From IMG/VR virus record IMGVR_UViG_3300042197_001558, positions 1 through 54,168 of that record: DNA of 54,168 bases. The stretch is one strand, 5' to 3'. The notes under the pieces were generated by a model. The model searched no databases. It saw only the letters and a list, made by a program, of their open reading frames with translations, and had not been told where the DNA came from. How positions within the stretch are numbered: the first letter of the stretch is position 1; each line of letters opens with the position of its first letter. The translations under genes were made by a program, and so were the position numbers. The stretch is from a virus (taxonomy: Duplodnaviria > Caudoviricetes). Shown piece after piece: positions 1 to 54,168 of this stretch.

Positions 1-86
1 AACTGCCTACGGATTAGCACATCATATCATGGAACATAATTTCAAGATTGCGAGTGTGGTGTTAGGTGCGGTATTTCGCAGAGCAT

Positions 87-115
87 TTGACGATAAATAC
101 AGGATCATATAGAAT
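87..115 (+). promoter_or_regulatory. sigma70-type early promoter
   Basis: TTGACG-N17-TAGAAT upstream of GGAG and ATG137. Confidence 0.75.
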
Positions 116-136
116 ACGTATATGGAGAAACACACT

Positions 137-286
137 ATGAATCGCAACACTGTTACTGTTCCTGTGGTTAAGGCTCGTAATCCGCTGGTTGCGGCCACAC
201 TTTTTCGCAAGGCGGGACAACACCGCAAGAGCAATAAGAGTCTCCGTAAACAGGAGAATCAACGATTGCGAGATTTTCGCATCTAA
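137..286 (+). CDS. small basic protein (49 aa)
   Basis: Not in ORF track; MNRNTVTVPVVKARNPLVAATLFRKAGQHRKSNK..., with promoter, SD and terminator. Confidence 0.75.
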   Translation: MNRNTVTVPVVKARNPLVAATLFRKAGQHRKSNKSLRKQENQRLRDFRI

Positions 287-287
287 C

Positions 288-312
288 AAACGGCCCTAGA
301 GGCCGTTTTTTT
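288..312 (+). terminator. intrinsic terminator, probably bidirectional
   Basis: AAACGGCC-CTAGA-GGCCGTTT followed by a T run, between convergent ORFs. Confidence 0.8.
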
Positions 313-472
313 ATAGGTTGTTTATAAATCGTAGTGCTGTATTGCTATTAACGAAGTAACGAATTTGTAAATCACCGTCAAATACATCATAGACTATGAT
401 ACAGCATACCCCATTAAGATGAGATAATTGAAAATATAAACCACCTGGCGTAAAGTTTTTATAGGTCTTCAT
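311..472 (-). CDS. small hypothetical late protein (53 aa)
   Basis: MKTYKNFTPGGLYFQ...; CTAAATA and GAGG upstream on the minus strand. Confidence 0.6.
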   Translation of the reverse strand: MKTYKNFTPGGLYFQLSHLNGVCCIIVYDVFDGDLQIRYFVNSNTALRFINNL

Positions 473-543
473 CCTCTTTATTTAGTAGCATATATCATTC
501 AGATGATTCACCTCTAAATAACATTGATAAACTGGAGACTCCA

Positions 544-1320
544 ATGAAAAAAGCAATAATATGCGTTGGGTTTGCTATTTATTCAATGACCGCCATGGCG
601 CAAACAGTTTACGACTCTACATCAAAGGTAGATACTGTAAATCAATCAACAAGTACTGTTAATAGCAACAACACGAATAACAACAATAACGTCAACACCA
701 CGACGGTAAACAGTATTAATAGAAATGAAAATATTAATACTTCTACTAATGTTAATACTAACAATGGTCATACAACCAGCGAAAATACTAATATTAATCA
801 GAACACAAGTACCAATACTAATATAAATGTAGGTAATTCAACATCTACCCAAACTTCTACTTCTACAAATAAGAATGATAATTATAACGCCAGTGATATA
901 AATCAAAAGATAGTACAGCCGCCGCCAACTGCGATTGCTCCTAGTATGATGAGTGGTGGCAATGCTGATTTGTGTACAGTTGGCGTAAGTGGTGCCGTAC
1001 AAACACAAATATTGGGTATCAGTGCTGGTAGAACTCAGCGAGATTTAAATTGTGAGCGTTTAAAGTTAAGCAAGACCATGTACGATATGGGCATGAAAGT
1101 TGCCGCAGTTAGTATTCTGTGTCAGGATCGACGTGTATTTGATGCGATGTTATCAGCAGGAACACCTTGTCCATATGATGGCAAAATAGGCGAAACTGCT
1201 AAACAATTATGGGAAACTAACCCTGATAGAGTACCACAAGCGGATAAGGATAAAGGAAATGCTGTATCGTTTGGTATTAGCACTGTTGTTAGCGATTTGC
1301 TATCCCGCCTTTTCAACTGA
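544..1320 (+). CDS. exported protein with Asn/Thr-rich linker and Cys-containing C-terminal domain
   Basis: Signal peptide (MKK...AMA); N/T low-complexity tract; GGAG SD; CTAAATA upstream. Confidence 0.8.
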   Translation: MKKAIICVGFAIYSMTAMAQTVYDSTSKVDTVNQSTSTVNSNNTNNNNNVNTTTVNSINRNENINTSTNVNTNNGHTTSENTNINQNTSTNTNINVGNSTSTQTSTSTNKNDNYNASDINQKIVQPPPTAIAPSMMSGGNADLCTVGVSGAVQTQILGISAGRTQRDLNCERLKLSKTMYDMGMKVAAVSILCQDRRVFDAMLSAGTPCPYDGKIGETAKQLWETNPDRVPQADKDKGNAVSFGISTVVSDLLSRLFN

Positions 1321-2854
1321 ACTGCCTGATAGTAGATCTAACAATTACCAAATTGTTGATATAAGATCCACTGGTGCGGCATTAAGTTTAAGCGACGATA
1401 GTGTAAGCGGTAATATTCCATTGGGATTTAGTTTTGACTTATTCGGAAAAACGTTTGATTCCGTATGGGTCTCAAATAATGGAGTTATAAGCTTTACTAA
1501 TGGTGGCATAAGTGGTTATGATGGTGCGCCACTTAATACGTTAAGTTCTACATATAACTACGCATTGTTTCCGTTGTGGACCGATCTAATTAACACTGAT
1601 GCTAACAATCCACATTATCGTTTAGATAGTGGCACTGCTATATTTGGTTGGTATGGCGCCAGTGAATATGCCGACAGAAGTAAACGTAGCACTTTTGAAG
1701 TTCAATTATGGAATGATAGTTCATTTCAGTTTAGATATGAAAGTGTGAATGTATCAAACTCAGCATTTACTATTGGGTATACTGGAGATATTTCTGCGGG
1801 AGAATATACTCAGTGGGCTCGTCATCCCGGTGGACCATACACTGGTGGTAATTTTGGTTTCTATTCAAGTCCTATAGATCAATGTGCTATAAATCCATTA
1901 TACAGTGTAGATTGTCCTGGTTATTCAGAGGCATATACAAATCAACAGTGTAGTATAAATCCTTTATATAGTAGTTCATGCGTTGGGTATGAAGCGGCGC
2001 TTTTAGAACAAAATTGCGGTTTTAATCCACTCTACAGTATTCAATGTCCTGGTTATGCTGCTGCTATATTTGAGCAAAATTGTAGTAAAGATCCTCTTTA
2101 CAGTTCACAGTGTCCTGGATATATGGTAGCATTTGGTCAGCAAATTGCTAAGTCACAAACTACCGCGGTATCAGAAACTCCGCAGAATACAGTAGTAATT
2201 GTGGAAGATCCTACAAAAACAGAAACAAACACTGATGTCGGAGGAGTTGAGTTATCTACGTCAGGTGAAATTGTGGTATCTAATGATATTCCAGAAGTCG
2301 TCAGATCAGCAGAAAGATCAAAACAAACTTCTGTTGTAGGCAAAGGGTTAGATCCACGAATATTAGATATTGTAAAAAATATCTTAAAAACTGAAAGTGA
2401 AACTATAGGTTCTGTATTTGATACTATAAATTATTCAATAATGGAAAGTACACGTTTTGAAAGAAATTATGTGATATCTGATATAGATACGATTAGCACT
2501 ACAGAAACAAACAATACTGGTAATAGACAACAATTATTTGCCTTAGCATCTGGATCCAGTAGCAATACTGTACCAGGAGATACTACCGAAAGAAGGTCAG
2601 AAAGAACATTCAACACTTCTTCGCAAGTATCTGAATTAGGAGAAGGTGCTAATTTTGCTGATTTAACAGCAGTTACGCCAGGATTTAATACGTATACAAA
2701 TATTCAATTACGTGATGCGCCATTTTATCCAGAAAAAGAAATATATCGTGGGCAAGTAAATGTAGATAATGCGCGTGCTCAACGATTGCTAAATGGAGCC
2801 AGCGATATAACACATCAACGAATGATTGAACAACAATATAATTTAGGAAATTAA
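1259..2854 (+). CDS. exported nidogen(NIDO)-like domain protein with Cys repeats
   Basis: Signal peptide; IPLGFSFDLFG..VWVSNNGVISF..LFPLWTDL..STFEVQL motif set. Confidence 0.7.
   Translation: MLYRLVLALLLAICYPAFSTELPDSRSNNYQIVDIRSTGAALSLSDDSVSGNIPLGFSFDLFGKTFDSVWVSNNGVISFTNGGISGYDGAPLNTLSSTYNYALFPLWTDLINTDANNPHYRLDSGTAIFGWYGASEYADRSKRSTFEVQLWNDSSFQFRYESVNVSNSAFTIGYTGDISAGEYTQWARHPGGPYTGGNFGFYSSPIDQCAINPLYSVDCPGYSEAYTNQQCSINPLYSSSCVGYEAALLEQNCGFNPLYSIQCPGYAAAIFEQNCSKDPLYSSQCPGYMVAFGQQIAKSQTTAVSETPQNTVVIVEDPTKTETNTDVGGVELSTSGEIVVSNDIPEVVRSAERSKQTSVVGKGLDPRILDIVKNILKTESETIGSVFDTINYSIMESTRFERNYVISDIDTISTTETNNTGNRQQLFALASGSSSNTVPGDTTERRSERTFNTSSQVSELGEGANFADLTAVTPGFNTYTNIQLRDAPFYPEKEIYRGQVNVDNARAQRLLNGASDITHQRMIEQQYNLGN
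1883..2122 (+). repeat. four 22-aa CxxNPLYSxxCPGY repeats
   Basis: CAINPLYSVDCPGY, CSINPLYSSSCVGY, CGFNPLYSIQCPGY, CSKDPLYSSQCPGY. Confidence 0.9.
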
Positions 2855-2866
2855 AAGGAGTTGATG

Positions 2867-3409
2867 ATGTCTGAAAAAGATTTAGGCCAAGGTTTAGAAA
2901 ACTTTGAAAACGAAGTAGAAGAACTTAAAAACAAAGAGTTTAGAATATTTGGAATAAAAGTAACTGCTATCACAATTACCGCTGCATTTACTTTATTAAG
3001 TACGATTATAGGCGGCCTTTATGGTGCGTTTGTTGTATATCAAGATTATATGAATATGAAACAGGCCATCCAGGAATATGTTGCGCCTGATTTGAGTGAA
3101 ATTAATGAAAGATTAAGTGTTCTTCAAAAACAGATGGAAGGCACGAAATCATCGGTGATGCAGTCCACGGATTACACTAATGAAATCAAAAATGATTTGA
3201 AATCAGATATACGTCGCCTAGAAGGTGTTGTAGAAAATTTAGAAAGATCTACCAAGCAAAGTCAGCGTGATGTGGACGAAACGGTAAAAATTGTCAATAA
3301 GGACATGAACAAGTTAGAACGTGATACCGCAACAGAACTTAGATCCATACGTGCCGAGGTGGACAGCAAAATCAAAAAAGCCCTAGATAATCCGTTGGCA
3401 GGAAAATAA
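2867..3409 (+). CDS. single-TM coiled-coil protein
   Basis: Hydrophobic segment followed by a heptad-rich region; AAGGAG SD. Confidence 0.8.
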   Translation: MSEKDLGQGLENFENEVEELKNKEFRIFGIKVTAITITAAFTLLSTIIGGLYGAFVVYQDYMNMKQAIQEYVAPDLSEINERLSVLQKQMEGTKSSVMQSTDYTNEIKNDLKSDIRRLEGVVENLERSTKQSQRDVDETVKIVNKDMNKLERDTATELRSIRAEVDSKIKKALDNPLAGK

Positions 3410-3418
3410 CAAAACCGC

Positions 3419-3447
3419 TTGACACAAAACCATACCACTGCTACAAT
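3419..3447 (+). promoter_or_regulatory. sigma70-type promoter for the tRNA
   Basis: TTGACA-N17-TACAAT. Confidence 0.8.
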
Positions 3448-3475
3448 GTGCCTATGTTGAGTTGATTAAGACTCT

Positions 3476-3552
3476 GCGTGGGAAGCACAAGTGGTATGGG
3501 CACCGTTCTCATAAAGCGGAGGCAGTCGGTTCGAATCCGACCCCACGCACCA
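3476..3552 (+). tRNA. tRNA with CAT anticodon (elongator Met, or Ile2)
   Basis: Acceptor GCGTGGG/CCCACGC; anticodon arm CCGTT-CTCATAA-AGCGG; T arm GTCGG-TTCGAAT-CCGAC; encoded CCA. Confidence 0.92.
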
Positions 3553-3578
3553 AACATATCAATACTGGAGTTAATATC

Positions 3579-3758
3579 ATGAAACAAAAAACATTTGAAA
3601 ACATGGTAACGCATGAACAATACATTTGTCCGAATACCCGAGATATTCGTGTGATTGATAATGTGGAGTATCTACCAGTTCAAAAGGTTAATTCTCCTCG
3701 TATTGTTTTGATGCGTCGTGATGCGCTTAAGCCTGTGGTTCTTGACAAGAAGGTATAA
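3579..3758 (+). CDS. hypothetical protein
   Basis: GGAG SD before ATG3579; the longer ORF-track start overlaps the tRNA. Confidence 0.75.
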   Translation: MKQKTFENMVTHEQYICPNTRDIRVIDNVEYLPVQKVNSPRIVLMRRDALKPVVLDKKV

Positions 3759-3762
3759 ATCT

Positions 3763-4119
3763 ATGAATTTTTGGGGTTATCATCTAATGCTTGATTGTAG
3801 TGGCTGCAATCAAAATGTATCCGATCGTGAATCAATTTATAATTTCAATTCTGAATTGATTGAACGCATTGATATGATCGCCAGTGGCGAACCTATCATC
3901 AAGCATCTATTGCCTGGCGACCCTAAACAGGGTTACAGTTTGATGCAACTAATTACAACTAGTAATATCTGTGCTCACTTCATGGATCACGGCGGTACAG
4001 CATATATTGATATCTTTTCCTGTAAAGAATTTGATATTGAAGCAGCCAAAGAAATTGTATCAAAGTATTTTGCTCCAGCAAAAATGCGAACTATGTATGT
4101 AATTCGTCACGCTGATTGA
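3763..4119 (+). CDS. speD: S-adenosylmethionine decarboxylase proenzyme-like (pyruvoyl)
   Basis: GYHLMLD...GYSLMQLITTSNICAHF...YIDIFSCK. Confidence 0.8.
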   Translation: MNFWGYHLMLDCSGCNQNVSDRESIYNFNSELIERIDMIASGEPIIKHLLPGDPKQGYSLMQLITTSNICAHFMDHGGTAYIDIFSCKEFDIEAAKEIVSKYFAPAKMRTMYVIRHAD

Positions 4120-4126
4120 GATCAAA

Positions 4127-4900
4127 ATGTCTTTTGATAAAGTTTTAATTTTCGGCAAAGGAAAAGTAGGAACTGCTACTCAAGAAATACTTAATATTGA
4201 CGTAGATTTTGTAGATAAACCAAAAAACATTGATGTATCTGATATATCAATTTACGATCTAGCAATTATATGTGTGCCATCGTTAACTCGTGGTCATAAT
4301 GATTACTTAGAAGTAAATCAATGTTTAGACAGATTAAAAGATAATTTTGATGGGTTGATTGCGTTACGCTCAACCGTATCTCCGAACTATTTACGAGAGA
4401 TCAGTGAGAAGTATAGTAATTTAAATATCATTTACTTCCCTGAGTTCTTAAAACAAAGAAGTTATGAAACTAACACTACACCTTGGATTACAGTTTTAGG
4501 TGGGAATTTAGAGTTAACAGAGCCATTTTCAAAATGGCTGCTTGACCGTAATTATGGCTCAAAAGAACTAGTACATTTAGTTTCATTAGAAGAAAGTGCT
4601 TTGATAAAACTGTTTCAAAATGCTGGGTTAGCACTTAAAGTAACATACGCTAATGTTATGTTTGAAGCATGTAAAATGTTTGAAGCAAATTTTGAAAAGG
4701 TAAAGTTTGGAGTAGGTTCAGACAAAAGAATTGGCATGGATCATTTAAATGTGCCAGGAGAAGATGGGTTTGGATTCGGTGGACATTGTTTGCCGAAAGA
4801 CCTGAACTGTTTATCTCATGTGTATGATCATGCTGATTTTTGGTCAACCGTTATCGCAGCAAATCAATCTTTTCTTAAGAAAAACAACCAAAATACTTGA
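4127..4900 (+). CDS. UDP-glucose/GDP-mannose dehydrogenase family (short form)
   Basis: GKGKVG, RSTV, PEFL and GFGGHCLPKD motifs. Confidence 0.85.
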   Translation: MSFDKVLIFGKGKVGTATQEILNIDVDFVDKPKNIDVSDISIYDLAIICVPSLTRGHNDYLEVNQCLDRLKDNFDGLIALRSTVSPNYLREISEKYSNLNIIYFPEFLKQRSYETNTTPWITVLGGNLELTEPFSKWLLDRNYGSKELVHLVSLEESALIKLFQNAGLALKVTYANVMFEACKMFEANFEKVKFGVGSDKRIGMDHLNVPGEDGFGFGGHCLPKDLNCLSHVYDHADFWSTVIAANQSFLKKNNQNT

Positions 4901-4925
4901 ATTATAATAAGATGTCTAATATAAT
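4897..4925 (+). promoter_or_regulatory. sigma70-type promoter
   Basis: TTGAAT-N17-TATAAT; the TGA is also the stop of the upstream gene. Confidence 0.7.
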
Positions 4926-4942
4926 AGACGCATAGACAAATA

Positions 4943-5106
4943 AGGCTAGGCACAGCAACCAATAATAATGGAGGACTGGGGTAACCCTGTCGAGGTGAGT
5001 TTCGATTTCTCACTTGAATCAAAAAGTAGAAAACTAGCCTGTTAAAGTTAGTGAATGCTAACAGCAACCAAAAAAATCAAACCGTAACTTTGAAAAAACG
5101 CATTCA
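4943..5106 (+). ncRNA. candidate structured RNA: two stems each followed by ACAGCAACCAA
   Basis: AGGCTAG(4943)/CTAGCCT(5040) and TGAATGC(5052)/GCATTCA(5106); internal GNRA hairpin and TTCGA-loop hairpin. Confidence 0.6.
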
Positions 5107-5121
5107 GAAAGGAAATCAAAA

Positions 5122-6537
5122 ATGAACACATTCGTTGAAGCAATCAAGGAACAAGAAGTTCGTACCGCTAACGGTATGAAGGCCCGTAAGACTACTGCTA
5201 ACGCTGTAGTAGACTTTTTCTACAATGTAGGCGCAAGTCGTGGGAAGAACATCATCCCACAATTCGTAGCCGCACTGACCGAAGATCGTGAACTAGCACT
5301 TCGTGTGGCACTATGGAGTCGTGATGTCCGTAGTGGCGCAGGTGAACGCCAACTATTTCGTGATATGTTGGTGTATCTGGAAAAGCATGATCCTGCAAGT
5401 GCAGAGCGCCTATTGGCTAAGATCCCAGAACTGGGCCGTTTTGATGACCTATTCGTCTTCAAGACTCCAGATTTGAAGTCAAAGGCTTACACTCTGCTGG
5501 GTAATCATCTGCGTGAACGAAATGGTCTCGCAGCAAAGTGGACTCCACGTAAGGGACCAGTTGCTAATGAACTCCGTGCTTTCTTCGGTATGAGCCCAAA
5601 GCAATATCGTAAGAGTTTGGTAGAAATGACCAAGGTAGTAGAAAGCCAGATGTGTGCTGGTGATTGGGATAACATCAATTTCAGTCATGTGCCAAGTCAG
5701 GCTAGCCGTATTTACAAGAAGGCTTTTAATCGTCATACCACTAAGTTCGCAGAATATGTGGCTAAGTTGGTAAGCGGTGATAAGTCTGTAAAGGTAAACG
5801 CTGGTGCTATCTTTCCGCATGATGTCTTGAAGGGTCAAATCAGTGCTTATGGTCCACAGAAGTTGAATAAGACTGAACTAGATCATCTAGTGGCACAATG
5901 GGATGCGTTGCCTAACTATGTTGGTGATGCTAACATTCTACCACTGGTAGATGTAAGTGGATCGATGCAATGCCCAGCAGGAAAGAATACCAGTGTGACC
6001 TGTCTGGATATCAGTGTTAGTTTGGGTCTATATCTTGCTGATAAGAACCGTGGTGCATTTCATGGTACTTTCTTGACATTTAGTGGTCGTCCTGAACTTG
6101 TTACTCTCAAGGGTAACATTGTTCAGAAGATCGCACAAATGACTGGTAGCAGTTGGGGTATGAACACCAACCTACATGCTGCTATGGAAAAGATTCTTAG
6201 TGTTGCGGTCAAGCAGAATGTACCACAGGGTGATATGCCAAAGATGCTTTTGATCTTGTCCGATATGCAATTTGATCATTGTGTACAGCATGATGATAGT
6301 GCTATGGAGATGATTGAACGCAAGTTTAAGTCAGCGGGGTACGATATGCCTCAAGTAGTATTTTGGAATCTTAACAGTACAGACAATGTACCAGTTAAGA
6401 GTGACAAGAGTGGAGCAGCATTGGTAAGTGGTTATAGTCCAAGTATTATGACCAGTCTATTGAGTGCTGATGCCAGTCAGTTTACTCCACGTGGCATCAT
6501 GTTGAAGACCATCAACAATCCTCGATACGATTGCTAA
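5122..6537 (+). CDS. DUF2828-type TROVE/Ro60-like protein with vWA domain
   Basis: RDVRSGAGER, GRFDDL, AAKWTPR, MIDAS DVSGSM, SDMQFD, VFWNL. Confidence 0.8.
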   Translation: MNTFVEAIKEQEVRTANGMKARKTTANAVVDFFYNVGASRGKNIIPQFVAALTEDRELALRVALWSRDVRSGAGERQLFRDMLVYLEKHDPASAERLLAKIPELGRFDDLFVFKTPDLKSKAYTLLGNHLRERNGLAAKWTPRKGPVANELRAFFGMSPKQYRKSLVEMTKVVESQMCAGDWDNINFSHVPSQASRIYKKAFNRHTTKFAEYVAKLVSGDKSVKVNAGAIFPHDVLKGQISAYGPQKLNKTELDHLVAQWDALPNYVGDANILPLVDVSGSMQCPAGKNTSVTCLDISVSLGLYLADKNRGAFHGTFLTFSGRPELVTLKGNIVQKIAQMTGSSWGMNTNLHAAMEKILSVAVKQNVPQGDMPKMLLILSDMQFDHCVQHDDSAMEMIERKFKSAGYDMPQVVFWNLNSTDNVPVKSDKSGAALVSGYSPSIMTSLLSADASQFTPRGIMLKTINNPRYDC

Positions 6538-6539
6538 TT

Positions 6540-6563
6540 ATAGGGGCGCAAGCCCCTATTTTT
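6540..6563 (+). terminator. intrinsic terminator
   Basis: ATAGGGGC-GCAA-GCCCCTAT-TTTT. Confidence 0.9.
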
Positions 6564-6591
6564 GTTTATATCAATACAAACGGATAATTAA

Positions 6592-6972
6592 ATGGCAATT
6601 TGGAAAGTAGAACCTACCAATAAAAAGTCTGTAGTAGAACGAGCCTATTGGACCAAAGACGACAAAACAATCATTAATGAAATAGGTTGGCGTTGGGGAG
6701 AATTCACTATTCAAACAGAAGGTGATGATCCTCCAGTGATCAATGAATATACAAATCTATTTGATTCAGATTTTGAAGTCGTAGACTTTTCTACAGATGA
6801 TGGATGTTGGGAAGAAAATGAATTTGAAGGTGAATGGACTGATGATGAACAGGAAGAAATGGAAGAACGATTAGATAAAGAAATTTCTGTTTATGATTTG
6901 GAAAATGAAGGTTGGGTATGTGAAACATCAGAATTGTTCATTACATGTGATGTAGAAATTACAAGAGAATAA
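6592..6972 (+). CDS. acidic hypothetical protein
   Basis: Intact D/E-rich ORF. Confidence 0.75.
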   Translation: MAIWKVEPTNKKSVVERAYWTKDDKTIINEIGWRWGEFTIQTEGDDPPVINEYTNLFDSDFEVVDFSTDDGCWEENEFEGEWTDDEQEEMEERLDKEISVYDLENEGWVCETSELFITCDVEITRE

Positions 6973-6979
6973 AAAAAAT

Positions 6980-7525
6980 ATGTGGATACAAAATGTAAGT
7001 AAGTATGATATCGCGGCTGGCAATTATAAGAATCCAGGACCAAACAGTATGTTGATTCAAATTCTGGATAAAGATGAAGAGTTTCCAGTGCCGCCGCCTG
7101 AATTTTCTGAGTTTCATCGTTTTGAATTTCTTGACGAAGAAGGCTCAAACTATTATGGGTTAAATTATGATATGCCATATCCCACAAATGGCGATTTAAT
7201 TACAGCACAGCAGGCAAAAGAAATCGCAGATCTTTTGATGAAAGCACGTAGCAAAAGTATGAATGTGGTGGTTCATTGCCATGCTGGAATTTTTCGTAGT
7301 GGTGCCGTGGCTGAAGTTGGCGTTTTGGTGGGATTTGAAGACGTAGGTGCTTTTAGATGTCCTAACAGATTGGTCAAACATCGCATCATGGATGCTATGA
7401 ATATGAAGTATAATCCTAAAGAGCCTATTAGTGTGAACGGTAAGCCTGCTAAGGATACAGCGTCAAAGCATCAAATCACGATTGCTGGATATCGTTCACA
7501 ATTGGCGAAACTTGATCAAAAATAA
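6980..7525 (+). CDS. Cys-based (PTP/DSP-like) phosphatase
   Basis: VVVHCHAGIFRSG (CX5R). Confidence 0.8.
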   Translation: MWIQNVSKYDIAAGNYKNPGPNSMLIQILDKDEEFPVPPPEFSEFHRFEFLDEEGSNYYGLNYDMPYPTNGDLITAQQAKEIADLLMKARSKSMNVVVHCHAGIFRSGAVAEVGVLVGFEDVGAFRCPNRLVKHRIMDAMNMKYNPKEPISVNGKPAKDTASKHQITIAGYRSQLAKLDQK

Positions 7526-7547
7526 GATTAACAATATAATACAGCCA

Positions 7548-8213
7548 TTATGACTGAACTAAGCCAATATATTTCCAACCTAGCATTGATCGAATGAACT
7601 TTCCGTTTGCTCTGGGTTCACCGCTAATCATTTTTGAAAGCCCACCACTGGCTATTCTTGGATGTTGTTTCTTGAACTCAAGTTGAGTGCCTATAAAGAT
7701 TGAACCATCGGAATGTTCAAATTTATGAATTCTTCTATCATACCGAAAATGTAGTTCTCCTGTTTGTCCTAACCAGTGGTGACTACCATCAGCAATTTTC
7801 TTATGAACAGGATGAGAGTCACCTTTTTGGTAAAAAAAATTGTGACTACCATCAGCAATTTTCTTATGAACAGGATGAGCATCACCTTTTTGATGTAAAA
7901 ATGGATGATTTCCATCTTCAAGTCTTTTCAGATTTGACTGTCTGGCTAATTCTGATATAATTTCTGGTGACATTTTCATTTTTGAAGCGATCAAGAGTGC
8001 GGCATAGTAATCGCCTTGAGAATAGTGAATTTGATAATGATCTTTTATCGTCAATGCTATCAGATTAGTCGGATCGTTATTGTATGGATTACCGTCTTTA
8101 TGATGAATTTCGTAACTTCTATTATTTGAATCCTTTGGTATAGGGCCGAAATGTTTTTCGTAAATTTTACGATGTAATCGTGGATCTGGACGATCTGATT
8201 TTTTATCTTTCAT
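7548..8213 (-). mobile_element. free-standing HNH homing endonuclease
   Basis: YEIHHKDGNPYNNDPTNL..DHYQIH; antisense, AT-rich; TATAAATA upstream on the minus strand. Confidence 0.85.
7779..7905 (-). repeat. 63-bp tandem repeat within the HNH gene
   Basis: GTGACTACCATCAGCAATTTTCTTATGAACAGGATGAG at 7779 and 7842; encodes QKGDxHPVHKKIADGSH. Confidence 0.9.
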
Positions 8214-8238
8214 ATTTCTATTTATAAAGGACTAAATT

Positions 8239-8700
8239 GTGGCAAAATGTTTTATGTTAATCGGCGTGCCAGGATCTGGCAAAAGTACTTGGATCAGTCA
8301 ACAAGACTGGGCTAAGGATTGTGCTATCATCAGTACCGATGATCATGTTGAACGTTTTGCCGCCGAACGTGGCAGTACGTATAGTGAAGTCTTCAAGGAG
8401 TATATGCCTCGTGCTGTTGAGATGATGGCACAAGATGTTATTGCTGCCCGAAAGGCGGACAAGGACATTATCTGGGATCAGACCTCTACCACACGTGTCA
8501 GTCGTGCTCGTAAGTTCAGGATGTTGCCAAACTACCGGCATATTGCTGTTGTATTTCCTACACCTGCGCCTAAAGAATTGATGCGTAGATTGGCTAATCG
8601 TCCTGGAAAAGATATTCCCCAGCATGTGGTCAATGGTATGATCAACAACTTTGAGATGCCTACTGAAGAAGAAGGCTTTGATGAAATCTGGCATGTGTAA
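8239..8700 (+). CDS. P-loop kinase (AAA_33, polynucleotide-kinase-like)
   Basis: GVPGSGKST, ISTD, IIWDQT. Confidence 0.8.
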   Translation: MAKCFMLIGVPGSGKSTWISQQDWAKDCAIISTDDHVERFAAERGSTYSEVFKEYMPRAVEMMAQDVIAARKADKDIIWDQTSTTRVSRARKFRMLPNYRHIAVVFPTPAPKELMRRLANRPGKDIPQHVVNGMINNFEMPTEEEGFDEIWHV

Positions 8701-8718
8701 TTAATTCACGAAATAATT

Positions 8719-8744
8719 GGCCTCCATACTGAGAGGCCTTTTTT
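8719..8744 (+). terminator. intrinsic terminator
   Basis: GGCCTC-N8-GAGGCC-T6. Confidence 0.75.
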
Positions 8745-8909
8745 ATTTCCAGTAATAAATACTATATGAGTTAAGAGTTATTACTCCAAATACACTATTG
8801 AAGAATTTCAAAAACACAATATACCAATATAGTTGATTGCGTTCTAAAAAAGTTTATAATCAACCCGTGCTGAACTAAGTACTTCAGCATTGATTTTCAA
8901 AATAACAAA

Positions 8910-9869
8910 ATGAGTTTAAAACAAGACATCCTAAAATATAGTAGACAGGAGAACTTACACTCCTTAAGTGGCTGGTTTGATTCCAGCCTAAGTGATCTAA
9001 TCGAAGACGGCACATACAGTGATCAGAACGGATTAGATGAAACTGGCCGTAAATTGATAAGTGGGTTGATCGCATACACTAATCGTCATAAAATAAGTAC
9101 GGCCGTGATTGGAATGAGCGGTGGTGTAGATAGTGCGTTAACTGCGGCATTGTTCAAATCTGCTGGCTGGCGTGTTATTGGTGTGACTATGCCCATACAC
9201 CAGCGCGAAGAGGAAACTGAACGTGGCATCGTGGCATGTAAAGCACTAGGAATTCAACATAAGCATATTGATTTAACAAAATCATATGATGCGTTATTGA
9301 AATCTGTTGCCGCACATGATCCAGAAATTAACGACAAAGAAAACTCTATACGAAGAGGTAATTTGCGTGTTAGATTGAGGATGATGACCTTATACAATCA
9401 GGCTAGTTTACATCGTGGATTAGTGGGTAGTACTGATAATTTCAGTGAATTAGCAACTGGATTTTGGACCCTACATGGTGATGTGGGTGATGTTGCGCCT
9501 ATTCAAAGTTTGCTTAAGAGTTGGGAAGTTCCTAAGTTAGCGGAAATGTATGGTGTTCCTGAAGAAACTGTGTTTGCTACTCCGACAGACGGATTAGGAA
9601 TCAGTAATGGCGACGAAGATCAATTTGGCTTTAGTTATCTTGAACTTGATATTGTATTGATGAAGTTATGTTCTTTGTTAAGTATTGGTATGGAATATCA
9701 ATCAGCGATGAATGTATTAAATGTATCTAGTTCTGATGTTGAAAAAGTTAATAAGATACTTTCTAGAATTTCTAGTAGTAAATTCAAGCGTCAAAATCCA
9801 TATAATCTAGAACATCCTATTCAACGATATAGATATACAGGTTTAAAACAATTAGACACAAATATATGA
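8910..9869 (+). CDS. nadE: NH3-dependent NAD+ synthetase
   Basis: SGGVDS, GNLRVRLRM, TDNFSE, GFWTLHGD, PTDGL, DEDQFG. Confidence 0.88.
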   Translation: MSLKQDILKYSRQENLHSLSGWFDSSLSDLIEDGTYSDQNGLDETGRKLISGLIAYTNRHKISTAVIGMSGGVDSALTAALFKSAGWRVIGVTMPIHQREEETERGIVACKALGIQHKHIDLTKSYDALLKSVAAHDPEINDKENSIRRGNLRVRLRMMTLYNQASLHRGLVGSTDNFSELATGFWTLHGDVGDVAPIQSLLKSWEVPKLAEMYGVPEETVFATPTDGLGISNGDEDQFGFSYLELDIVLMKLCSLLSIGMEYQSAMNVLNVSSSDVEKVNKILSRISSSKFKRQNPYNLEHPIQRYRYTGLKQLDTNI

Positions 9870-10642
9870 ATAAAATAAAAAACTATGTTGTGGGGCAGCA
9901 TTATAAAGTAAAAGAGACTAAATGGAGCTGGAAAGATACTAAAGACGAGGGTGATCAGTATGTTGCTTATAAACGCATGTATCAATTAAGCAGAGCCAGT
10001 CTTACGAAGTTTTTAGCAGGTCCTTGGGAAGAAATTTGTTATCAAGGAGAAATTGACTATATTGGGCAGGCGGCTAAAAAGTCAATGACTCTTATTAGAG
10101 ATTTGTGGCATAGTGAACCATGTAATATATTGGTATTAGGTCCAGATTGTCAGATGGTTCAACCAACAAAAATATTTGGAGAGTTCAATGAATTCAGAAT
10201 GTTTAATTGGACAGATCCAAAATCACATAGCGGTAATAACTATTGGAATTATAAAATACCAAATTATTTTAATGGAGATATGCTATATTATCCTAGTACC
10301 TTGAGTTCAGAATTTTGGAAAAAATACGATGAATTAAGCAAGGATTGGCATGTGGATAATACTGTTGCTACATGGGGCAATGATCAAATAGTTAATAATA
10401 TGTTATTTTGGAATCAAGAATTATCTTGGGAACAGGCCCATCAGCCAAAATTATTTTATCAAGCACAATGGATTCCTGCATGGGCGCCTATTGAAGTCCA
10501 AGATCAATGGAACGGCTGTTCTAGCAGTGAGGCACATATTATTCATTGGCACGCGAGTAGACATATTCCTACAAAACTTGCGGCCATGGAAAATATCAAT
10601 GAAGTTTTGAATATACCTGAATATACGGGTGTTCTACAGTAA
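9866..10642 (+). CDS. putative GT-A-like glycosyltransferase
   Basis: LGPDCQM (DxD-like), FNGD, NDQ, IIHWH; sugar-cluster context. Confidence 0.5.
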
Positions 10643-10659
10643 ATCAACAAGGAGTAAAC

Positions 10660-11463
10660 ATGAATTTAAAAGAAAAGCAAATGCTGGACATTCTGAAGAA
10701 GGGCAAACAGGAGTACGGATTTGATGCGGTAAAGGCCGAATTTGAGGCAGAAGGCACGAGAATAGATGAACTTTTGAGATTGGTTGAAATAACTAGAAAA
10801 GCAGATCTTAAAATTGGTCTTAAAATTGGTGGATGTGAAGCCATGAGAGATTTAATGGAGGTTAAACAAATAGGCGTTGATTATATCATCGCCCCTATGG
10901 TTGAAACTCCTTACGCTTTATGGAAATTCATTGACGCGAAAAATAAAATATATAATGAAGAAGACCGTAAAGACGTCAAGTTTCTAACAAATTTAGAAAC
11001 TATTACAGGATACACCAATCTTTCTAGTATGGTTAAGACTGCCACCGTTGATAATGGTCTAAACGGGTTAGTGTTTGGCAGAGTTGATTTTGCCATGAGC
11101 ATGGGAAAAAATGGCAGAGAAGACATTAATAATCAAGAAATCACTAATATGATTTTGGAAACAGCAAAAGCATGTAAGTGGGCCAATTTAGAACTAGTAA
11201 TGGGTGGTGGTATAAGCATGGATGCTATTCCGGCAATTCGGCAAATTCAATCAGTTCATTTGACTCGGTACGAAACACGAAAGATTATATTTGACGGCCA
11301 GGCTATAAATTTACCAGATGCTGATAAAGCTTTACTTTCAGCCGTTCACTTTGAACTTCTGTGGTTAAAGAATAAGAGAGATTATTATGGTTCTATTTTC
11401 AGAGAAGATGATAAGAGAATCGAAATGTTAGATTCTCGTTGGAAAGTTCTCAGTGGTAGTTAA
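10660..11463 (+). CDS. HpcH/HpaI aldolase/citrate-lyase family
   Basis: [27 protein letters not shown]. Confidence 0.8.
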
Positions 11464-12478
11464 TCAATACTGATTTAATAGAAACGTCAACACTATGCCA
11501 GAAGTCATCTGAGTTATTAAATCCACGTTTCTCTATAATAGTATCTACGGGCAATATTATGTTAATTTTATTGCCTGTATTTTTTTTGTCTTTTAATAAA
11601 GCACTACGTAAATCTGTACGATTTATACTGAAATCCGTAAAGCCTAAATAACTATCTTTTAACACATTGTGTAGACGTAAATATCTATCATCGTTGATTA
11701 GATTACGATGTAATGAAAATTTGTTAGCAATATCCATTCCTATACTTACGGCTATTCCATGTGGAATAGCAAAATTACTAGCACTTTCTATGGCATGACC
11801 AAAACAATGTCCATAATTTAAGATATTTCTTATCCCCTTATCAAATTCATCTTCTTCTATAAAAATTTTTTTGATTTGTAAAGCATCAAATAAAAATTTA
11901 TCTAAATTATTTCTAATACAATTATAATCAATAGTTTTATTATCTATAATAAACAATTTTATGATTTCACCAATGCCAGATTTGATTTCAGTTTCAGATA
12001 ATGTATCAAGAAATTGATTAGATATTACTACTTTATTAGGAGGAGTAAAAGATCCCAATAAGTTTTTATATTTTCCAAAATTTATACTACTTTTTGAACC
12101 TATACAACTGTCCGCTTGAGCAAGTAAAGTTGTTGGTACAAACGTCCAATCTATACCACGCATAAAATTATTGGCAATAAAACAAGTAATATCTTGAGTT
12201 ATGCCGCCACCAATTGCTACTAATTTACTATCTCTTTTTAAGTTTAAATCAAGTAATGAAGATATTATCGGAGATATATTATCAAAACTTTTTGTGCTTT
12301 CAGTAGCATCGATCAACACAATTTTATCTGTTTTTAAAATATTTTGTACTAAGGAAAATACATTTCGATCAATAATAAAATGAGTTCCAAGATCATTTAT
12401 TTTACTGCTGTGTAGTAGATTGTTATCAAATTCAACTGAATATACAATCTTGTGAGATTTAATTTCAAAATTATGCAC
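11450..12478 (-). CDS. 3-dehydroquinate synthase-like sugar-phosphate cyclase
   Basis: [39 protein letters not shown]; probable GTG start at 12478. Confidence 0.85.
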
Positions 12479-13178
12479 GACTGAAGCCCCCATCTATTGA
12501 TAAATTTTGTCCAGTTATATATGTATTCTCTTCACTGGTTAACCAAAATATAAATTTTGAAACTTCATCAGACTTTGCTAAACGATTGATCGGTACAGAT
12601 TCTAATATTTTAGCAATGCCCCTTTCGCCTAAATTTTTGTGAGTCATTTCAGTGTCTATAAATCCCGGAGAAACGCAGTTACACAGGATACCCTTGCTAG
12701 AAAATTCACTAGCAATCGCAGTTGTCAGACCGTCTATTCCAAATTTACTCACAGAATAACTGGCTCGACCTTTTTTACTTTTTTTGCCCCACACTGAACT
12801 TATACTTACTATTCTGCCCCAATTATTATTACTCATATGAGGAATAACAGATTGACTAATTCTAAAGTGTGAGTATACATTTACTTGTTGAATTTTTAGA
12901 AAGGTCAATGGATTTATTTCACAAAAATCATTGATAATATTAATGCCAGCATTGTTGATCAATATATCTATATCCAACGTTTGAGCAATTTTGGCAAAAT
13001 TTTCAATTTGATCCATATTCTCAAAGTCTACCGAATAATATTCGTTAAGGTGGTCCGGTGTGTTTCTTAAATTTTTTGTACCCGTACCAATAACATAATA
13101 ATTTTTAGTTTTGTATAGTTCTGCTGTTGATTTGCCTATGCCTCTGGTTGATCCTGTAATTAAAACTCGCTTCATCAT
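12471..13178 (-). CDS. short-chain dehydrogenase/reductase
   Basis: TGSTRGIG, NNAG, YSVSK, PGFIDT. Confidence 0.9.
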   Translation of the reverse strand: MMKRVLITGSTRGIGKSTAELYKTKNYYVIGTGTKNLRNTPDHLNEYYSVDFENMDQIENFAKIAQTLDIDILINNAGINIINDFCEINPLTFLKIQQVNVYSHFRISQSVIPHMSNNNWGRIVSISSVWGKKSKKGRASYSVSKFGIDGLTTAIASEFSSKGILCNCVSPGFIDTEMTHKNLGERGIAKILESVPINRLAKSDEVSKFIFWLTSEENTYITGQNLSIDGGFSRA

Positions 13179-13218
13179 TTTCCTTTACAACTTGTTTTCA
13201 ATGTGTTATATTAGCACA

Positions 13219-13228
13219 TAAATATTTA
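13219..13228. promoter_or_regulatory. palindromic, possibly bidirectional late promoter
   Basis: TAAATATTTA gives TAAATA on both strands between divergent genes. Confidence 0.5.
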
Positions 13229-13269
13229 CCTATCTAGTGAATTGAAAAATAATTTAAGTAAGGATAAAA

Positions 13270-15051
13270 ATGAGAGTTTGTGATTATATCGCATCAAAAT
13301 TGGTTGAATTGGGAATCAATAAAGTATATGGATTAGTTGGAGGAAGTACGGCAGGAATCAATGATGGATTTATAAGTCATTCAAGTATTGATTTCATACC
13401 ATTTCATCATGAACAGGGTGCGGGTCATGCCGCTGTGGGTTCGGCCAGAACTAACAACAAATTAAGTGTTTGTAATGTTACCGCTGGATGTGGTGTCACT
13501 AATGCAATGACCAGTTTATTAAATGCGTGGGAAGAAAGTGCCCCTGTTTTGTTCATTAGTGGCAATACCGCAATGGCTAATCAAGCAAAATATATTAATA
13601 AAAGTAAAAATATATCTCTTAGAAAATATGGTATTCAAGATTTTGATTGTATCAAAGCAGTAAGCGGAATAAGCAAATATGCTGTAGCAATTGAAGATGC
13701 TAGTATGGTTCCATATGAGTTAAGCAAAGCAATATATTATGCAACGACCGGAAGATTAGGCCCAGTTTGGATTGATATTCCTGGTAATTTACAAGCGGCC
13801 GAAATACCAAACAATCATCCTGTTTTTACACCCGCAGAATCGATACTAGATGTCAATTACGATAAGATAACACAAATTTTTCAAGATTATATATTTAAAT
13901 CTCGTAGGCCATTAATTGTAGCGGGTAATGGCATTAATTTAGGAAATGCTAAAAATCTATTCAAACAATTAGTTGATGCTTACAAAATTCCATTCGTAAG
14001 CACATTTTTGTCCAGAGATCTTATTGAGTATGATCATCCACAAAATTTAGGTTTGATGGGAATTAAAGGAAATCGTTGTGCAAATTTTGCCCTTCAAAAT
14101 AGTGACTGTTTGATAATTTTAGGATGCTCAATGAACGTGACTCATATAGGATATGATGCGAAATCGTTTAGTCCTGCTAGTACAAAAATTATGATTGATA
14201 TTGATGAGAGTGAATTAAGAAAAGATATATTTAAAATTGATGTATCTTTGAATATGAACGTTTATGATTTTCTGTATCAGGCTACTGAAAATATTAATTC
14301 TGAGTGGGAATTTCTAGATTGGACAAATAAGTGTTTATATTGGAAAAATAAGTGGCCCATATATGATTCAAGCGTACACAGATCAGACAATGGCGGATTA
14401 AATTTGTATGAAATAGTTGAAAGCATAAATCGCCATATGTTGTCAAACGATTGTTTTATCGTTGATGCTGGTCAACCTTGTTACATATTGTCTACGAATG
14501 GTAAGTACAAGAGTGATTGTAGATATATGGCGCAATCGGCGCAGGGGGATATGGGATACGCTGTCCCTGCCAGTGTGGGAGTTCATTACGCTAATTCAGA
14601 TCTTAACGTTACCCTTGTGATAGGAGAGGGAAGTTTTTATACTAACATGCAGGAATTGGCAGTTATTCGTCAATTCAACATTCCAGTTAAAATATTTGTT
14701 ATCAACAACGATGGATATCTTAGTATCAAACAAACTCAAAACAAATTTTTTGGCGGTAGACAATGGGGAGTTAATTCTAGTACAGGTATATACTTTGCTG
14801 ACATTAAAAAAGTCGCAGATAGTTTTGAACTAGAGTATATGAAAATTGAGTCCAATCAGGATCTTGATCAAAATATGGCAAAAATTTTACATTATGATAA
14901 GCCGATAATAGTAGAGTTTATTAGTCAGCATAGTTTAGATGTATTGCCTGCCCAGGCGGTTAAGCCAGATGGTTCACAGGGTGGACTTCATGATATGGCA
15001 CCATTCTTGTCTAGTGATGAGTTATCAAAAGAAATGATTGTTAAAATATGA
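13270..15051 (+). CDS. TPP-dependent enzyme (acetolactate synthase/YerE-like)
   Basis: HHEQGAG, GPVWIDIP, GEGS...NN TPP motif. Confidence 0.88.
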   Translation: MRVCDYIASKLVELGINKVYGLVGGSTAGINDGFISHSSIDFIPFHHEQGAGHAAVGSARTNNKLSVCNVTAGCGVTNAMTSLLNAWEESAPVLFISGNTAMANQAKYINKSKNISLRKYGIQDFDCIKAVSGISKYAVAIEDASMVPYELSKAIYYATTGRLGPVWIDIPGNLQAAEIPNNHPVFTPAESILDVNYDKITQIFQDYIFKSRRPLIVAGNGINLGNAKNLFKQLVDAYKIPFVSTFLSRDLIEYDHPQNLGLMGIKGNRCANFALQNSDCLIILGCSMNVTHIGYDAKSFSPASTKIMIDIDESELRKDIFKIDVSLNMNVYDFLYQATENINSEWEFLDWTNKCLYWKNKWPIYDSSVHRSDNGGLNLYEIVESINRHMLSNDCFIVDAGQPCYILSTNGKYKSDCRYMAQSAQGDMGYAVPASVGVHYANSDLNVTLVIGEGSFYTNMQELAVIRQFNIPVKIFVINNDGYLSIKQTQNKFFGGRQWGVNSSTGIYFADIKKVADSFELEYMKIESNQDLDQNMAKILHYDKPIIVEFISQHSLDVLPAQAVKPDGSQGGLHDMAPFLSSDELSKEMIVKI

Positions 15052-15848
15052 AAATTGCTGTATTAGGTTGCAACGGGTTCATTGGATCATCGATTACAAA
15101 ATATTTGAGTTCAAAATACAATGTCGTTCCTGTATCAAGAAAAACAGTAGATCTACTTAACCCTAGTAGTGTTAAGGATTTTTTGAAATCAAATTATTTT
15201 GATGTAATTATCAATGCTGCTGCTGTAATGACTGATTCTTGTAATATACAAGATGCTAGGAATAATCTTGGAATTTTTATGAATTTCTATAATAATTCAA
15301 GTTATTTTGGTAAATTTATTAATACTGGATCAGGAGCAGAATTTGACAGAACTCTTAATATTAATTGTATCAAAGAAGAAAACATTTTTAATGTTTTACC
15401 GTTTGATAGTTATGGGTTTGGACAAAATATAAAAAGTAGACTATGTTACGATAAAAACAATTTTTATACATTAAGAATATTTAATTGTTTTGGATTCAAT
15501 GAACCTAATACAAGAATATTTCCTAGACTATTATCTGCCAGTACAAGTTTTACTGTAACTAATGATAGATACTTTGATTATTTTAGTATTCATGATTTAT
15601 TAAAAGTTATAGATAATTGTATAGTTAAAAATTGGAATATATCTGATATTAACTGTACATATCCTACAAAATATAAAATTAGTCAAGTAGCAACAAAGTT
15701 TAATGAAATACACAAATTAAATTTACAAATTCAAGTAGTTACTGTGAGTGAAAACAATTATACAGGAGATTGTGATAATTTACTATCGCTGGGTATAAAA
15801 TTACATGGATTAGATCACGGGTTAATCAAATATAAAGAAAGTTATTAA
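15048..15848 (+). CDS. NAD-dependent epimerase/reductase
   Basis: GCNGFIG, GSGAEF, LRIFNCFG. Confidence 0.85.
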   Translation: MKIAVLGCNGFIGSSITKYLSSKYNVVPVSRKTVDLLNPSSVKDFLKSNYFDVIINAAAVMTDSCNIQDARNNLGIFMNFYNNSSYFGKFINTGSGAEFDRTLNINCIKEENIFNVLPFDSYGFGQNIKSRLCYDKNNFYTLRIFNCFGFNEPNTRIFPRLLSASTSFTVTNDRYFDYFSIHDLLKVIDNCIVKNWNISDINCTYPTKYKISQVATKFNEIHKLNLQIQVVTVSENNYTGDCDNLLSLGIKLHGLDHGLIKYKESY

Positions 15849-16786
15849 TGAAAAAAATAGTATATATAACGGGATGTTTAGGATTTATTGGTTATCACGT
15901 AACTCGTGCTTGTTTAGACCAAGGATGGTACGTGCGAGGCATTGATCGCTGTACTTATGCCGCAAATATTAATTTATTGCCTGAGTTAAAAAGATATAAC
16001 AATTTTGAATTTGAACAACATGATATCAATGATATTACCAGACTATACGATTGTGATTACATTATTAATCTTGCTGCGGAAACGCATGTAGATAACAGCA
16101 TAGAAAACAGTGATGACTTTGTAAGCAGTAATATAAATGGTGTTCATAATCTGCTTAAATTAATAGCAAGAAAAAAGCATAAAAAACCAGTATTCTTTCA
16201 TTTTAGCACTGATGAAGTGTATGGCGATATTAAGGAAGGAAGTCATACTGAAACAGATTTATTAAAGCCTAGTAATCCGTACAGTGCGACTAAAGCGGCT
16301 GCTGATATGCTAATATTGGCATGGGCTAGGACATATGAAATTCCCTATATAATTGTCAGACCAACGAATAATTATGGCATTGGACAATATGTAGAGAAGT
16401 TGATTCCAAAAACATGTAAATTTTTAAGTGTTGGAAGAAAAATTGATTTACATGATCGTGGACTTCCTGTGAGAACATGGCTACATGCTAGTGATACCGC
16501 ATCAGCAGTGCTTACTATAATCAATTCTGGCAAAATTAATGAAATTTACAACATCAGTGGCAATGTGGAAATGCAGAATATTGAAGTTGTAAAGAAGATT
16601 TTGAAATTGTTTAACTTGGAATTTGATACAGAAAAATATATAGAATTGACTAAAAGACAAGGGCAGGACGTTCGCTATAGCATAGATGATAGTAAACTTA
16701 AATCTTTAGGATGGAATGGTGTGGCAAATTTTGACACTGAGTTAGAAAAGATAGTACAATACTACAAACAACATTTTATATGGTAA
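15848..16786 (+). CDS. rmlB: dTDP-glucose 4,6-dehydratase
   Basis: AAETHVDNS, STDEVYG, PSNPYSATKA, EKLIP. Confidence 0.88.
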   Translation: MKKIVYITGCLGFIGYHVTRACLDQGWYVRGIDRCTYAANINLLPELKRYNNFEFEQHDINDITRLYDCDYIINLAAETHVDNSIENSDDFVSSNINGVHNLLKLIARKKHKKPVFFHFSTDEVYGDIKEGSHTETDLLKPSNPYSATKAAADMLILAWARTYEIPYIIVRPTNNYGIGQYVEKLIPKTCKFLSVGRKIDLHDRGLPVRTWLHASDTASAVLTIINSGKINEIYNISGNVEMQNIEVVKKILKLFNLEFDTEKYIELTKRQGQDVRYSIDDSKLKSLGWNGVANFDTELEKIVQYYKQHFIW

Positions 16787-16789
16787 AAT

Positions 16790-18109
16790 ATGGAACACAT
16801 TTTAACTGAAATCAAAAAATATATTGAAAACAAACAAGAAAATAAAACTTGGACGGCGGGTAAGGATTTTGTAAACTATGCTGGAGCATACTACGATAGT
16901 AGTGAGTTTGTAGCGGGTGTTCAAAGTCTACTAAACGGCTGGCTGGTTATGGGAGATGCTGGACAACGTTTTGAACGAGAATTTCCAAAACAATTTAATA
17001 AGCGTTATGGTGTAGTTACCAATAGTGGCAGTAGCAGTAATTTGCTCATGATGTCTACCTTGACCAGTAAACGTGGATACAATTTTCAAAAAGGCACTAA
17101 AGTATTGATGCCGATTGCTGGTTTTCCAACTACACTTAATCCAACTCTACAAGTAGGATTTGAGCCAGTATTCGTAGACATTGAACTTGATACCTTAAAT
17201 TTAGATTTAGATCAGGTAGAGAAAAAACTTCAAGAAGATCCGGAAATTCGTGTGATTACATTTGCTCATGTACTTGGTAATCCGCCTAATATGTCCAAAC
17301 TAATGGAATTAGTTAAAAAGTATAACTTAGTTTTGTTAGAAGATTGTTGTGATGCTCTAGGCAGTACCTATGATGATAAGCCGCTGGGCAGTTATGGATT
17401 GATGGCCAGTTGTAGTTTTTATCCAGCGCATCATATGACCATGGGAGAAGGCGGATTTGTCGCCACAGATGATCCACAAACTGAAATTATAGTTCGTAGT
17501 TTTCGAGAGTGGGGGCGTGGTTGTTATTGTGTTGGGCCAGAAGCAAACAAACTAAAATGCGGTACATGTGGCAAACGTTTTAATAATTGGATTCCTACAC
17601 TACCTGATCAAATTTTTGATCACAAATACGTATATGATGAAATTGGGTATAATCTAAAACCAATTGAATTACAGTGCGCTATGGGTTTAGAGCAAATTAA
17701 AAAATTGCCAGAAATTCATAAATTGCGTCGTAGAAATTATTCTCTATTATTCAACATCTATGAAAAGTATGAAGAGTTCTTTCACTTACCACGTCCTCAA
17801 GAAAATAGTGATCCTAGTTGGTTTGCATTTCCTCTAACGATCAGATCAACGGCACCATTTAGTAGAAATGATATTGTTGATTATTTAGAAGACAATCTGA
17901 TTCAAACCAGGCCATATTTTGCGGGTAATATTATGTTACAGCCAGCATATAGTCATCTTATGAATCCACTGGATGCTAAAAACAATTATCCAAATAGTAC
18001 ACATGCCATGCTAAACACATATTTTCATGGCACTAGTCCAGTAATAACACCGGAACAAATCGCCTACATTGGTGAAAAGGTCGATAATTTTATGAGTTTA
18101 TTTGTATAA
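16790..18109 (+). CDS. rfbH: NDP-4-keto-6-deoxyglucose 3-dehydratase (RfbH/DdhC, E1)
   Basis: NSGSSSNL, EDCCDALG, SFYPAHH (His in place of Lys), Cys cluster CYC..CGTC. Confidence 0.88.
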   Translation: MEHILTEIKKYIENKQENKTWTAGKDFVNYAGAYYDSSEFVAGVQSLLNGWLVMGDAGQRFEREFPKQFNKRYGVVTNSGSSSNLLMMSTLTSKRGYNFQKGTKVLMPIAGFPTTLNPTLQVGFEPVFVDIELDTLNLDLDQVEKKLQEDPEIRVITFAHVLGNPPNMSKLMELVKKYNLVLLEDCCDALGSTYDDKPLGSYGLMASCSFYPAHHMTMGEGGFVATDDPQTEIIVRSFREWGRGCYCVGPEANKLKCGTCGKRFNNWIPTLPDQIFDHKYVYDEIGYNLKPIELQCAMGLEQIKKLPEIHKLRRRNYSLLFNIYEKYEEFFHLPRPQENSDPSWFAFPLTIRSTAPFSRNDIVDYLEDNLIQTRPYFAGNIMLQPAYSHLMNPLDAKNNYPNSTHAMLNTYFHGTSPVITPEQIAYIGEKVDNFMSLFV

Positions 18110-18122
18110 AGGAAAAATTAAA

Positions 18123-18284
18123 ATGTTTGAATCACTTGAAATTAGGCGTGTTACTAATGGCTATATTGTTGTAGTACATACCGAAACAGAAGAAAAAGAA
18201 TATGTATATGATAGTAGTAGAAAAGTTCTTCGTGTAATTAAGGAATATCTTGAGACAAATAATTCAAGAGAATTGACAGGTTAA
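18123..18284 (+). CDS. hypothetical protein
   Basis: AAGGA SD before ATG18123. Confidence 0.65.
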   Translation: MFESLEIRRVTNGYIVVVHTETEEKEYVYDSSRKVLRVIKEYLETNNSRELTG

Positions 18285-18287
18285 TAT

Positions 18288-19085
18288 ATGAGATTTTGTA
18301 TTTCAGCACCAGAACGAAATAATAGTGTCAGTGCTGGAGTTAATGCTCTTTATGAATTGTGTGATGATTTAACGACATTAGGTTATAATTCCACAATATT
18401 ATTGTGGTCAGAATCTCACACTTTACAGGATGATGATATAGTAATATATCCAGAAGTTATAACCGGTAATCCACTGGGTGCAAAAAATGTTGTAAGATAC
18501 GTTTTGAATCGTGAAGGAGTATTAACGGGAAAAGGAATGAATGCGTCGTCTACTGATTTTATCTTCTCGTGGGCTAAAATATATCATCCTAATTCTCATG
18601 CTAGTTTACTTAAGTATAGTATACCTGAAACTTTCAATGATATTGATACAAAATCTACATTAGATCGTAACATTGATTGTACCTATATAGGAAAAGGGTC
18701 AATGTATACACAATGTTCTATAGTAAAAAATACAATTGATATCAATAAAAATAATCCAATTAGTAAGTCAGCATTAGCAGATTTGTTACGTAACACTAGA
18801 TTTTTATATACTTATGATACATTAACGTCAATTATAAATGAAGCAATATTATGTGGAGCAATGATCGTGCCTCTTTACTGGACTCCATTCACGGAAGAAG
18901 AAATGAACAACTCAGAGTATAAATTTCCATATGTGAACGTATCACAAAATAATGTAAACATACCATTAACTTATTTTAATGATAGAAAACGATATGTTCA
19001 AAATATTAAAACACACAATGATACATATTTAAAAAAATTGACAGTGATCGCTGATCAGATGATAGGACACTTTGGATTGTCCTAA
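18288..19085 (+). CDS. WavQ-like putative glycosyltransferase
   Basis: IVIYPEVITGNPLGAKNVVRYVLN; YDTLT..EAILCG. Confidence 0.6.
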   Translation: MRFCISAPERNNSVSAGVNALYELCDDLTTLGYNSTILLWSESHTLQDDDIVIYPEVITGNPLGAKNVVRYVLNREGVLTGKGMNASSTDFIFSWAKIYHPNSHASLLKYSIPETFNDIDTKSTLDRNIDCTYIGKGSMYTQCSIVKNTIDINKNNPISKSALADLLRNTRFLYTYDTLTSIINEAILCGAMIVPLYWTPFTEEEMNNSEYKFPYVNVSQNNVNIPLTYFNDRKRYVQNIKTHNDTYLKKLTVIADQMIGHFGLS

Positions 19086-19088
19086 TTT

Positions 19089-19117
19089 TTGACAGAAAAT
19101 ACTGTCGATGCTATACT
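19089..19117 (+). promoter_or_regulatory. early promoter
   Basis: TTGACA-N17-TATACT. Confidence 0.85.
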
Positions 19118-19147
19118 ACATCCATGTTGTTGAACATGGATTCCAAG

Positions 19148-19417
19148 ATGAACGCAGTTCCTACCGTCGAATTGTCCCGTTGCGATTATGATCGTCAGCG
19201 TAAGATCCTGAAGTTGGCCAGCGAAATCTTTTCCGGCCGTTTCCCTCGTCAGTTCAATGTTCGCAGCCATCACACTGGTCGGCAAGTTCTGTTCACCGTC
19301 GTTGGTGAAAATGATCGCCTGTTTGACCAGGATGGCTGGGATGGCGAAATGTGCGTTTATCGTCCTGATGGTGTTGTGCCAGGTGTGGATCACCTGGTCG
19401 TTCATCATCAATGGTAA
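19148..19417 (+). CDS. hypothetical early protein
   Basis: ORF between two promoters; start codon uncertain. Confidence 0.7.
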   Translation: MNAVPTVELSRCDYDRQRKILKLASEIFSGRFPRQFNVRSHHTGRQVLFTVVGENDRLFDQDGWDGEMCVYRPDGVVPGVDHLVVHHQW

Positions 19418-19418
19418 T

Positions 19419-19447
19419 TTGACAGAAATTACCTTCTCATATATAAT
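19419..19447 (+). promoter_or_regulatory. early promoter
   Basis: TTGACA-N17-TATAAT. Confidence 0.9.
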
Positions 19448-19480
19448 CAGTTCTTCAGTCAACAAGTCGGAGTAAATCAA

Positions 19481-20506
19481 ATGGCTTCCATTCAAGTTCT
19501 CAACGGTGTGTATCGTGGTTTTGATGCCAGCGGCATGACCTTCGAATTGGTCAATCAACTGCGTAAGACCGACAAGAGCAGTTTCGTTACCGTTAAGAAC
19601 GGTGGCAATTTCCCTGGCTATCCCGATACTATCCGTGTGAACGTGGAAAGCACGGCTGATTATCGCATGGTCAGTGGTGATTCTGGTTCTGTGTCCTCTG
19701 TTGCCGCTTCTGTCGCACAACCCAAGGTTGTCGAGACCGATGAACAGGCTATGGATCGTATCGCTAATCGGTTTGCGATTCTGGACGAAATGGCCAAGGC
19801 CTGTATCGAAGGTGACATCCGCTCGGTCATCGTGACTGGCCCTCCTGGTGTTGGCAAGTCGCATGGCGTTACGGTTCAAATGGAGAAGGCTACTCTGTTT
19901 GATAAGATTGCCGGTAAGAAGGCTCGCTACCAGATTGTCAAGGGTACCATGAGTGCCATCGGTCTGTTCGCTCTGCTGTACAAGTATAGCGATCCTAAGA
20001 ATATCCTGGTTTTTGACGATTGTGATATCTGGTCAGACCCAGATGCTCTTAACATTTTGAAAGCCGCACTTGATTCCGGTAAAACTCGTCGTATCTCCTA
20101 TAACAAGGACAGCCGTATCCTCCGTGAGGAAGGTATTCCCAACACCTTTGATTTCAAGGGTTCTATCATCTTCATTACCAACGTTGATGTTGCTAACACC
20201 AAGCGTAATGCCAACAAACCGCACATGGAAGCTCTTCAATCTCGTGCCCATTATTTGGACCTGACAATTAACACTGAGCGAGATCGTATGTTGCGTGTTC
20301 GTCAAGTCCATCGTGATGCTGATCCCGGTCTGTTCGTGGATTACAATTTCTCCAAGGAACAAGAAAATATGGTGCTGGATTTTATGTGGGAAAATCGTGA
20401 TCGTCTTCGTGAAATTAGTATTCGTTGTGCTTTGAAATTGGCGGATCTGGTTAAAATCAGTCCTAACAATTGGAAAACGCTTGCTGAGGCAACTATTTGC
20501 AAATAA
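19481..20506 (+). CDS. AAA-family ATPase
   Basis: Walker A GPPGVGKS, Walker B LVFDDCD, IIFITN, ALQSR. Confidence 0.85.
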   Translation: MASIQVLNGVYRGFDASGMTFELVNQLRKTDKSSFVTVKNGGNFPGYPDTIRVNVESTADYRMVSGDSGSVSSVAASVAQPKVVETDEQAMDRIANRFAILDEMAKACIEGDIRSVIVTGPPGVGKSHGVTVQMEKATLFDKIAGKKARYQIVKGTMSAIGLFALLYKYSDPKNILVFDDCDIWSDPDALNILKAALDSGKTRRISYNKDSRILREEGIPNTFDFKGSIIFITNVDVANTKRNANKPHMEALQSRAHYLDLTINTERDRMLRVRQVHRDADPGLFVDYNFSKEQENMVLDFMWENRDRLREISIRCALKLADLVKISPNNWKTLAEATICK

Positions 20507-20510
20507 AATT

Positions 20511-21176
20511 TTATAAAGGCACTTCGGTGCCTTTTTTCTTACAATTTTCGCCGTGCCACCTATGAAAATTTCTAGGATCAGACATAATTCCACAATGTAT
20601 ACATTTAATTTTGTTTATTATTCTTTTAACCTTTAATGGTCCTCTAGGTCCCGCAAGTTTATTTTTTATTTCAGGCAATCTTCCATAAGAAAAATTTTCG
20701 TATTTTACTAAGTACTCATACTCGGGAGTAAATTTTTCTTCAACTCCGTTGTTAATCCATTTGCTATTCGCAGCATTTTTTGCTCTTAATTTTTTTAAAT
20801 TTTCATTTGCTGGATTACGAAATTTGTAAAATTCATTTCCTTTATTTCTCTTTGATGATGCTTCTGCGTTTGCGGATCTAATTTCCTCTATTTGTCTACT
20901 ATTGAATATTAATTTTCTTTTAGAGTTATTACTGAAGTACGAAAATGCTTCGATCATCTTATATCGAGCATTTCCTGTTACCATTTTCATAAGCAATTTG
21001 TGACATATAAAATGTTCTCTAGCAGACAATCTAACTAAATTATTTTTATCATTTGTGCCACCCAAAGATTTTGGTACTATATGATGATTTTCTGTATATC
21101 CTGTATAACTTTTTATTTTTGCGCTATTGATTATGGAATAATAGACTTTTGTATACTTATTATTGATAAATATCAT
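20511..21176 (-). mobile_element. free-standing HNH homing endonuclease
   Basis: ENHHIVPKSLGGTNDKNNLVRLSAREHFICH; C-terminal CIHC..HGENC. Confidence 0.88.
20515..20537 (+). terminator. intrinsic terminator (UUCG loop)
   Basis: AAAGGCAC-TTCG-GTGCCTTTTTT; overlaps the 3' end of the antisense HNH ORF. Confidence 0.85.
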
Positions 21177-21253
21177 GCTGATGCTCCTTTCTGAAAAATT
21201 ACAGCATTAGAGAGGGTAGATGTTGACGCATCGTGACCCTCACTTTTATTTAT
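21177..21253 (-). promoter_or_regulatory. late promoter with two-hairpin leader of the HNH gene
   Basis: Minus strand: ATAAATA, GAGGGT/ACCCTC stem, CTAATGCT/AGCATCAG stem overlapping AAGGAG. Confidence 0.65.
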
Positions 21254-21261
21254 CACTAAAT

Positions 21262-21290
21262 TTGACCTTAAATCGTATCCGCTATATAAT
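21262..21290 (+). promoter_or_regulatory. early promoter
   Basis: TTGACC-N17-TATAAT. Confidence 0.8.
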
Positions 21291-21330
21291 GGCTTCACTG
21301 AGTTGATGCGGTAACACCACGGAGTCCAAC

Positions 21331-22029
21331 ATGAACTTCACCTTCTCCTCGCAAGCCGATCAAGACACCCACAGCACCCTGACTTCGCTGATCAAGTCGA
21401 ATGACGGCCAGTACAAGTCGGTCAAGCAGGCTGATTTTCTGAACAAGCGTTTCACTCGTGAGAACTTGTGGGATTCCGAATCCGCCATGAAGAACTTCGG
21501 CATTCAACTGGCAGCCGATCAGTTCATGGTTTCCACGAACGCATATGTTCGTTGGGTTGGATACGGTACCAAGTCGGTTCGTCCCGTTACGTGGATGTTC
21601 GTAATGGATCAACACGGCGTGGTTGCCCAGTACAAGTTGGGTTATGTTGGTGATTTGCGTAGCGGTACCAGCCCTGACCCTGCCAAGACCACCACCGTGT
21701 GGCAGCGGGTTGGTGAGGTTGTTGCTCTCCAGCGTCCCGTGGAACCTGAGGTTCAGCCGTCCGAGCATATCGGCACCATTGGTGAGCGCATCACCTTCAA
21801 GGGTGTGATCGTGTCGGTTGCCGAATTTGAGCGTGCTAAGTTTCACTATTACGATAGTAGCGTTGGCTACATTACCCGTATTAATGTGAACGGCAATGAT
21901 GTGGTTTATTTCGGTACTTTTGGTCTTGAGCGTGGTGCCGAAGTTGAGTTCAAGGCTACTGTCAAGGAACATGGCGAGTACCGTGGTCGTCGTCAAACGG
22001 TGGTCAATCGTCCCAAGTTGATGGCCTAA
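21331..22029 (+). CDS. hypothetical protein, possible C-terminal OB-fold
   Basis: HIGTIGERITF...FKATVKEH..Y.G..QT. Confidence 0.75.
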   Translation: MNFTFSSQADQDTHSTLTSLIKSNDGQYKSVKQADFLNKRFTRENLWDSESAMKNFGIQLAADQFMVSTNAYVRWVGYGTKSVRPVTWMFVMDQHGVVAQYKLGYVGDLRSGTSPDPAKTTTVWQRVGEVVALQRPVEPEVQPSEHIGTIGERITFKGVIVSVAEFERAKFHYYDSSVGYITRINVNGNDVVYFGTFGLERGAEVEFKATVKEHGEYRGRRQTVVNRPKLMA

Positions 22030-22040
22030 TCTAATAGGAG

Positions 22041-22235
22041 ATGGTGATGAATATTGTTGAAGAAATGATCCAGGTTCTGAAAACCAAGCGTCTGGAACGT
22101 GGTGATAGTCCACAACAGGCTGAAATCTATGCTCTGAATTACATGAGAGGGTTTCTAGAAACTTCTTGTCTCATGAATCCTCAATTGGGTAAAGATGTTG
22201 CCTGGCATGTAAATCATATTAAACAATCAGGCTAA
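22041..22235 (+). CDS. hypothetical protein
   Basis: AGGAG SD. Confidence 0.65.
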   Translation: MVMNIVEEMIQVLKTKRLERGDSPQQAEIYALNYMRGFLETSCLMNPQLGKDVAWHVNHIKQSG

Positions 22236-22266
22236 ATAATAGAATATATGAAAGAATAATAATATT

Positions 22267-22866
22267 ATGAGATCAGTGGAGTTAATTGAATCAGGCCTTA
22301 GCAGGATACACAAAGCAATTAAAAAACACGATTATGGTATTATAACCGCATATAGATATGCGCCAGAATGTGGCACAGGTGAACCATATACATACGATCA
22401 AAATCAAAAAAGAAATGCTCATTTATTGGCTAAATTACGAGCCCGTGGTTATGGTGTAACTGCTATTAAGGGCAGTTATATTGAAAACTATGGTTCGGCA
22501 AATGCCCGTGAAGTAGGTGAAAATAGTTTCTTTGTAGTTGATATTCAAGATTCAGGTAGTTTGCGTGATGATCTCCTAAAATTAGGTGAAGAGTTTGAAC
22601 AAGATAGTATTATCTTTGGTTCAGCAGGTGAAACTGGATCCTTGATTGGCACAAATAACTGTCCTACTGGATATCCAGGTTACCATAACGAGGTCCCACA
22701 GGGTGGTGCGGTGTTTGGCAAAACTGGCGAATTCATGAGCAGAGTAAAAGGCCGTCCATTTGTGTTCTCAGAATCACAGGAATTAGTGGAATATGGCGTG
22801 GCCAAATATCCATCTGAACTACGTGGTCCCGTAGCCATGAGCAAGAAGCATTGGTCCGATCTATAA
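22267..22866 (+). CDS. late hypothetical protein (ITAYR...EQDSI family)
   Basis: CTAAATA upstream; N-terminus MRSVELIE. Confidence 0.75.
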   Translation: MRSVELIESGLSRIHKAIKKHDYGIITAYRYAPECGTGEPYTYDQNQKRNAHLLAKLRARGYGVTAIKGSYIENYGSANAREVGENSFFVVDIQDSGSLRDDLLKLGEEFEQDSIIFGSAGETGSLIGTNNCPTGYPGYHNEVPQGGAVFGKTGEFMSRVKGRPFVFSESQELVEYGVAKYPSELRGPVAMSKKHWSDL

Positions 22867-22867
22867 T

Positions 22868-22896
22868 TTGACGCAAAATAGTCCATAACATATAAT
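22868..22896 (+). promoter_or_regulatory. early promoter
   Basis: TTGACG-N17-TATAAT. Confidence 0.85.
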
Positions 22897-22926
22897 ACAC
22901 CCATCTTAGCCGCAACGGAGATCAAC

Positions 22927-23139
22927 ATGGGTTATCGAGTTCTGGGTCGTACCGAAGATGTTTATCAAGGTTACGGTCCTCGCCGTGGGCTTGAAGGTCC
23001 GTTCGTCTACAATGGTCGTGTTCTTTACTATGATGCCAAAGAAGGAAAGTACTGGGATCCTCGTACTGACTTCTTTGTGGATTATGATGAATGGGAATCC
23101 ATCATGAATAGTGTGGTGTCTACGCTGGCCACCCGTTGA
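22927..23139 (+). CDS. hypothetical protein
   Basis: GGAG SD; GLEGPF..LYYD.KEG.YWD. Confidence 0.75.
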   Translation: MGYRVLGRTEDVYQGYGPRRGLEGPFVYNGRVLYYDAKEGKYWDPRTDFFVDYDEWESIMNSVVSTLATR

Positions 23140-23155
23140 TTTATAGGTAAATGTT

Positions 23156-23392
23156 ATGACCAATCAAGAAGTTCTCTGGAAGGGTAAGACGGTCTGGGTG
23201 GTGGGCATTCTCAGCCGCAGCGGTCGTCTTCACTACGGTCTACGCAAATATGTGGGTCGCGGTGGTTTGGTTGTCGGTGAAAGCAAAAACAATCAATTGT
23301 TGATTCAATTCGGCAATCATACCCGTGCTATCCCTGCTGGTTGTGTGGCGGAGTATGGCACTGTTCACCGCGCCGGAACCAGTTATCGGTAA
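23156..23392 (+). CDS. hypothetical protein
   Basis: AGGT SD; intact ORF. Confidence 0.7.
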   Translation: MTNQEVLWKGKTVWVVGILSRSGRLHYGLRKYVGRGGLVVGESKNNQLLIQFGNHTRAIPAGCVAEYGTVHRAGTSYR

Positions 23393-23393
23393 T

Positions 23394-23422
23394 TTGACAC
23401 AAAATACTGGTTCTGTTATACT
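23394..23422 (+). promoter_or_regulatory. early promoter
   Basis: TTGACA-N17-TATACT. Confidence 0.85.
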
Positions 23423-23450
23423 GTATTTCTATTAGATAGTGAGGTACAAA

Positions 23451-24479
23451 ATGTCCCGTAAGATGGCTACAATTAGGAAGATTGATGAAATTCGTCCTAT
23501 TGAGGGCGCTGATGCTATTGAGGCTGCTGTAGTAGGCGGCTGGGCAGTTGTGATCAAGAAGGGTGAATTCAAGGTCGGTGATCTTGCCGTTTACCTGGAA
23601 ATTGATTCCTGGGTTCCCAATGAACTTGCCCCATTCTTGAGCAAGGGTAATGAACCTCGGGAATTCAATGGTATTCGGGGTGAACGCCTACGTACTGTGA
23701 AGTTGAGGGGAACTACCTCACAAGGATTGTTGCTGCCTATTGAAACAGCATTTCCTGGTTCTGAACGCCGTTTCTGGTGGAGTCAGGTGGATGTTGATGT
23801 TAGCGAACGACTTGGCATTCAAAAGTGGGAAGCACCTATCCCTGCCCAACTTGCGGGTGATGTTGAAGGTCCGTTTCCCACGGTGATTCCCCGTACTGAC
23901 CAAGAAAGAATCCAAAACCTCACCGAACAACTTAAGGAGTGGCAAGGTAATACTGACTTCACCTGGGAAGTTACCGAGAAGTTGGACGGTAGTTCTATGA
24001 CGGTGTTCGTCAATGGTGATAGTGAAGGTGTTTGTAGCCGTAATTGGAACTTGAAGGAAACTGAAGGCAATACTCTGTGGCGGGTTGCTCGTCGTAATGA
24101 TCTGCTGGTCAAGATCCGCAAAACTAATCGTAATCTTGCTCTACAGGGTGAGTTGATTGGTGAGGGCATTCAGGGCAATGCTTACAAGGTAACTGGGCAG
24201 GATTTCTTCGTGTTTGATATCTACGATATTGATCGCGGTGACTACATGACTCCCTTTGAGCGTAGGGTATTTTGCGATACTCACGGCATCAAGCATGTTC
24301 CTGTGCTGGCTAAGGAAATGGTGATTCAAGAGTGGGTCACTGGATTGCTGACTATGGCAGATGGTCAAAGTGTCCTAAACCCTAAGACAGGGCGTGAAGG
24401 TCTGGTGTTCAAGAGCAATGTTTTTGACGGTCCAAGTTTCAAGTGCATATCAAATTCATGGCTTTTGCATGAGAAGTAA
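23451..24479 (+). CDS. ATP-dependent RNA ligase, DRB0094/Rnl2-like
   Basis: PIEGADAIE N-terminal OB region; motif I EKLDGSS; GELIG; FDI; EGLVFK; FKCISN. Confidence 0.9.
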   Translation: MSRKMATIRKIDEIRPIEGADAIEAAVVGGWAVVIKKGEFKVGDLAVYLEIDSWVPNELAPFLSKGNEPREFNGIRGERLRTVKLRGTTSQGLLLPIETAFPGSERRFWWSQVDVDVSERLGIQKWEAPIPAQLAGDVEGPFPTVIPRTDQERIQNLTEQLKEWQGNTDFTWEVTEKLDGSSMTVFVNGDSEGVCSRNWNLKETEGNTLWRVARRNDLLVKIRKTNRNLALQGELIGEGIQGNAYKVTGQDFFVFDIYDIDRGDYMTPFERRVFCDTHGIKHVPVLAKEMVIQEWVTGLLTMADGQSVLNPKTGREGLVFKSNVFDGPSFKCISNSWLLHEK

Positions 24480-25181
24480 TTTATCTTGAATTTTACACCA
24501 ATTCATAAAGTTCCCCAAAGCCATTTCTTTTTTGTCATGTAATCTACAAACAGTCTTTGGCTTGGGGACACGGAGTTTTCTCTTATGCTCTTCGGACTTT
24601 GGGACACCTTTTAGTGCATCCGCCACTTTTTTAACATGTTCTGAGTCTTTTGGTTTTTTCATATTGCGACATTGCTCTTCAGATAATTTTCTGCCTGACA
24701 TTTTTTTAGAATGTTCTGGTTTTTTAACTCCCGTCAATCTAGATCGCTGTTCTTGCTTTCTTTCTTCTGTCCAAGAGTCTTTTTGTTTATGAGACATTAG
24801 TTGTCTGAACTCATCGTTGTTCCACATCAACAACGATTTTTCAGACAGTTTCTTTATTTGCTCAACAGTAAATTTATGACCTGCCTGGCCCACTGGTGCT
24901 CCATCCATGCCATTCTCAATAATAAGATTGGCCCATTCAGTTGATTCCACGATGTTGTGCTCTATAGAAAAATTTATTGCGAATTGTTGACCCTCATTAG
25001 GATCACTAAATTTACCAACGACTACGGTAGTAACATCGTATCCGTGTTTTTTTAGATGCCGTTTCCAGTGTTTACCAGATCCTGTGTATTTTTCTGGATT
25101 ATTTTTAGTAGTTTTTCCAAAATATTTTAGTCCAGTAACATTGTGGATTTTTACGTAAAGTGTTATTTCTTTGCTTGACAT
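24456..25181 (-). mobile_element. GIY-YIG/Seg-like homing endonuclease with NUMOD3-like repeats
   Basis: LYVKIHNVTGLKYFGKT..YTGSG; H/KSEEHK-type repeats; ATAAATA upstream. Confidence 0.82.
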
Positions 25182-25223
25182 ATTATGTACTCATTCGTTA
25201 CAATGTTATTTATCAAAATTTTC

Positions 25224-25259
25224 ATTAGCAATCGGTGGCTTCTGAAAAACGGCGAATAA
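25224..25259 (+). pseudogene. orphaned original 3' end of the RNA ligase gene
   Basis: Reads ISNRWLLKNGE*, versus the current end ISNSWLLHEK*. Confidence 0.75.
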
Positions 25260-25265
25260 AATCGC

Positions 25266-25294
25266 TTGACAGTAAATGGTGTTTTGACTATAAT
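25266..25294 (+). promoter_or_regulatory. early promoter
   Basis: TTGACA-N17-TATAAT. Confidence 0.9.
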
Positions 25295-25328
25295 GTTTTT
25301 TTCTTTCAACCACTAAGGAGTTTCTAAA

Positions 25329-25589
25329 ATGAGCAAGGTCTATTTCATGCATATTCGCAACATTGATGGTCTGAATCGCATTTCTAACTTTGGTGGAACC
25401 ACGATTGCTTATCGTGAAATTCCGTCTGGTGTTGAATACGCTGAAGCCTGGTGTAGTGATCGGGACAACTTCAACAAGGCTTATGGTCGTGCGAAGGCGT
25501 CTGGCCGACTGAATAGTGCTAACTATGTCCGTCGTTTTTCAGGCACATTCTCACAGTTCCGAGAGGCTATTGCGACTAATGTGATTTAA
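25329..25589 (+). CDS. hypothetical protein
   Basis: AAGGAG SD; CSDRDNFNKAYGR motif. Confidence 0.75.
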   Translation: MSKVYFMHIRNIDGLNRISNFGGTTIAYREIPSGVEYAEAWCSDRDNFNKAYGRAKASGRLNSANYVRRFSGTFSQFREAIATNVI

Positions 25590-25600
25590 TACTGCCAATC

Positions 25601-25921
25601 ATGGCTAAACGCTCTACTAAAGAGCAGCACATAACCGCGGTGATCTATGATCGTCGCGGTCGTGTTTTGTCTGTTGGACAAAACTCTTATGTGAAAACTC
25701 ACCCGTACCAGGCAAAACTTGCTGAACGGGCGGGTGAGCCCTACAAACAATATCTTCATGCTGAAGTTCATGCTATTGTAAAATGTGCGGACTTGAGCCG
25801 TGCCCACAGGATTTTTGTCAGTCGTTGGGATAATAATGGTCGTCCTATGTTGGCTGCGCCCTGTGCTATTTGTAGAAGTGCCATTGAGGCTGCTGGCATT
25901 AAGGTAGTAGAACATACCTAA
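25601..25921 (+). CDS. Zn-dependent cytidine/deoxycytidylate deaminase-like protein
   Basis: LHAE...APCAIC. Confidence 0.8.
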   Translation: MAKRSTKEQHITAVIYDRRGRVLSVGQNSYVKTHPYQAKLAERAGEPYKQYLHAEVHAIVKCADLSRAHRIFVSRWDNNGRPMLAAPCAICRSAIEAAGIKVVEHT

Positions 25922-25924
25922 CTT

Positions 25925-25953
25925 TTGACGGAAATTCCCAGTTCTGTTATACT
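25925..25953 (+). promoter_or_regulatory. early promoter (leader class B)
   Basis: TTGACG-N17-TATACT-GTATTTGTTGTAG. Confidence 0.85.
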
Positions 25954-25982
25954 GTATTTGTTGTAGCGAAACGAGGAAAATC

Positions 25983-26300
25983 ATGACCTATCATCTGTTC
26001 ATTGATGACGAGCGGTTTCCGCCTGACGATGGCAAGAATTGGAACATTGTTCGCACCTCCGATGAGGCCATTGGCTGTGTGATCATGTGCGGTGTTCCAG
26101 AGTTTGTTTCTTACGATCATGATCTGGGCGGTGATGACACCAGCATGAAGTTCATCTGGTGGATGATCGATGCTTATCTGGACGGTAAGATTGACGGATT
26201 TCCCGTGAATTATACTGTTCACAGTCAAAACCCTGTCGGTGCCCGAAACATCCGAGAATTGCTGGACGCATTCATCAGGACCGAAATCACCCACGTTTGA
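25983..26300 (+). CDS. cyclic-phosphate-processing receiver-like domain protein
   Basis: LFIDDER, SYDHDLG, HSQNPVG. Confidence 0.7.
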   Translation: MTYHLFIDDERFPPDDGKNWNIVRTSDEAIGCVIMCGVPEFVSYDHDLGGDDTSMKFIWWMIDAYLDGKIDGFPVNYTVHSQNPVGARNIRELLDAFIRTEITHV

Positions 26301-26325
26301 CAATAATTCTCGGTTCTGTTATACT
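26297..26325 (+). promoter_or_regulatory. early promoter (class B)
   Basis: TTGACA-N17-TATACT; TGA is the upstream stop. Confidence 0.85.
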
Positions 26326-26356
26326 GTATTTGTTGTAGACGATCAAGGTGATCAAA

Positions 26357-26719
26357 ATGGCTCGTAAGACTAAGGCAGAAAAGTTGGCTGAACAAGAGGC
26401 TCTTCGTCAACTTCAAGAGGAACAAGCACGACAAGAATATTTGCCGCGGCTGATTCAGAGTCTTGAAGAGGCTCAAAAGTACGGATTCGAAGTTGTCATC
26501 AAGGAAGGCAAACTGACTCTTGTCGAACAATTTCATCGGGAACCTGAATTTACATTCAGTTGGGCGTGGACTTGGAGCAACCAATATCAGTTGGAAGAGT
26601 TGGAAGATAAATTGGCCCAGTACAAGCGTGACCGAGAAGAAGAATTGGCCCGTATTGCTGCCAAGGAAGCTGCGCTGAATAAGCTCACCGCTGAAGAACG
26701 CAAATTGTTGGGCCTTTGA
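26357..26719 (+). CDS. hypothetical protein
   Basis: AAGGTG SD; ends ALNKLTAEERKLLGL. Confidence 0.75.
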   Translation: MARKTKAEKLAEQEALRQLQEEQARQEYLPRLIQSLEEAQKYGFEVVIKEGKLTLVEQFHREPEFTFSWAWTWSNQYQLEELEDKLAQYKRDREEELARIAAKEAALNKLTAEERKLLGL

Positions 26720-26744
26720 CAATAATTCCCGATTCTGTTATACT
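26716..26744 (+). promoter_or_regulatory. early promoter (class A)
   Basis: TTGACA-N17-TATACT-GTATTCACTGAGTTAGACAAC. Confidence 0.85.
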
Positions 26745-26777
26745 GTATTCACTGAGTTAGACAACAAGGTAAAAGTC

Positions 26778-26930
26778 ATGAAGAGGCAGACTAAGGTTGT
26801 GCGTACGGTCAAGAAGAACCGGTTTGCTCATATGCGTGAGCAGATGGCAGAGTACGGTCTTCCCTTGCGTCTTGTAATGTGCGGCAAGGTTGAAAACGGC
26901 CGTTTCTATCTCACCAACCGTAGTAAGTAA
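26778..26930 (+). CDS. small basic protein (50 aa)
   Basis: Not in ORF track; MKRQTKVVRTVKKNRF... Confidence 0.65.
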   Translation: MKRQTKVVRTVKKNRFAHMREQMAEYGLPLRLVMCGKVENGRFYLTNRSK

Positions 26931-26937
26931 GGGGTAG

Positions 26938-27144
26938 ATGATGACCAAACTTATTAAGTACCATAGCAAAACTGCTGAAGTTGCATTGTTTAACTCCGAT
27001 GGCGAGTATTGGATTGGTAGTTACAATCCACATCTTAGACACCAAGATGTCGGTGAACCCATGTATTCTTTTATTCGTGGGTATTGGTACACCGAGGATG
27101 AAGGCGCGGCTGTGTTGCAGACCCTTACCGGAAACGAATTTTAA
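26938..27144 (+). CDS. hypothetical protein
   Basis: Intact ORF with SD. Confidence 0.65.
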   Translation: MMTKLIKYHSKTAEVALFNSDGEYWIGSYNPHLRHQDVGEPMYSFIRGYWYTEDEGAAVLQTLTGNEF

Positions 27145-27153
27145 GGATAAAAA

Positions 27154-27498
27154 ATGAGCATCAACATTCACTTTATTGCCACCCGTAAAGTCAAGGTCAT
27201 TAAGACCAAGCGTGTGATCACGCAGGAAATCAAATTCAACGAGTGGCAAACGCCCAGTTATGTGACTGGCAAGATCATGGCTAGTGCCGATCCTATTCAA
27301 GCCTACAAGGATTGGGTTCTGACTGACTGCTCCATTGATGTGGAAACTGATGTGTTTGCTGAGGATGATATTTTCCAAGAGCGTGAGCCCATTGGTAAAG
27401 AAATTTTCAATGCGGGCAAGGAGCACATTGAGAAGTTTGACGAATGGTTGCAGATGTGCGCGGAAGAAGGTTTTGAGGTTCGTGCCGAGCCTTGGTGA
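27154..27498 (+). CDS. hypothetical protein
   Basis: AAGGA SD; WQTP motif. Confidence 0.75.
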   Translation: MSINIHFIATRKVKVIKTKRVITQEIKFNEWQTPSYVTGKIMASADPIQAYKDWVLTDCSIDVETDVFAEDDIFQEREPIGKEIFNAGKEHIEKFDEWLQMCAEEGFEVRAEPW

Positions 27499-27501
27499 TA
27501 T

Positions 27502-27530
27502 TTGACGATAATTGCCAACTCTGCTATACT
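27502..27530 (+). promoter_or_regulatory. early promoter (class A)
   Basis: TTGACG-N17-TATACT. Confidence 0.85.
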
Positions 27531-27563
27531 GTATTCACTGAGTTAGACAACACGGAGATTAAC

Positions 27564-27824
27564 ATGAATCAAGAGCGAATCAAAGAACTAAAGCGCGAGG
27601 CTGAGGCTCTAGCCTATGAGGAACATAAGGCAAATTGTATCAAGAATGGTCGTGATACATCAATTCCTCACGCAAATGCGTTGAATATGACTTTTGAGAA
27701 ATTCGCCGGATTGATTGTGAAAGAGTGTGCTAAGTATGTCAAAAATACAAATTGCTTTACATATGCTAGTCAAGCAGACTTGTGTGCTGAAAGAATGAAA
27801 CAACATTTCGGAGTTGAAGAATGA
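27564..27824 (+). CDS. MNERI/HFGVEE family paralog
   Basis: MNQERIKEL..EKFAGLIVKECA..KQHFGVEE. Confidence 0.8.
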   Translation: MNQERIKELKREAEALAYEEHKANCIKNGRDTSIPHANALNMTFEKFAGLIVKECAKYVKNTNCFTYASQADLCAERMKQHFGVEE

Positions 27825-28000
27825 ATCTTTCTGATCTTACGCCTCAACAACTCAACACCATGCTCACCAACCTTCAGGATTTCGTTGATGGCGATTTCCA
27901 GTATGCTGAAGAAATCGTTGCCCAGACTGGTGTTGACATTGACCGAGCCCAGGAGATCCTTAGCAGCATCAACCTGCTCAAGTCCCTGAACCTCAAGTAA
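27821..28000 (+). CDS. hypothetical protein (59 aa)
   Basis: ATGA overlap; not in ORF track. Confidence 0.65.
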   Translation: MNLSDLTPQQLNTMLTNLQDFVDGDFQYAEEIVAQTGVDIDRAQEILSSINLLKSLNLK

Positions 28001-28012
28001 AAGGAAACTGAA

Positions 28013-28216
28013 ATGAATACTGTAACTGTGATCTTTGGTGCTATTGCCCTGCTGTTCATTGTAGCGGCCGTGATGAGTCTACCCGTGATGCTGTTGTGGG
28101 ACTGGCTCATGCCCGGCATCTTCGGCCTGCGCGAAATTACCTGGTTTGAAGCCTGGGGACTACTGTTTCTGTCTGGGCTGCTGTTCAAGAGTCACACTAC
28201 CACCAATAAGGACTAA
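28013..28216 (+). CDS. small two-TM membrane protein
   Basis: LLWDWLMPGIFGLREITWFEAWGL. Confidence 0.8.
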   Translation: MNTVTVIFGAIALLFIVAAVMSLPVMLLWDWLMPGIFGLREITWFEAWGLLFLSGLLFKSHTTTNKD

Positions 28217-28222
28217 ATCGTC

Positions 28223-28411
28223 ATGGCTACTCAACAACCCATCTTTCATTCAATTTATTATGTCTGGGATAATGCTAAGAATACTTTGACCCTACATAAT
28301 AAAACTATGCCAGAGGCTGAAAAAATTGCCGCTGAGTTTGGTTTTCGCCATCCATGTTGGTATCGTCCGAGCACTTGGTTCAATCGTCGTACTACTGTTA
28401 CTAATCATTGA
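28223..28411 (+). CDS. hypothetical protein
   Basis: SD present; stop lies inside the next -35 box. Confidence 0.65.
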   Translation: MATQQPIFHSIYYVWDNAKNTLTLHNKTMPEAEKIAAEFGFRHPCWYRPSTWFNRRTTVTNH

Positions 28412-28436
28412 CAAAAATTTCCAACTCTGTTATACT
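28408..28436 (+). promoter_or_regulatory. early promoter (class B)
   Basis: TTGACA-N17-TATACT. Confidence 0.85.
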
Positions 28437-28467
28437 TTCTTTGTTGTAGACGAACAAGGTGAACAGA

Positions 28468-28647
28468 ATGAATCTCCCGAACTGGTTGATCAATTTCTTC
28501 CGCGAAGAATTCAATGGTTCCCAAGTTGCCGTTCTCAATAACAACTGGTGGAAATACACTTCTATCAGTCTAAACAATAGCACTAGAGAACAACTGATGA
28601 CCGAAGCCAAAATTATTCTTTCTATGGTTCTTCAAGCAAAAAACTAA
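28468..28647 (+). CDS. hypothetical protein
   Basis: AAGGTG SD. Confidence 0.6.
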   Translation: MNLPNWLINFFREEFNGSQVAVLNNNWWKYTSISLNNSTREQLMTEAKIILSMVLQAKN

Positions 28648-28658
28648 AGGATATACAA

Positions 28659-28853
28659 ATGAATCGTATTCAAAAACTTGAACGTCTGCGCGATCTGGCA
28701 GATGAACTTAATCGTCTTCAACAAGAGTTGGCATCTGGCATGAATGTCTTAGATAGCCAGGTACATGAACGGCATACGATCCTAGAAGAAATTTGGGAAG
28801 ATGCTGAAGAAATGCTGAAATCTCTCAGTTTTTGGTCTACGGAAGATAAGTAA
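28659..28853 (+). CDS. hypothetical coiled-coil protein
   Basis: AAGGA SD. Confidence 0.65.
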   Translation: MNRIQKLERLRDLADELNRLQQELASGMNVLDSQVHERHTILEEIWEDAEEMLKSLSFWSTEDK

Positions 28854-28855
28854 TC

Positions 28856-29230
28856 ATGGGCACTCGTAGTTTTGTTGGCGTACAAATCGGTGATGTGATT
28901 CGTGCTGTTTATGTACATTTTGACGGTTATCTGGATGGGGTTGGTCAGGATCTTCAGGCATATACTACGCAAGAGGCAGTTGAAGAATTGATCAGCCACG
29001 GTGATCGTAGTTCACTGGATAGTGGATATTACCGAGATCGTGGCGAAACAGATGTTGATCCCAGTGACTATGGATCCTTTGAGGAATTTTTTGAGGCATG
29101 TGACGACTCATGGGGTGAATACTACTATCTATTCCGTGACGGGGTATGGTATTGTGGCAAAACTTACAGCAGTTCACCGCTATATCGTAAGCTGGTTCCC
29201 TATGCTGAAGTCATCTCTATGTCAAGTTGA
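28856..29230 (+). CDS. conserved phage protein (MGTR..YxHxDGY family)
   Basis: Motif and EYYYLF. Confidence 0.75.
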   Translation: MGTRSFVGVQIGDVIRAVYVHFDGYLDGVGQDLQAYTTQEAVEELISHGDRSSLDSGYYRDRGETDVDPSDYGSFEEFFEACDDSWGEYYYLFRDGVWYCGKTYSSSPLYRKLVPYAEVISMSS

Positions 29231-29255
29231 CAATAAATAGTGCCTGTAGTATACT
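29227..29255 (+). promoter_or_regulatory. early promoter (class D)
   Basis: TTGACA-N17-TATACT..TACAGTAGATAGAAAGG. Confidence 0.85.
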
Positions 29256-29286
29256 GTCTCTACAGTAGATAGAAAGGTAGCAGTAT

Positions 29287-29739
29287 ATGAAGAAGGGCGA
29301 AATGTTGGACAAGATGTTGGTAATTGCTACCAACGCTCACGCAGGTCAATTTGACCGTGGCGGAAATCCCTACATCCTGCACCCTCTTCGCGTGATGTCT
29401 TATCTCAATACTGATGACGAAGAACTGATGTGTACCGCCCTAGGGCACGATGTGATCGAGGATACCAAGGTCACCTATCGTGACCTGCGTGACGCAGGTA
29501 TCAGTGAGCGGGTTATTGCTGGTATTCGTGCTCTGACCAAACTGCCTGGGCAGACCTACGATGAATACAAGGAAGGTGTGTTCGCTAATATTGACGCTAT
29601 GCGTGTCAAGATGGCTGATCTTCGTCATAACACTGATATTCGTCGCCTCAAGGGTATTTCTGAAAAAGACATTGAGCGCATGGTCAAGTACCAAAAGTTT
29701 TATCTGGAACTTCAAGCAAGGCTGAATGATATGAATTGA
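29287..29739 (+). CDS. HD-domain RelA/SpoT-type hydrolase (small alarmone hydrolase-like)
   Basis: AHAGQFDRGGNPYILHPLRV, HDVIEDT, VKMADLRHN. Confidence 0.82.
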   Translation: MKKGEMLDKMLVIATNAHAGQFDRGGNPYILHPLRVMSYLNTDDEELMCTALGHDVIEDTKVTYRDLRDAGISERVIAGIRALTKLPGQTYDEYKEGVFANIDAMRVKMADLRHNTDIRRLKGISEKDIERMVKYQKFYLELQARLNDMN

Positions 29740-29764
29740 CAATAAATCAGAACACTGTTATACT
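29736..29764 (+). promoter_or_regulatory. early promoter
   Basis: TTGACA-N17-TATACT. Confidence 0.85.
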
Positions 29765-29797
29765 GTCTTTCTTGCGTTAAACAAAGGAGTGATTGAA

Positions 29798-29983
29798 ATG
29801 ATGAACTTTTACACCCAGGAAGAGTTTGAAGGTCAAATGGTCCAACTGATGGTTGCTGAAGGCGTTGATCGCCTAGAAGCATTCCGTATCGTGAGCCAGC
29901 GCGAACGGGCAGATGCCGCTGAGTATGAGCGTTGGCTGGATGCTCAAATTGCTGATCAGGAAATCTATCACGAGTTTGGTTGA
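29798..29983 (+). CDS. hypothetical protein
   Basis: AAGGAG SD. Confidence 0.7.
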   Translation: MMNFYTQEEFEGQMVQLMVAEGVDRLEAFRIVSQRERADAAEYERWLDAQIADQEIYHEFG

Positions 29984-29996
29984 TACGGTAACAGAG

Positions 29997-30025
29997 TTGA
30001 CAATAAATCGGCTCTGTTGTATACT
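29997..30025 (+). promoter_or_regulatory. early promoter (class D)
   Basis: TTGACA-N17-TATACT. Confidence 0.85.
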
Positions 30026-30055
30026 GTTCTTACAGTAGATAGAAAGGCAGTAATC

Positions 30056-30430
30056 ATGAAGCCCCGATTCTTTTTTGCTAGTTCTGACGTAGTGGTCATT
30101 GATCTCAATCCTGAGATGGCGGATTACGATAATCCGCGTGGCGAAATCTACGGTTACGCTACTTATGTCATAGCAGAAGATGAATGGGGGCATCGTTGCC
30201 GTCTTTATGTCGAGACATTGCCGTGTGGTTATGGAGAGCGGCGAGCAATGGAAGGTGCCCATCGCACAGCCAAGGCGCTCGTTGCTCGTCTTCAGTCTGG
30301 ACGTCTGCCTGTTGCTTTTGATCGATGGGAACCGATGACACCGGCTTACGGTAGCCATGCTTACATTGAAGAGGGTGGCGAAGATGATTTGATCGAATGG
30401 GAACGCCAGATGGACGAGGAGTACGCATGA
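30056..30430 (+). CDS. hypothetical protein
   Basis: PAYGS.AY motif; start follows the class D leader. Confidence 0.75.
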   Translation: MKPRFFFASSDVVVIDLNPEMADYDNPRGEIYGYATYVIAEDEWGHRCRLYVETLPCGYGERRAMEGAHRTAKALVARLQSGRLPVAFDRWEPMTPAYGSHAYIEEGGEDDLIEWERQMDEEYA

Positions 30431-30816
30431 GTGACGAAAATCGTCGTCAATTGATTAGTGATGGCATTGCCTTCATGCGATCAATCAGTGACCAATATGG
30501 CACAGAAACTGGTCTTCAACTGTGGGACAGGATCTGTGAAGTGTTGGATCCTAATGTCAAGGGTGAAATCTTTATTGCCATGTTGACTGGTGATACCAGA
30601 GCAAAATTGACTATCTCGTGTAGTTCAGTTCAATTTAGCACAAATAGGATCCCCCACATCAAGGCAATTCGTGAAGTGACTGGGCTTGGTCTTAAAGAGG
30701 CTAAGGATTTGAGTGATCTTATGTTCAATGGACAGCCGGTGTCTATTACTGTCAAAGAAGGACTTTCAAGGCAATATGCTAGAGATTTTCTAAGAGATGC
30801 TGGTCTTATTGTTTAA
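30427..30816 (+). CDS. protein with ribosomal bL12 C-terminal-like domain
   Basis: NRIPHIKAIREVTGLGLKEAKDL. Confidence 0.75.
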   Translation: MSDENRRQLISDGIAFMRSISDQYGTETGLQLWDRICEVLDPNVKGEIFIAMLTGDTRAKLTISCSSVQFSTNRIPHIKAIREVTGLGLKEAKDLSDLMFNGQPVSITVKEGLSRQYARDFLRDAGLIV

Positions 30817-30835
30817 TTTTTTGAAAGGTAAAAAA

Positions 30836-31051
30836 ATGTTTAAGTTGAATCGTGCTGCTGCTATCGAAACTGCCAAAGTTATTCTGTTTTCTATTGTAGT
30901 TGCTATTGCGACTGCACTGGTGGTGAATTTCGTGAGTATGGAATTTATCATGATCGGATTTTTGATTGCGGCATTCGGATTCTTGATCAAGATGATTTAT
31001 GATAATAATGTAGATCGTCAACAGTCATCTAAGTCTTCAAACGAGGAATAA
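30836..31051 (+). CDS. two-TM membrane protein
   Basis: Two hydrophobic helices; AAGGT SD. Confidence 0.7.
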   Translation: MFKLNRAAAIETAKVILFSIVVAIATALVVNFVSMEFIMIGFLIAAFGFLIKMIYDNNVDRQQSSKSSNEE

Positions 31052-31055
31052 CAAA

Positions 31056-31469
31056 ATGGAATTCATTGTAGAGGCAAAGTCTAATTCAGTGACAAAACAA
31101 TATATTGAGTCACTGATTCCATCACTGTTGTCTCAACTGAAACTTGGTAGAAGTCGTAAACTACTACATGTTATTCTGGACAAAGATCTAGCAGAACATG
31201 GGCTTACAATGGATATGACTGACGCGTCTGGGTCGTATTTGGTGGTCATTAGGCCAGACCGAAATCTAACAACAGTTGGTATGACACTAGCGCATGAGAT
31301 GGTACATGTCAAGCAGATGGCGTGTGGAATAATGAAGCATGGTAGTCGTGGTAGTGTGTACTGGCGTGGCAAGAAGTTTACTAAAAAGGTCAAGTATCTA
31401 GATTGTCCGTGGGAAATTCAGGCATTCAGTCGGCAAGAGATTTTGTTCCGTCGTGCTCTTGAGGCTTGA
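31056..31469 (+). CDS. HEXXH zinc metallopeptidase-like protein
   Basis: TLAHEMVHVKQ...PWEIQA. Confidence 0.75.
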   Translation: MEFIVEAKSNSVTKQYIESLIPSLLSQLKLGRSRKLLHVILDKDLAEHGLTMDMTDASGSYLVVIRPDRNLTTVGMTLAHEMVHVKQMACGIMKHGSRGSVYWRGKKFTKKVKYLDCPWEIQAFSRQEILFRRALEA

Positions 31470-31470
31470 T

Positions 31471-31499
31471 TTGACGATAAATCGCGGTAGTGCTATACT
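31471..31499 (+). promoter_or_regulatory. early promoter
   Basis: TTGACG-N17-TATACT. Confidence 0.85.
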
Positions 31500-31528
31500 G
31501 TGTTTGTTGTCGATACAAGGAGTCAGAT

Positions 31529-31786
31529 ATGAAGATCAAGTTCTACAGCGATCCCGGTCATGGTTGGGGTGCGGTCAAGCGCAAGGTTCTTGACGAACTG
31601 GGCATTGCCGATCAGATCACACCTTTCTCCTATCAGAAGGGTCAAACTGTCTATCTTGAGGAAGACTGCGATCTTTCCACTCTTGTCACCAAGTTGGCAC
31701 TGAATGGTGTCGTTGTTGAGTACGAACAACATAGCACGGAAGGGCGTAGTCCTATCCGTAGTTATGATCGTTTTTCCGCTACCTAA
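31529..31786 (+). CDS. conserved phage protein (DPGHGW..YLEEDCD)
   Basis: Motifs; AAGGAG SD. Confidence 0.75.
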   Translation: MKIKFYSDPGHGWGAVKRKVLDELGIADQITPFSYQKGQTVYLEEDCDLSTLVTKLALNGVVVEYEQHSTEGRSPIRSYDRFSAT

Positions 31787-31801
31787 CAAGGAGTTCAAAT
31801 C

Positions 31802-32032
31802 ATGAATACCGTTACTTATCGTGGTGTTGTGTATGATGCTCGTCATGGTGGTTCGTTCGACCGTGGCAGTTGTGACAGTTATTACCACCGTGTTTGCCGC
31901 CCGCACTTCTACACAGGGGCGACCTACTTTACCCAAGAAATCGTCCCTGAAAAGGGTAGTCCAGAATATTCTGCCTATATGGCTGGATATGAATATAATG
32001 AAGAATTGGGTGACAAGAAGGATTGGGATTAA
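31802..32032 (+). CDS. hypothetical protein
   Basis: HGGSFDRG..DSYY; AAGGAG SD. Confidence 0.75.
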   Translation: MNTVTYRGVVYDARHGGSFDRGSCDSYYHRVCRPHFYTGATYFTQEIVPEKGSPEYSAYMAGYEYNEELGDKKDWD

Positions 32033-32044
32033 TAACCATTAATC

Positions 32045-32080
32045 GATCCTCTTTGGACCATAAATAGGGCAGAGAGGATC
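32045..32080 (+). promoter_or_regulatory. late promoter inside an RBS-sequestering hairpin
   Basis: GATCCTCT...ATAAATA...AGAGGATC. Confidence 0.75.
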
Positions 32081-32086
32081 AATTAA

Positions 32087-32737
32087 ATGTCGTTATTAGT
32101 ATTAAATTTACCGCCTATTCACTGCTATATTCGTAAAGAATTTCTATATGATTTTCAACGAGGAGAAGGTGAATATGTTCCCTGTATCTGGGTTACTGCT
32201 AAATCAATTCGTGGCCAGGCCTTTCGTATAGAAGCATATATGCCAGAATATGGCGCACTATATGATAAATTGCCACTACATGCGTTTGTTTCTAGAACAG
32301 AAAATCTAGGTGAATTTTTACCACTGGACTATTTACAAATTTGGGATTGTTTTAGTCATCACGCTACTATCATTAAGAAAAGTTTTATAGGCAATTTATC
32401 AGCAAAATTCTTTGCGAAAAATAAATGTTGGTATGGCGGCAATTACTTATTTACCATTGATAATTGTAGTCCAGATCCAAATCTATTTGATACCAATTAC
32501 AGTGAATGGCCAGAAGATCATAAATCATTTAATTTCATAGAGTTGGACAATGGTCAATATGCGGCTCAGCCAAACAATCGTACACTATTCCTAGATCCTG
32601 CTAGTAATCCAAAAGAATTGCTATTTCCGGATTTCAAGGTATGTACCAAGACCTATCGTGTAGAACAGAATGCCAAGTGGGCACTGGGAGACACTGATAC
32701 CGTGATGTACACTGACCAAGAAAAATTTGACAAATAA
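32087..32737 (+). CDS. conserved late hypothetical protein
   Basis: NLPP..YIRKEFLY..QIWDCFS..AAQPNNR. Confidence 0.8.
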   Translation: MSLLVLNLPPIHCYIRKEFLYDFQRGEGEYVPCIWVTAKSIRGQAFRIEAYMPEYGALYDKLPLHAFVSRTENLGEFLPLDYLQIWDCFSHHATIIKKSFIGNLSAKFFAKNKCWYGGNYLFTIDNCSPDPNLFDTNYSEWPEDHKSFNFIELDNGQYAAQPNNRTLFLDPASNPKELLFPDFKVCTKTYRVEQNAKWALGDTDTVMYTDQEKFDK

Positions 32738-32755
32738 TCGTTCTTTTGTTATACT
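32727..32755 (+). promoter_or_regulatory. early promoter (class C)
   Basis: TTGACA-N17-TATACT-GTATTCACTGAAC. Confidence 0.85.
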
Positions 32756-32785
32756 GTATTCACTGAACGAAACGAGGTAAACAAA

Positions 32786-33028
32786 GTGTCTCAGATCAAA
32801 GTCGGTGATATTGTGAAGAGCCTGGACTTCAATGGCATTGATTCCTGCTACATGATTGGCAAGGTTGTCGGCATTCATTTTGACGGTACTTTCCGAGCAA
32901 AGTTTATTAAGCGTGTTTGGGAAGGTGTTGAAGATCGCAAGTTTAAGACTGATTTCTTCACGGCGCCTCAGCAAGGTCAACAAATGTTTGACAAGCCTGA
33001 ATTTCCCCGTGTAGTCGTTATCGGTTGA
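32786..33028 (+). CDS. hypothetical protein
   Basis: GAGG SD; GTG start. Confidence 0.75.
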   Translation: MSQIKVGDIVKSLDFNGIDSCYMIGKVVGIHFDGTFRAKFIKRVWEGVEDRKFKTDFFTAPQQGQQMFDKPEFPRVVVIG

Positions 33029-33053
33029 CAATAATTCCTACACCTGCTATACT
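33025..33053 (+). promoter_or_regulatory. early promoter (class C)
   Basis: TTGACA-N17-TATACT. Confidence 0.85.
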
Positions 33054-33083
33054 GTATTCACTGAACAAAACGAGGTAAACAAA

Positions 33084-33494
33084 ATGGCTTACGTTTCCCA
33101 GGCTGACAAGACAAAGATCGCCGCGCAAATCAAGCCCTTGCTCAAGAAGTATGGCGTCAAGGGTACTCTGAGCATTCGTAATCACAGCACTATCGTTCTG
33201 ACCTTGAAGTCCGGCAAGATCGATTTTATCGGTAATAGTAACCGTGTCTGTGCTAAGTCTGGCCGTATGAACAACGGTTGGCAACCCAACACCAGCGGTA
33301 ATGCTAGCGTTAATCGCTATTGGTTCCATGAGCACTACGACGGTGCAGCCAAGGCTTTCCTTACCGAGGCATACAAGGCGCTGATGTCTGCCGATTGGTA
33401 CGATAATAGTGATGCTATGACCGACTACTTCAATACGGCGTATTACATGGATATCAATATCGGCAAGTGGGATAAGCCCTACATTGTTGAATAA
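33084..33494 (+). CDS. conserved phage protein (DNSDAMTDYF motif)
   Basis: Motif; GAGG SD. Confidence 0.75.
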   Translation: MAYVSQADKTKIAAQIKPLLKKYGVKGTLSIRNHSTIVLTLKSGKIDFIGNSNRVCAKSGRMNNGWQPNTSGNASVNRYWFHEHYDGAAKAFLTEAYKALMSADWYDNSDAMTDYFNTAYYMDINIGKWDKPYIVE

Positions 33495-33526
33495 TCTTTT
33501 CAAATAACTTGTAAAAATAACCTAAC

Positions 33527-33703
33527 ATGATTAAAATTACTTTTGTTGTTCTGTTTGTTTGGATGCTGATTGTTATGACCATTCAGGCCATGCGTCGTGC
33601 ATCTGGGCAACAGTTAGTTTCTTGGATCAAACTGTCTGGTCTAGGAATTGTCGGTGCAGCACTAACTAGTGTTGTATTGTTCTTGTTCGTTACCCTGTTC
33701 TAA
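33527..33703 (+). CDS. small two-TM protein (58 aa)
   Basis: Not in ORF track; MIKITFVVLFVWMLIV... Confidence 0.65.
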   Translation: MIKITFVVLFVWMLIVMTIQAMRRASGQQLVSWIKLSGLGIVGAALTSVVLFLFVTLF

Positions 33704-33714
33704 AGGAAATCAAA

Positions 33715-33816
33715 ATGAATCTGTCTGCTTTGGAGATTTTTGGTCGTGTAGTCTACTTTGCCCTGGGTGCAGTAGTGACTTATGGTCTGTTTGTTTCTGG
33801 TATTCTCTCTGTTTAA
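33715..33816 (+). CDS. single-TM peptide (33 aa)
   Basis: AAGGA SD; MNLSALEIFGRVVYFALG... Confidence 0.55.
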   Translation: MNLSALEIFGRVVYFALGAVVTYGLFVSGILSV

Positions 33817-33827
33817 AGGAAATTAAA

Positions 33828-34628
33828 ATGAAGCGTGTATTTACTCTTGGTATTCTTGCTGCTGCCGTTCTTGCTGCGGGCTGCACTCGAATTGAAACCG
33901 GCGAAGTTGGTGTTCGTGTAGACTTCTCCAAGCAGGTTCAACCTGGTGAACTTCTGCCCGGTAGTTTCAATCAAACTCTGATCGGCGATGTCCTGACATT
34001 CCCTGTCAAGGATCTCAATGTGGTTCTAGAGAATATGACTCCAGTTGCTAAAGATAATTCAACCATGAAGGATCTTGATGCTGTGGTTGTATATAGTATC
34101 AATCCTCAACAAGTTAGCGAACTGTACGCTACAAAGAATCGTGCGTTCCACGTAGTGGATAATAGTGGTGATGTCTACCTCATGTATAACTATATCGTAC
34201 AGAATGCTCGTAATGCTATCTACAAGGCAGCACGAAAGTATGAAGCCCTAGATATGGCAGACAACCGTACGGACATGGAAACCTTCATCAAGGAAGAAGT
34301 TGTTCGTAATCTGGCCGAAGAAAAGTTGGATGGTGCTCTGAACATTACACAGGTTCTGATTCGTAATGTAGTGCCTGCGGACAGTGTGGTAGCAAGTGCC
34401 AATGAACTAGTTCGTGCTAAGAATGAACTGAAACAGAAGGAAATCGAGGTCAAGACTGCTGAGGCTGAAGCTCGTCGTATGGCGGCGCTGGCTAATAACA
34501 GTTCAAGTTCAATTGCTTTTATGCAGGCTCAGGCTCAACTGAATATTTCAGAGGCAGTCAAGGCTGGTAAGGTTCAGACTATTATCATCCCAAGCACACT
34601 GACCATGTTGGGTAATGTAAAACAATAA
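33828..34628 (+). CDS. SPFH/band 7 (prohibitin) lipoprotein
   Basis: Lipobox LAAGC; RIETGEVGVRV; coiled-coil AEAEA. Confidence 0.85.
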   Translation: MKRVFTLGILAAAVLAAGCTRIETGEVGVRVDFSKQVQPGELLPGSFNQTLIGDVLTFPVKDLNVVLENMTPVAKDNSTMKDLDAVVVYSINPQQVSELYATKNRAFHVVDNSGDVYLMYNYIVQNARNAIYKAARKYEALDMADNRTDMETFIKEEVVRNLAEEKLDGALNITQVLIRNVVPADSVVASANELVRAKNELKQKEIEVKTAEAEARRMAALANNSSSSIAFMQAQAQLNISEAVKAGKVQTIIIPSTLTMLGNVKQ

Positions 34629-34640
34629 TGTGTTTTTGAT

Positions 34641-34667
34641 AAAATAGCCTCTTACGGGGCTATTTTT
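34641..34667 (+). terminator. intrinsic terminator
   Basis: AAAATAGCCTC-TTAC-GGGGCTATTTTT. Confidence 0.85.
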
Positions 34668-34748
34668 ATTTTATCAATCATATTGTTGGTATAAATACAA
34701 GTGCTCAATCTTAGTATTGAGTTTTAACACACACAGAAGGATAACAAT

Positions 34749-34904
34749 ATGATATTTTCATTTTTCAAAAACTTCTTTAATGATTTACGAATCAGGCAAG
34801 AAGAAGTAGACTACTATATTTCTACTAAAAATCCATCCAGTCCAGTTGATGTAGAATTCTGGCTAAGAAAATACGAACAGCAAAGGGTTGGAAAATGGAT
34901 TTAA
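34749..34904 (+). CDS. small late protein (51 aa)
   Basis: TATAAATA upstream; AAGGA SD; not in ORF track. Confidence 0.65.
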   Translation: MIFSFFKNFFNDLRIRQEEVDYYISTKNPSSPVDVEFWLRKYEQQRVGKWI

Positions 34905-35032
34905 TTAAAAACTCACTACAATATCTTTGGGATTTACTAGAAGATTTTGGTAGAGCAAAAGCAGCGGCCGCACTAGCAAGAGACGGCAAATATGATTTAG
35001 CACGAGAAATAATTTCAAAATCAAAATGCTAA
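34895..35032 (+). CDS. small protein (45 aa)
   Basis: FGRAKAAAALARDGKYDLA; overlaps the previous gene. Confidence 0.6.
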   Translation: MDLIKNSLQYLWDLLEDFGRAKAAAALARDGKYDLAREIISKSKC

Positions 35033-35087
35033 TTTAAAATGTATACTACGAGTATAATGACATACACACATACACAAGGAGAAAAAC

Positions 35088-35375
35088 ATGTCACAATTTG
35101 AAATGCCTAAGGCACCAGAAGTAAAGTTCAACAAGAACGGATATGAGATTCGCACAGAAATTCTTGGCATGGCCAAGGATCTCGTAGGAGAAGAATTTCA
35201 TTCTAAGTTTCACGGTTGGGAACTAACAGTAGAGCGCGATCCAAAAAATGGACAAGCGGTAACTAGAGTTGGTATGCCCGAGTTTCCTGGACTAGATCAG
35301 GTTCTTGCTACCGCGGAAAAGATGTACGAATTCGTAAACGCGGGCACAAGATATTCTGGTAAAACAACCAAGTAA
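35088..35375 (+). CDS. conserved phage protein (NGYEIRTEIL)
   Basis: AAGGAG SD preceded by CA repeats. Confidence 0.8.
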   Translation: MSQFEMPKAPEVKFNKNGYEIRTEILGMAKDLVGEEFHSKFHGWELTVERDPKNGQAVTRVGMPEFPGLDQVLATAEKMYEFVNAGTRYSGKTTK

Positions 35376-35396
35376 TATCTAATCGTCATCAACGAT

Positions 35397-35423
35397 AAAG
35401 GGTCAGAAATTCTGACCCTTTTT
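35397..35423 (+). terminator. intrinsic terminator
   Basis: AAAGGGTCAGA-AAT-TCTGACCCTTTTT. Confidence 0.85.
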
Positions 35424-35428
35424 GCCAT

Positions 35429-35457
35429 TTGACACAAAATATCCAGTATGCTATACT
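35429..35457 (+). promoter_or_regulatory. early promoter
   Basis: TTGACA-N17-TATACT. Confidence 0.85.
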
Positions 35458-35487
35458 AGCATCATCTTAGAAAAAGATGAGAAAAAC

Positions 35488-36051
35488 ATGAAGACTTGGA
35501 TTGGATCGGACTTTCATTGGGGTCACAGTGGTATCATGCGGCATTGCCCTGCTACTCGTGGTCACTACCATGATGTTGAGCATATGAATGCCGACATGAC
35601 TGAGCGTTGGAATTCCATCGTAGGTACCAACGACGTGGTTTACATGTTGGGCGATATTGCTTTCATGAGCGGCTTTGAAGCCAGTAAAATTGTGGGTAGG
35701 CTGAATGGCCGTAAGATCCTGCTTGTTGGCAATCACGATAGTAAGACCATCAAGGATAGTAATTTTCGTCGATGTTTTCAAGAAATTCACAATTATCTGG
35801 AAGTCAAGTACGATGGCCGTCGTTTGGTCATGATGCACTATCCTCTGGTAGAATGGAATCAGTGCCATCATGGTGCCCTACATTTTCACGGACATCTGCA
35901 TCAGAATCCAAGTGGACTGGAACGGTATCGTGCTCGAAACGTGGGCTGGGATTATACCGGACGATTTCTTTCTACCATGGAAGAAATGATTGAGGACGCT
36001 ATGCGTGGTGAAATCAAACGCCATGGCGATGGTGAACAACCTGTAATGTAA
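35488..36051 (+). CDS. calcineurin-like metallophosphoesterase
   Basis: SDFHWGH, LGD, GNHD, HYP, HGHLH. Confidence 0.88.
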   Translation: MKTWIGSDFHWGHSGIMRHCPATRGHYHDVEHMNADMTERWNSIVGTNDVVYMLGDIAFMSGFEASKIVGRLNGRKILLVGNHDSKTIKDSNFRRCFQEIHNYLEVKYDGRRLVMMHYPLVEWNQCHHGALHFHGHLHQNPSGLERYRARNVGWDYTGRFLSTMEEMIEDAMRGEIKRHGDGEQPVM

Positions 36052-36062
36052 TTGAGAATTAT

Positions 36063-36374
36063 ATGAATATTGTACATGTCGGTTGGTGTCGTGAAGGCAA
36101 TCACGACAAGGTCTGGGGTGTTATCCTGTTGAGCGAAGGAGTGTTCAATCGATTTGGATTTCTCTGTAATAAATATGCTACTTTCTGGGGCAGGCGCGGT
36201 GGTAAACTTCAGACAAAGATTTTTGAGGGCAGAACATGGGACGTTAAGGATATGTTTGATAAGAAGCTGAATAAAGGTTATAAGAAAATTAACCCAGACG
36301 ATTTAGATCGTGTATATCCAGAATTTCGTGAAGATCTGGAGAAAACCGCGGTATGGGCGATACTATCATCTTGA
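36063..36374 (+). CDS. WGR-like domain protein
   Basis: HDKVWG..FWGRRG..KLNKGY. Confidence 0.65.
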   Translation: MNIVHVGWCREGNHDKVWGVILLSEGVFNRFGFLCNKYATFWGRRGGKLQTKIFEGRTWDVKDMFDKKLNKGYKKINPDDLDRVYPEFREDLEKTAVWAILSS

Positions 36375-36391
36375 TGTTGTAGGAGAATAAA

Positions 36392-36544
36392 ATGTTATAT
36401 GTGGTTTCTGTTTTTCTGATTATTTTGAGTAGTTTGATGGGATGGTTAGAAGGACAACGTACTGTTGCTACAGAATGCCGACTACTAGGTGCATTCTATG
36501 TTGGTACTACGGTATACGAATGCCGTGTCAAAGAAAAGGTATGA
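36392..36544 (+). CDS. small membrane/exported protein (50 aa)
   Basis: AGGAG SD; not in ORF track. Confidence 0.6.
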   Translation: MLYVVSVFLIILSSLMGWLEGQRTVATECRLLGAFYVGTTVYECRVKEKV

Positions 36545-36909
36545 ATCAAACTGATCTTGATCTACTTGACCTTGCCGCGAAAGCAGCGGGATACAAAAAG
36601 TATTACTCACATTACTTAGGCAGAGACTCCTTTGTAACCTATGACGATGAATACTATAGCGAGGTCTACGAGCGTAGGGTAGTTGGTGAGAAAACTCTTG
36701 ATTGGAACCCCCTCGCCGACGACGGCGATGCGCTGCGGCTGGCGGTGACGTTAAAGATCGACGTAAAGCACTACGACGATTATGTCGTGGGCTGGTTCGA
36801 TGGTGGCTACATCGGAACTGGGCGCATTTTCTATGAAGGCGACCCCTACGCCGCCACCCGCCGCGCTATCGTCAGGGCTGCGGCTGAGATTGGAAGGAAT
36901 ATGACATGA
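36541..36909 (+). CDS. WNPL.DDGDA..RRAIVRAAAEIG family protein, copy 1
   Basis: ATGA overlap; paralog of the next gene. Confidence 0.75.
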   Translation: MNQTDLDLLDLAAKAAGYKKYYSHYLGRDSFVTYDDEYYSEVYERRVVGEKTLDWNPLADDGDALRLAVTLKIDVKHYDDYVVGWFDGGYIGTGRIFYEGDPYAATRRAIVRAAAEIGRNMT

Positions 36910-37214
36910 CTGAAACTGATCGTGAATTGTTGATGTTTGCCGCGAAGGCGGCGGGACTAACACCGGACATCGGAGTCTATATCAAAACCGGCCACATGCT
37001 TGTCAAAAGCGAGAGTGCCGAACAGCCCTTTTTCTGGAACCCCCTAACCGACGACGGCGATGCGTTTAGGTTAGCAGTGAAGTTGAATCTTTTTCAAGAA
37101 CCTGCATTCACGTTGTATGAGCTTATCCCTGCTTCTATTGAACAAGATGCTCTCGTCGCCACGCGCCGCGCTATCGTCAGGGCTGCGGCAGAAATTGGAA
37201 GGAATATGAAATGA
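36906..37214 (+). CDS. WNPL.DDGDA..RRAIVRAAAEIG family protein, copy 2
   Basis: Shares 5', middle and 3' blocks with copy 1. Confidence 0.75.
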   Translation: MTETDRELLMFAAKAAGLTPDIGVYIKTGHMLVKSESAEQPFFWNPLTDDGDAFRLAVKLNLFQEPAFTLYELIPASIEQDALVATRRAIVRAAAEIGRNMK

Positions 37215-37423
37215 AAGACTGGATTATGGAACTGTGCCCTGAGATACAAGAATGGCAAGCGGAACTGATTGCTGAACATACACGGAAATTGGTAGAGGCT
37301 GAGCGTGAAGCGTGTGCGATTGCAGCGTGGTCAGTTGGTATGGATTTGTACCTAAAGCAACACGATGCGAGAGAAATTGGATCAGCATGTGCCCGTGCCA
37401 TCCGAGCAAGAGGTGTAAAATGA
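37211..37423 (+). CDS. AEREACA..AIRARG family protein
   Basis: Motif; ATGA overlaps. Confidence 0.7.
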   Translation: MKDWIMELCPEIQEWQAELIAEHTRKLVEAEREACAIAAWSVGMDLYLKQHDAREIGSACARAIRARGVK

Positions 37424-37704
37424 CTACAAACAGTGAAATAATTTCTAAAAATCTTGAAGATGTTTCCAAAGATGTAGTACAATACATTCAATACTTAGAA
37501 AACGAACTAGAAACCATCAGAAGAAATCTGCGTGAAGGTAAAAACACTGATAGTTCAGTTCCACTGAACAGTAAGGAAATATTTGAGGGAATAGATCGTA
37601 TACCAAGAACAGTATATATGAACACATCATATGACATTGTTTTCTCTGTGTTCAGTCATGGTGTACATTGGGCAGAAATCAAGCATGGAGTACGAAAAAA
37701 ATGA
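37420..37704 (+). CDS. hypothetical protein
   Basis: ATGA overlap; GAGG SD. Confidence 0.65.
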   Translation: MTTNSEIISKNLEDVSKDVVQYIQYLENELETIRRNLREGKNTDSSVPLNSKEIFEGIDRIPRTVYMNTSYDIVFSVFSHGVHWAEIKHGVRKK

Positions 37705-38039
37705 AAATTTTAGTTGATGAATCGGCGTTGAGGCAGTCGCTGGAGGCGTTGGAGAAGCAGCAAGAAACCCTCAAAGTGTGGCCCGATTACACCCTTGCCC
37801 CACATGAATGTGCAGCTATGGACGCATCAGAAAAAGCCATTACCACCCTCCGCGCCGTGCTGGCGCAGCCCGCCCTGGAGCCGGCGGCCGTGGTCGGCAC
37901 TCAGTCTGACGTATGGCGCGGCTATAACGGCCAGTGGGTGCCGCCAGGAGCGCCCATCAAGATGGCGCACATGCTGCAGGATCTGCCGATCGGCACGATG
38001 CTCTACGCCGCCCAGCCCTATCGTCCGCGCTGCGACTGA
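37701..38039 (+). CDS. GC-rich hypothetical protein
   Basis: LRQSLEALE..AITTLRAVLAQP..LPIGTMLYA. Confidence 0.65.
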   Translation: MKILVDESALRQSLEALEKQQETLKVWPDYTLAPHECAAMDASEKAITTLRAVLAQPALEPAAVVGTQSDVWRGYNGQWVPPGAPIKMAHMLQDLPIGTMLYAAQPYRPRCD

Positions 38040-38057
38040 GATTAGAAGGAATATGAA

Positions 38058-38597
38058 ATGAATCGTAGGTCAACTGAAAAAAATGGCTGGGTAAACTTCC
38101 CAGTAGATAGTCCAGAATGGCAAAACACCAAAGAAGGTGGGATGTTTGTTAAACTTGTGGTCTGTGATGACCATGAGTTTGACGAACGATTTGGCATATG
38201 TTGTGGTGTTAATGTGTGGGATCAGGTAACAGAACAACTGTTTGCCGATGATCGTCGTCCTATGCCGGAGGATTGTGGTAGCAGCCTAGAACAATATGCC
38301 AGCGAAAAGGAATTCATCAAGGCACATGAGGAGGGGGTGAGGAAAATCCGAGAGTGGGAGGAATATCATTTCCCATATATTAATGAAAAGAATCCATCAG
38401 ATCGTTCATATACCAGTCGTCCCTATCTGGCATCTATCATCATGGGTAGTACAGGGTGGAGTGGATACCGTGATGGTGTAGGTTTGTGGCATTGTACTTA
38501 TGATGATTTGACTGAGGAAGGTCGGAATTTATATGACACAATTGCTAAATTGTATCCGGGCTGTAATTTACATCTGTTGACATTTTTGGATACCTAA
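38058..38597 (+). CDS. hypothetical protein
   Basis: Intact 179-aa ORF. Confidence 0.75.
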   Translation: MNRRSTEKNGWVNFPVDSPEWQNTKEGGMFVKLVVCDDHEFDERFGICCGVNVWDQVTEQLFADDRRPMPEDCGSSLEQYASEKEFIKAHEEGVRKIREWEEYHFPYINEKNPSDRSYTSRPYLASIIMGSTGWSGYRDGVGLWHCTYDDLTEEGRNLYDTIAKLYPGCNLHLLTFLDT

Positions 38598-38603
38598 AGG
38601 AAT

Positions 38604-38632
38604 TTGACAATAATTTTAGGTTCTGCTATACT
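38604..38632 (+). promoter_or_regulatory. early promoter (class E)
   Basis: TTGACA-N17-TATACT-GTATTCAAGTTAG. Confidence 0.85.
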
Positions 38633-38660
38633 GTATTCAAGTTAGACAAACAGGAAAAAC

Positions 38661-38852
38661 ATGATTAAAGTCATAACTAATAGCCAGGGTAGCGGCGATT
38701 GGATTGTGGTAGTGGATACCAACACTGGTGAAACTCTGTTCCAAGGTCATCGTATCACACCTCTAGACCTGGTGCAAATTCTGTCGTTTGACAACAGTAT
38801 CAAGGCAGAGTTGGTAGAGGTCACTGACGAGGAAATGGAAGAAAACTACTGA
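38661..38852 (+). CDS. hypothetical protein
   Basis: Single-gene cassette between promoters. Confidence 0.75.
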   Translation: MIKVITNSQGSGDWIVVVDTNTGETLFQGHRITPLDLVQILSFDNSIKAELVEVTDEEMEENY

Positions 38853-38853
38853 T

Positions 38854-38882
38854 TTGACAGAAATTCCCAACTCTGTTATACT
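38854..38882 (+). promoter_or_regulatory. early promoter (class A)
   Basis: TTGACA-N17-TATACT. Confidence 0.85.
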
Positions 38883-38914
38883 GTATTCACTGAGTTAGAC
38901 AACACACGGAGAAG

Positions 38915-39136
38915 ATGATGAACGACCGAATCCTTGAACTTGCCAACAAGGCAAACGAAGATGTTGGCTTTACTTTCAAGATGGAAGATGCTAAGAAAAT
39001 TCATGAATTGATGGAAAAGTTCGCCGAACTTATTGTTCGGGAATGTGTTGGACGAGTGCGGTATTGTGTTCAAAACGATTTGGACTATATCGCGGAAGAT
39101 ATTGAACAACATTTCGGAGTTGACACAAATTCTTGA
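38915..39136 (+). CDS. MNERI/HFGVEE family paralog
   Basis: MNDRILELA..EKFAELIVREC..EQHFGVD. Confidence 0.8.
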   Translation: MMNDRILELANKANEDVGFTFKMEDAKKIHELMEKFAELIVRECVGRVRYCVQNDLDYIAEDIEQHFGVDTNS

Positions 39137-39148
39137 AGGTGTTATACT
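39120..39148 (+). promoter_or_regulatory. early promoter (class E) embedded in HFGVD codons
   Basis: GGAG-TTGACA-N17-TATACT. Confidence 0.85.
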
Positions 39149-39177
39149 GTATTCAAGTTAGCAAGCAGGAGCACAGA

Positions 39178-39408
39178 ATGGCAAACAAGGCAAAGATCGC
39201 TTACATGATTGAGTGCCAAACCAAGATTGCTCAGGGTCTGGAAAGGTCGCTCAAAGTCCTGCGTGAGGAAGCGGACAACGAGATGGTCTACACTCAATTG
39301 TCTGAACATAGCCCTTACTACACAAAGGCTATCAGTCAACTCGAAACCAGGCGTAAGTTGGCTTTTGCCAAGATTGATATTCTGAACCGGGCGCTAACCA
39401 AGGAGTAA
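39178..39408 (+). CDS. hypothetical protein
   Basis: AGGAG SD. Confidence 0.7.
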   Translation: MANKAKIAYMIECQTKIAQGLERSLKVLREEADNEMVYTQLSEHSPYYTKAISQLETRRKLAFAKIDILNRALTKE

Positions 39409-39411
39409 ACG

Positions 39412-39732
39412 ATGACACCAAATCGTAAATCCGTCAAAAATATTACTGCCCGCGCCCTTCGCAAGTGTACGCAGTTCTATGCTGACGGTGTTCATGCATG
39501 GTGTACTCCGCAGGAATATCTTGCTCTGTGCTGGTATTTTGACGCAAAGCCTAGGGACTATGACTATTATCTTGCGCGAGTCAAGATAGGTGATTGTCGG
39601 CCAGGTACGCATTACATCCACGTCAAGAAGTGGAAAGATGTATTTCCTCAAAACAAGTATGCTGTGTTGGATTGCCGTATGAGCCAACCTTTTACTAAAT
39701 GGTTGACGAGAATAATTCAAATGATCGTATAA
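39412..39732 (+). CDS. hypothetical protein
   Basis: AAGGAG SD. Confidence 0.7.
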   Translation: MTPNRKSVKNITARALRKCTQFYADGVHAWCTPQEYLALCWYFDAKPRDYDYYLARVKIGDCRPGTHYIHVKKWKDVFPQNKYAVLDCRMSQPFTKWLTRIIQMIV

Positions 39733-39739
39733 TTCACAA

Positions 39740-39964
39740 ATGAACCAAATCAAATGGTCCGATTCATTGAAGAAACGCACTGATCCTGCATACTCAAACT
39801 ATGATTGGTGTGGTAAGTACAAAGGTAAGTATGTCGATTTAACCTTGCGATATAACGGCACTTGGTCTTATTGGTTTGATGGCGAAAGAATTCAAGATGG
39901 GTTTCCTTCCCGTGAAATGGCCCTGCAAAAACTGACTGAATTTTTGGTGGTGAATGATGGGTAA
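39740..39964 (+). CDS. hypothetical protein
   Basis: Intact ORF in the operon. Confidence 0.6.
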   Translation: MNQIKWSDSLKKRTDPAYSNYDWCGKYKGKYVDLTLRYNGTWSYWFDGERIQDGFPSREMALQKLTEFLVVNDG

Positions 39965-40130
39965 TACTTACGAAGTAAAAGCATGGGATCATGCTGTTGA
40001 TAGCGATCACTATTATTGGTTGGAGATTTACAGAGGAGAAAGTTTGTTTAAGTCGTTATACTATCTTTGGTGGTGCCGAAAGAATGGTTGGAAACATATT
40101 AGACTAGAGTACCGCCCTTGGAATTGGTGA
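39954..40130 (+). CDS. hypothetical protein (58 aa)
   Basis: MMGNTYEVKAW...; not in ORF track. Confidence 0.6.
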   Translation: MMGNTYEVKAWDHAVDSDHYYWLEIYRGESLFKSLYYLWWCRKNGWKHIRLEYRPWNW

Positions 40131-40135
40131 ACAAT

Positions 40136-40600
40136 ATGAGAATGATTTGTAATAAAGCCGGATTGACTTATTGGGCAGATACTGACAATAATGATACAGT
40201 ATTAAGTCCATACTTTGAAGATGAAGAAGATGCCATACAGTGGTATGGTCGTGTGGCTCAAATTATGTTTGAGGAATTTGATGTCAATAATCAAGGCATT
40301 GTAGATGCGATTGATAGATGTAGAAATAGTTTCGGAGTTAAAAAAATGAACCAAAGATTTAATGCCCACGACTTGTGGACTCGGGTTTGTCAGGAAGAAA
40401 TGCCAGAGTTGGATGAGAGTTGTATGACCATGCAACGTACTAGAAAGTTCGCCGAGTTGCTTGTGCGGGAATGTGTTGAACAAGGTAAACAAATTCAATC
40501 TCAATCAGTCTCCAATGGTTCAGAAGAATACAACACCGGCAGAGAGATGGGCATTGAAGTTTTTCTGAATCAGATTAAAAAGCATTTCGGAGTAGAGTGA
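40136..40600 (+). CDS. apparent fusion of an LSPxF family gene and an MNERI/HFGVEE paralog
   Basis: ..NSFGVKK|MNQR.. joined through an A7 run; second ATG at 40346. Confidence 0.65.
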   Translation: MRMICNKAGLTYWADTDNNDTVLSPYFEDEEDAIQWYGRVAQIMFEEFDVNNQGIVDAIDRCRNSFGVKKMNQRFNAHDLWTRVCQEEMPELDESCMTMQRTRKFAELLVRECVEQGKQIQSQSVSNGSEEYNTGREMGIEVFLNQIKKHFGVE

Positions 40601-40794
40601 TGGGGTACGGCGAACCGGGTTGGGAATGGGATACTAAAGAACAAATAGATATGTTCGATGAATATGTTAAAGAAACCGCAGACCTCAGAGATAGACCCAG
40701 AAACTTTGAAGCACTGGGATATGACGAAGCAGAATGGGAAGCCTTCTGCTATGGTTGGAACGCCGCTAAAAAGCATTTTGGAGTTAAAGAATGA
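40597..40794 (+). CDS. hypothetical protein with HFGVKE tail
   Basis: Shares only the 3' anchor of the family. Confidence 0.7.
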   Translation: MMGYGEPGWEWDTKEQIDMFDEYVKETADLRDRPRNFEALGYDEAEWEAFCYGWNAAKKHFGVKE

Positions 40795-41012
40795 ACGAAA
40801 GAATCCGACTATTTGCTGAACAGGCTGGCGCTGTCACGTTTGGCGGTAAGATTTGTTTGTTTGGCGATCAAGATATTGAAAAGTTCGCCAAGTTGATTGC
40901 CAAGCAATGTATGGATCTTGTCAAGGATTGTTACGCAGAGCCTGGGCTATCCTTGTATCAAAGTGTATGTGCCTCAACAATCATTGAAGAACACTTCGGA
41001 GTTGAAGAATAA
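40791..41012 (+). CDS. MNERI/HFGVEE family paralog
   Basis: MNERIRLFA..EKFAKLIAKQC..EEHFGVEE. Confidence 0.8.
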   Translation: MNERIRLFAEQAGAVTFGGKICLFGDQDIEKFAKLIAKQCMDLVKDCYAEPGLSLYQSVCASTIIEEHFGVEE

Positions 41013-41039
41013 ACATTATAATGGCAACGAGAGACGAAA

Positions 41040-41324
41040 ATGAATGAAAAAACTTACATAGTACAACCTAAATTAAAAAATAATGTGAGGCAAGAAGTAA
41101 TCGACTGGTGTTATCAACAATTTGGTGATCCCCATAAAGGGCAAGGAGATGAAGAATATCATGATTGGTCAATAACCAGTAATTATACAAGAGATATAGA
41201 TGCAGATTTTGATTTTAAGTGCGTAAATGAAAAAGATGCGATCTGGTTTGTTATGAAATATGGTGGCGATATGCATATTAAAGAACAGTTTGACATTAAA
41301 AAATATTTTGACTTTGAAGAATGA
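41040..41324 (+). CDS. hypothetical protein (WC..FG..EKDAIWF..K)
   Basis: Intact ORF. Confidence 0.7.
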   Translation: MNEKTYIVQPKLKNNVRQEVIDWCYQQFGDPHKGQGDEEYHDWSITSNYTRDIDADFDFKCVNEKDAIWFVMKYGGDMHIKEQFDIKKYFDFEE

Positions 41325-41554
41325 AAACCTATAAATTTCGTCCAAGTGATCCATATACACTAAAAGTTCGTAGACAATTAAAGATAGCATATCCTAAAGA
41401 ACTTTCCAATAGATATGTTCGTCATTGGCATCTTTGTCATATTGTGCGAGTTGGTGGGCATCTACACTATCTTGCCGATCACGCACCGTCTCCAATTCGA
41501 AAGAAGTGGAAACCAGTATTCAAGAAATTCATTCAACGACATCGTAAATTTTAA
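41321..41554 (+). CDS. basic hypothetical protein
   Basis: ATGA overlap. Confidence 0.65.
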   Translation: MKTYKFRPSDPYTLKVRRQLKIAYPKELSNRYVRHWHLCHIVRVGGHLHYLADHAPSPIRKKWKPVFKKFIQRHRKF

Positions 41555-41563
41555 GGAATAAAA

Positions 41564-41977
41564 ATGAGAATCGGTAACCCACTAGAAGCACTTGCCCAAT
41601 CCCTTGCCCACGCTCAGTATGAGGGCTTTGGTGAAGTAGAATATGAGGACCGCGATTGGGAACACTATCGCAAAACCAAAGAAGATCGTAGGATCAAAAA
41701 AACCCGTAAACACTCAGCATACGATATCAGTGTTTACTCAATGTTCCCCCAATCGTGGAGTTCAACCGCACTGGGTTTTGGTGGAATTGGTGGTCAAGCA
41801 ATAACTCCAGCATATACCGTCATTGTTGAATCTGATCATACGGGTGAATACTGTGTATACTTTGGTGGTCGATTTGCCTACCGTGTTAAAAGTCTTACTC
41901 AAAAGTTTCGGGATGATGTTGCTAGGCAATATATGGCAGAAGTAAGTGAGGCACACAAATATGAAACCAGTAATTGA
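41564..41977 (+). CDS. conserved phage protein (FPQSWSSTALGFGG)
   Basis: Motif; AAGGA SD. Confidence 0.8.
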   Translation: MRIGNPLEALAQSLAHAQYEGFGEVEYEDRDWEHYRKTKEDRRIKKTRKHSAYDISVYSMFPQSWSSTALGFGGIGGQAITPAYTVIVESDHTGEYCVYFGGRFAYRVKSLTQKFRDDVARQYMAEVSEAHKYETSN

Positions 41978-42221
41978 TTTAGCAGTAGAAGGTTTGAAGA
42001 GTGGTGGTGTACCACATGCTGAAACATTTAGGGTATTTTTTGAACAGGTATATCACTGTGGATATAGTGATGCGGTACGAGATTTAGACAATAAACGGGT
42101 ATATTCTGATCAAGAAAAGTCATATCATGGATGTCGTGTTTGTGGTATAGGCAGCGATGGTCGAGCGTATGGTTATGTTTGTCCACGTAGTGATTGTCCT
42201 ACCCGTGTGACCTGTACTTGA
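41961..42221 (+). CDS. hypothetical protein with C-terminal Cys cluster
   Basis: CRVCG..CPRSDCP. Confidence 0.7.
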   Translation: MKPVIDLAVEGLKSGGVPHAETFRVFFEQVYHCGYSDAVRDLDNKRVYSDQEKSYHGCRVCGIGSDGRAYGYVCPRSDCPTRVTCT

Positions 42222-42246
42222 CGATAAATTCGGGTTCTGTTATACT
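42218..42246 (+). promoter_or_regulatory. early promoter (class B)
   Basis: TTGACG-N17-TATACT. Confidence 0.85.
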
Positions 42247-42274
42247 GTATTTGTTGTAGCGAAAAGGACCCATC

Positions 42275-42520
42275 ATGATTAACAACAATTCTTCTGTTAC
42301 CTCTATTGTAGTAAAATATACTTGGCGAGAATTGACCAATGAAGGTCTAATGCCAATTCAATATACTGGTTATTCATTTAGAGGATATGGGACACTTTTG
42401 TTTGATGATGTATATGATAGCGAGGAAGATGCTATCTCGGATTTCCTAGATCATTTCAAAAATAATAAGTATATTCACCCCCAATACGTATTGATCAAAG
42501 TATATGGCAAGTGTGAATAA
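42275..42520 (+). CDS. hypothetical protein
   Basis: AAGGA SD. Confidence 0.7.
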   Translation: MINNNSSVTSIVVKYTWRELTNEGLMPIQYTGYSFRGYGTLLFDDVYDSEEDAISDFLDHFKNNKYIHPQYVLIKVYGKCE

Positions 42521-42531
42521 TAACCCCACAC

Positions 42532-42560
42532 TTGACCTAGTTATTGTTGTGTGCTACAGT
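42532..42560 (+). promoter_or_regulatory. possible early promoter
   Basis: TTGACC-N17-TACAGT. Confidence 0.55.
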
Positions 42561-42581
42561 ACATGCATTGGAGGTTAGATC

Positions 42582-42986
42582 ATGAATATGAGGATCAAGG
42601 ATTTTTACGAGCAGGGTGAGGATGTTCTTATTGAACACATTAATGGTAGTTATTACCATTATACCCGTAATCTACTGAATAGTCTGGATGATTCTCCAGC
42701 AGTTCGTTTGCCAGACGGAACTAGACTATGGTATAATTGGGGTAAACTTCATCGAGAAGGTGGTCCTGCTGTTATATGGACGAATGGCTCTAAATGGTGG
42801 TATACTCATGGTAAGCAAGATCGAGTAGATGGCCCAGCAGTCGAATGGGCCAATGGCGATAAGGAATGGTATATCAATGACATTAAATTGACCGAGGAAG
42901 AATTCAATAAACAAACACAGAAAAGCACCTGCGAAAATCGTACTGTAATTATAGACGGTGTTGCCTATAAACTCGTCAAGGAATAA
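42582..42986 (+). CDS. LHRxDGPA-repeat protein, copy 1
   Basis: LHREGGPAV, DRVDGPAVE. Confidence 0.8.
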   Translation: MNMRIKDFYEQGEDVLIEHINGSYYHYTRNLLNSLDDSPAVRLPDGTRLWYNWGKLHREGGPAVIWTNGSKWWYTHGKQDRVDGPAVEWANGDKEWYINDIKLTEEEFNKQTQKSTCENRTVIIDGVAYKLVKE

Positions 42987-42990
42987 TAGT

Positions 42991-43019
42991 TTGACAGAAA
43001 TTCCCACACCTGTTATACT
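42991..43019 (+). promoter_or_regulatory. early promoter (class B)
   Basis: TTGACA-N17-TATACT; leader identical to the 42218 promoter. Confidence 0.85.
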
Positions 43020-43047
43020 GTATTTGTTGTAGCGAAAAGGACCCATC

Positions 43048-43284
43048 ATGCTTAAGCCTAAAACTATCAATCTCCTCATGAATCTGAATTCCACGGCAAT
43101 CAATATCTGTGCCATCGAAAACGGTTATCGTGACGCTAATTTTCATCAGACTGAGTTTGTTGGAATCACAGGGGATCTTAATTTTTGTTACAAGGTGCGG
43201 TTCAAAGAAGATGGCGAATGGCAAACCTGCCAGGTTTATTTGAAGAAGAACACTGAAACCGGCAAAATTCAGTTTGAATTCTGA
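43048..43284 (+). CDS. hypothetical protein
   Basis: Single-gene cassette. Confidence 0.75.
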   Translation: MLKPKTINLLMNLNSTAINICAIENGYRDANFHQTEFVGITGDLNFCYKVRFKEDGEWQTCQVYLKKNTETGKIQFEF

Positions 43285-43291
43285 AAGTGAT

Positions 43292-43320
43292 TTGACACTA
43301 TTTAAGAATAGTGTTATACT
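43292..43320 (+). promoter_or_regulatory. early promoter (class A)
   Basis: TTGACA-N17-TATACT. Confidence 0.85.
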
Positions 43321-43356
43321 GTATTCACTGAGTTAGACAACACACGGAGAAGTGAA

Positions 43357-43572
43357 ATGAACGAACGAATTCGTGAACTTGCTAAACAATGCACCTACGA
43401 ATATGATGACGACTTTGGAAAGCCGCATAACGACTTTGATTATGAAAAGTTCGCCAAGTTGATTGCCAAGGAATGTGCGACTGCCATTATTAATGACCGC
43501 CGATTGAATGATGTTAGAAGTGCGGCTAACGGATGTGTAAGAACCATTAATGAACATTTCGGAGTGGAATAA
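43357..43572 (+). CDS. MNERI/HFGVEE family paralog
   Basis: MNERIRELA..EKFAKLIAKEC..EHFGVE. Confidence 0.8.
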   Translation: MNERIRELAKQCTYEYDDDFGKPHNDFDYEKFAKLIAKECATAIINDRRLNDVRSAANGCVRTINEHFGVE

Positions 43573-43817
43573 TGAACCAACGAGTTTTTGATATGGCCCG
43601 ACAATCGGGTGCCACAGATGAAAAAGGTAGCCGTGCTGAACATGTATTTTGTTTCACTAAAGATGAACTAAAAGGGTTCACCCAAACAATTATCCAAGAC
43701 ATTTTGACTGTTGTCAAAAGTGAACACAAATTGGCACTAGAATTTCAATGGGATGCTGATGACACTGCCATCGCAATTCGTGATGCTATCAAGAAACGGT
43801 TTGGAGTTGCGGAATGA
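43572..43817 (+). CDS. MNERI/HFGVEE family paralog (divergent)
   Basis: MNQRVFDMA..IKKRFGVAE. Confidence 0.75.
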   Translation: MNQRVFDMARQSGATDEKGSRAEHVFCFTKDELKGFTQTIIQDILTVVKSEHKLALEFQWDADDTAIAIRDAIKKRFGVAE

Positions 43818-44047
43818 AGGTTTATCTAGTATGTGAAACGGTTGATCTAGGATATCATGTTGTTGCAGGATATCTTTCAGAAAATCGTGCTAGAGTGGAG
43901 ATGGAGAAATTAAATGAGGAAGCCTTCCAACAAAAAGTTCAAGATTTGATGGAAATCGGTTATAATAAGGAAAATGCCGAAAAGTATGCCCGGCAACTAC
44001 ATTATTACGGACTTTACGAACTAGCCGAAGTGGATGTTGAAGAATGA
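43814..44047 (+). CDS. hypothetical protein
   Basis: ATGA overlap. Confidence 0.7.
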   Translation: MKVYLVCETVDLGYHVVAGYLSENRARVEMEKLNEEAFQQKVQDLMEIGYNKENAEKYARQLHYYGLYELAEVDVEE

Positions 44048-44054
44048 TGTGTAA

Positions 44055-44083
44055 TTGACAATAATTGCCGATTCTGTTATACT
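44055..44083 (+). promoter_or_regulatory. early promoter (class A)
   Basis: TTGACA-N17-TATACT. Confidence 0.85.
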
Positions 44084-44116
44084 GTATTCACTGAGTTAGA
44101 CAACACGGAGAAGATC

Positions 44117-44308
44117 ATGCTGTATCCCGCGAACTATGATCATCGTATCTCTTGGCTGGAATACGAAGAGTGGTTGGGTATGTTTGTAGAGAAGAGTTTC
44201 AAGACCGTGTCTGATGCTGTGGATCTGCATGTGGCCAGTCTTCGTCGGCGTGAATATGATTCCGCTGGTAATCAAAACATCACTCGCATCCGTGTGGAGA
44301 AGATTTAA
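44117..44308 (+). CDS. hypothetical protein
   Basis: GGAG SD. Confidence 0.7.
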   Translation: MLYPANYDHRISWLEYEEWLGMFVEKSFKTVSDAVDLHVASLRRREYDSAGNQNITRIRVEKI

Positions 44309-44511
44309 TGATTCACTTCTTGAACATCACCATCCAGTGTAAGGGATCATATGATTTCCGTGCTTTCTTGGATTGGGCCGACGATCAGTCCATGACCCGA
44401 TATCAATTGCGTGGGTATGGAGAAACTCCGGGCAAGGCTGCTGATGATGCTTGGAAGAAATACAACGGTGACCGTGATTCGTATATCAGTGACGAACAGG
44501 TGTGGAAATGA
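44308..44511 (+). CDS. hypothetical protein
   Basis: TAATG overlap. Confidence 0.7.
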   Translation: MIHFLNITIQCKGSYDFRAFLDWADDQSMTRYQLRGYGETPGKAADDAWKKYNGDRDSYISDEQVWK

Positions 44512-44747
44512 ACGAACGATTTGCCAACAACAAGATCTATCTTCTGGCCAAAGAGGCTGGGTTGATTGAATTTGAAAAGTTGACCTGGAATCCTGAATTA
44601 CAATCTCCTACATATGAAAGTGTAGCCAAGGCAAGAAAATTTGCCGAGTTGTTGATTCGACAATGTGCTACAATAGCAGATCAAGCAGAACCTTACAAGG
44701 CCAACGATTTAATTCTAAAACATTTCGGAGTTGACAAAAATTCTTGA
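44508..44747 (+). CDS. MNERI/HFGVEE family paralog
   Basis: MNERF..RKFAELLIRQCA..LKHFGVD. Confidence 0.8.
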   Translation: MNERFANNKIYLLAKEAGLIEFEKLTWNPELQSPTYESVAKARKFAELLIRQCATIADQAEPYKANDLILKHFGVDKNS

Positions 44748-44759
44748 AGATGCTATACT
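44731..44759 (+). promoter_or_regulatory. early promoter embedded in HFGVD codons
   Basis: GGAG-TTGACA-N17-TATACT. Confidence 0.85.
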
Positions 44760-44774
44760 AGCATAAATAAACAA

Positions 44775-44825
44775 AACAGGCAGATAGACTTCCTGTTATC
44801 AACAAATAGAAAGGATTTTTCTATG
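44775..44825 (+). promoter_or_regulatory. candidate cis-regulatory leader (GATAGAC hairpin and RBS hairpin), copy 1
   Basis: AACAGG-CA-GATAGAC-TT-CCTGTT; ATAGAAA-GGATT-TTTCTAT(G). Confidence 0.65.
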
Positions 44826-45140
44826 TCTACGGTTACTGAAATTGCCGCTGAAATTGCGCGGCGCAAGCAAGAACTTGCCGAACTTGAAACTCAACTTGAG
44901 GTCGCTAAAACCGAACCCGACGATTATCGTCTGGCTCGTGAACTCCATACCTTGCTGTGTAAGTGGAATCATACCGACGGTTGTGGCTGGTATTATGAAT
45001 TCAAAGACAAACAAGATGTATGGACTGGTGATGCTCATTACCGATATTTGACCAAGGCTCGTAGGTTGACCCATCAGTGTCAAACTAAAAACATTAGCAC
45101 TCAAGATGCTATTGAAATTTTCAAGATGGTCAAGGAATAA
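44823..45140 (+). CDS. hypothetical protein (LH..LC.WNHTDGCGWYYE)
   Basis: Motif; intact ORF. Confidence 0.75.
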   Translation: MSTVTEIAAEIARRKQELAELETQLEVAKTEPDDYRLARELHTLLCKWNHTDGCGWYYEFKDKQDVWTGDAHYRYLTKARRLTHQCQTKNISTQDAIEIFKMVKE

Positions 45141-45143
45141 ATC

Positions 45144-45527
45144 ATGGAAACTTATACCGTAAAAGTTTATGAAAATGGTACTCGTCATTGGTATCAAAAT
45201 GATAAACTTCATAGACTAGACGGCCCCGCAGTTGAAAGTTCCATTGGTACCAATGAATGGTATCAAAATGGTCTACGACATCGAGAGGATGGCCCAGCAG
45301 TTGAATATACAGATGGCCATTGTTTTTGGTATCAAAATGGTAAACTCCATCGTCTAGATGGACCAGCAGTTGATCATACCAACGATGATCAAACTTGGTG
45401 TCATTCTTGGTGGATCGAAGGAAAACAATTTACCGAAAAAGAATTCCTTAAAAAGATCAAAAAAACCACCTGCGAAAATCTTACTGTAATTATCGACGGT
45501 ATCAAATACAAACTGGTCAAGGAATAA
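45144..45527 (+). CDS. LHRxDGPA-repeat protein, copy 2
   Basis: Three WYQN.xHRxDGPAV repeats; flanked by 20-bp direct repeats. Confidence 0.8.
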   Translation: METYTVKVYENGTRHWYQNDKLHRLDGPAVESSIGTNEWYQNGLRHREDGPAVEYTDGHCFWYQNGKLHRLDGPAVDHTNDDQTWCHSWWIEGKQFTEKEFLKKIKKTTCENLTVIIDGIKYKLVKE

Positions 45528-45530
45528 ATC

Positions 45531-46562
45531 ATGTCTAAGAAGTATGATACACTTGTATTCGTGGCGCGACTACAACCCATACATAACGCCCATGTAACAA
45601 TTATCAAGATGGCCATGGCAATGGCTCGTCAGGTAATTGTTATTGTGGGCAGTGCTCATCAAGCCCGTACCTTCAAGAATCCATTCACCAGCCATGAGCG
45701 TGAATGTATGATCATTGATGCCCTGCGTGATACCGAAGAAGAATACGATTGTAGCCTGCGTATTGAACATAATATTGATACCATCTACAACGATCAGGCC
45801 TGGATGATCCGTGTCCAACAACTGGTAGGCAAACATACACTGGGCATGACCAAGATTGGACTGATTGGACATGACAAGGACGAAAGCAGTTTCTATCTCA
45901 AGTGGTTCCCGACTTGGGCCCGTGAAGAAGTAGAACTGCTGGAGCCACTGAATGCTACAAACATTCGTGATCTATATTTCCGGCGTGATGTCAATCTAAA
46001 GTTTTTGGAGCGTGTTGTACCAGCAAGCACACTCAACACACTGGCTAACTTCATGACCACGCCAGCATTTGAACAAATTGTTCGTGAGCGTGAATTCATC
46101 GCACAGTACCGTAAGCAATATGAAAGCCTACCATATCCGCCCATCTTTGTTACAGCGGATGCCGTGGTAATCCAAAATGGTCATGTGCTAATGATCAAGC
46201 GTCGTAGTGAACCTGGTCGTGGGTTGTGGGCATTGCCTGGTGGATTTGTCAATGCTCGTAGTGACCGTAGCGTGGAGGATGCTGCTATTCGTGAACTGCG
46301 TGAAGAAACTGGTATCAAGGTTCCTGTGCCCGTGTTGCGTGGTAGCATTGTGCGTAGTAAGGTGTTTGATGCGGTGGAACGAAGTGCCCGTGGTCGTACA
46401 ATTACACATGCCTATTTCATTGTGTTGACAGGTGAAGAATTGCCTAAGGTCAAGGGTGCCGATGATGCTGAAAAGGCTCGTTGGGTTCCTATTGCCGAAG
46501 TCAAGAGTGATGAATGCTTTGAGGATCATTGGGAAATTATTCAACATTTTGTAGGAGCTTGA
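45531..46562 (+). CDS. nadM: bifunctional NMN adenylyltransferase/ADP-ribose pyrophosphatase (NadM-Nudix)
   Basis: RLQPIHNAH, VGS..KNPF, Nudix box GGFV..AAIRELREETG. Confidence 0.92.
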   Translation: MSKKYDTLVFVARLQPIHNAHVTIIKMAMAMARQVIVIVGSAHQARTFKNPFTSHERECMIIDALRDTEEEYDCSLRIEHNIDTIYNDQAWMIRVQQLVGKHTLGMTKIGLIGHDKDESSFYLKWFPTWAREEVELLEPLNATNIRDLYFRRDVNLKFLERVVPASTLNTLANFMTTPAFEQIVREREFIAQYRKQYESLPYPPIFVTADAVVIQNGHVLMIKRRSEPGRGLWALPGGFVNARSDRSVEDAAIRELREETGIKVPVPVLRGSIVRSKVFDAVERSARGRTITHAYFIVLTGEELPKVKGADDAEKARWVPIAEVKSDECFEDHWEIIQHFVGA

Positions 46563-46564
46563 AG

Positions 46565-46927
46565 ATGCCGTGTCGTGATTACTATGATGATCATCCTGAA
46601 AAATATTTCAAGGATGTTACTGAGCCTGCGCTAAAGAAACAGATTGCTTTTGCTGAAAGTGCGCTATGTCAAACATTGGCAGATTTTGAGCGAGTTTTAA
46701 CTGCCTTACATGAGGCACATCCTGATATCTATGAACTATCTCCGAAACCACTTGATCATATTAACTATACAGAAGCAGGCATCACTCGTAAGGAACTTGA
46801 ACGGTGGTGGAAGCAGCATAAGAAGTTGGATGCACAGCATCGTGAAGCAGAGCGGCTAAAGAAGATCAGAGAATCTGCACTGTCTAAACTCAGTGAAGAA
46901 GAAAGAAAGGTATTGGGAGTAAATTAA
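46565..46927 (+). CDS. hypothetical protein (MPC..WW..H...D family)
   Basis: AGGAG SD; ends ALSKLSEEERKVLG, like the 26357 gene. Confidence 0.75.
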   Translation: MPCRDYYDDHPEKYFKDVTEPALKKQIAFAESALCQTLADFERVLTALHEAHPDIYELSPKPLDHINYTEAGITRKELERWWKQHKKLDAQHREAERLKKIRESALSKLSEEERKVLGVN

Positions 46928-47148
46928 TGAAGGAACGAATCCGTGACCTACAAATTCAAGCCTTTGCTGAATGTAAAACATTCGAGGACAATAAGGTTAG
47001 AACTGATGAAGTGTTTGAACGATTTGCCGAACTAATTGTGCGGGAATGTTGCGACATTGCCTATGAACATGACGCACCAAAAATGAGTGGTCCTGGTATG
47101 ATTATTGCCGGTAGGATCAAACAACATTTTGAAGTTGAAAATGATTAA
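46927..47148 (+). CDS. MNERI/HFGVEE family paralog
   Basis: MKERIRDL..ERFAELIVREC..IKQHFEVE. Confidence 0.8.
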   Translation: MKERIRDLQIQAFAECKTFEDNKVRTDEVFERFAELIVRECCDIAYEHDAPKMSGPGMIIAGRIKQHFEVEND

Positions 47149-47164
47149 ACATACAACTGTCTAA

Positions 47165-47461
47165 ATGAGTATAACTATGGGAAGATCTCTAATTCCAAAT
47201 GTTGGTACGGTGTCGGATCAATTGATGGCCAAAGACCGTTTGATGATCATGATCTGCCAGTGGCATAGGAATGGCACATCATTCAATAATCGTCATTGGC
47301 GTAACGATGTTCCAGACATTGATCTAGATCGACTAGAGCGTGAATGTGGAATTAGATTTCGTAGATGGAATACACCGTGGGCAAATAATTTATATCAAGT
47401 AGCAGATTTTGAAGTGATAGATGAAAAAATCTATGCATGGTTCTTATTGAAGTATGCTTAG
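47165..47461 (+). CDS. hypothetical protein
   Basis: Ends FEVIDEKIYAWFLLKY. Confidence 0.65.
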   Translation: MSITMGRSLIPNVGTVSDQLMAKDRLMIMICQWHRNGTSFNNRHWRNDVPDIDLDRLERECGIRFRRWNTPWANNLYQVADFEVIDEKIYAWFLLKYA

Positions 47462-47465
47462 TCGG

Positions 47466-47494
47466 TTGACACAAAAATGGGTTTGTGTTACACT
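47466..47494 (+). promoter_or_regulatory. early promoter
   Basis: TTGACA-N17-TACACT. Confidence 0.8.
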
Positions 47495-47501
47495 GTGTTT
47501 A

Positions 47502-47550
47502 GTTCGGTGATAGACACTGAACATTTTAGATAAAAGGAGTTTTTATCATG
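47502..47550 (+). promoter_or_regulatory. candidate cis-regulatory leader (GATAGAC hairpin and RBS hairpin), copy 2
   Basis: GTTCGGT-GATAGAC-ACTGAAC; GATAAAA-GGAGT-TTTTATC-ATG. Confidence 0.7.
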
Positions 47551-48918
47551 AGTATTAGTAAGTCAATTTTGTTTAATGTAGATAGTTACAAAGTATCAAT
47601 GCACTGTCAAATGCCACCAGGTACTACTGGTGTATACAGTTACATTGAAAGCCGTGGTGGTGAATATGATCGCACTGTATTCTTTGGGCTTCAAGCGTTC
47701 ATTAAAGAATATCTAACCGTGCCCATCACACAAGATGAAATCAATCTTGCGGATGAAATTCTTACAGCGCATGGAGAGCCATTCAACCGAGCAGGTTGGC
47801 AACACATTCTGGATCAACATGGTGGTTATCTCCCAGTTGTTATTCGTGCTGTTCCTGAGGGTACGGTAGTCGGTACTAAGAATGTATTGGCAACCGTTGA
47901 GAACACTGATCCAGCAGTGCCCTGGCTAACCACCTGGTTGGAAACTGCCCTGCTCCGTGCTGTTTGGTATCCTACTACGGTAGCAACTCGTAGCTGGCAT
48001 ATTCGTCAAACTATTCTCAAGTATTTGGAGGAAACTGGTGACCCTTCTGGCATTGACTTCAAGTTGCATGACTTCGGAGCCCGCGGTGTTTCTAGTTTGG
48101 AAAGCGCGGGCATTGGCGGAGCCGCTCACCTTGTCAACTTTATGGGCACGGATACAATTTCTGGTATCCTTTATGCTCGTGAGTACTATAACGCTGGCAT
48201 TGCTGGCTTTAGTATTCCTGCCGCAGAACACTCAACCATCACCAGTTGGGGCCGTGACGGAGAAGTAGATGCTTATAGAAACATGCTCACTCAATTTGCT
48301 CGCCCCGGTTCTATCCTCGCTGTCGTTAGTGATAGTTACGATATCTACAACGCTGCCGGAAAACTCTGGGGAGAAGAACTTCGCCAACAAGTCATTGACA
48401 GTGGTGCTACTGTTGTTATTCGCCCTGATAGTGGCGATCCTGTGGAAGTCAACCGTCGGTTGATCCAAATCCTTGGTGAAAAGTTCGGCTATACTGTTAA
48501 CGCCAAGGGTTACAAGGTTCTTAAGTATGTCCGTATCATTCAAGGTGACGGTGTGAACGAGACCAGTATTCTAGCCATTCTTGAAATGCTTAAGGATGGT
48601 GGTTGGAGTGTTGACAACATGGCATTTGGTATGGGTGCTGAGTTGGGTCAAAAGGTAAATCGTGATACGCTAAAGTTTGCCATGAAGGCATCGGCGGTAT
48701 GTATCAACGGTGAATGGGTGCCTATCAGTAAGGACCCTATAACTGACCCAGGCAAGCGTAGCAAGACTGGTCGTGTTACACTATATCGTGGTCATGATGG
48801 CAGTTATCACAGTGGTGTGGAAGATTGGCCCCAGAGTGCCCTTGAAACGGTATATGAAAACGGTCGTTTGATCCGTGACATGACCTTTGAACAAGTTCGC
48901 AAGAACGCTCGTGGTTAA
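47548..48918 (+). CDS. nadV: nicotinamide phosphoribosyltransferase
   Basis: DSYK.S, LHDFGARG, PAAEHS, VSDSYD, IRPDSGDP, IIQGDG. Confidence 0.92.
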   Translation: MSISKSILFNVDSYKVSMHCQMPPGTTGVYSYIESRGGEYDRTVFFGLQAFIKEYLTVPITQDEINLADEILTAHGEPFNRAGWQHILDQHGGYLPVVIRAVPEGTVVGTKNVLATVENTDPAVPWLTTWLETALLRAVWYPTTVATRSWHIRQTILKYLEETGDPSGIDFKLHDFGARGVSSLESAGIGGAAHLVNFMGTDTISGILYAREYYNAGIAGFSIPAAEHSTITSWGRDGEVDAYRNMLTQFARPGSILAVVSDSYDIYNAAGKLWGEELRQQVIDSGATVVIRPDSGDPVEVNRRLIQILGEKFGYTVNAKGYKVLKYVRIIQGDGVNETSILAILEMLKDGGWSVDNMAFGMGAELGQKVNRDTLKFAMKASAVCINGEWVPISKDPITDPGKRSKTGRVTLYRGHDGSYHSGVEDWPQSALETVYENGRLIRDMTFEQVRKNARG

Positions 48919-48945
48919 AAGATAGAGGCCTTGTGCCTCTATCTT
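48919..48945 (+). terminator. intrinsic terminator
   Basis: AAGATAGAGGC-CTTGT-GCCTCTATCTT. Confidence 0.8.
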
Positions 48946-48961
48946 ATTTTAGGAATTTGTA

Positions 48962-49384
48962 ATGAAAGAATGGAGTCATCTGCCTAATGCCCATCATATT
49001 GATTGGGTGTTGGCTTCATTGAAAGAAAACCCAGAATTCTGGTCTGCGGCTTGGGGTGGGGCTTGGGATGCTGCTAGGGCTGCGGCTTGGGATGCGGCTT
49101 GGGATGCGACTTGGTCTGCGGCCAGGGGTGCGGCTTGGTCTGCGGCTTGGGATGCGGCTCGGTCTGCGGCCAGGGGTGCGGCTAGGGCTGCTGCTAGTGT
49201 TGCGGCGGGGGATGCGATTTCCGCACTTGTTGCATATGATGACTGCGATCAATTCCTGTCTATGTCATATGAGAGATTAAAAGTTTGGGCTATTCTCAGT
49301 GAAGATCCCCGAGCCGTATTACTACTTCCAATGATCTATGTAAGGGAAAAACTAAATGAGCAATGCATGGTCACACCTGCCTAA
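48962..49384 (+). CDS. Ala-rich AAW(D/S)/AAR repeat protein, copy 1
   Basis: WSHLPNAHHID, 4-aa repeats, ALVAYDDC. Confidence 0.8.
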   Translation: MKEWSHLPNAHHIDWVLASLKENPEFWSAAWGGAWDAARAAAWDAAWDATWSAARGAAWSAAWDAARSAARGAARAAASVAAGDAISALVAYDDCDQFLSMSYERLKVWAILSEDPRAVLLLPMIYVREKLNEQCMVTPA

Positions 49385-49742
49385 TGCCCATCATATTGAT
49401 TGGGTATTGGAGTCTGTAAAAGAAAACCCAAAATTATGGGTTGCGGCTTTGAATGCGGCTTGTAATGCGGCTTGGAATGCGGCTTTGGGTGCAGTTCGGG
49501 GCGCGGCCTGGGATGCGGCTAGATCCGCGGCTTGGGATGCGGCTAGTGATGCTGCTTTGGATACTGCCCAGGATGCGATTGCTGCGCTAGTTGCCTATGA
49601 TGACTGCGATCAATTTCTGGCTATGACTTACGAAAAACTCCGTGTTTGGGCTATACTCAGTGAAGATCACCGAGCAGTATTGCTACTTCCAATGGTCTAT
49701 GTAAAGGAGAAATTGGCTAACCTGACCCTACAACCTGCTTGA
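49356..49742 (+). CDS. Ala-rich repeat protein, copy 2
   Basis: Tandem paralog of the previous gene. Confidence 0.8.
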   Translation: MSNAWSHLPNAHHIDWVLESVKENPKLWVAALNAACNAAWNAALGAVRGAAWDAARSAAWDAASDAALDTAQDAIAALVAYDDCDQFLAMTYEKLRVWAILSEDHRAVLLLPMVYVKEKLANLTLQPA

Positions 49743-49773
49743 TTTTAATAGTAAAATACTGTAACATGTCTAC

Positions 49774-50076
49774 ATGAAGAACATCAAACGAACACCAGAC
49801 GCCCAACCTCTAAATGATTGGAATTTGCTACTAATATTGGTATATAGTCCGGGAAATCGTATTCCCACTATTGCCTGTCTTTGCGAGTCATACGAAGTAG
49901 ATGATGACGGTGTTTTAAGTATTTTTTGTGATGATGCCACAACCATAGTTGAAGATTACAGTTGGTATCAGGTATTTAACGGTACTAATGAAGAATTTAC
50001 TAAACTAAGCACAGATATTGAAAATTTTGTAAACAATCTACAGGAGCAAACAGGTGAAACAACAATGGACCGATAA
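49774..50076 (+). CDS. hypothetical protein
   Basis: Intact ORF. Confidence 0.6.
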   Translation: MKNIKRTPDAQPLNDWNLLLILVYSPGNRIPTIACLCESYEVDDDGVLSIFCDDATTIVEDYSWYQVFNGTNEEFTKLSTDIENFVNNLQEQTGETTMDR

Positions 50077-50515
50077 CCAATACGATGAATTTGAAGAAAA
50101 GATGACCACCGCTTTTCCCAAAATGTTCTCAAATCCTTACGGTGGTTTTGCGGTTGGCGCAGGTTGGTGGCCAATCATTGAAAGTCTTTGCCGTAACATT
50201 CAAGGTCATCTTGATAATCGTGAACGCACTAGGGAAGCATTGCTAAAAAATAATCCACACAATATTAGTATTCCAGATACCATCCCGCAAGTTGTTGTAG
50301 CACAAATTAAAGAAAAGTTTGGTGGACTACGCTTTTACTACGACGGTGGTGACGAATATATTAGTGGTATGGTTCGCATGGCAGAAAGTTGGGCAGGGAA
50401 TACCTGTGAAGAATGCGGTGTGCCAGGTGAACTCCGTATGGGCGGATGGATCCGTACCTTGTGTGATCATCATGAAGCGGAACGGCAAAGGCATCAAAAT
50501 GAAACTACTGTGTGA
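50054..50515 (+). CDS. conserved phage protein (QIKEKFGGLRFY, CxxC)
   Basis: Motifs; AGGAG SD. Confidence 0.8.
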   Translation: MKQQWTDNQYDEFEEKMTTAFPKMFSNPYGGFAVGAGWWPIIESLCRNIQGHLDNRERTREALLKNNPHNISIPDTIPQVVVAQIKEKFGGLRFYYDGGDEYISGMVRMAESWAGNTCEECGVPGELRMGGWIRTLCDHHEAERQRHQNETTV

Positions 50516-50654
50516 CGACATACAAGGTATCTATGTGTGGGTTGAAGAACACGATGAAAACATTGAATTAAGCCCACATTTTGACTATGAAGAAGACGCT
50601 GTTCTATGGCGTGAACGAGTAAGTAAACTACTCAAGGATAACAAACATGAGTGA
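50499..50654 (+). CDS. small LSPxF family protein
   Basis: ELSPHFDYEEDA; paralog of the N-terminal part of the 40136 gene. Confidence 0.65.
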   Translation: MKLLCDDIQGIYVWVEEHDENIELSPHFDYEEDAVLWRERVSKLLKDNKHE

Positions 50655-50943
50655 TTTTCAAGTATCCGATGTTGGCACAGTAGAAAAACTACAAGTGAGG
50701 ATTGGTCGTCTTCTCAAGAAAATTGATAAACTAAAACAGCAACGAGACCACTACAAAGAACAACACAGCCATTATGCCCATATTATTGAAATGCAGCCAT
50801 ACATTGAGCGTAGATGGAAATCTTATACCGAAGAAGTTGAAAAGCGAAAATATCATCAACAAAATGCCAAAACAGTAGTAGAGCAATCCAAATTGATTGA
50901 AATGTTGATGAAAGAAAATGAACAGTTACGCAGTAAATTATGA
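50647..50943 (+). CDS. coiled-coil hypothetical protein
   Basis: AAGGA SD. Confidence 0.7.
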   Translation: MSDFQVSDVGTVEKLQVRIGRLLKKIDKLKQQRDHYKEQHSHYAHIIEMQPYIERRWKSYTEEVEKRKYHQQNAKTVVEQSKLIEMLMKENEQLRSKL

Positions 50944-52100
50944 TTAGAGATAAAGAGTATTTTGTATCTTACTTAAAAGATAATCAAACTCTACTTCCAT
51001 TTGAAGAGTGGAAGAAAAATACAAATTTATATAAAATTTGGACTCAACGAGTTGATGACGATGATATCCGTTATAAACTGTGTAATGGTGATGTTAATAC
51101 ATTTGTAAGCCATGTTTATACTTTCTTAGAAAGTAATCTAGACAATTTTCTATATAGAGTTTATGATAGTTCTTTTTCAGATAGGGGTTTTAGTCCTATA
51201 GAGAAAATAGCCAGTGATAGTGATAGCGTTTCGAGCAAATCAAATAATTCTGGATATTTCAGAAATATTTGTATGGAAGAAATTGTTGAATGTGGCGGCG
51301 ACAATGATATTTCCCTATCAATAAAAACAGCAATAGAAAAAACATTAAAGGGGCAGGTTAGAAAATGCTTCTTTATGCCATCTGTTTATGAGGATGTACA
51401 CAATAATCGTATTGGTTCAAATATGGTGTTGTCTTTTAACAAATCATGTAAACTGGCCTCAATACTATCACCTAATGTATATCACTATCTATTGAAGACT
51501 TTGATAGGACATTCTGAACAGAAACCCAAGGATATATTATTTTCAACAGCATCGTGGTGTGTACCGGTTATTGCGGTTGAGAATTTAGGCTACGAAAATG
51601 TATCAATCGTGGATGTTCAGACCGAAGTTTTGAAAAAGTGCGAACAAGTTTGGAAAACAAGACAAGAACAATCATTATTTGAATTTGGTGATTATAACTT
51701 GAATACATATTGTGTTCCCAGTGAACTAATGGACCAAGTAATAACACAAAAATATGATCATATTATATCCTGTCCTCCATATTATGATTTAGAAATATAT
51801 TCTGGCAGCGATCAACAATCTACTGATTTATATAAAACATATGAGGAGTGGTTGGAGAAATATTGGCGACAAACGGTAATTGCCAGTAAGAGTCTGTTGA
51901 AAGAAAATGGCATATTTGCGTTTATCATGGGACATAACATTAGATATCGTTTCATGGCAAATGACATGATAGAGATTGTCAAGCAAGAAAGATTACAATT
52001 AATAAATCAAATAAAGATTATGCCTAAAAAGAAAACAAACTCTATACATTCATCTTCAATTGAAAAATATGAAGTCTGCTCTTACTTTATACCGATCTAA
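50940..52100 (+). CDS. putative amino (N4/N6) DNA methyltransferase
   Basis: ISCPPYYDLEIYS..Y..WLE...LKENG; degenerate SAM-binding motif. Confidence 0.65.
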   Translation: MIRDKEYFVSYLKDNQTLLPFEEWKKNTNLYKIWTQRVDDDDIRYKLCNGDVNTFVSHVYTFLESNLDNFLYRVYDSSFSDRGFSPIEKIASDSDSVSSKSNNSGYFRNICMEEIVECGGDNDISLSIKTAIEKTLKGQVRKCFFMPSVYEDVHNNRIGSNMVLSFNKSCKLASILSPNVYHYLLKTLIGHSEQKPKDILFSTASWCVPVIAVENLGYENVSIVDVQTEVLKKCEQVWKTRQEQSLFEFGDYNLNTYCVPSELMDQVITQKYDHIISCPPYYDLEIYSGSDQQSTDLYKTYEEWLEKYWRQTVIASKSLLKENGIFAFIMGHNIRYRFMANDMIEIVKQERLQLINQIKIMPKKKTNSIHSSSIEKYEVCSYFIPI

Positions 52101-52101
52101 T

Positions 52102-52302
52102 ATGAATAATACCGATGTAATCACAGTGATGCGTCGTAGATGTGAAGCAATGATATTATCCATGGTAGGTGCTGAAATGGCACCTGATTGGTGGAATCGT
52201 AAAAACTATGCTTTTGATGGCAGAACACCTAATGAAATGTTTGAACAAGATCCAGAAAGAGTATACCGATATATTTGTGGTCATGTAGACGGTTATTGGT
52301 AA
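52102..52302 (+). CDS. Xre/MbcA/ParS C-terminal (DUF2384)-like protein
   Basis: WWNRKNYAFDGRTP..M....V..Y. Confidence 0.6.
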   Translation: MNNTDVITVMRRRCEAMILSMVGAEMAPDWWNRKNYAFDGRTPNEMFEQDPERVYRYICGHVDGYW

Positions 52303-52314
52303 TAAATAAGAAAA

Positions 52315-52542
52315 ATGAGATACTTTAGTTATAACGAATATGCCCCAGATAGTCCACTAGCAGATAGCAGTGGTGGATATGTTGTTACTAAATCAGAAGA
52401 AGAAATCATACGAGAATATTGGCCATACTGGTATGAACAAATGTGTAAACGGTATGAACAATCCTATGTGGATGAAACATATTCACATTTAGATTGTATT
52501 GAAGATTGGTGTGTAGTACATTGGGCATGGGAAAGTAAATAG
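52315..52542 (+). CDS. hypothetical protein
   Basis: YWPYW..CIEDWCVVHWA. Confidence 0.75.
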   Translation: MRYFSYNEYAPDSPLADSSGGYVVTKSEEEIIREYWPYWYEQMCKRYEQSYVDETYSHLDCIEDWCVVHWAWESK

Positions 52543-52558
52543 TCAGATAAATATCTTA

Positions 52559-53911
52559 ATGCGAATTAAAGATATCCTAGAAGCCCGTAAGAATCCAGAA
52601 CAAAATCCCAAAACATCTGTTAATGATGTCATATACGATGAATTCTTGAAGATGAAAGGGGACAAATCTGGTGGCACCATTGCTGGTGTTACTAATCTAT
52701 TTGTTAGTTTTACTGCTATACCAAAATTAGGTATTAATCCAGGCAGTACCTACAATACTCCCAATGGCATATATGCTTATCCAGCAGAATATGTGATGAA
52801 GGTGGCTGGCACAGATGATCCAATGAATATGTTACCATTCGCAGGTGATCAACCCTGGGTTAATTTGTTTACAGTGGCAAATAATGTAATTAATGTCAGA
52901 ACCTTAAACAAAACCGATTATAAAATGTATATCAACGATTTAGAAAAAAAATTCGTTGAATCTGGTATAATGTCATCAAACAAATTTAAAGTAATCGTTG
53001 ATAATGCTGATACCGATGCCGCAAGAGCAGATTATTGGGGCGGACAGTTATGGTATGTAACCATGAAGATCGCAGAATATTTGACCACAAAACGAGGTGG
53101 TCAACGAAACAATAACTGGAATGCGGTATGGCGTCGTATAGGTATAGTTGGTGCGGTAGATACCGGTGCTGGAATTATTCATGAAGGTGAACCCACACAA
53201 GCAGTATTTTTTGATCCAAGAGAAATTGATGTCTTAACCCGCGTGGCAAACAAATATAGTCCAGAAAAAATGCGCTATCGTCAAAGACTGGGCTTTAGAC
53301 AGGCAGATAAGAGATATAGACAACTTGAGGAATTACGCACTTTCCTTCAAACAAAACCTTCTGTAGCAGATCTAATGGACTGGTTAAATCAAACTGCGGA
53401 TCGTTGGGATTTATTCCCTCGTCTGCCCAAAGAATACAGACATAGAATGCTATCTAAATTCTCACATTATTTAACTTTCTTTCCAGGTGGAAAAATACCG
53501 CGAGAAGATTATTTGGCCGCATTGACCAATAATCCATTACAAACTTTAGACCTCTATGCTTCAAATAATAAATTACAAAAATGGTATAATTTCGTAAATC
53601 AACAACAATTAGCAGCAATATTGGAAAATTGGCGTCTTAAGAATCCAACTTATGGCAAAGACAATTACACCAAAATTTGGGAATTGATGCGTAGTATTGT
53701 TAACCCAAATAGTTTTCGGATTGATAAAACATTTAAGATGCATCCTGATTTAGCAAAAGTATTGTTGAAGTTTAATCCAGAAATAATTATTGAAATTATT
53801 CAGATGAACAATAGCCCAGAGATAATTGATTTTGCTAGGCAGGTAGCAGAAGAACAAAATAATTTCTCTGCTCTGAGATTCATCAATAATATTGGCAAGC
53901 AACAATCATAA
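52559..53911 (+). CDS. late, possibly virion-internal protein
   Basis: ATAAATA upstream; MRIKDILE; KLGINP..TPNGIYAYP; D.G.GIIH..EP.QAVFF. Confidence 0.75.
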   Translation: MRIKDILEARKNPEQNPKTSVNDVIYDEFLKMKGDKSGGTIAGVTNLFVSFTAIPKLGINPGSTYNTPNGIYAYPAEYVMKVAGTDDPMNMLPFAGDQPWVNLFTVANNVINVRTLNKTDYKMYINDLEKKFVESGIMSSNKFKVIVDNADTDAARADYWGGQLWYVTMKIAEYLTTKRGGQRNNNWNAVWRRIGIVGAVDTGAGIIHEGEPTQAVFFDPREIDVLTRVANKYSPEKMRYRQRLGFRQADKRYRQLEELRTFLQTKPSVADLMDWLNQTADRWDLFPRLPKEYRHRMLSKFSHYLTFFPGGKIPREDYLAALTNNPLQTLDLYASNNKLQKWYNFVNQQQLAAILENWRLKNPTYGKDNYTKIWELMRSIVNPNSFRIDKTFKMHPDLAKVLLKFNPEIIIEIIQMNNSPEIIDFARQVAEEQNNFSALRFINNIGKQQS

Positions 53912-53921
53912 ATAGAATATC

Positions 53922-54168
53922 ATGTTAATTAAAGAAGTCATTGACCCACATATCTTAAACAAGATAGATATTAAACCAGATGATCCACGATATCCAATGT
54001 ATCGGGATACTATTGAAAAATATACATCCGATAGTGGTAATATATCAGATTTACTACACAAAATGTATAGAGGTGGTGCTGTCCCAAACGCTAATAATCT
54101 TAATCTTGAAGAAATAAAAATGTTAGATGATATTATGTATCATCATCCAATAAAGCGTAGTATTACTG
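53922..54168 (+). CDS. truncated by window edge; possible ADP-ribosyltransferase (Alt/VIP2-like) N-terminal part
   Basis: ATAAATA upstream; MLIKEVI; KYTSDS..I...L....IKMLDDIM..HP. Confidence 0.45.
   Translation, partial: MLIKEVIDPHILNKIDIKPDDPRYPMYRDTIEKYTSDSGNISDLLHKMYRGGAVPNANNLNLEEIKMLDDIMYHHPIKRSIT

Follow-up and report, generated by a model that had tools for sequence, protein, structure and literature searches.

We read the repeated small genes of this phage contig as early proteins that consist of a constant core and two variable cassettes, where the cassettes are shuffled at a conserved stretch in the middle of the gene (the mid anchor) and the last conserved stretch (the C anchor) is in dual use, and we put the probability of this reading at about 0.6. 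The window, i.e. the whole stretch of 54,168 nucleotides that was analyzed, is an 18%-complete IMG/VR virus contig and a fragment of a large uncultured phage; no structural genes were found in it. It holds eight full and two divergent copies of a gene for a ~70-aa protein, all on the plus strand (Table 1), and three anchors mark the protein, MNERI.., EKFAELIVREC and HFGVEE. A sequence-only reading of the same DNA had claimed about nine copies, and all those it listed are present as plus-strand ORFs. In a search of the window, a profile built from the copies matched at exactly 10 positions, with E values from 5e-27 to 1.5e-12. The genes at 40136 and 40597, which it had called tail-only, do exist, but they are divergent family members and not bare tails. 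That the three anchors are conserved was borne out, with the N motif found 6 times (≤2 mismatches) versus 0.65 expected, the C motif 8 times versus 0.50 expected, and the mid anchor forming a repeat family of 7 copies.

Table 1. Family copies and associated elements in the window
Feature	Position	Strand	Description
Family copy c27564	27564..27824	+	86 aa; C cassette 'YVKNTNCFTYASQADLCAERM'; downstream of promoter 27502-27530; stop overlaps ATG of ORF 27821-28000
Family copy c38918	38915/38918-39136	+	Tail HFGVDTNS; downstream of promoter 38854-38882; C-anchor codons GTT GAC A form the -35 box of promoter 39120-39148
Double-unit ORF	40118..40600	+	Divergent unit 40136-40345 (tail SFGVKK, no stop ahead of c40346) and full copy c40346 (40346-40600), in frame
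Divergent member	40597..40794	+	Without N anchor; tail HFGVKE; coupled at both ends (GTGA start; ATGA junction to c40791)
Family copy c40791	40791..41012	+	C cassette 'MDLVKDCYAEPGLSLYQSVCASTI'; mid anchor 40872-40910 with private FAKLIAK variant
Family copy c43357	43357..43572	+	C cassette 'TAIINDRRLNDVRSAANGCVRT'; mid anchor 43438-43476; downstream of promoter 43292-43320; coupled to c43572 via TAATG
Family copy c43572	43572..43817	+	Divergent mid anchor GFTQTIIQDI; ATGA junction couples to ORF 43814-44047
Family copy c44508	44508..44747	+	Tail HFGVDKNS; -35 box of promoter 44731-44759 lies in the C anchor; covered by contigs from two RNA libraries
Family copy c46927	46927..47148	+	C cassette 'DIAYEHDAPKMSGPGMIIAGR'; tail HFEVEND; modelled by AF2
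Mid-anchor DNA repeat	27702..27728, 39020-39046, 40448-40474, 40884-40910, 43450-43476, 44640-44666, 47023-47049	+	N/C cassette crossover site
Junction module GGAGTTGAAGAATGA	27810..27824, 40780-40794, 43561-43575, 43803-43817	+	SD in G-V codons, 7-nt spacer, next ATG overlaps stop
Non-family junction look-alikes	41310-41324, 44033-44047	+	Resemble the GGAGTTGAAGAATGA module
Early promoter-leader cassette TTGACA-N17-TATACT-GTATTCACTGAGTTAGACAACAC	38850..38902	+	12 copies between 27.5 and 44.1 kb

The relatives number in the thousands and make up an unnamed, very large family whose proteins are acidic and ~70 aa long. The family profile is matched at E≤1e-3 by 6787 representatives (50%-identity clusters), and at 1e-10 by 590; among 8000 scored candidates (90% clusters) 7937 match at E≤1e-3. 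At least two copies are present in 84 of 121 sources, and five large records carry 2-12 copies each; a 100%-complete record of 348.7 kb has 7. Searches with the 10 window copies gave no Pfam family above cut-off, and with 142 members none above the curated cut-off, where single members showed chance-level matches to SPACA7 (E 0.0024) and Phage_TAC_5 (E 0.0069). PHROGs gave no match at E≤0.001 for the window copies and none for the 142 members, NCBIfam gave no match, and Foldseek against the PDB gave none at E≤0.001. The best VIA Z scores were 6.0 and 4.7, and no structural or sequence relative provided a functional lead. AF2 predicted a helix, a beta-hairpin and two further helices in identical order in both models (pLDDT 88.6 and pTM 0.77; pLDDT 91.2 and pTM 0.73), with the anchors falling in helices and the N-variable segment in the hairpin. 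Residues of the N anchor are well kept (M in 206, N in 203, E in 161, R in 181, I in 187 and L8 in 186 of 206 members). The variable segments range from 11 to 33 aa (N) and from 15 to 36 aa (C) and cannot be aligned between types.

The variable segments are discrete cassettes that have been exchanged by homologous recombination between paralogs and between phages. Free reassortment of the segments, which the sequence-only reading had named as a test of its recombination-diversified scaffold, was seen from both sides and supports that scaffold: in 206 pairs with N segments at least 60% identical, the C segments were less than 30% identical in 176, and in 2158 pairs with C segments at least 60% identical this was the case for the N segments in 1967. 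Clustering of the 256 proteins gave 178 N and 116 C clusters. Among clusters with several members, 36 of 39 on the N side are linked to at least two C clusters and all 25 on the C side to at least two N clusters, and the N cassette of c46927 is found joined to 9 C types. Eleven pairs of N clusters have at least two C clusters in common, four-gamete combinations are seen, and segment identities are bimodal with few intermediates. The crossovers are located in the 33-nt mid anchor. When N is the same and C different, similarity ends 28-33 nt into the anchor in 29 of 39 pairs, and when C is the same and N different it ends 26-34 nt back from the anchor end in 25 of 34. The sharing of an exact mid-anchor stretch by c40791 and c43357, pointed out earlier, is also real: 36 of 39 nt are common, with a 28-nt exact core between unrelated flanks, and the FAKLIAK variant occurs in these two copies only (among 266 proteins and 206 locus members). 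At least one event of anchor-limited gene conversion has thus taken place inside the genome of the window. Judged by the repeats, the segments do not resemble a diversity-generating retroelement target, whose variable repeat aligns to a template repeat and differs from it by substitutions: they differ in length and are unalignable between types, and the window repeats include no template-like repeat.

The cassettes are under purifying selection, with dN/dS of 0.12 for N (36 pairs) and 0.11 for C (37 pairs), and no overlapping ORF is conserved in them. The anchors keep fixed, non-preferred codons. R4 is encoded by CGA in 90% (background 12-18%), and the mid anchor has GCC for A in 83% (18-20%), GAG for E in 87% (21-25%), TTG for L in 85% and AAG for K in 88% (35%); these counts refer to 206 of 358 profile hits, the other 152 being dropped by the motif parser. 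Over 19140 different-locus pairs in which both cassettes are unrelated, codon identity at identical residues was 0.695 for the N anchor (0.433 expected), 0.730 for the mid anchor (0.488 expected) and 0.777 for the C anchor (0.521 expected). The anchors are not outright frozen, as dS is 0.89, 0.83 and 0.59 in the same order; for shared cassettes codon identity is 0.67-0.72 and dS 0.76-1.03, and the window copies have a codon identity of only 0.53 with one member from locus L041. Saturated synonymous sites in the anchors had been named in the sequence-only reading as the mark of ordinary old paralogs; the sites are unsaturated and this mark is therefore absent.

At the C anchor the DNA appears to have a second job. 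Judged from sequence, TTC GGA GTT GAA GAA TGA holds a Shine-Dalgarno motif together with a start codon for the following gene that overlaps the stop, and a minority variant holds a sigma70 -35 box. Of 206 members, 185 carry GGAG within the F-G-V codons, 155 have an ATGA and 17 a TAATG or TGATG overlap of stop and next start, and 183 have a coupled downstream start; family members account for 56 of these starts. The 127 ORFs behind the remaining starts form 117 clusters. ATG is the start codon of all 206 parsed copies, and the consensus upstream of it, at -11 to -8, is GGAG, every base of which is present in 53-64% of members. The sequence-only reading had assigned both roles to the 3' anchor, and in the window the coupling is found at the four junction modules and the -35 box (TTGACA) at 39120-39148 and 44731-44759 (Table 1). 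Overlapping ATGA stop/start coupling is common in phage and bacterial operons, and here too the upstream gene has an SD in its 3' end and a stop that overlaps the next start; unlike ordinary coupling, one 15-nt junction is strictly reused here, which fixes a C-terminal G-V-E-E on family and unrelated small proteins alike. The GGAGTTGAAGAATGA junction ends 258 ORFs versus 4 in the shuffle, and 74 of the 258 are undetected by the family profile, many being unrelated small proteins ending in ..GVEE. Both the codon freezing of the C anchor and the identical junction at the end of unrelated small genes would be due to this second job. An earlier suggestion of a self-propagating junction element hence holds for the 3' junction but not for the N and mid anchors, whose cores lie in family genes (255 of 263 matches for N, and for mid 235 of 235, in frame).

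The number and variety of ORFs before and after the junction, together with anchor codons fixed against local preference, would also fit anchors that are nucleic-acid elements first, that is mainly expression and recombination modules, with the small ORF tolerated as a carrier, or as a leader that drives translation of the ORFan behind it. Duplex energy between the N and mid anchors is slightly lower than in composition-preserving shuffles (-13.1 vs -10.9 kcal/mol), although the predicted duplexes have no common pairing scheme (the commonest in 3 of 120). We consider this explanation unlikely in view of the purifying selection on the cassettes (dN/dS about 0.11), the high confidence of the two AF2 models, the confinement of the mid-anchor core to family genes and the retention of anchor residues as amino acids across the 6787 clusters.

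The window has a setting typical of early genes. It contains 27 TTGAC-N16-18-TATAMT sites, all on the plus strand, versus 0.38 expected, and the promoter-leader cassette stands directly upstream of c27564, c38918, c43357 and ORF 44117. In the two promoters that begin in a C anchor, TTGACA lies 17 nt before TATACT; such C anchors, starting a TTGAC-N16-18-TAYAHT motif, number only 5 of 206, two of them in the window, and no promoter was found in N or mid anchors. The term early gene applies only to the window, since a promoter motif within 120 nt upstream was seen in only 8 of 202 members elsewhere. A scan of 38000-47600 gave 10 terminator-like sites versus 6.4 in shuffles, one of which (40830-40847) falls in the N-variable segment of c40791, and none of them, nor any stem-loop, lies at the anchors.

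Of five large carrier records that were searched, only two have a T4-type capsid gene, encoding gp23 (E 5e-99, 1.7e-97). This, and an N anchor more specific to the family than any other part, could point to capsid-targeted internal (ejected) proteins with the N anchor as a CTS-like leader and the bodies as injected anti-restriction factors. Such a role is quite improbable, as three anchors are conserved, more than a leader, and the window genes lie behind sigma70-type promoters among accessory genes. An I-x-E at residues 5-7 would fit a T4 prohead-protease cleavage site at the end of the leader, and position 7 is E in only 128 of the 206 members. The internal proteins of T-even phages are reported to be diverse defence proteins with nothing but a conserved CTS in common, and their diversity is ascribed to an arms race against the defences of the host (PMC3012670). 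The likeness lies in a constant N-terminal coding segment joined to highly diverse bodies and in carriers with T4-type capsids; the conservation of N-anchor residues among the 206 members is leader-like. In contrast, the present family has three constant segments, two reassorting cassettes and 2-12 copies per record.

Ordinary old paralogs, in which constraint on the protein alone keeps the anchors while the variable parts diverged beyond recognition, would agree with anchor residues that suit a small helical core and with the nonzero anchor dS, but are refuted by the N/C discordance, the four-gamete combinations, the bimodal identities and the excess identity of non-preferred anchor codons. 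Equally little weight is given to an assembly artefact, in which different paralogs would have been fused at the anchor repeats by short-read assemblers. All relatives are metagenome assemblies, in which repeats can give chimeric joins, and many contigs from other runs stop or diverge on the window at anchor edges (43356, 43388, 43443, 43476). Chimeric joins are an unlikely cause of the mosaic pattern because shared cassettes differ at about a third of synonymous positions; members sharing a cassette differ at about 30% of such positions and at some residues, and are so not re-joined templates. Moreover, combinations recur on several contigs (e.g. P0016 on 15, P0043 on 9 and P0020 on 8), and the 33-nt anchors are probably shorter than the usual reads.

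In pilE/pilS of Neisseria, conserved stretches lie between the variable minicassettes and direct their exchange by homologous recombination or gene conversion, and the cassettes described here likewise have conserved stretches between them at which recombination occurs. Unlike that system there is no split into an expressed locus and silent copies, as each copy comes with an SD and a start of its own; the window copies, unlike silent pilS donors, sit in promoter-driven operons. The diversity is spread across the phage population rather than being programmed switching in a clone.

The closest known elements are the promoter-early stem-loops (PeSLs) of T4-type phages, described as short conserved intergenic repeats among small non-essential early genes, with a promoter and a stem-loop terminator, which act as exchange points between unrelated sequences and provide the ORFan that follows with a sigma70 promoter, an SD and a start codon (Arbiol et al. 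2010, PMC2839356; Comeau et al. 2014, PMC4122927). The family anchors too are repeated exchange points in small early genes, with discordant cassettes, breakpoints at the anchor edges and expression signals for a downstream ORFan. In contrast to PeSLs all three lie inside ORFs and encode a conserved protein core, they have no stem-loop and rarely a promoter, and half-genes are swapped instead of whole genes. Were the anchors nucleic-acid elements first, they would amount to a coupling junction, a promoter and a coding analogue of PeSLs.

Returning to the constant core with two shuffled cassettes, the window copies would be genuine early genes of a large uncultured phage, and translated. Helix 1 comes from the N anchor, the first half of helix 2 from the mid anchor, and the last part of helix 3 plus the tail from the C anchor; these probably pack together as the conserved core. 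The cassettes are independent of each other, one forming the hairpin in the models and the other the end of helix 2, the loop and the start of helix 3. Codon freezing in the N and mid anchors may reflect repeated recombination or conversion, selection for recombinability, or both. The family may serve as a combinatorial repertoire of binders, expressed early and directed at variable targets in the host, for instance in defence or takeover; acidity, early-type promoters and multi-copy diversification are the only hints towards early binders or anti-defence proteins. Tentatively, the anchors could even be selected coding crossover sites of a population-level diversity generator, with early binders that track host targets and a 3' anchor that wires in ORFans. 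If so, a constant mini-scaffold would accept N and C cassettes in any combination, the carriers would be large uncultured phages, at least some with a T4-type capsid, and the 3' anchor would also wire in newly acquired downstream ORFans, making the family a phage counterpart of cassette-based antigenic variation.

Taken together, our results show a multi-copy family of small folded proteins whose two variable modules are swapped through recombination at a short anchor within the coding sequence. The relatives are all metagenomic assemblies, and the reassortment is known from assembled sequences. We split the proteins at their three anchors (N, MNERI; mid, EKFAELIVREC; C, HFGVEE) into an N and a C cassette. 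From 274 sequences (266 database proteins and 8 window copies, the latter named by their start), 13 that could not be parsed (among them two-unit fusions and c27564) were dropped, leaving 261, of which 256 were distinct. Segment identities were bimodal. The N segments were at least 60% identical in 206 pairs, with C below 30% in 176 of these and both segments at 60% or more in only 22; likewise, 2158 pairs had C segments at least 60% identical, and N fell below 30% in 1967 of them. Single-linkage clustering at 50% gave 178 N and 116 C clusters. At least two C clusters were found with 36 of the 39 multi-member N clusters, and at least two N clusters with all 25 multi-member C clusters. Eleven pairs of N clusters have two or more C clusters in common, which gives all four combinations. 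Nine different C cassettes, among them those of the c40791 and c44508 types, are joined to the N cassette of c46927. Clustering of the databases at 90% or 50% identity depletes pairs alike in both halves but cannot create discordant ones.

At the DNA level, 206 members were parsed from 120 IMG/VR loci and the window. In 29 of 39 pairs with the same N but different C cassettes, similarity was lost 28-33 nt past the start of the 33-nt mid anchor; in 25 of 34 pairs with the same C but different N cassettes, it was lost 26-34 nt back from the mid-anchor end. The sequence-only reading had proposed a scaffold diversified by recombination, and the segment reassortment is borne out by the discordance of the two cassettes, by the four combinations and by breakpoints at the mid-anchor edges. 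It had also pointed to a mid anchor shared by c40791 and c43357 between dissimilar flanks; this we recovered as 36 of 39 identical nt with a 28-nt exact core and unrelated flanks (repeat family D11). The FAKLIAK variant of the mid anchor occurs only in these two copies among the 266 proteins and 206 locus members, and the closest relatives of either copy's cassettes have the canonical FAELIV[RK]. One conversion can thus be placed within the window genome, involving the mid anchors of c40791 and c43357.

Every copy named earlier is present in the ORF list of the window, all on the + strand. The N-anchor motif occurs six times at ≤2 mismatches (0.65 expected) and the C-anchor motif eight times (0.50 expected), and the mid anchor forms a seven-copy repeat family (D9). 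A ten-unit protein alignment (A1) gave the consensus MNERIxxLAxxA...EKFAELIxxEC...IKxHFGVE with unalignable intervening stretches, and a search of the window with the derived profile recovers exactly these ten units (E 5e-27 to 1.5e-12). Two genes had been described as tail-only; both units exist, but by profile they are divergent members rather than bare tails. The first has no stop ahead of the copy at 40346 and is read through in frame as a longer ORF, and the second lacks only the N anchor. Two-unit fusions also occur among the database relatives (e.g. P0001), comparable to this window ORF.

Shared cassettes had a Nei-Gojobori dN/dS of 0.12 (N, 36 pairs, dS 0.76) and 0.11 (C, 37 pairs, dS 1.03). 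The locus search pattern admitted every synonymous codon, and codons were counted in the 206 members, with 152 of the 358 profile hits unparsed and outside the counts. The codons fixed in the anchors are minor ones elsewhere in these loci, both in the variable segments and in long ORFs, while anchor-edge positions (e.g. G13) are at background codon frequencies.

Codons fixed in the anchors and their background frequencies.
Position	Codon	Anchor	Background
N2	AAC	86%	32-39%
R4	CGA	90%	12-18%
L8	CTT	73%	17%
mid K	AAG	88%	35%
mid F	TTC	80%	17-30%
mid A	GCC	83%	18-20%
mid E	GAG	87%	21-25%
mid L	TTG	85%	24-32%
mid R	CGG	59%	6-9%
C-anchor G	GGA	93%	24-25%
C-anchor V	GTT	91%	37-41%

Both cassettes were unrelated in 19140 of the 20875 pairs from different loci. 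In these pairs codon identity at identical residues was 0.695 (N), 0.730 (mid) and 0.777 (C), as compared to 0.433, 0.488 and 0.521 expected. Within shared cassettes it was 0.67-0.72; at silent sites the anchors thus resemble one another as much as cassettes of common descent do. Only two different-locus pairs have both cassettes in common, so redundancy does not account for the result. Such silent-site likeness is what ongoing exchange at the anchors, and not old divergence, would predict. Synonymous-site conservation, which the sequence-only reading had put forward as a check, is therefore seen as codon identity above expectation but not as outright freezing, the dS of the N, mid and C anchors being 0.89, 0.83 and 0.59.

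A conserved overlapping gene as the cause of the codon bias was rejected, as the antisense frames are open in 28, 14 and 1 of the 206 members and the other sense frames in none. Regarding RNA pairing, the N-mid duplex reached -13.1 versus -10.9 kcal/mol in shuffles, with no common pairing scheme and with overstated p-values, the members not being independent; the mid-C duplex reached -9.6 versus -8.0 kcal/mol, again with no common scheme and from members that are not independent. Whole-gene folding energy was barely moved by recoding of the anchors (-52.9 vs. -51.8). In 120 sampled members, GAAC/GTTC words lie in complementary sense in two of the anchors (GAACTT in N, AAGTTC in mid). In the N and mid anchors, the codon bias would be upheld by repeated recombination or conversion, and selection for recombinability may add to it.

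The C anchor also carries expression signals. Of the 206 members, 185 have GGAG within the F-G-V codons; the ATG of the next gene overlaps the stop (ATGA) in 155, TAATG or TGATG is found in 17 and a GTG or TTG start in 13, and the remaining 21 have another stop arrangement or a long tail. A start is within reach of the stop in 183 members, the downstream gene being a family member in 56; BLAST sorts the small proteins encoded by the other 127 into 117 clusters. Across the 121 sources, 258 ORFs end in the junction GGAGTTGAAGAATGA (≤2 mismatches, with ATGA retained), versus 4 in a shuffle. The family profile misses 74 of these ORFs, and many encode unrelated small proteins with a ..[FYL]GVEE end. 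The mid-anchor core is found only inside family genes (235/235, in frame), as are 255 of 263 matches to the N-anchor core. In c38918 and c44508 the C-anchor codons GTT GAC A form the -35 box of a TTGACA-N17-TATACT promoter, a rare variant, present in 5 of the 206 members. These motifs show the 3' anchor to double as the predicted ribosome binding site, and occasionally the predicted promoter, of the next gene. With the G-V-E-E tail set by a reused Shine-Dalgarno and start junction, this is a clean case of a ribosome binding site shaping the C termini of unrelated genes. The mid-anchor core TTCGCCGAGTTGA and the C-junction TTCGGAGTTGA are a 2-nt indel apart (e.g. 40445-40462 vs. 27807-27820), on the basis of which FAEL could, post hoc, be a frameshifted relic of the FGVE junction, i.e. 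of an ancient two-mini-gene fusion.

Two further sets of paralogs were observed in the window. One family ends in ..RRAIVRAAAEIGRNM[TK] and has a conserved 61-nt 3' end with a Shine-Dalgarno sequence (GGAAGGA) and an ATGA overlap to the next gene (D12, D16); its third tail copy is out of frame with a long ORF, which suggests that this copy may be frameshifted or broken. The other, a pair of 127-134 aa, has internal 69-nt repeats (YxNGxLHRxDGPAV-like) and a common 120-nt 3' end (D5, D13), and Pfam at E≤0.001 gave no hit on 45144-45524.

Between 7.9 and 44.8 kb the window holds 27 TTGAC-N16-18-TATAMT sites, every one on the + strand, versus 0.38 expected, and these mark a long run of transcription units of the host-sigma70, and hence presumably early, type. 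A promoter-leader cassette of 53-80 nt occurs in 12 copies (D1, D2), also directly upstream of c27564, c38918 and c43357, with the layout TTGACA-N17-TGTTATACT-GTATTCACTGAGTTAGACAACAC-GGAG. It resembles the promoter-early stem-loops (PeSLs) of T4-type phages in look, but is without an obvious stem-loop. When contigs of other runs were aligned to the window, depth peaked on this cassette at 44055-44111. An upstream promoter as a general feature of the family was rejected, the motif being present in 8 of 202 members. Two metatranscriptome libraries have contigs over c44508 (44542-44728, 5 differences; 44458-44718, 9 differences), for which DNA carry-over is possible; over the other copies they are anchor-sized pieces only.

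AF2 models made with the family alignment were confident for c46927 (pLDDT 88.6, pTM 0.77; H3-15, a short hairpin, H26-48, H56-68) and c43357 (pLDDT 91.2, pTM 0.73; H3-10, E13-17, E23-27, H29-45, H48-51, H53-68). In the models helix 1 is formed by the N anchor, the first half of helix 2 by the mid anchor, and the end of helix 3 with the tail by the C anchor. Of the variable segments, N makes up the hairpin, and C runs from the end of helix 2 through the turn into the start of helix 3. From the pattern of conserved hydrophobic residues we infer that the three anchors may pack together as a core. The proteins are acidic (mean net charge -5.9, median pI 4.84, 236 proteins), and 70 of the 236 have a Cys 5-9 residues ahead of HFGV. 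Some relatives (P0007, P0101, P0214) carry a ~35-aa C-terminal extension past HFGVE, rich in CxxC motifs, as if loss of the stop had fused them to a small downstream ORF of zinc-ribbon-like character. Neither model gave a Foldseek hit in the PDB at E≤0.001, the VIA wide search gave generic helical matches (best Z 6.0 and 4.7) and a PDB sequence profile search nothing below E 0.26. Matches in BFVD were uncharacterized proteins only, nearly all labelled 'uncultured Caudovirales phage' (TM 0.6-0.8), and those in the ESM Atlas unnamed viral clusters only.

The family is large. At E≤1e-3 at least 7937 members match in the 90%-cluster database (7937 of 8000 scored candidates), and an exhaustive profile search of 50%-cluster representatives gave 6787 matches at E≤1e-3, of which 590 reached E≤1e-10. 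No window copy scored above the Pfam cut-off, matched NCBIfam or matched PHROGs at E≤0.001; among 142 members none matched PHROGs at E≤0.001, and Pfam gave only two single-member, chance-level hits below E 0.01. In cultured phages, megablast of 38000-47500 against INPHARED was empty, as was tblastn of c46927 at E≤1e-3, and tblastn of the relative P0022 at E≤1 returned two chance-level rows (E 0.4-0.5). A degenerate mid-anchor pattern matched 12 stretches in 185,579 species genomes, all on short MAG contigs and scattered over several phyla, and therefore no host can be named. Literature searches by anchor motif strings or keywords found no description of the family.

The window spans its whole IMG/VR virus record, which has a CheckV completeness of 18% and thus represents part of a far larger phage genome. 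Structural genes are absent from the window. Besides the accessory genes in the table, it has a TPP enzyme, an aminotransferase, an RNA ligase, an HD domain protein, an SPFH protein and a sugar epimerase/dehydratase-family protein (GDP_Man_Dehyd/Epimerase). The L7/L12-domain protein sits amid the NAD-salvage genes.

Coordinates of features in the window.
Feature	Position	Remark
NAD synthase	8910-9869	accessory gene
Promoter-leader cassettes	27498-44106	12 copies
L7/L12 C-terminal domain protein, 139 aa	30397-30816	PF00542, E 2.2e-8
Paralog family ending ..RRAIVRAAAEIGRNM[TK]	36442-38061
Its 3'-end repeats	36849-36909, 37154-37214, 38001-38061
Long ORF at its third tail copy	37668-38039
Read-through ORF	40118-40600	two-unit
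First divergent unit	40136-40345	no stop
Second divergent unit	40597-40794	N anchor missing
Paralog pair, 127-134 aa	42582-42986, 45144-45527
NMNAT-Nudix fusion	45531-46562	accessory gene
NadV-like nicotinamide phosphoribosyltransferase	47548-48918	accessory gene

Five large records carry 2-12 family copies each, and two of the five have the Pfam Gp23 T4-type major capsid gene (E 5e-99 and 1.7e-97), one of these being a 100%-complete record of 348.7 kb. The large carriers are related only distantly to the window, one window protein matching at 41-43% identity over its C-terminal part; the window RNA ligase matches at 50% in another large carrier record. From the two Gp23-bearing records, and because the relationship is distant, we infer only tentatively that the window's own phage may be T4-type. 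Multi-copy arrays are the rule, with two or more profile hits in 84 of 121 sources. Parts of the stretch were found in 24 runs from 14 studies, labelled mostly as freshwater, lake or aquatic metagenomes; the contig alignments to the window cover four of these runs.

Antigenic-variation cassette systems offer a functional analogy, although here all family copies are expressed genes. In the available parts of two reports, the closest described mechanism is the PeSL-mediated modular shuffling in hyperplastic regions of T4-type phages, where PeSLs are intergenic promoter-terminator cassettes (PMC2839356, PMC4122927); compared with PeSLs as described there, the family anchors are coding and without stem-loops, and half-genes are swapped. 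The T-even internal proteins have one constant leader on diverse bodies and, in the available part of the source, no other constant segment (PMC3012670). Phage plastic regions are known to recombine at short conserved sequences; here this takes place within an unnamed protein family. The products may be early-expressed binders whose diversity tracks variable host targets, and if they turn out to inhibit host systems, their natural N x C library would be a ready source of specific binders.

With at least 6787 clusters at 50% identity, and without a Pfam, PHROGs or NCBIfam entry, a clear solved-structure match or a cultured-phage member, the family constitutes a substantial piece of viral dark matter, now definable by three motifs. 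T4-type shuffling is known between genes; here it apparently takes place inside a 210-nt gene at a 33-nt anchor. An old question thereby becomes directly measurable, namely how short the homology tracts are that natural phage populations use, and whether the tracts themselves are selected.

Follow-up and report, generated by a model that had tools for sequence, protein, structure and literature searches.

Two transcription units in a 54,168-nucleotide stretch of phage DNA, which was analysed in full and is called the window here, encode enzymes of NAD salvage, and both carry a pair of small hairpins between promoter and start codon. This raises the question of whether the two leaders share one regulatory RNA and, if so, what that RNA does. 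Judged from comparative sequence data, both are most likely copies of one conserved cis-regulatory RNA acting on translation of nadV and of the nadM unit.

The nadM unit begins at a sigma-70-type early promoter on the + strand (44731..44759; TTGACA-17-TATACT with TG before the -10, 11/12 consensus positions). Its leader (leader 1) forms a first hairpin, H1, at 44775..44797 (+), with an outer stem (44775-44780 / 44792-44797), an inner C-A / T-T step and the loop GATAGAC at 44783-44789. Following a linker of 8 nt, a second hairpin, H2 (44806..44824, +), has a 7-bp A/U-rich stem and holds the Shine-Dalgarno (SD) core in the loop GGATT (44813-44817), its 3' arm running two bases into the start codon (ATG at 44823). 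Three reading frames follow on the + strand. The lead ORF (44823..45140; 105 aa, function unknown, phrog_12218; orf105) has homologues in the same position behind the motif in seven related loci. The second ORF (45144..45527; 127 aa) contains internal repeats, and a family search with it returned no significant family. The third is nadM-Nudix (45531..46562; 343 aa), a bifunctional NMN adenylyltransferase / Nudix protein of the ADP-ribose pyrophosphatase type (CTP_transf_like 6.4e-10, NUDIX 3.4e-22), with which annotated relatives agree. An earlier, sequence-only reading of this DNA had noticed that the lead ORF (44823) and nadM (45531) both start with ATGTCTA and proposed that the leader once abutted nadM. 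The common start is real, and the proposal fits the relatives, in which the element mostly lies directly before NadM and a small lead ORF is present in a minority.

The nadV unit is organised in the same direction from a promoter at 47466..47494 (+; TTGACA-17-TACACT, 10/12 consensus positions). H1 of its leader (leader 2; 47502..47522, +) has a 7-bp stem with one G-U pair and the loop GATAGAC at 47509-47515. A linker of 6 nt leads to H2 (47529..47547, +), in which a 7-bp stem ending one base before the ATG (47548) encloses the SD inside the loop GGAGT. The gene itself (47548..48918, +) encodes a nicotinamide phosphoribosyltransferase (NAMPT) of 456 aa (NAPRTase 4.7e-65, NAMPT_N 5.1e-26). The two hairpins per leader had been described correctly in sequence and coordinates, and the minimum-free-energy folds are exactly these hairpins. 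A 55-nt piece folds at -14.0 kcal/mol (z -3.78; 0/200 shuffles equally good) and a 65-nt piece at -11.5 kcal/mol (z -2.11; 7/200); longer pieces fold less convincingly (z -1.00 and -2.20).

The window contains about 30 near-identical promoters on the + strand. From 31 strong-promoter matches, two of them without an ORF, 29 leaders could be compared. The 27 others lack both hairpins and any model match even with filters off, in agreement with the initial impression that no other leader has this form; they measure 6-40 nt and fold at 0 to -6.2 kcal/mol, with the exception of one 124-nt tandem-promoter case. An SD-in-loop hairpin abutting an ATG occurs at only two sites in the window, both being these leaders, and covariance model R2, run with filters off on both strands of the whole window, finds only the same two sites at E <= 1. 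At H1, leader 1 scores 60.9 bits with model R1 (E 9.7e-11) and 45.1 bits with R2 (E 1e-8), and leader 2 scores 46.3 bits (E 2.6e-7) and 38.6 bits (E 3.5e-7), respectively. Taken alone, the GATAGAC heptamer shows no enrichment in the window (4 matches vs 5.1 expected), and the window by itself could therefore not prove a shared element. TAGAC or TAGAT words recur 10-20 nt after many window promoters.

Relatives in phages and bacteria define the anatomy of the element. H1 is a covarying stem of 5-9 bp and of any sequence, closing a 7-nt loop that reads GATAGAC in phages and GANAGAC in bacteria, position 3 alone being free. A G-poor linker of 6-16 nt joins it to H2, in which a stem of 5-7 bp carries a 5-nt loop with the SD core GGA. 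No more than 4 nt separate the foot of H2 from the start codon, the distance from loop end to ATG is 29-37 nt, and the element always abuts the ATG. Each regulated cistron has its own copy, just behind the promoter or between nadM and nadV, and the element is also found straight after the nadM stop codon without a promoter. Loop variants include GATAGAG, AATAGAC, GAAAGAC and AATAGAT, plus a GGTAGTC group; in one alignment (A1) the exact heptamer was the selection criterion, so that the loop invariance there is partly by construction. About 11 nucleotides are conserved in the whole element, and the SD alone explains those of H2. Protein-binding sites, too, classically take the form of a hairpin in which a 7-nt loop is conserved and the stem is free.

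Support for the stems comes from 75 leaders picked without any pairing criterion. Pairing is observed in 84.5% of cells vs 54.6% in shuffles, and the covariation score is 0.650 vs 0.141, with 0/500 shuffles as high and slid registers reaching at most 0.106. All four Watson-Crick types occur at the H1 closing pair, and likewise at H2 pairs 3-5. Both stems covary. Alternative pairing, a pseudoknot and loop-loop complementarity were sought within the element and none was found; nor was a covarying partner found for the free loop position 3. H2 is weak in absolute terms, at -3.8 +/- 1.1 kcal/mol in phages and -7.2 +/- 1.4 kcal/mol in bacteria. The nadV leaders of one phage clade retain H2 and lack H1, and H2 therefore has some role of its own. 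Overall, an NAD-salvage-specific structured RNA of about 45 nt is almost certainly real.

The distribution of the element follows the genes. Of 80 related phage loci, 53 have it directly before NAMPT (nadV), and 37 have it before NadM-Nudix or the lead ORF of the nadM unit. Across these loci and the window, R1 gives 117 matches with E <= 1, every one on the strand of the gene, and 93 of them reach E <= 1.8e-6: two in the window, 53 at a NAMPT start and 38 at the nadM unit. Five whole phage records (208-355 kb) contain two strong matches each (E <= 3.4e-9; next best E >= 0.165), and four whole bacterial genomes (3.7-7 Mb) two significant matches each, at nadM and nadV. Of 142 SD-in-loop hairpins in 603 kb, 79 precede NAMPT, 47 NadM, seven members of the orf105 family and nine other H1-carrying lead ORFs. 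A gene-blind pattern scan yielded 19 model-confirmed sites (NAMPT 8, NadM 7, orf105 2, other lead ORFs 2). The proposed tie to NAD genes is thereby upheld: in phages and bacteria alike, the motif occurs specifically at units with nadV or nadM. The regulon is not confined to phages, since bacteria of several orders have the element in their chromosomes. Among these bacteria are Lysobacter, Xanthomonas, Stenotrophomonas, Tahibacter, Achromobacter and Methylococcaceae, and the loop is common to Gamma- and Betaproteobacteria. Cultured phage carriers have Ruegeria, Xanthomonas and Synechococcus as hosts, among them DSS3P8 on Ruegeria pomeroyi and B23 and BUCT-ZZ01 on Synechococcus. It is clear that the nadV-nadM cassette is transferred as a whole among phages and bacteria, and the proteins behind the conserved loop are only 42-62% identical across carriers.

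Rfam 15 holds no family matching the element (cmscan of the window at gathering score and of 44700-47620 at E <= 10), cmscan of eight bacterial and phage loci at E <= 1 gave no match at any leader, and the literature searched contains no description of it. Being conserved before the same genes and without a catalogued RNA family, the element is probably a new switch setting the amount of NAD-rebuilding enzyme. It most likely acts on translation initiation, since the fixed position at the ATG and the promoterless intercistronic copies point to translation rather than transcription. Coordinated translational control, as originally proposed, agrees with the presence of the element at the ribosome-binding site of each cistron, including the promoterless nadM-nadV junction.

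The model that we tentatively favour is a minimal riboswitch. H2 would close off the ribosome-binding site with only marginal stability, and H1 would act as the sensor, its state deciding whether the ribosome opens H2. A metabolite of the NAD family, most simply NAD+ or its NMN or ADP part, would bind the H1 loop docked against H2 or the linker and thereby lock H2 shut. A fall in NAD+ would accordingly raise translation, making this an OFF switch, and in the phage NAD reconstitution would be switched on when the host NAD pool is drained. The weakness of H2 is compatible with a gate that the ribosome can open unless it is locked. The same loop across unrelated hosts and phages favours an RNA-only or operon-encoded sensor. 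Coenzyme-pathway leaders of such breadth are usually riboswitches, and guanidine-II provides a precedent for a two-hairpin riboswitch with conservation in the loops only. Against the model speak the small number of conserved nucleotides, the search for alternative pairings that found none, the likeness of H1 to a protein-binding site and the clade in which nadV has H2 alone. That the RNA itself is the sensor, with H1 sensing a metabolite, is a possibility we advance with reserve; that the ligand is specifically NAD+ or NMN and the switch OFF is unlikely.

It is also possible, if doubtful, that a specific RNA-binding protein recognises the H1 loop and, by clamping H2, represses or activates translation. 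Such an operator would agree with the anatomy, in which the 7-nt loop is conserved, its stem covaries freely and the spacing to the start codon is constant. Since the element accompanies nadM and nadV in unrelated hosts, autogenous binding by NadM-Nudix would be the simplest case, with NAMPT less likely, and occupancy by ADP-ribose, NMN or NAD would free the mRNA. nadM is present in 5/5 phage records checked and adjoins nadV in bacterial loci; in one sampled genome (G199) the motif lies at nadM and NAMPT was not found with the query used, which weakens NAMPT as the factor and not NadM. The Nudix domain of NadM gives a weak, sub-threshold match to the RNA-decapping Nudt16-like family (E 9.3e-4). 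Against this, a domain search found no RNA-binding domain in NadM or NAMPT, and we know of no report of RNA binding by either. A host protein is an unlikely binder, because carriers infect Alpha- and Gammaproteobacteria and cyanobacteria. Autogenous control of this kind would mirror, at the RNA level, the action of NrtR, a Nudix-derived DNA repressor released from nadV operators by ADP-ribose, a response documented at nadM-nadV and prs-nadV operators in the account of PMC2330246.

A constitutive role is rather improbable. Here H1 would be a 5' or intercistronic stabiliser, a processing signal or a ribosome standby or enhancer site, and H2 a fixed presentation of the SD giving low or balanced output of the two enzymes, the pair being inherited with the cassette. 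The failure to find an alternative fold, the persistence of H2 alone before nadV in one clade and the joint movement of the cassette would fit, but six of seven loop positions are fixed while the stems have fully turned over and the proteins have diverged as far as noted above. A loop so fixed calls for specific recognition of its sequence, for which a stabiliser would have no need, and within these genomes the element is absent from all other genes. RNase III needs far longer stems than H1 or H2, which speaks against processing by that enzyme.

Transcription attenuation or termination, with H1 stopping or pausing RNA polymerase ahead of the gene, is very improbable. A simple scan flags H1 of leader 2, alone in the window, as terminator-like, and some bacterial nadV leaders (e.g. 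L244, L248, L267) have a G+C-rich H1 followed by five Ts. The G+C-rich stem plus T-run of an intrinsic terminator or attenuator is nevertheless not the general pattern, as the T-run is missing after H1 in most copies; no competing antiterminator is seen, and loop invariance and the fixed ATG distance would be left unexplained. Chance or a generic early-leader cassette, for which the unenriched heptamer and the TAGAC-like words in many of the promoter-leader units might speak, is already refuted by the short, nearly unstructured other leaders without an R2 match at E <= 1 and by the covarying motif, which recurs in unrelated genomes and is confined there to nadM and nadV.

NAMPT and NadM together constitute the NARP2 route. 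The available accounts describe them as a phage NAD reconstitution pathway that counters NAD-depleting defence (10.1101/2024.02.11.579819, PMC13464706). The element offers a defined RNA on both nicotinamide-salvage enzymes, with clear mutational predictions and culturable carriers (Lysobacter; phages). If it is a sensor, phages would be shown to tie their counter-defence to metabolite state. In the literature searched, no control of nadV-nadM salvage outside the NrtR regulon is described, and as far as PMC7749635 and PMC8632094, together with general background, indicate, two NAD+ riboswitch classes only have been reported, each in a narrow taxon. We propose, as a conjecture open to considerable doubt, that the element is a third minimal NAD-pathway class: a two-hairpin aptamer whose GANAGAC loop would sense NAD+ or a breakdown product (ADP-ribose or nicotinamide), common to bacteria and large phages of at least three host groups and making phage NAD reconstitution conditional on host NAD state. 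If so, phages would carry a metabolite sensor with which they respond to NAD-depleting immunity only once that immunity fires. Should NadM-Nudix prove to be the binder, it would add a new example to the metabolic enzymes that act as RNA-binding translational repressors. Under either reading, NAD-salvage modules can readily be annotated by means of the motif.

Among known systems, the NAD+-I riboswitch (nadA motif) is likewise a cis-acting RNA on an NAD biosynthesis gene. It has bulged-stem domains, and differs in architecture, gene and taxa. As the sequence-only reading had judged, the element belongs to neither NAD+ class, for the Rfam NAD models match no leader. The pnuC motif (NAD+-II) comprises P1, P1a and a pseudoknot including the ribosome-binding site, precedes pnuC, is reported only from Streptococcus and senses the nicotinamide-bearing part of NAD+, according to PMC7749635; it resembles the element in being a short translational leader, in belonging to an NAD-precursor gene and in having a conserved region that includes the ribosome-binding site. 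Here, in contrast, two independent hairpins covary, no pseudoknot partner is seen for the loop, and the sites precede nadV, nadM or nadM-unit lead ORFs in phages and Proteobacteria. NrtR acts on the same target genes in other taxa, on nadM-nadV in Synechocystis and prs-nadV in Shewanella, with ADP-ribose as effector reporting NAD consumption (PMC2330246, whose main text contains no occurrence of Xanthomonadales). It binds a DNA operator, whereas the present element is an RNA hairpin whose arms vary yet stay complementary around a constant centre, the reverse of a palindromic operator. A CsrA/RsmA-type leader would have at least two GGA motifs, one or more of them in a hairpin loop over the SD. 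The H2 loop presents a GGA, which is also the SD, the H1 loop has no GGA, and cyanophages are among the carriers, CsrA not being known from cyanobacteria. Protein-bound hairpin operators, such as those of T4 DNA polymerase and gene 32 and the iron-responsive element with IRP1/aconitase, also combine a conserved loop with a variable stem at or near the ribosome-binding site, and several are bound by the encoded enzyme itself or by a metabolic enzyme under cofactor-state control. The loop of the element is unrelated to theirs, and the element spans bacteria and phages of several host phyla. Similar in architecture is guanidine-II (mini-ykkC), with two small hairpins, a variable linker, covarying stems, conservation confined to the loops and the second hairpin beside the ribosome-binding site. 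Its loops are two identical conserved tetraloops; those of the element, of 7 nt and 5 nt, are unlike them in sequence and size, differ from each other and are not complementary. The genes are unrelated to those of guanidine-II, and Rfam gives no match. As in riboswitches generally, a conserved structured leader precedes the genes of one pathway in distant taxa.

The two NAD-salvage transcription units of the window begin with the same pair of hairpins. Unit 1, headed by a consensus promoter at 44731-44759 (plus strand), comprises a 105-aa lead ORF (orf105, 44823-45140), a 127-aa repeat protein, NadM-Nudix (nadM, 45531-46562, plus strand) and three small ORFs, and in unit 2 a promoter at 47466-47494 (plus strand) drives NAMPT (nadV, 47548-48918, plus strand). 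The sequence-only reading had placed a hairpin pair behind each promoter, and a check of the sequence located both pairs exactly there. The first hairpin (H1), with a 7-nt loop of the GATAGAC type, spans 44775-44797 in leader 1 and 47502-47522 in leader 2; the second (H2), with the GGA of the Shine-Dalgarno (SD) sequence in a 5-nt loop and its end at the ATG, spans 44806-44824 and 47529-47547. These hairpins are the RNAfold minimum free energy structures of short pieces (-11.5 kcal/mol with z -2.1, and -14.0 kcal/mol with z -3.8), the signal being weaker in longer pieces around both leaders. The claim that no other leader takes this form also held: the 27 others measure 6-40 nt and have next to no structure, with one tandem-promoter exception, and a scan of the window found an SD-in-loop hairpin adjoining a start codon at the two NAD leaders only. 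GATAGAC itself shows no enrichment in the window (4 matches versus 5.1 expected), so the window-only case for the motif is thin. The possibility that the H1 loop is merely the TAGAC-like word of some 30 early leaders was dropped, as the others fail the covariance model; recurrence of the motif in unrelated genomes counters this generic reading as well.

Those early leaders follow about 30 plus-strand promoters built to a single stereotyped pattern (TTGACA, 17 nt, TG-n-TATACT) between 19089 and 44083 of the window, for example at 26716, 27502, 38854, 43292 and 44055. The leaders, 22-36 nt in length, fall into a few recurring types; several share stretches of over 25 identical nt and carry a TAGAC/TAGAT word 10-20 nt past the -10. 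Together they look like duplicated promoter-leader cassettes ahead of small early ORFs and are reminiscent of the cassettes in T4-type phages termed 'promoter-early stem-loop'. Elsewhere in the window, a consensus promoter at 3419-3447 is followed some 28 nt on by a tRNA gene (3476-3549; 51.2 bits with Rfam). The early region also holds multiple copies of a small-protein family of about 85 aa (43357, 44508, 46927), which has 121 members in 50 related loci, several per locus. Between the lead ORF and nadM, the 127-aa ORF (45144-45527) contains a number of tandem repeats, each some 23 residues long and marked by the pattern W-Y-Q-N-G ... D-G-P-A, and has no significant match to a Pfam or PHROG family. 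The four sequencing runs compared with the window consist of contigs; RNA-library contigs of relatives overlap parts of it and are silent on starts, ends, transcription and processing; one, record 16 of sequencing run X24, spans the promoter and leader 1. This contig, from a close relative, folds back exactly at H2 (window 44804-44824), which most likely reflects snap-back of the assembly or the cDNA at the palindrome and is not functional evidence.

A near-identity search of the phage collection returned no near-identical record, and relatives were therefore sought through proteins, with 80 viral contigs of 284 relatives fetched via NAMPT at 69-78% identity. The 110 nt upstream of each NAMPT revealed a recurrent GATAGAC hairpin with differing arms, a short linker and an SD-in-loop hairpin ending at the ATG. 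Across the 603 kb of loci and window, GATAGAC with at least two closing pairs has 83 occurrences on the gene strand and a single one on the opposite strand, and all good sites lie 29-37 nt ahead of the ATG of NAMPT, NadM-Nudix or a small ORF heading the nadM unit; one contig (L016) carries three leader copies. A covariance model of H1, linker and H2 (R1) gave 117 matches at E <= 1 in the same sequence, every one on the gene strand. At E <= 1.8e-6 there are 93, made up of the two in the window, 53 at NAMPT starts (53/80 loci) and 38 in nadM units (37 loci). SD-in-loop hairpins are similarly restricted, the 142 in the 603 kb standing before NAMPT (79), NadM (47), the orf105 family (7) and other H1-bearing lead ORFs (9), and before no other gene.

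The same association with NAD genes is seen in whole records. Five whole phage records (208-355 kb, two of the five complete) each contain exactly two strong matches, at nadM and nadV, the next best being at E 0.165 or worse. In five records that first showed the nadV copy alone, nadM and a second copy lay just beyond the initial flank. A gene-blind pattern scan of the viral collection returned at least 80 loci, and the matches listed include at least 19 model-confirmed sites (NAMPT 8, NadM 7, orf105 homologues 2, other lead ORFs 2), and the carriers include phages in which NadM shares just 42-55% identity with that of the window. Cultured phages carry the element too. The motif precedes both genes in Roseobacter phage DSS3P8, whose host is Ruegeria pomeroyi (E 1.4e-7 and 2.6e-5), Xanthomonas phages LucasX (2.5e-7 and 8.5e-5) and RTH11 (4.1e-4 and 3.3e-3), and Synechococcus phage B23 (3.3e-7 and 2.2e-5), with a weaker match in Synechococcus phage BUCT-ZZ01 (E 0.024). 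Phage RsoM2USA has H2 only, DLP_6 a match at E 0.38 only, and H1 was not found within the stretches fetched from ACP17, Mx1 and RAS14.

Covariation in the leader stems is found in both alignments that we built, none of 500 shuffles scoring as high in either. The first contains 75 distinct phage leaders chosen by exact heptamer and downstream ORF without any pairing criterion, the invariance of the loop in this set being by construction. In it 84.5% of cells are paired versus 54.6% in shuffles, and the covariation score is 0.650 versus 0.141, slid registers reaching at most 0.106. The closing pair of H1 is C-G in 32 leaders, A-U in 25, G-C in 12 and U-A in 4; the five pairs of H2 are 100% paired, with pairs 3-5 spanning all Watson-Crick types, and many copies of the nadM type have an internal loop rich in A at H1 stem positions 3-5. 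The second (A4) contains 64 non-redundant phage and bacterial leaders set flush with the H2 end, with 88.4% of cells paired versus 51.2% and covariation of 0.881 versus 0.199, figures that are unbiased for the outer pairs alone, since selection demanded two H1 and three H2 closing pairs.

Variation within the H1 loop offers a glimpse of its geometry. Besides the loop variants GATAGAG, AATAGAC and GAAAGAC found by the model, the nadM copy of Synechococcus phage B23 (L095, 2168-2212) has AATAGAT instead of GATAGAC. Positions 1 and 7 are thus altered together (G-C to A-T), the only such double change seen, which is consistent with a 1-7 pair. A second phage clade (loci L032, L044, L055, L056, L058, L062, L068 and L070), where nadM is followed directly by nadV, has H2 without H1 at nadV; at nadM, about 1 kb upstream of NAMPT, the usual H2 accompanies a variant H1 loop, GGTAGTC (also GGTGGTC and GGCAGTC), in which positions 2 and 6 are altered together (A..A to G..T). 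This joint change at 2 and 6 hints that the H1 loop is in truth a triloop closed by 1-7 and 2-6 pairs. Position 3 varies with no visible partner, and inspection by eye of the linker, H2 loop and first codons for complements of the H1 loop found no pseudoknot or kissing partner. A GTCTA just past the leader 1 ATG, complementary to part of the loop, was rejected as a partner, being absent at nadV and in most relatives.

The NAD-salvage leader is not confined to phages. A G+C-rich version stands ahead of both nadM and nadV in bacterial contigs of Lysobacter, Xanthomonas, Stenotrophomonas, Thermomonas, Luteimonas, Dyella, Tahibacter, Pseudoxanthomonas, Achromobacter, Litoribacillus and MAGs of Methylococcaceae and Chromatiales, the 80 examined being those whose NAMPT comes closest (57-65% identity). 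It precedes NAMPT in at least 67 and NadM in at least 60 of the 80 loci, lower bounds from a strict pattern-plus-pairing filter (at least two H1 and three H2 closing pairs) that loses even leader 1 of the window. Loops are GACAGAC (80), GATAGAC (40), GAGAGAC (5) and GAAAGAC (2), so the consensus is G-A-N-A-G-A-C. The bacterial nadV copy sits in the short gap after nadM without a promoter, as it does in several phages. In some Lysobacter-group nadV leaders (L244, L248, L251, L257 and L267, about 2446-2480) five T come directly after a G+C-rich H1, which in those species could also serve to terminate transcription in part between nadM and nadV. A Stenotrophomonas MAG contig has an unrelated cobalamin riboswitch (93.7 bits; L219, 3958-4191) immediately past its nadV.

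Four whole bacterial genomes (3.7-7 Mb) searched with a second covariance model, R2, derived from alignment A4, have two significant sites each, at nadM and nadV; in a fifth R2 overlooked a known weak site. Scans at order and phylum level used stricter filters, and a genome without a match there is one in which the motif was not found by that search. In the order sample (41 genomes) the motif occurs in four and NAMPT in four: all three genomes with a close NAMPT have the motif, and one with a distant NAMPT (37% identity) is without it. A further 150 genomes across the phylum added one carrier, with both copies. Genome G199 has the motif before nadM, no NAMPT being found there with this query. 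Its second copy (L324, G199:C14, 3133-3190) follows nadM, ahead of ORFs at 3181-4212 and 4216-5190; a gap of 14 nt, with another SD in it, separates H2 from the ATG. The first of these genes encodes a Band-7/SPFH protein (Pfam 7e-18), and the next shows a faint likeness to NAD kinase (NCBIfam E ~6e-4, a score well short of the cut-off; PDB NADK2 E 5e-4). This copy is possibly an extra regulon member, or a relic after replacement of nadV.

Sequence, folds, covariation and occurrence at nadM and nadV together confirm the shared two-hairpin leader. Each NAD-salvage cistron has at its ribosome-binding site, wherever the promoter lies, a structured, sequence-specific RNA element of about 45 nt, which occurs at no other place in the genomes examined. 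Its description as a new riboswitch or operator stands as a well-founded candidate, with the amendment that the element belongs to bacteria as well as phages. We infer that it acts on translation initiation: H2 would hold the SD in its 5-nt loop with the start codon at its foot, at a predicted stability that is modest (-3.8 +/- 1.1 kcal/mol in phages, -7.2 +/- 1.4 in bacteria). The H1 loop would be the recognised part, as the only conserved feature besides H2. One loop is common to Proteobacteria and to phages of Alpha- and Gammaproteobacteria and cyanobacteria, and such varied hosts suggest that the recogniser is the RNA's own ligand or an operon product.

We tentatively place a minimal riboswitch first, in which an NAD-family ligand would lock the closed form such that falling NAD+ raises NAMPT and NadM. 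Against it stand the few conserved nucleotides, the lack of an alternative fold or pseudoknot among the structures found, and the clade that keeps H2 without H1 before nadV. An operator for an autogenous or dedicated protein is a close second. NadM-Nudix is the obvious candidate binder. Clustering of the ORFs in the phage loci, in search of regulators among the neighbours, brought up only NAMPT, NadM, small ORFs present in several copies and a downstream protein of 363 aa. A constitutive structural role for the leader appears unlikely. Attenuation is very improbable; a general terminator is ruled out, most leader copies being without a T-run. Chance is negligible.

The element matches no known family in Rfam 15, whether the window is scanned at gathering score, 44700-47620 at E <= 10 or eight loci from bacteria and phages at E <= 1. 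A literature search turned up no account of any such RNA ahead of nadV or nadM. For the large RNA-discovery papers it covered Rfam 15 and the main text of PMC8632094, where the words nadV, nadM, Xanthomonas, Lysobacter and Stenotrophomonas do not occur; candidate-motif lists that accompany those papers could hold the element under another name. In other taxa nadV is known to be regulated by NrtR, which works at the DNA level and responds to ADP-ribose (PMC2330246), and the main text of that paper leaves Xanthomonadales unmentioned. A palindromic DNA operator is ruled out for the leader, whose arms vary around a fixed centre. The sequence-only reading had not recognised the element as an NAD-I or NAD-II riboswitch, and the empty Rfam scan of the leaders agrees. 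The NAD+-II riboswitch, in the account of PMC7749635, is built of P1, P1a and a pseudoknot and precedes pnuC in Streptococcus; as described there it differs from the NAD-salvage leader in architecture, gene and taxon alike.
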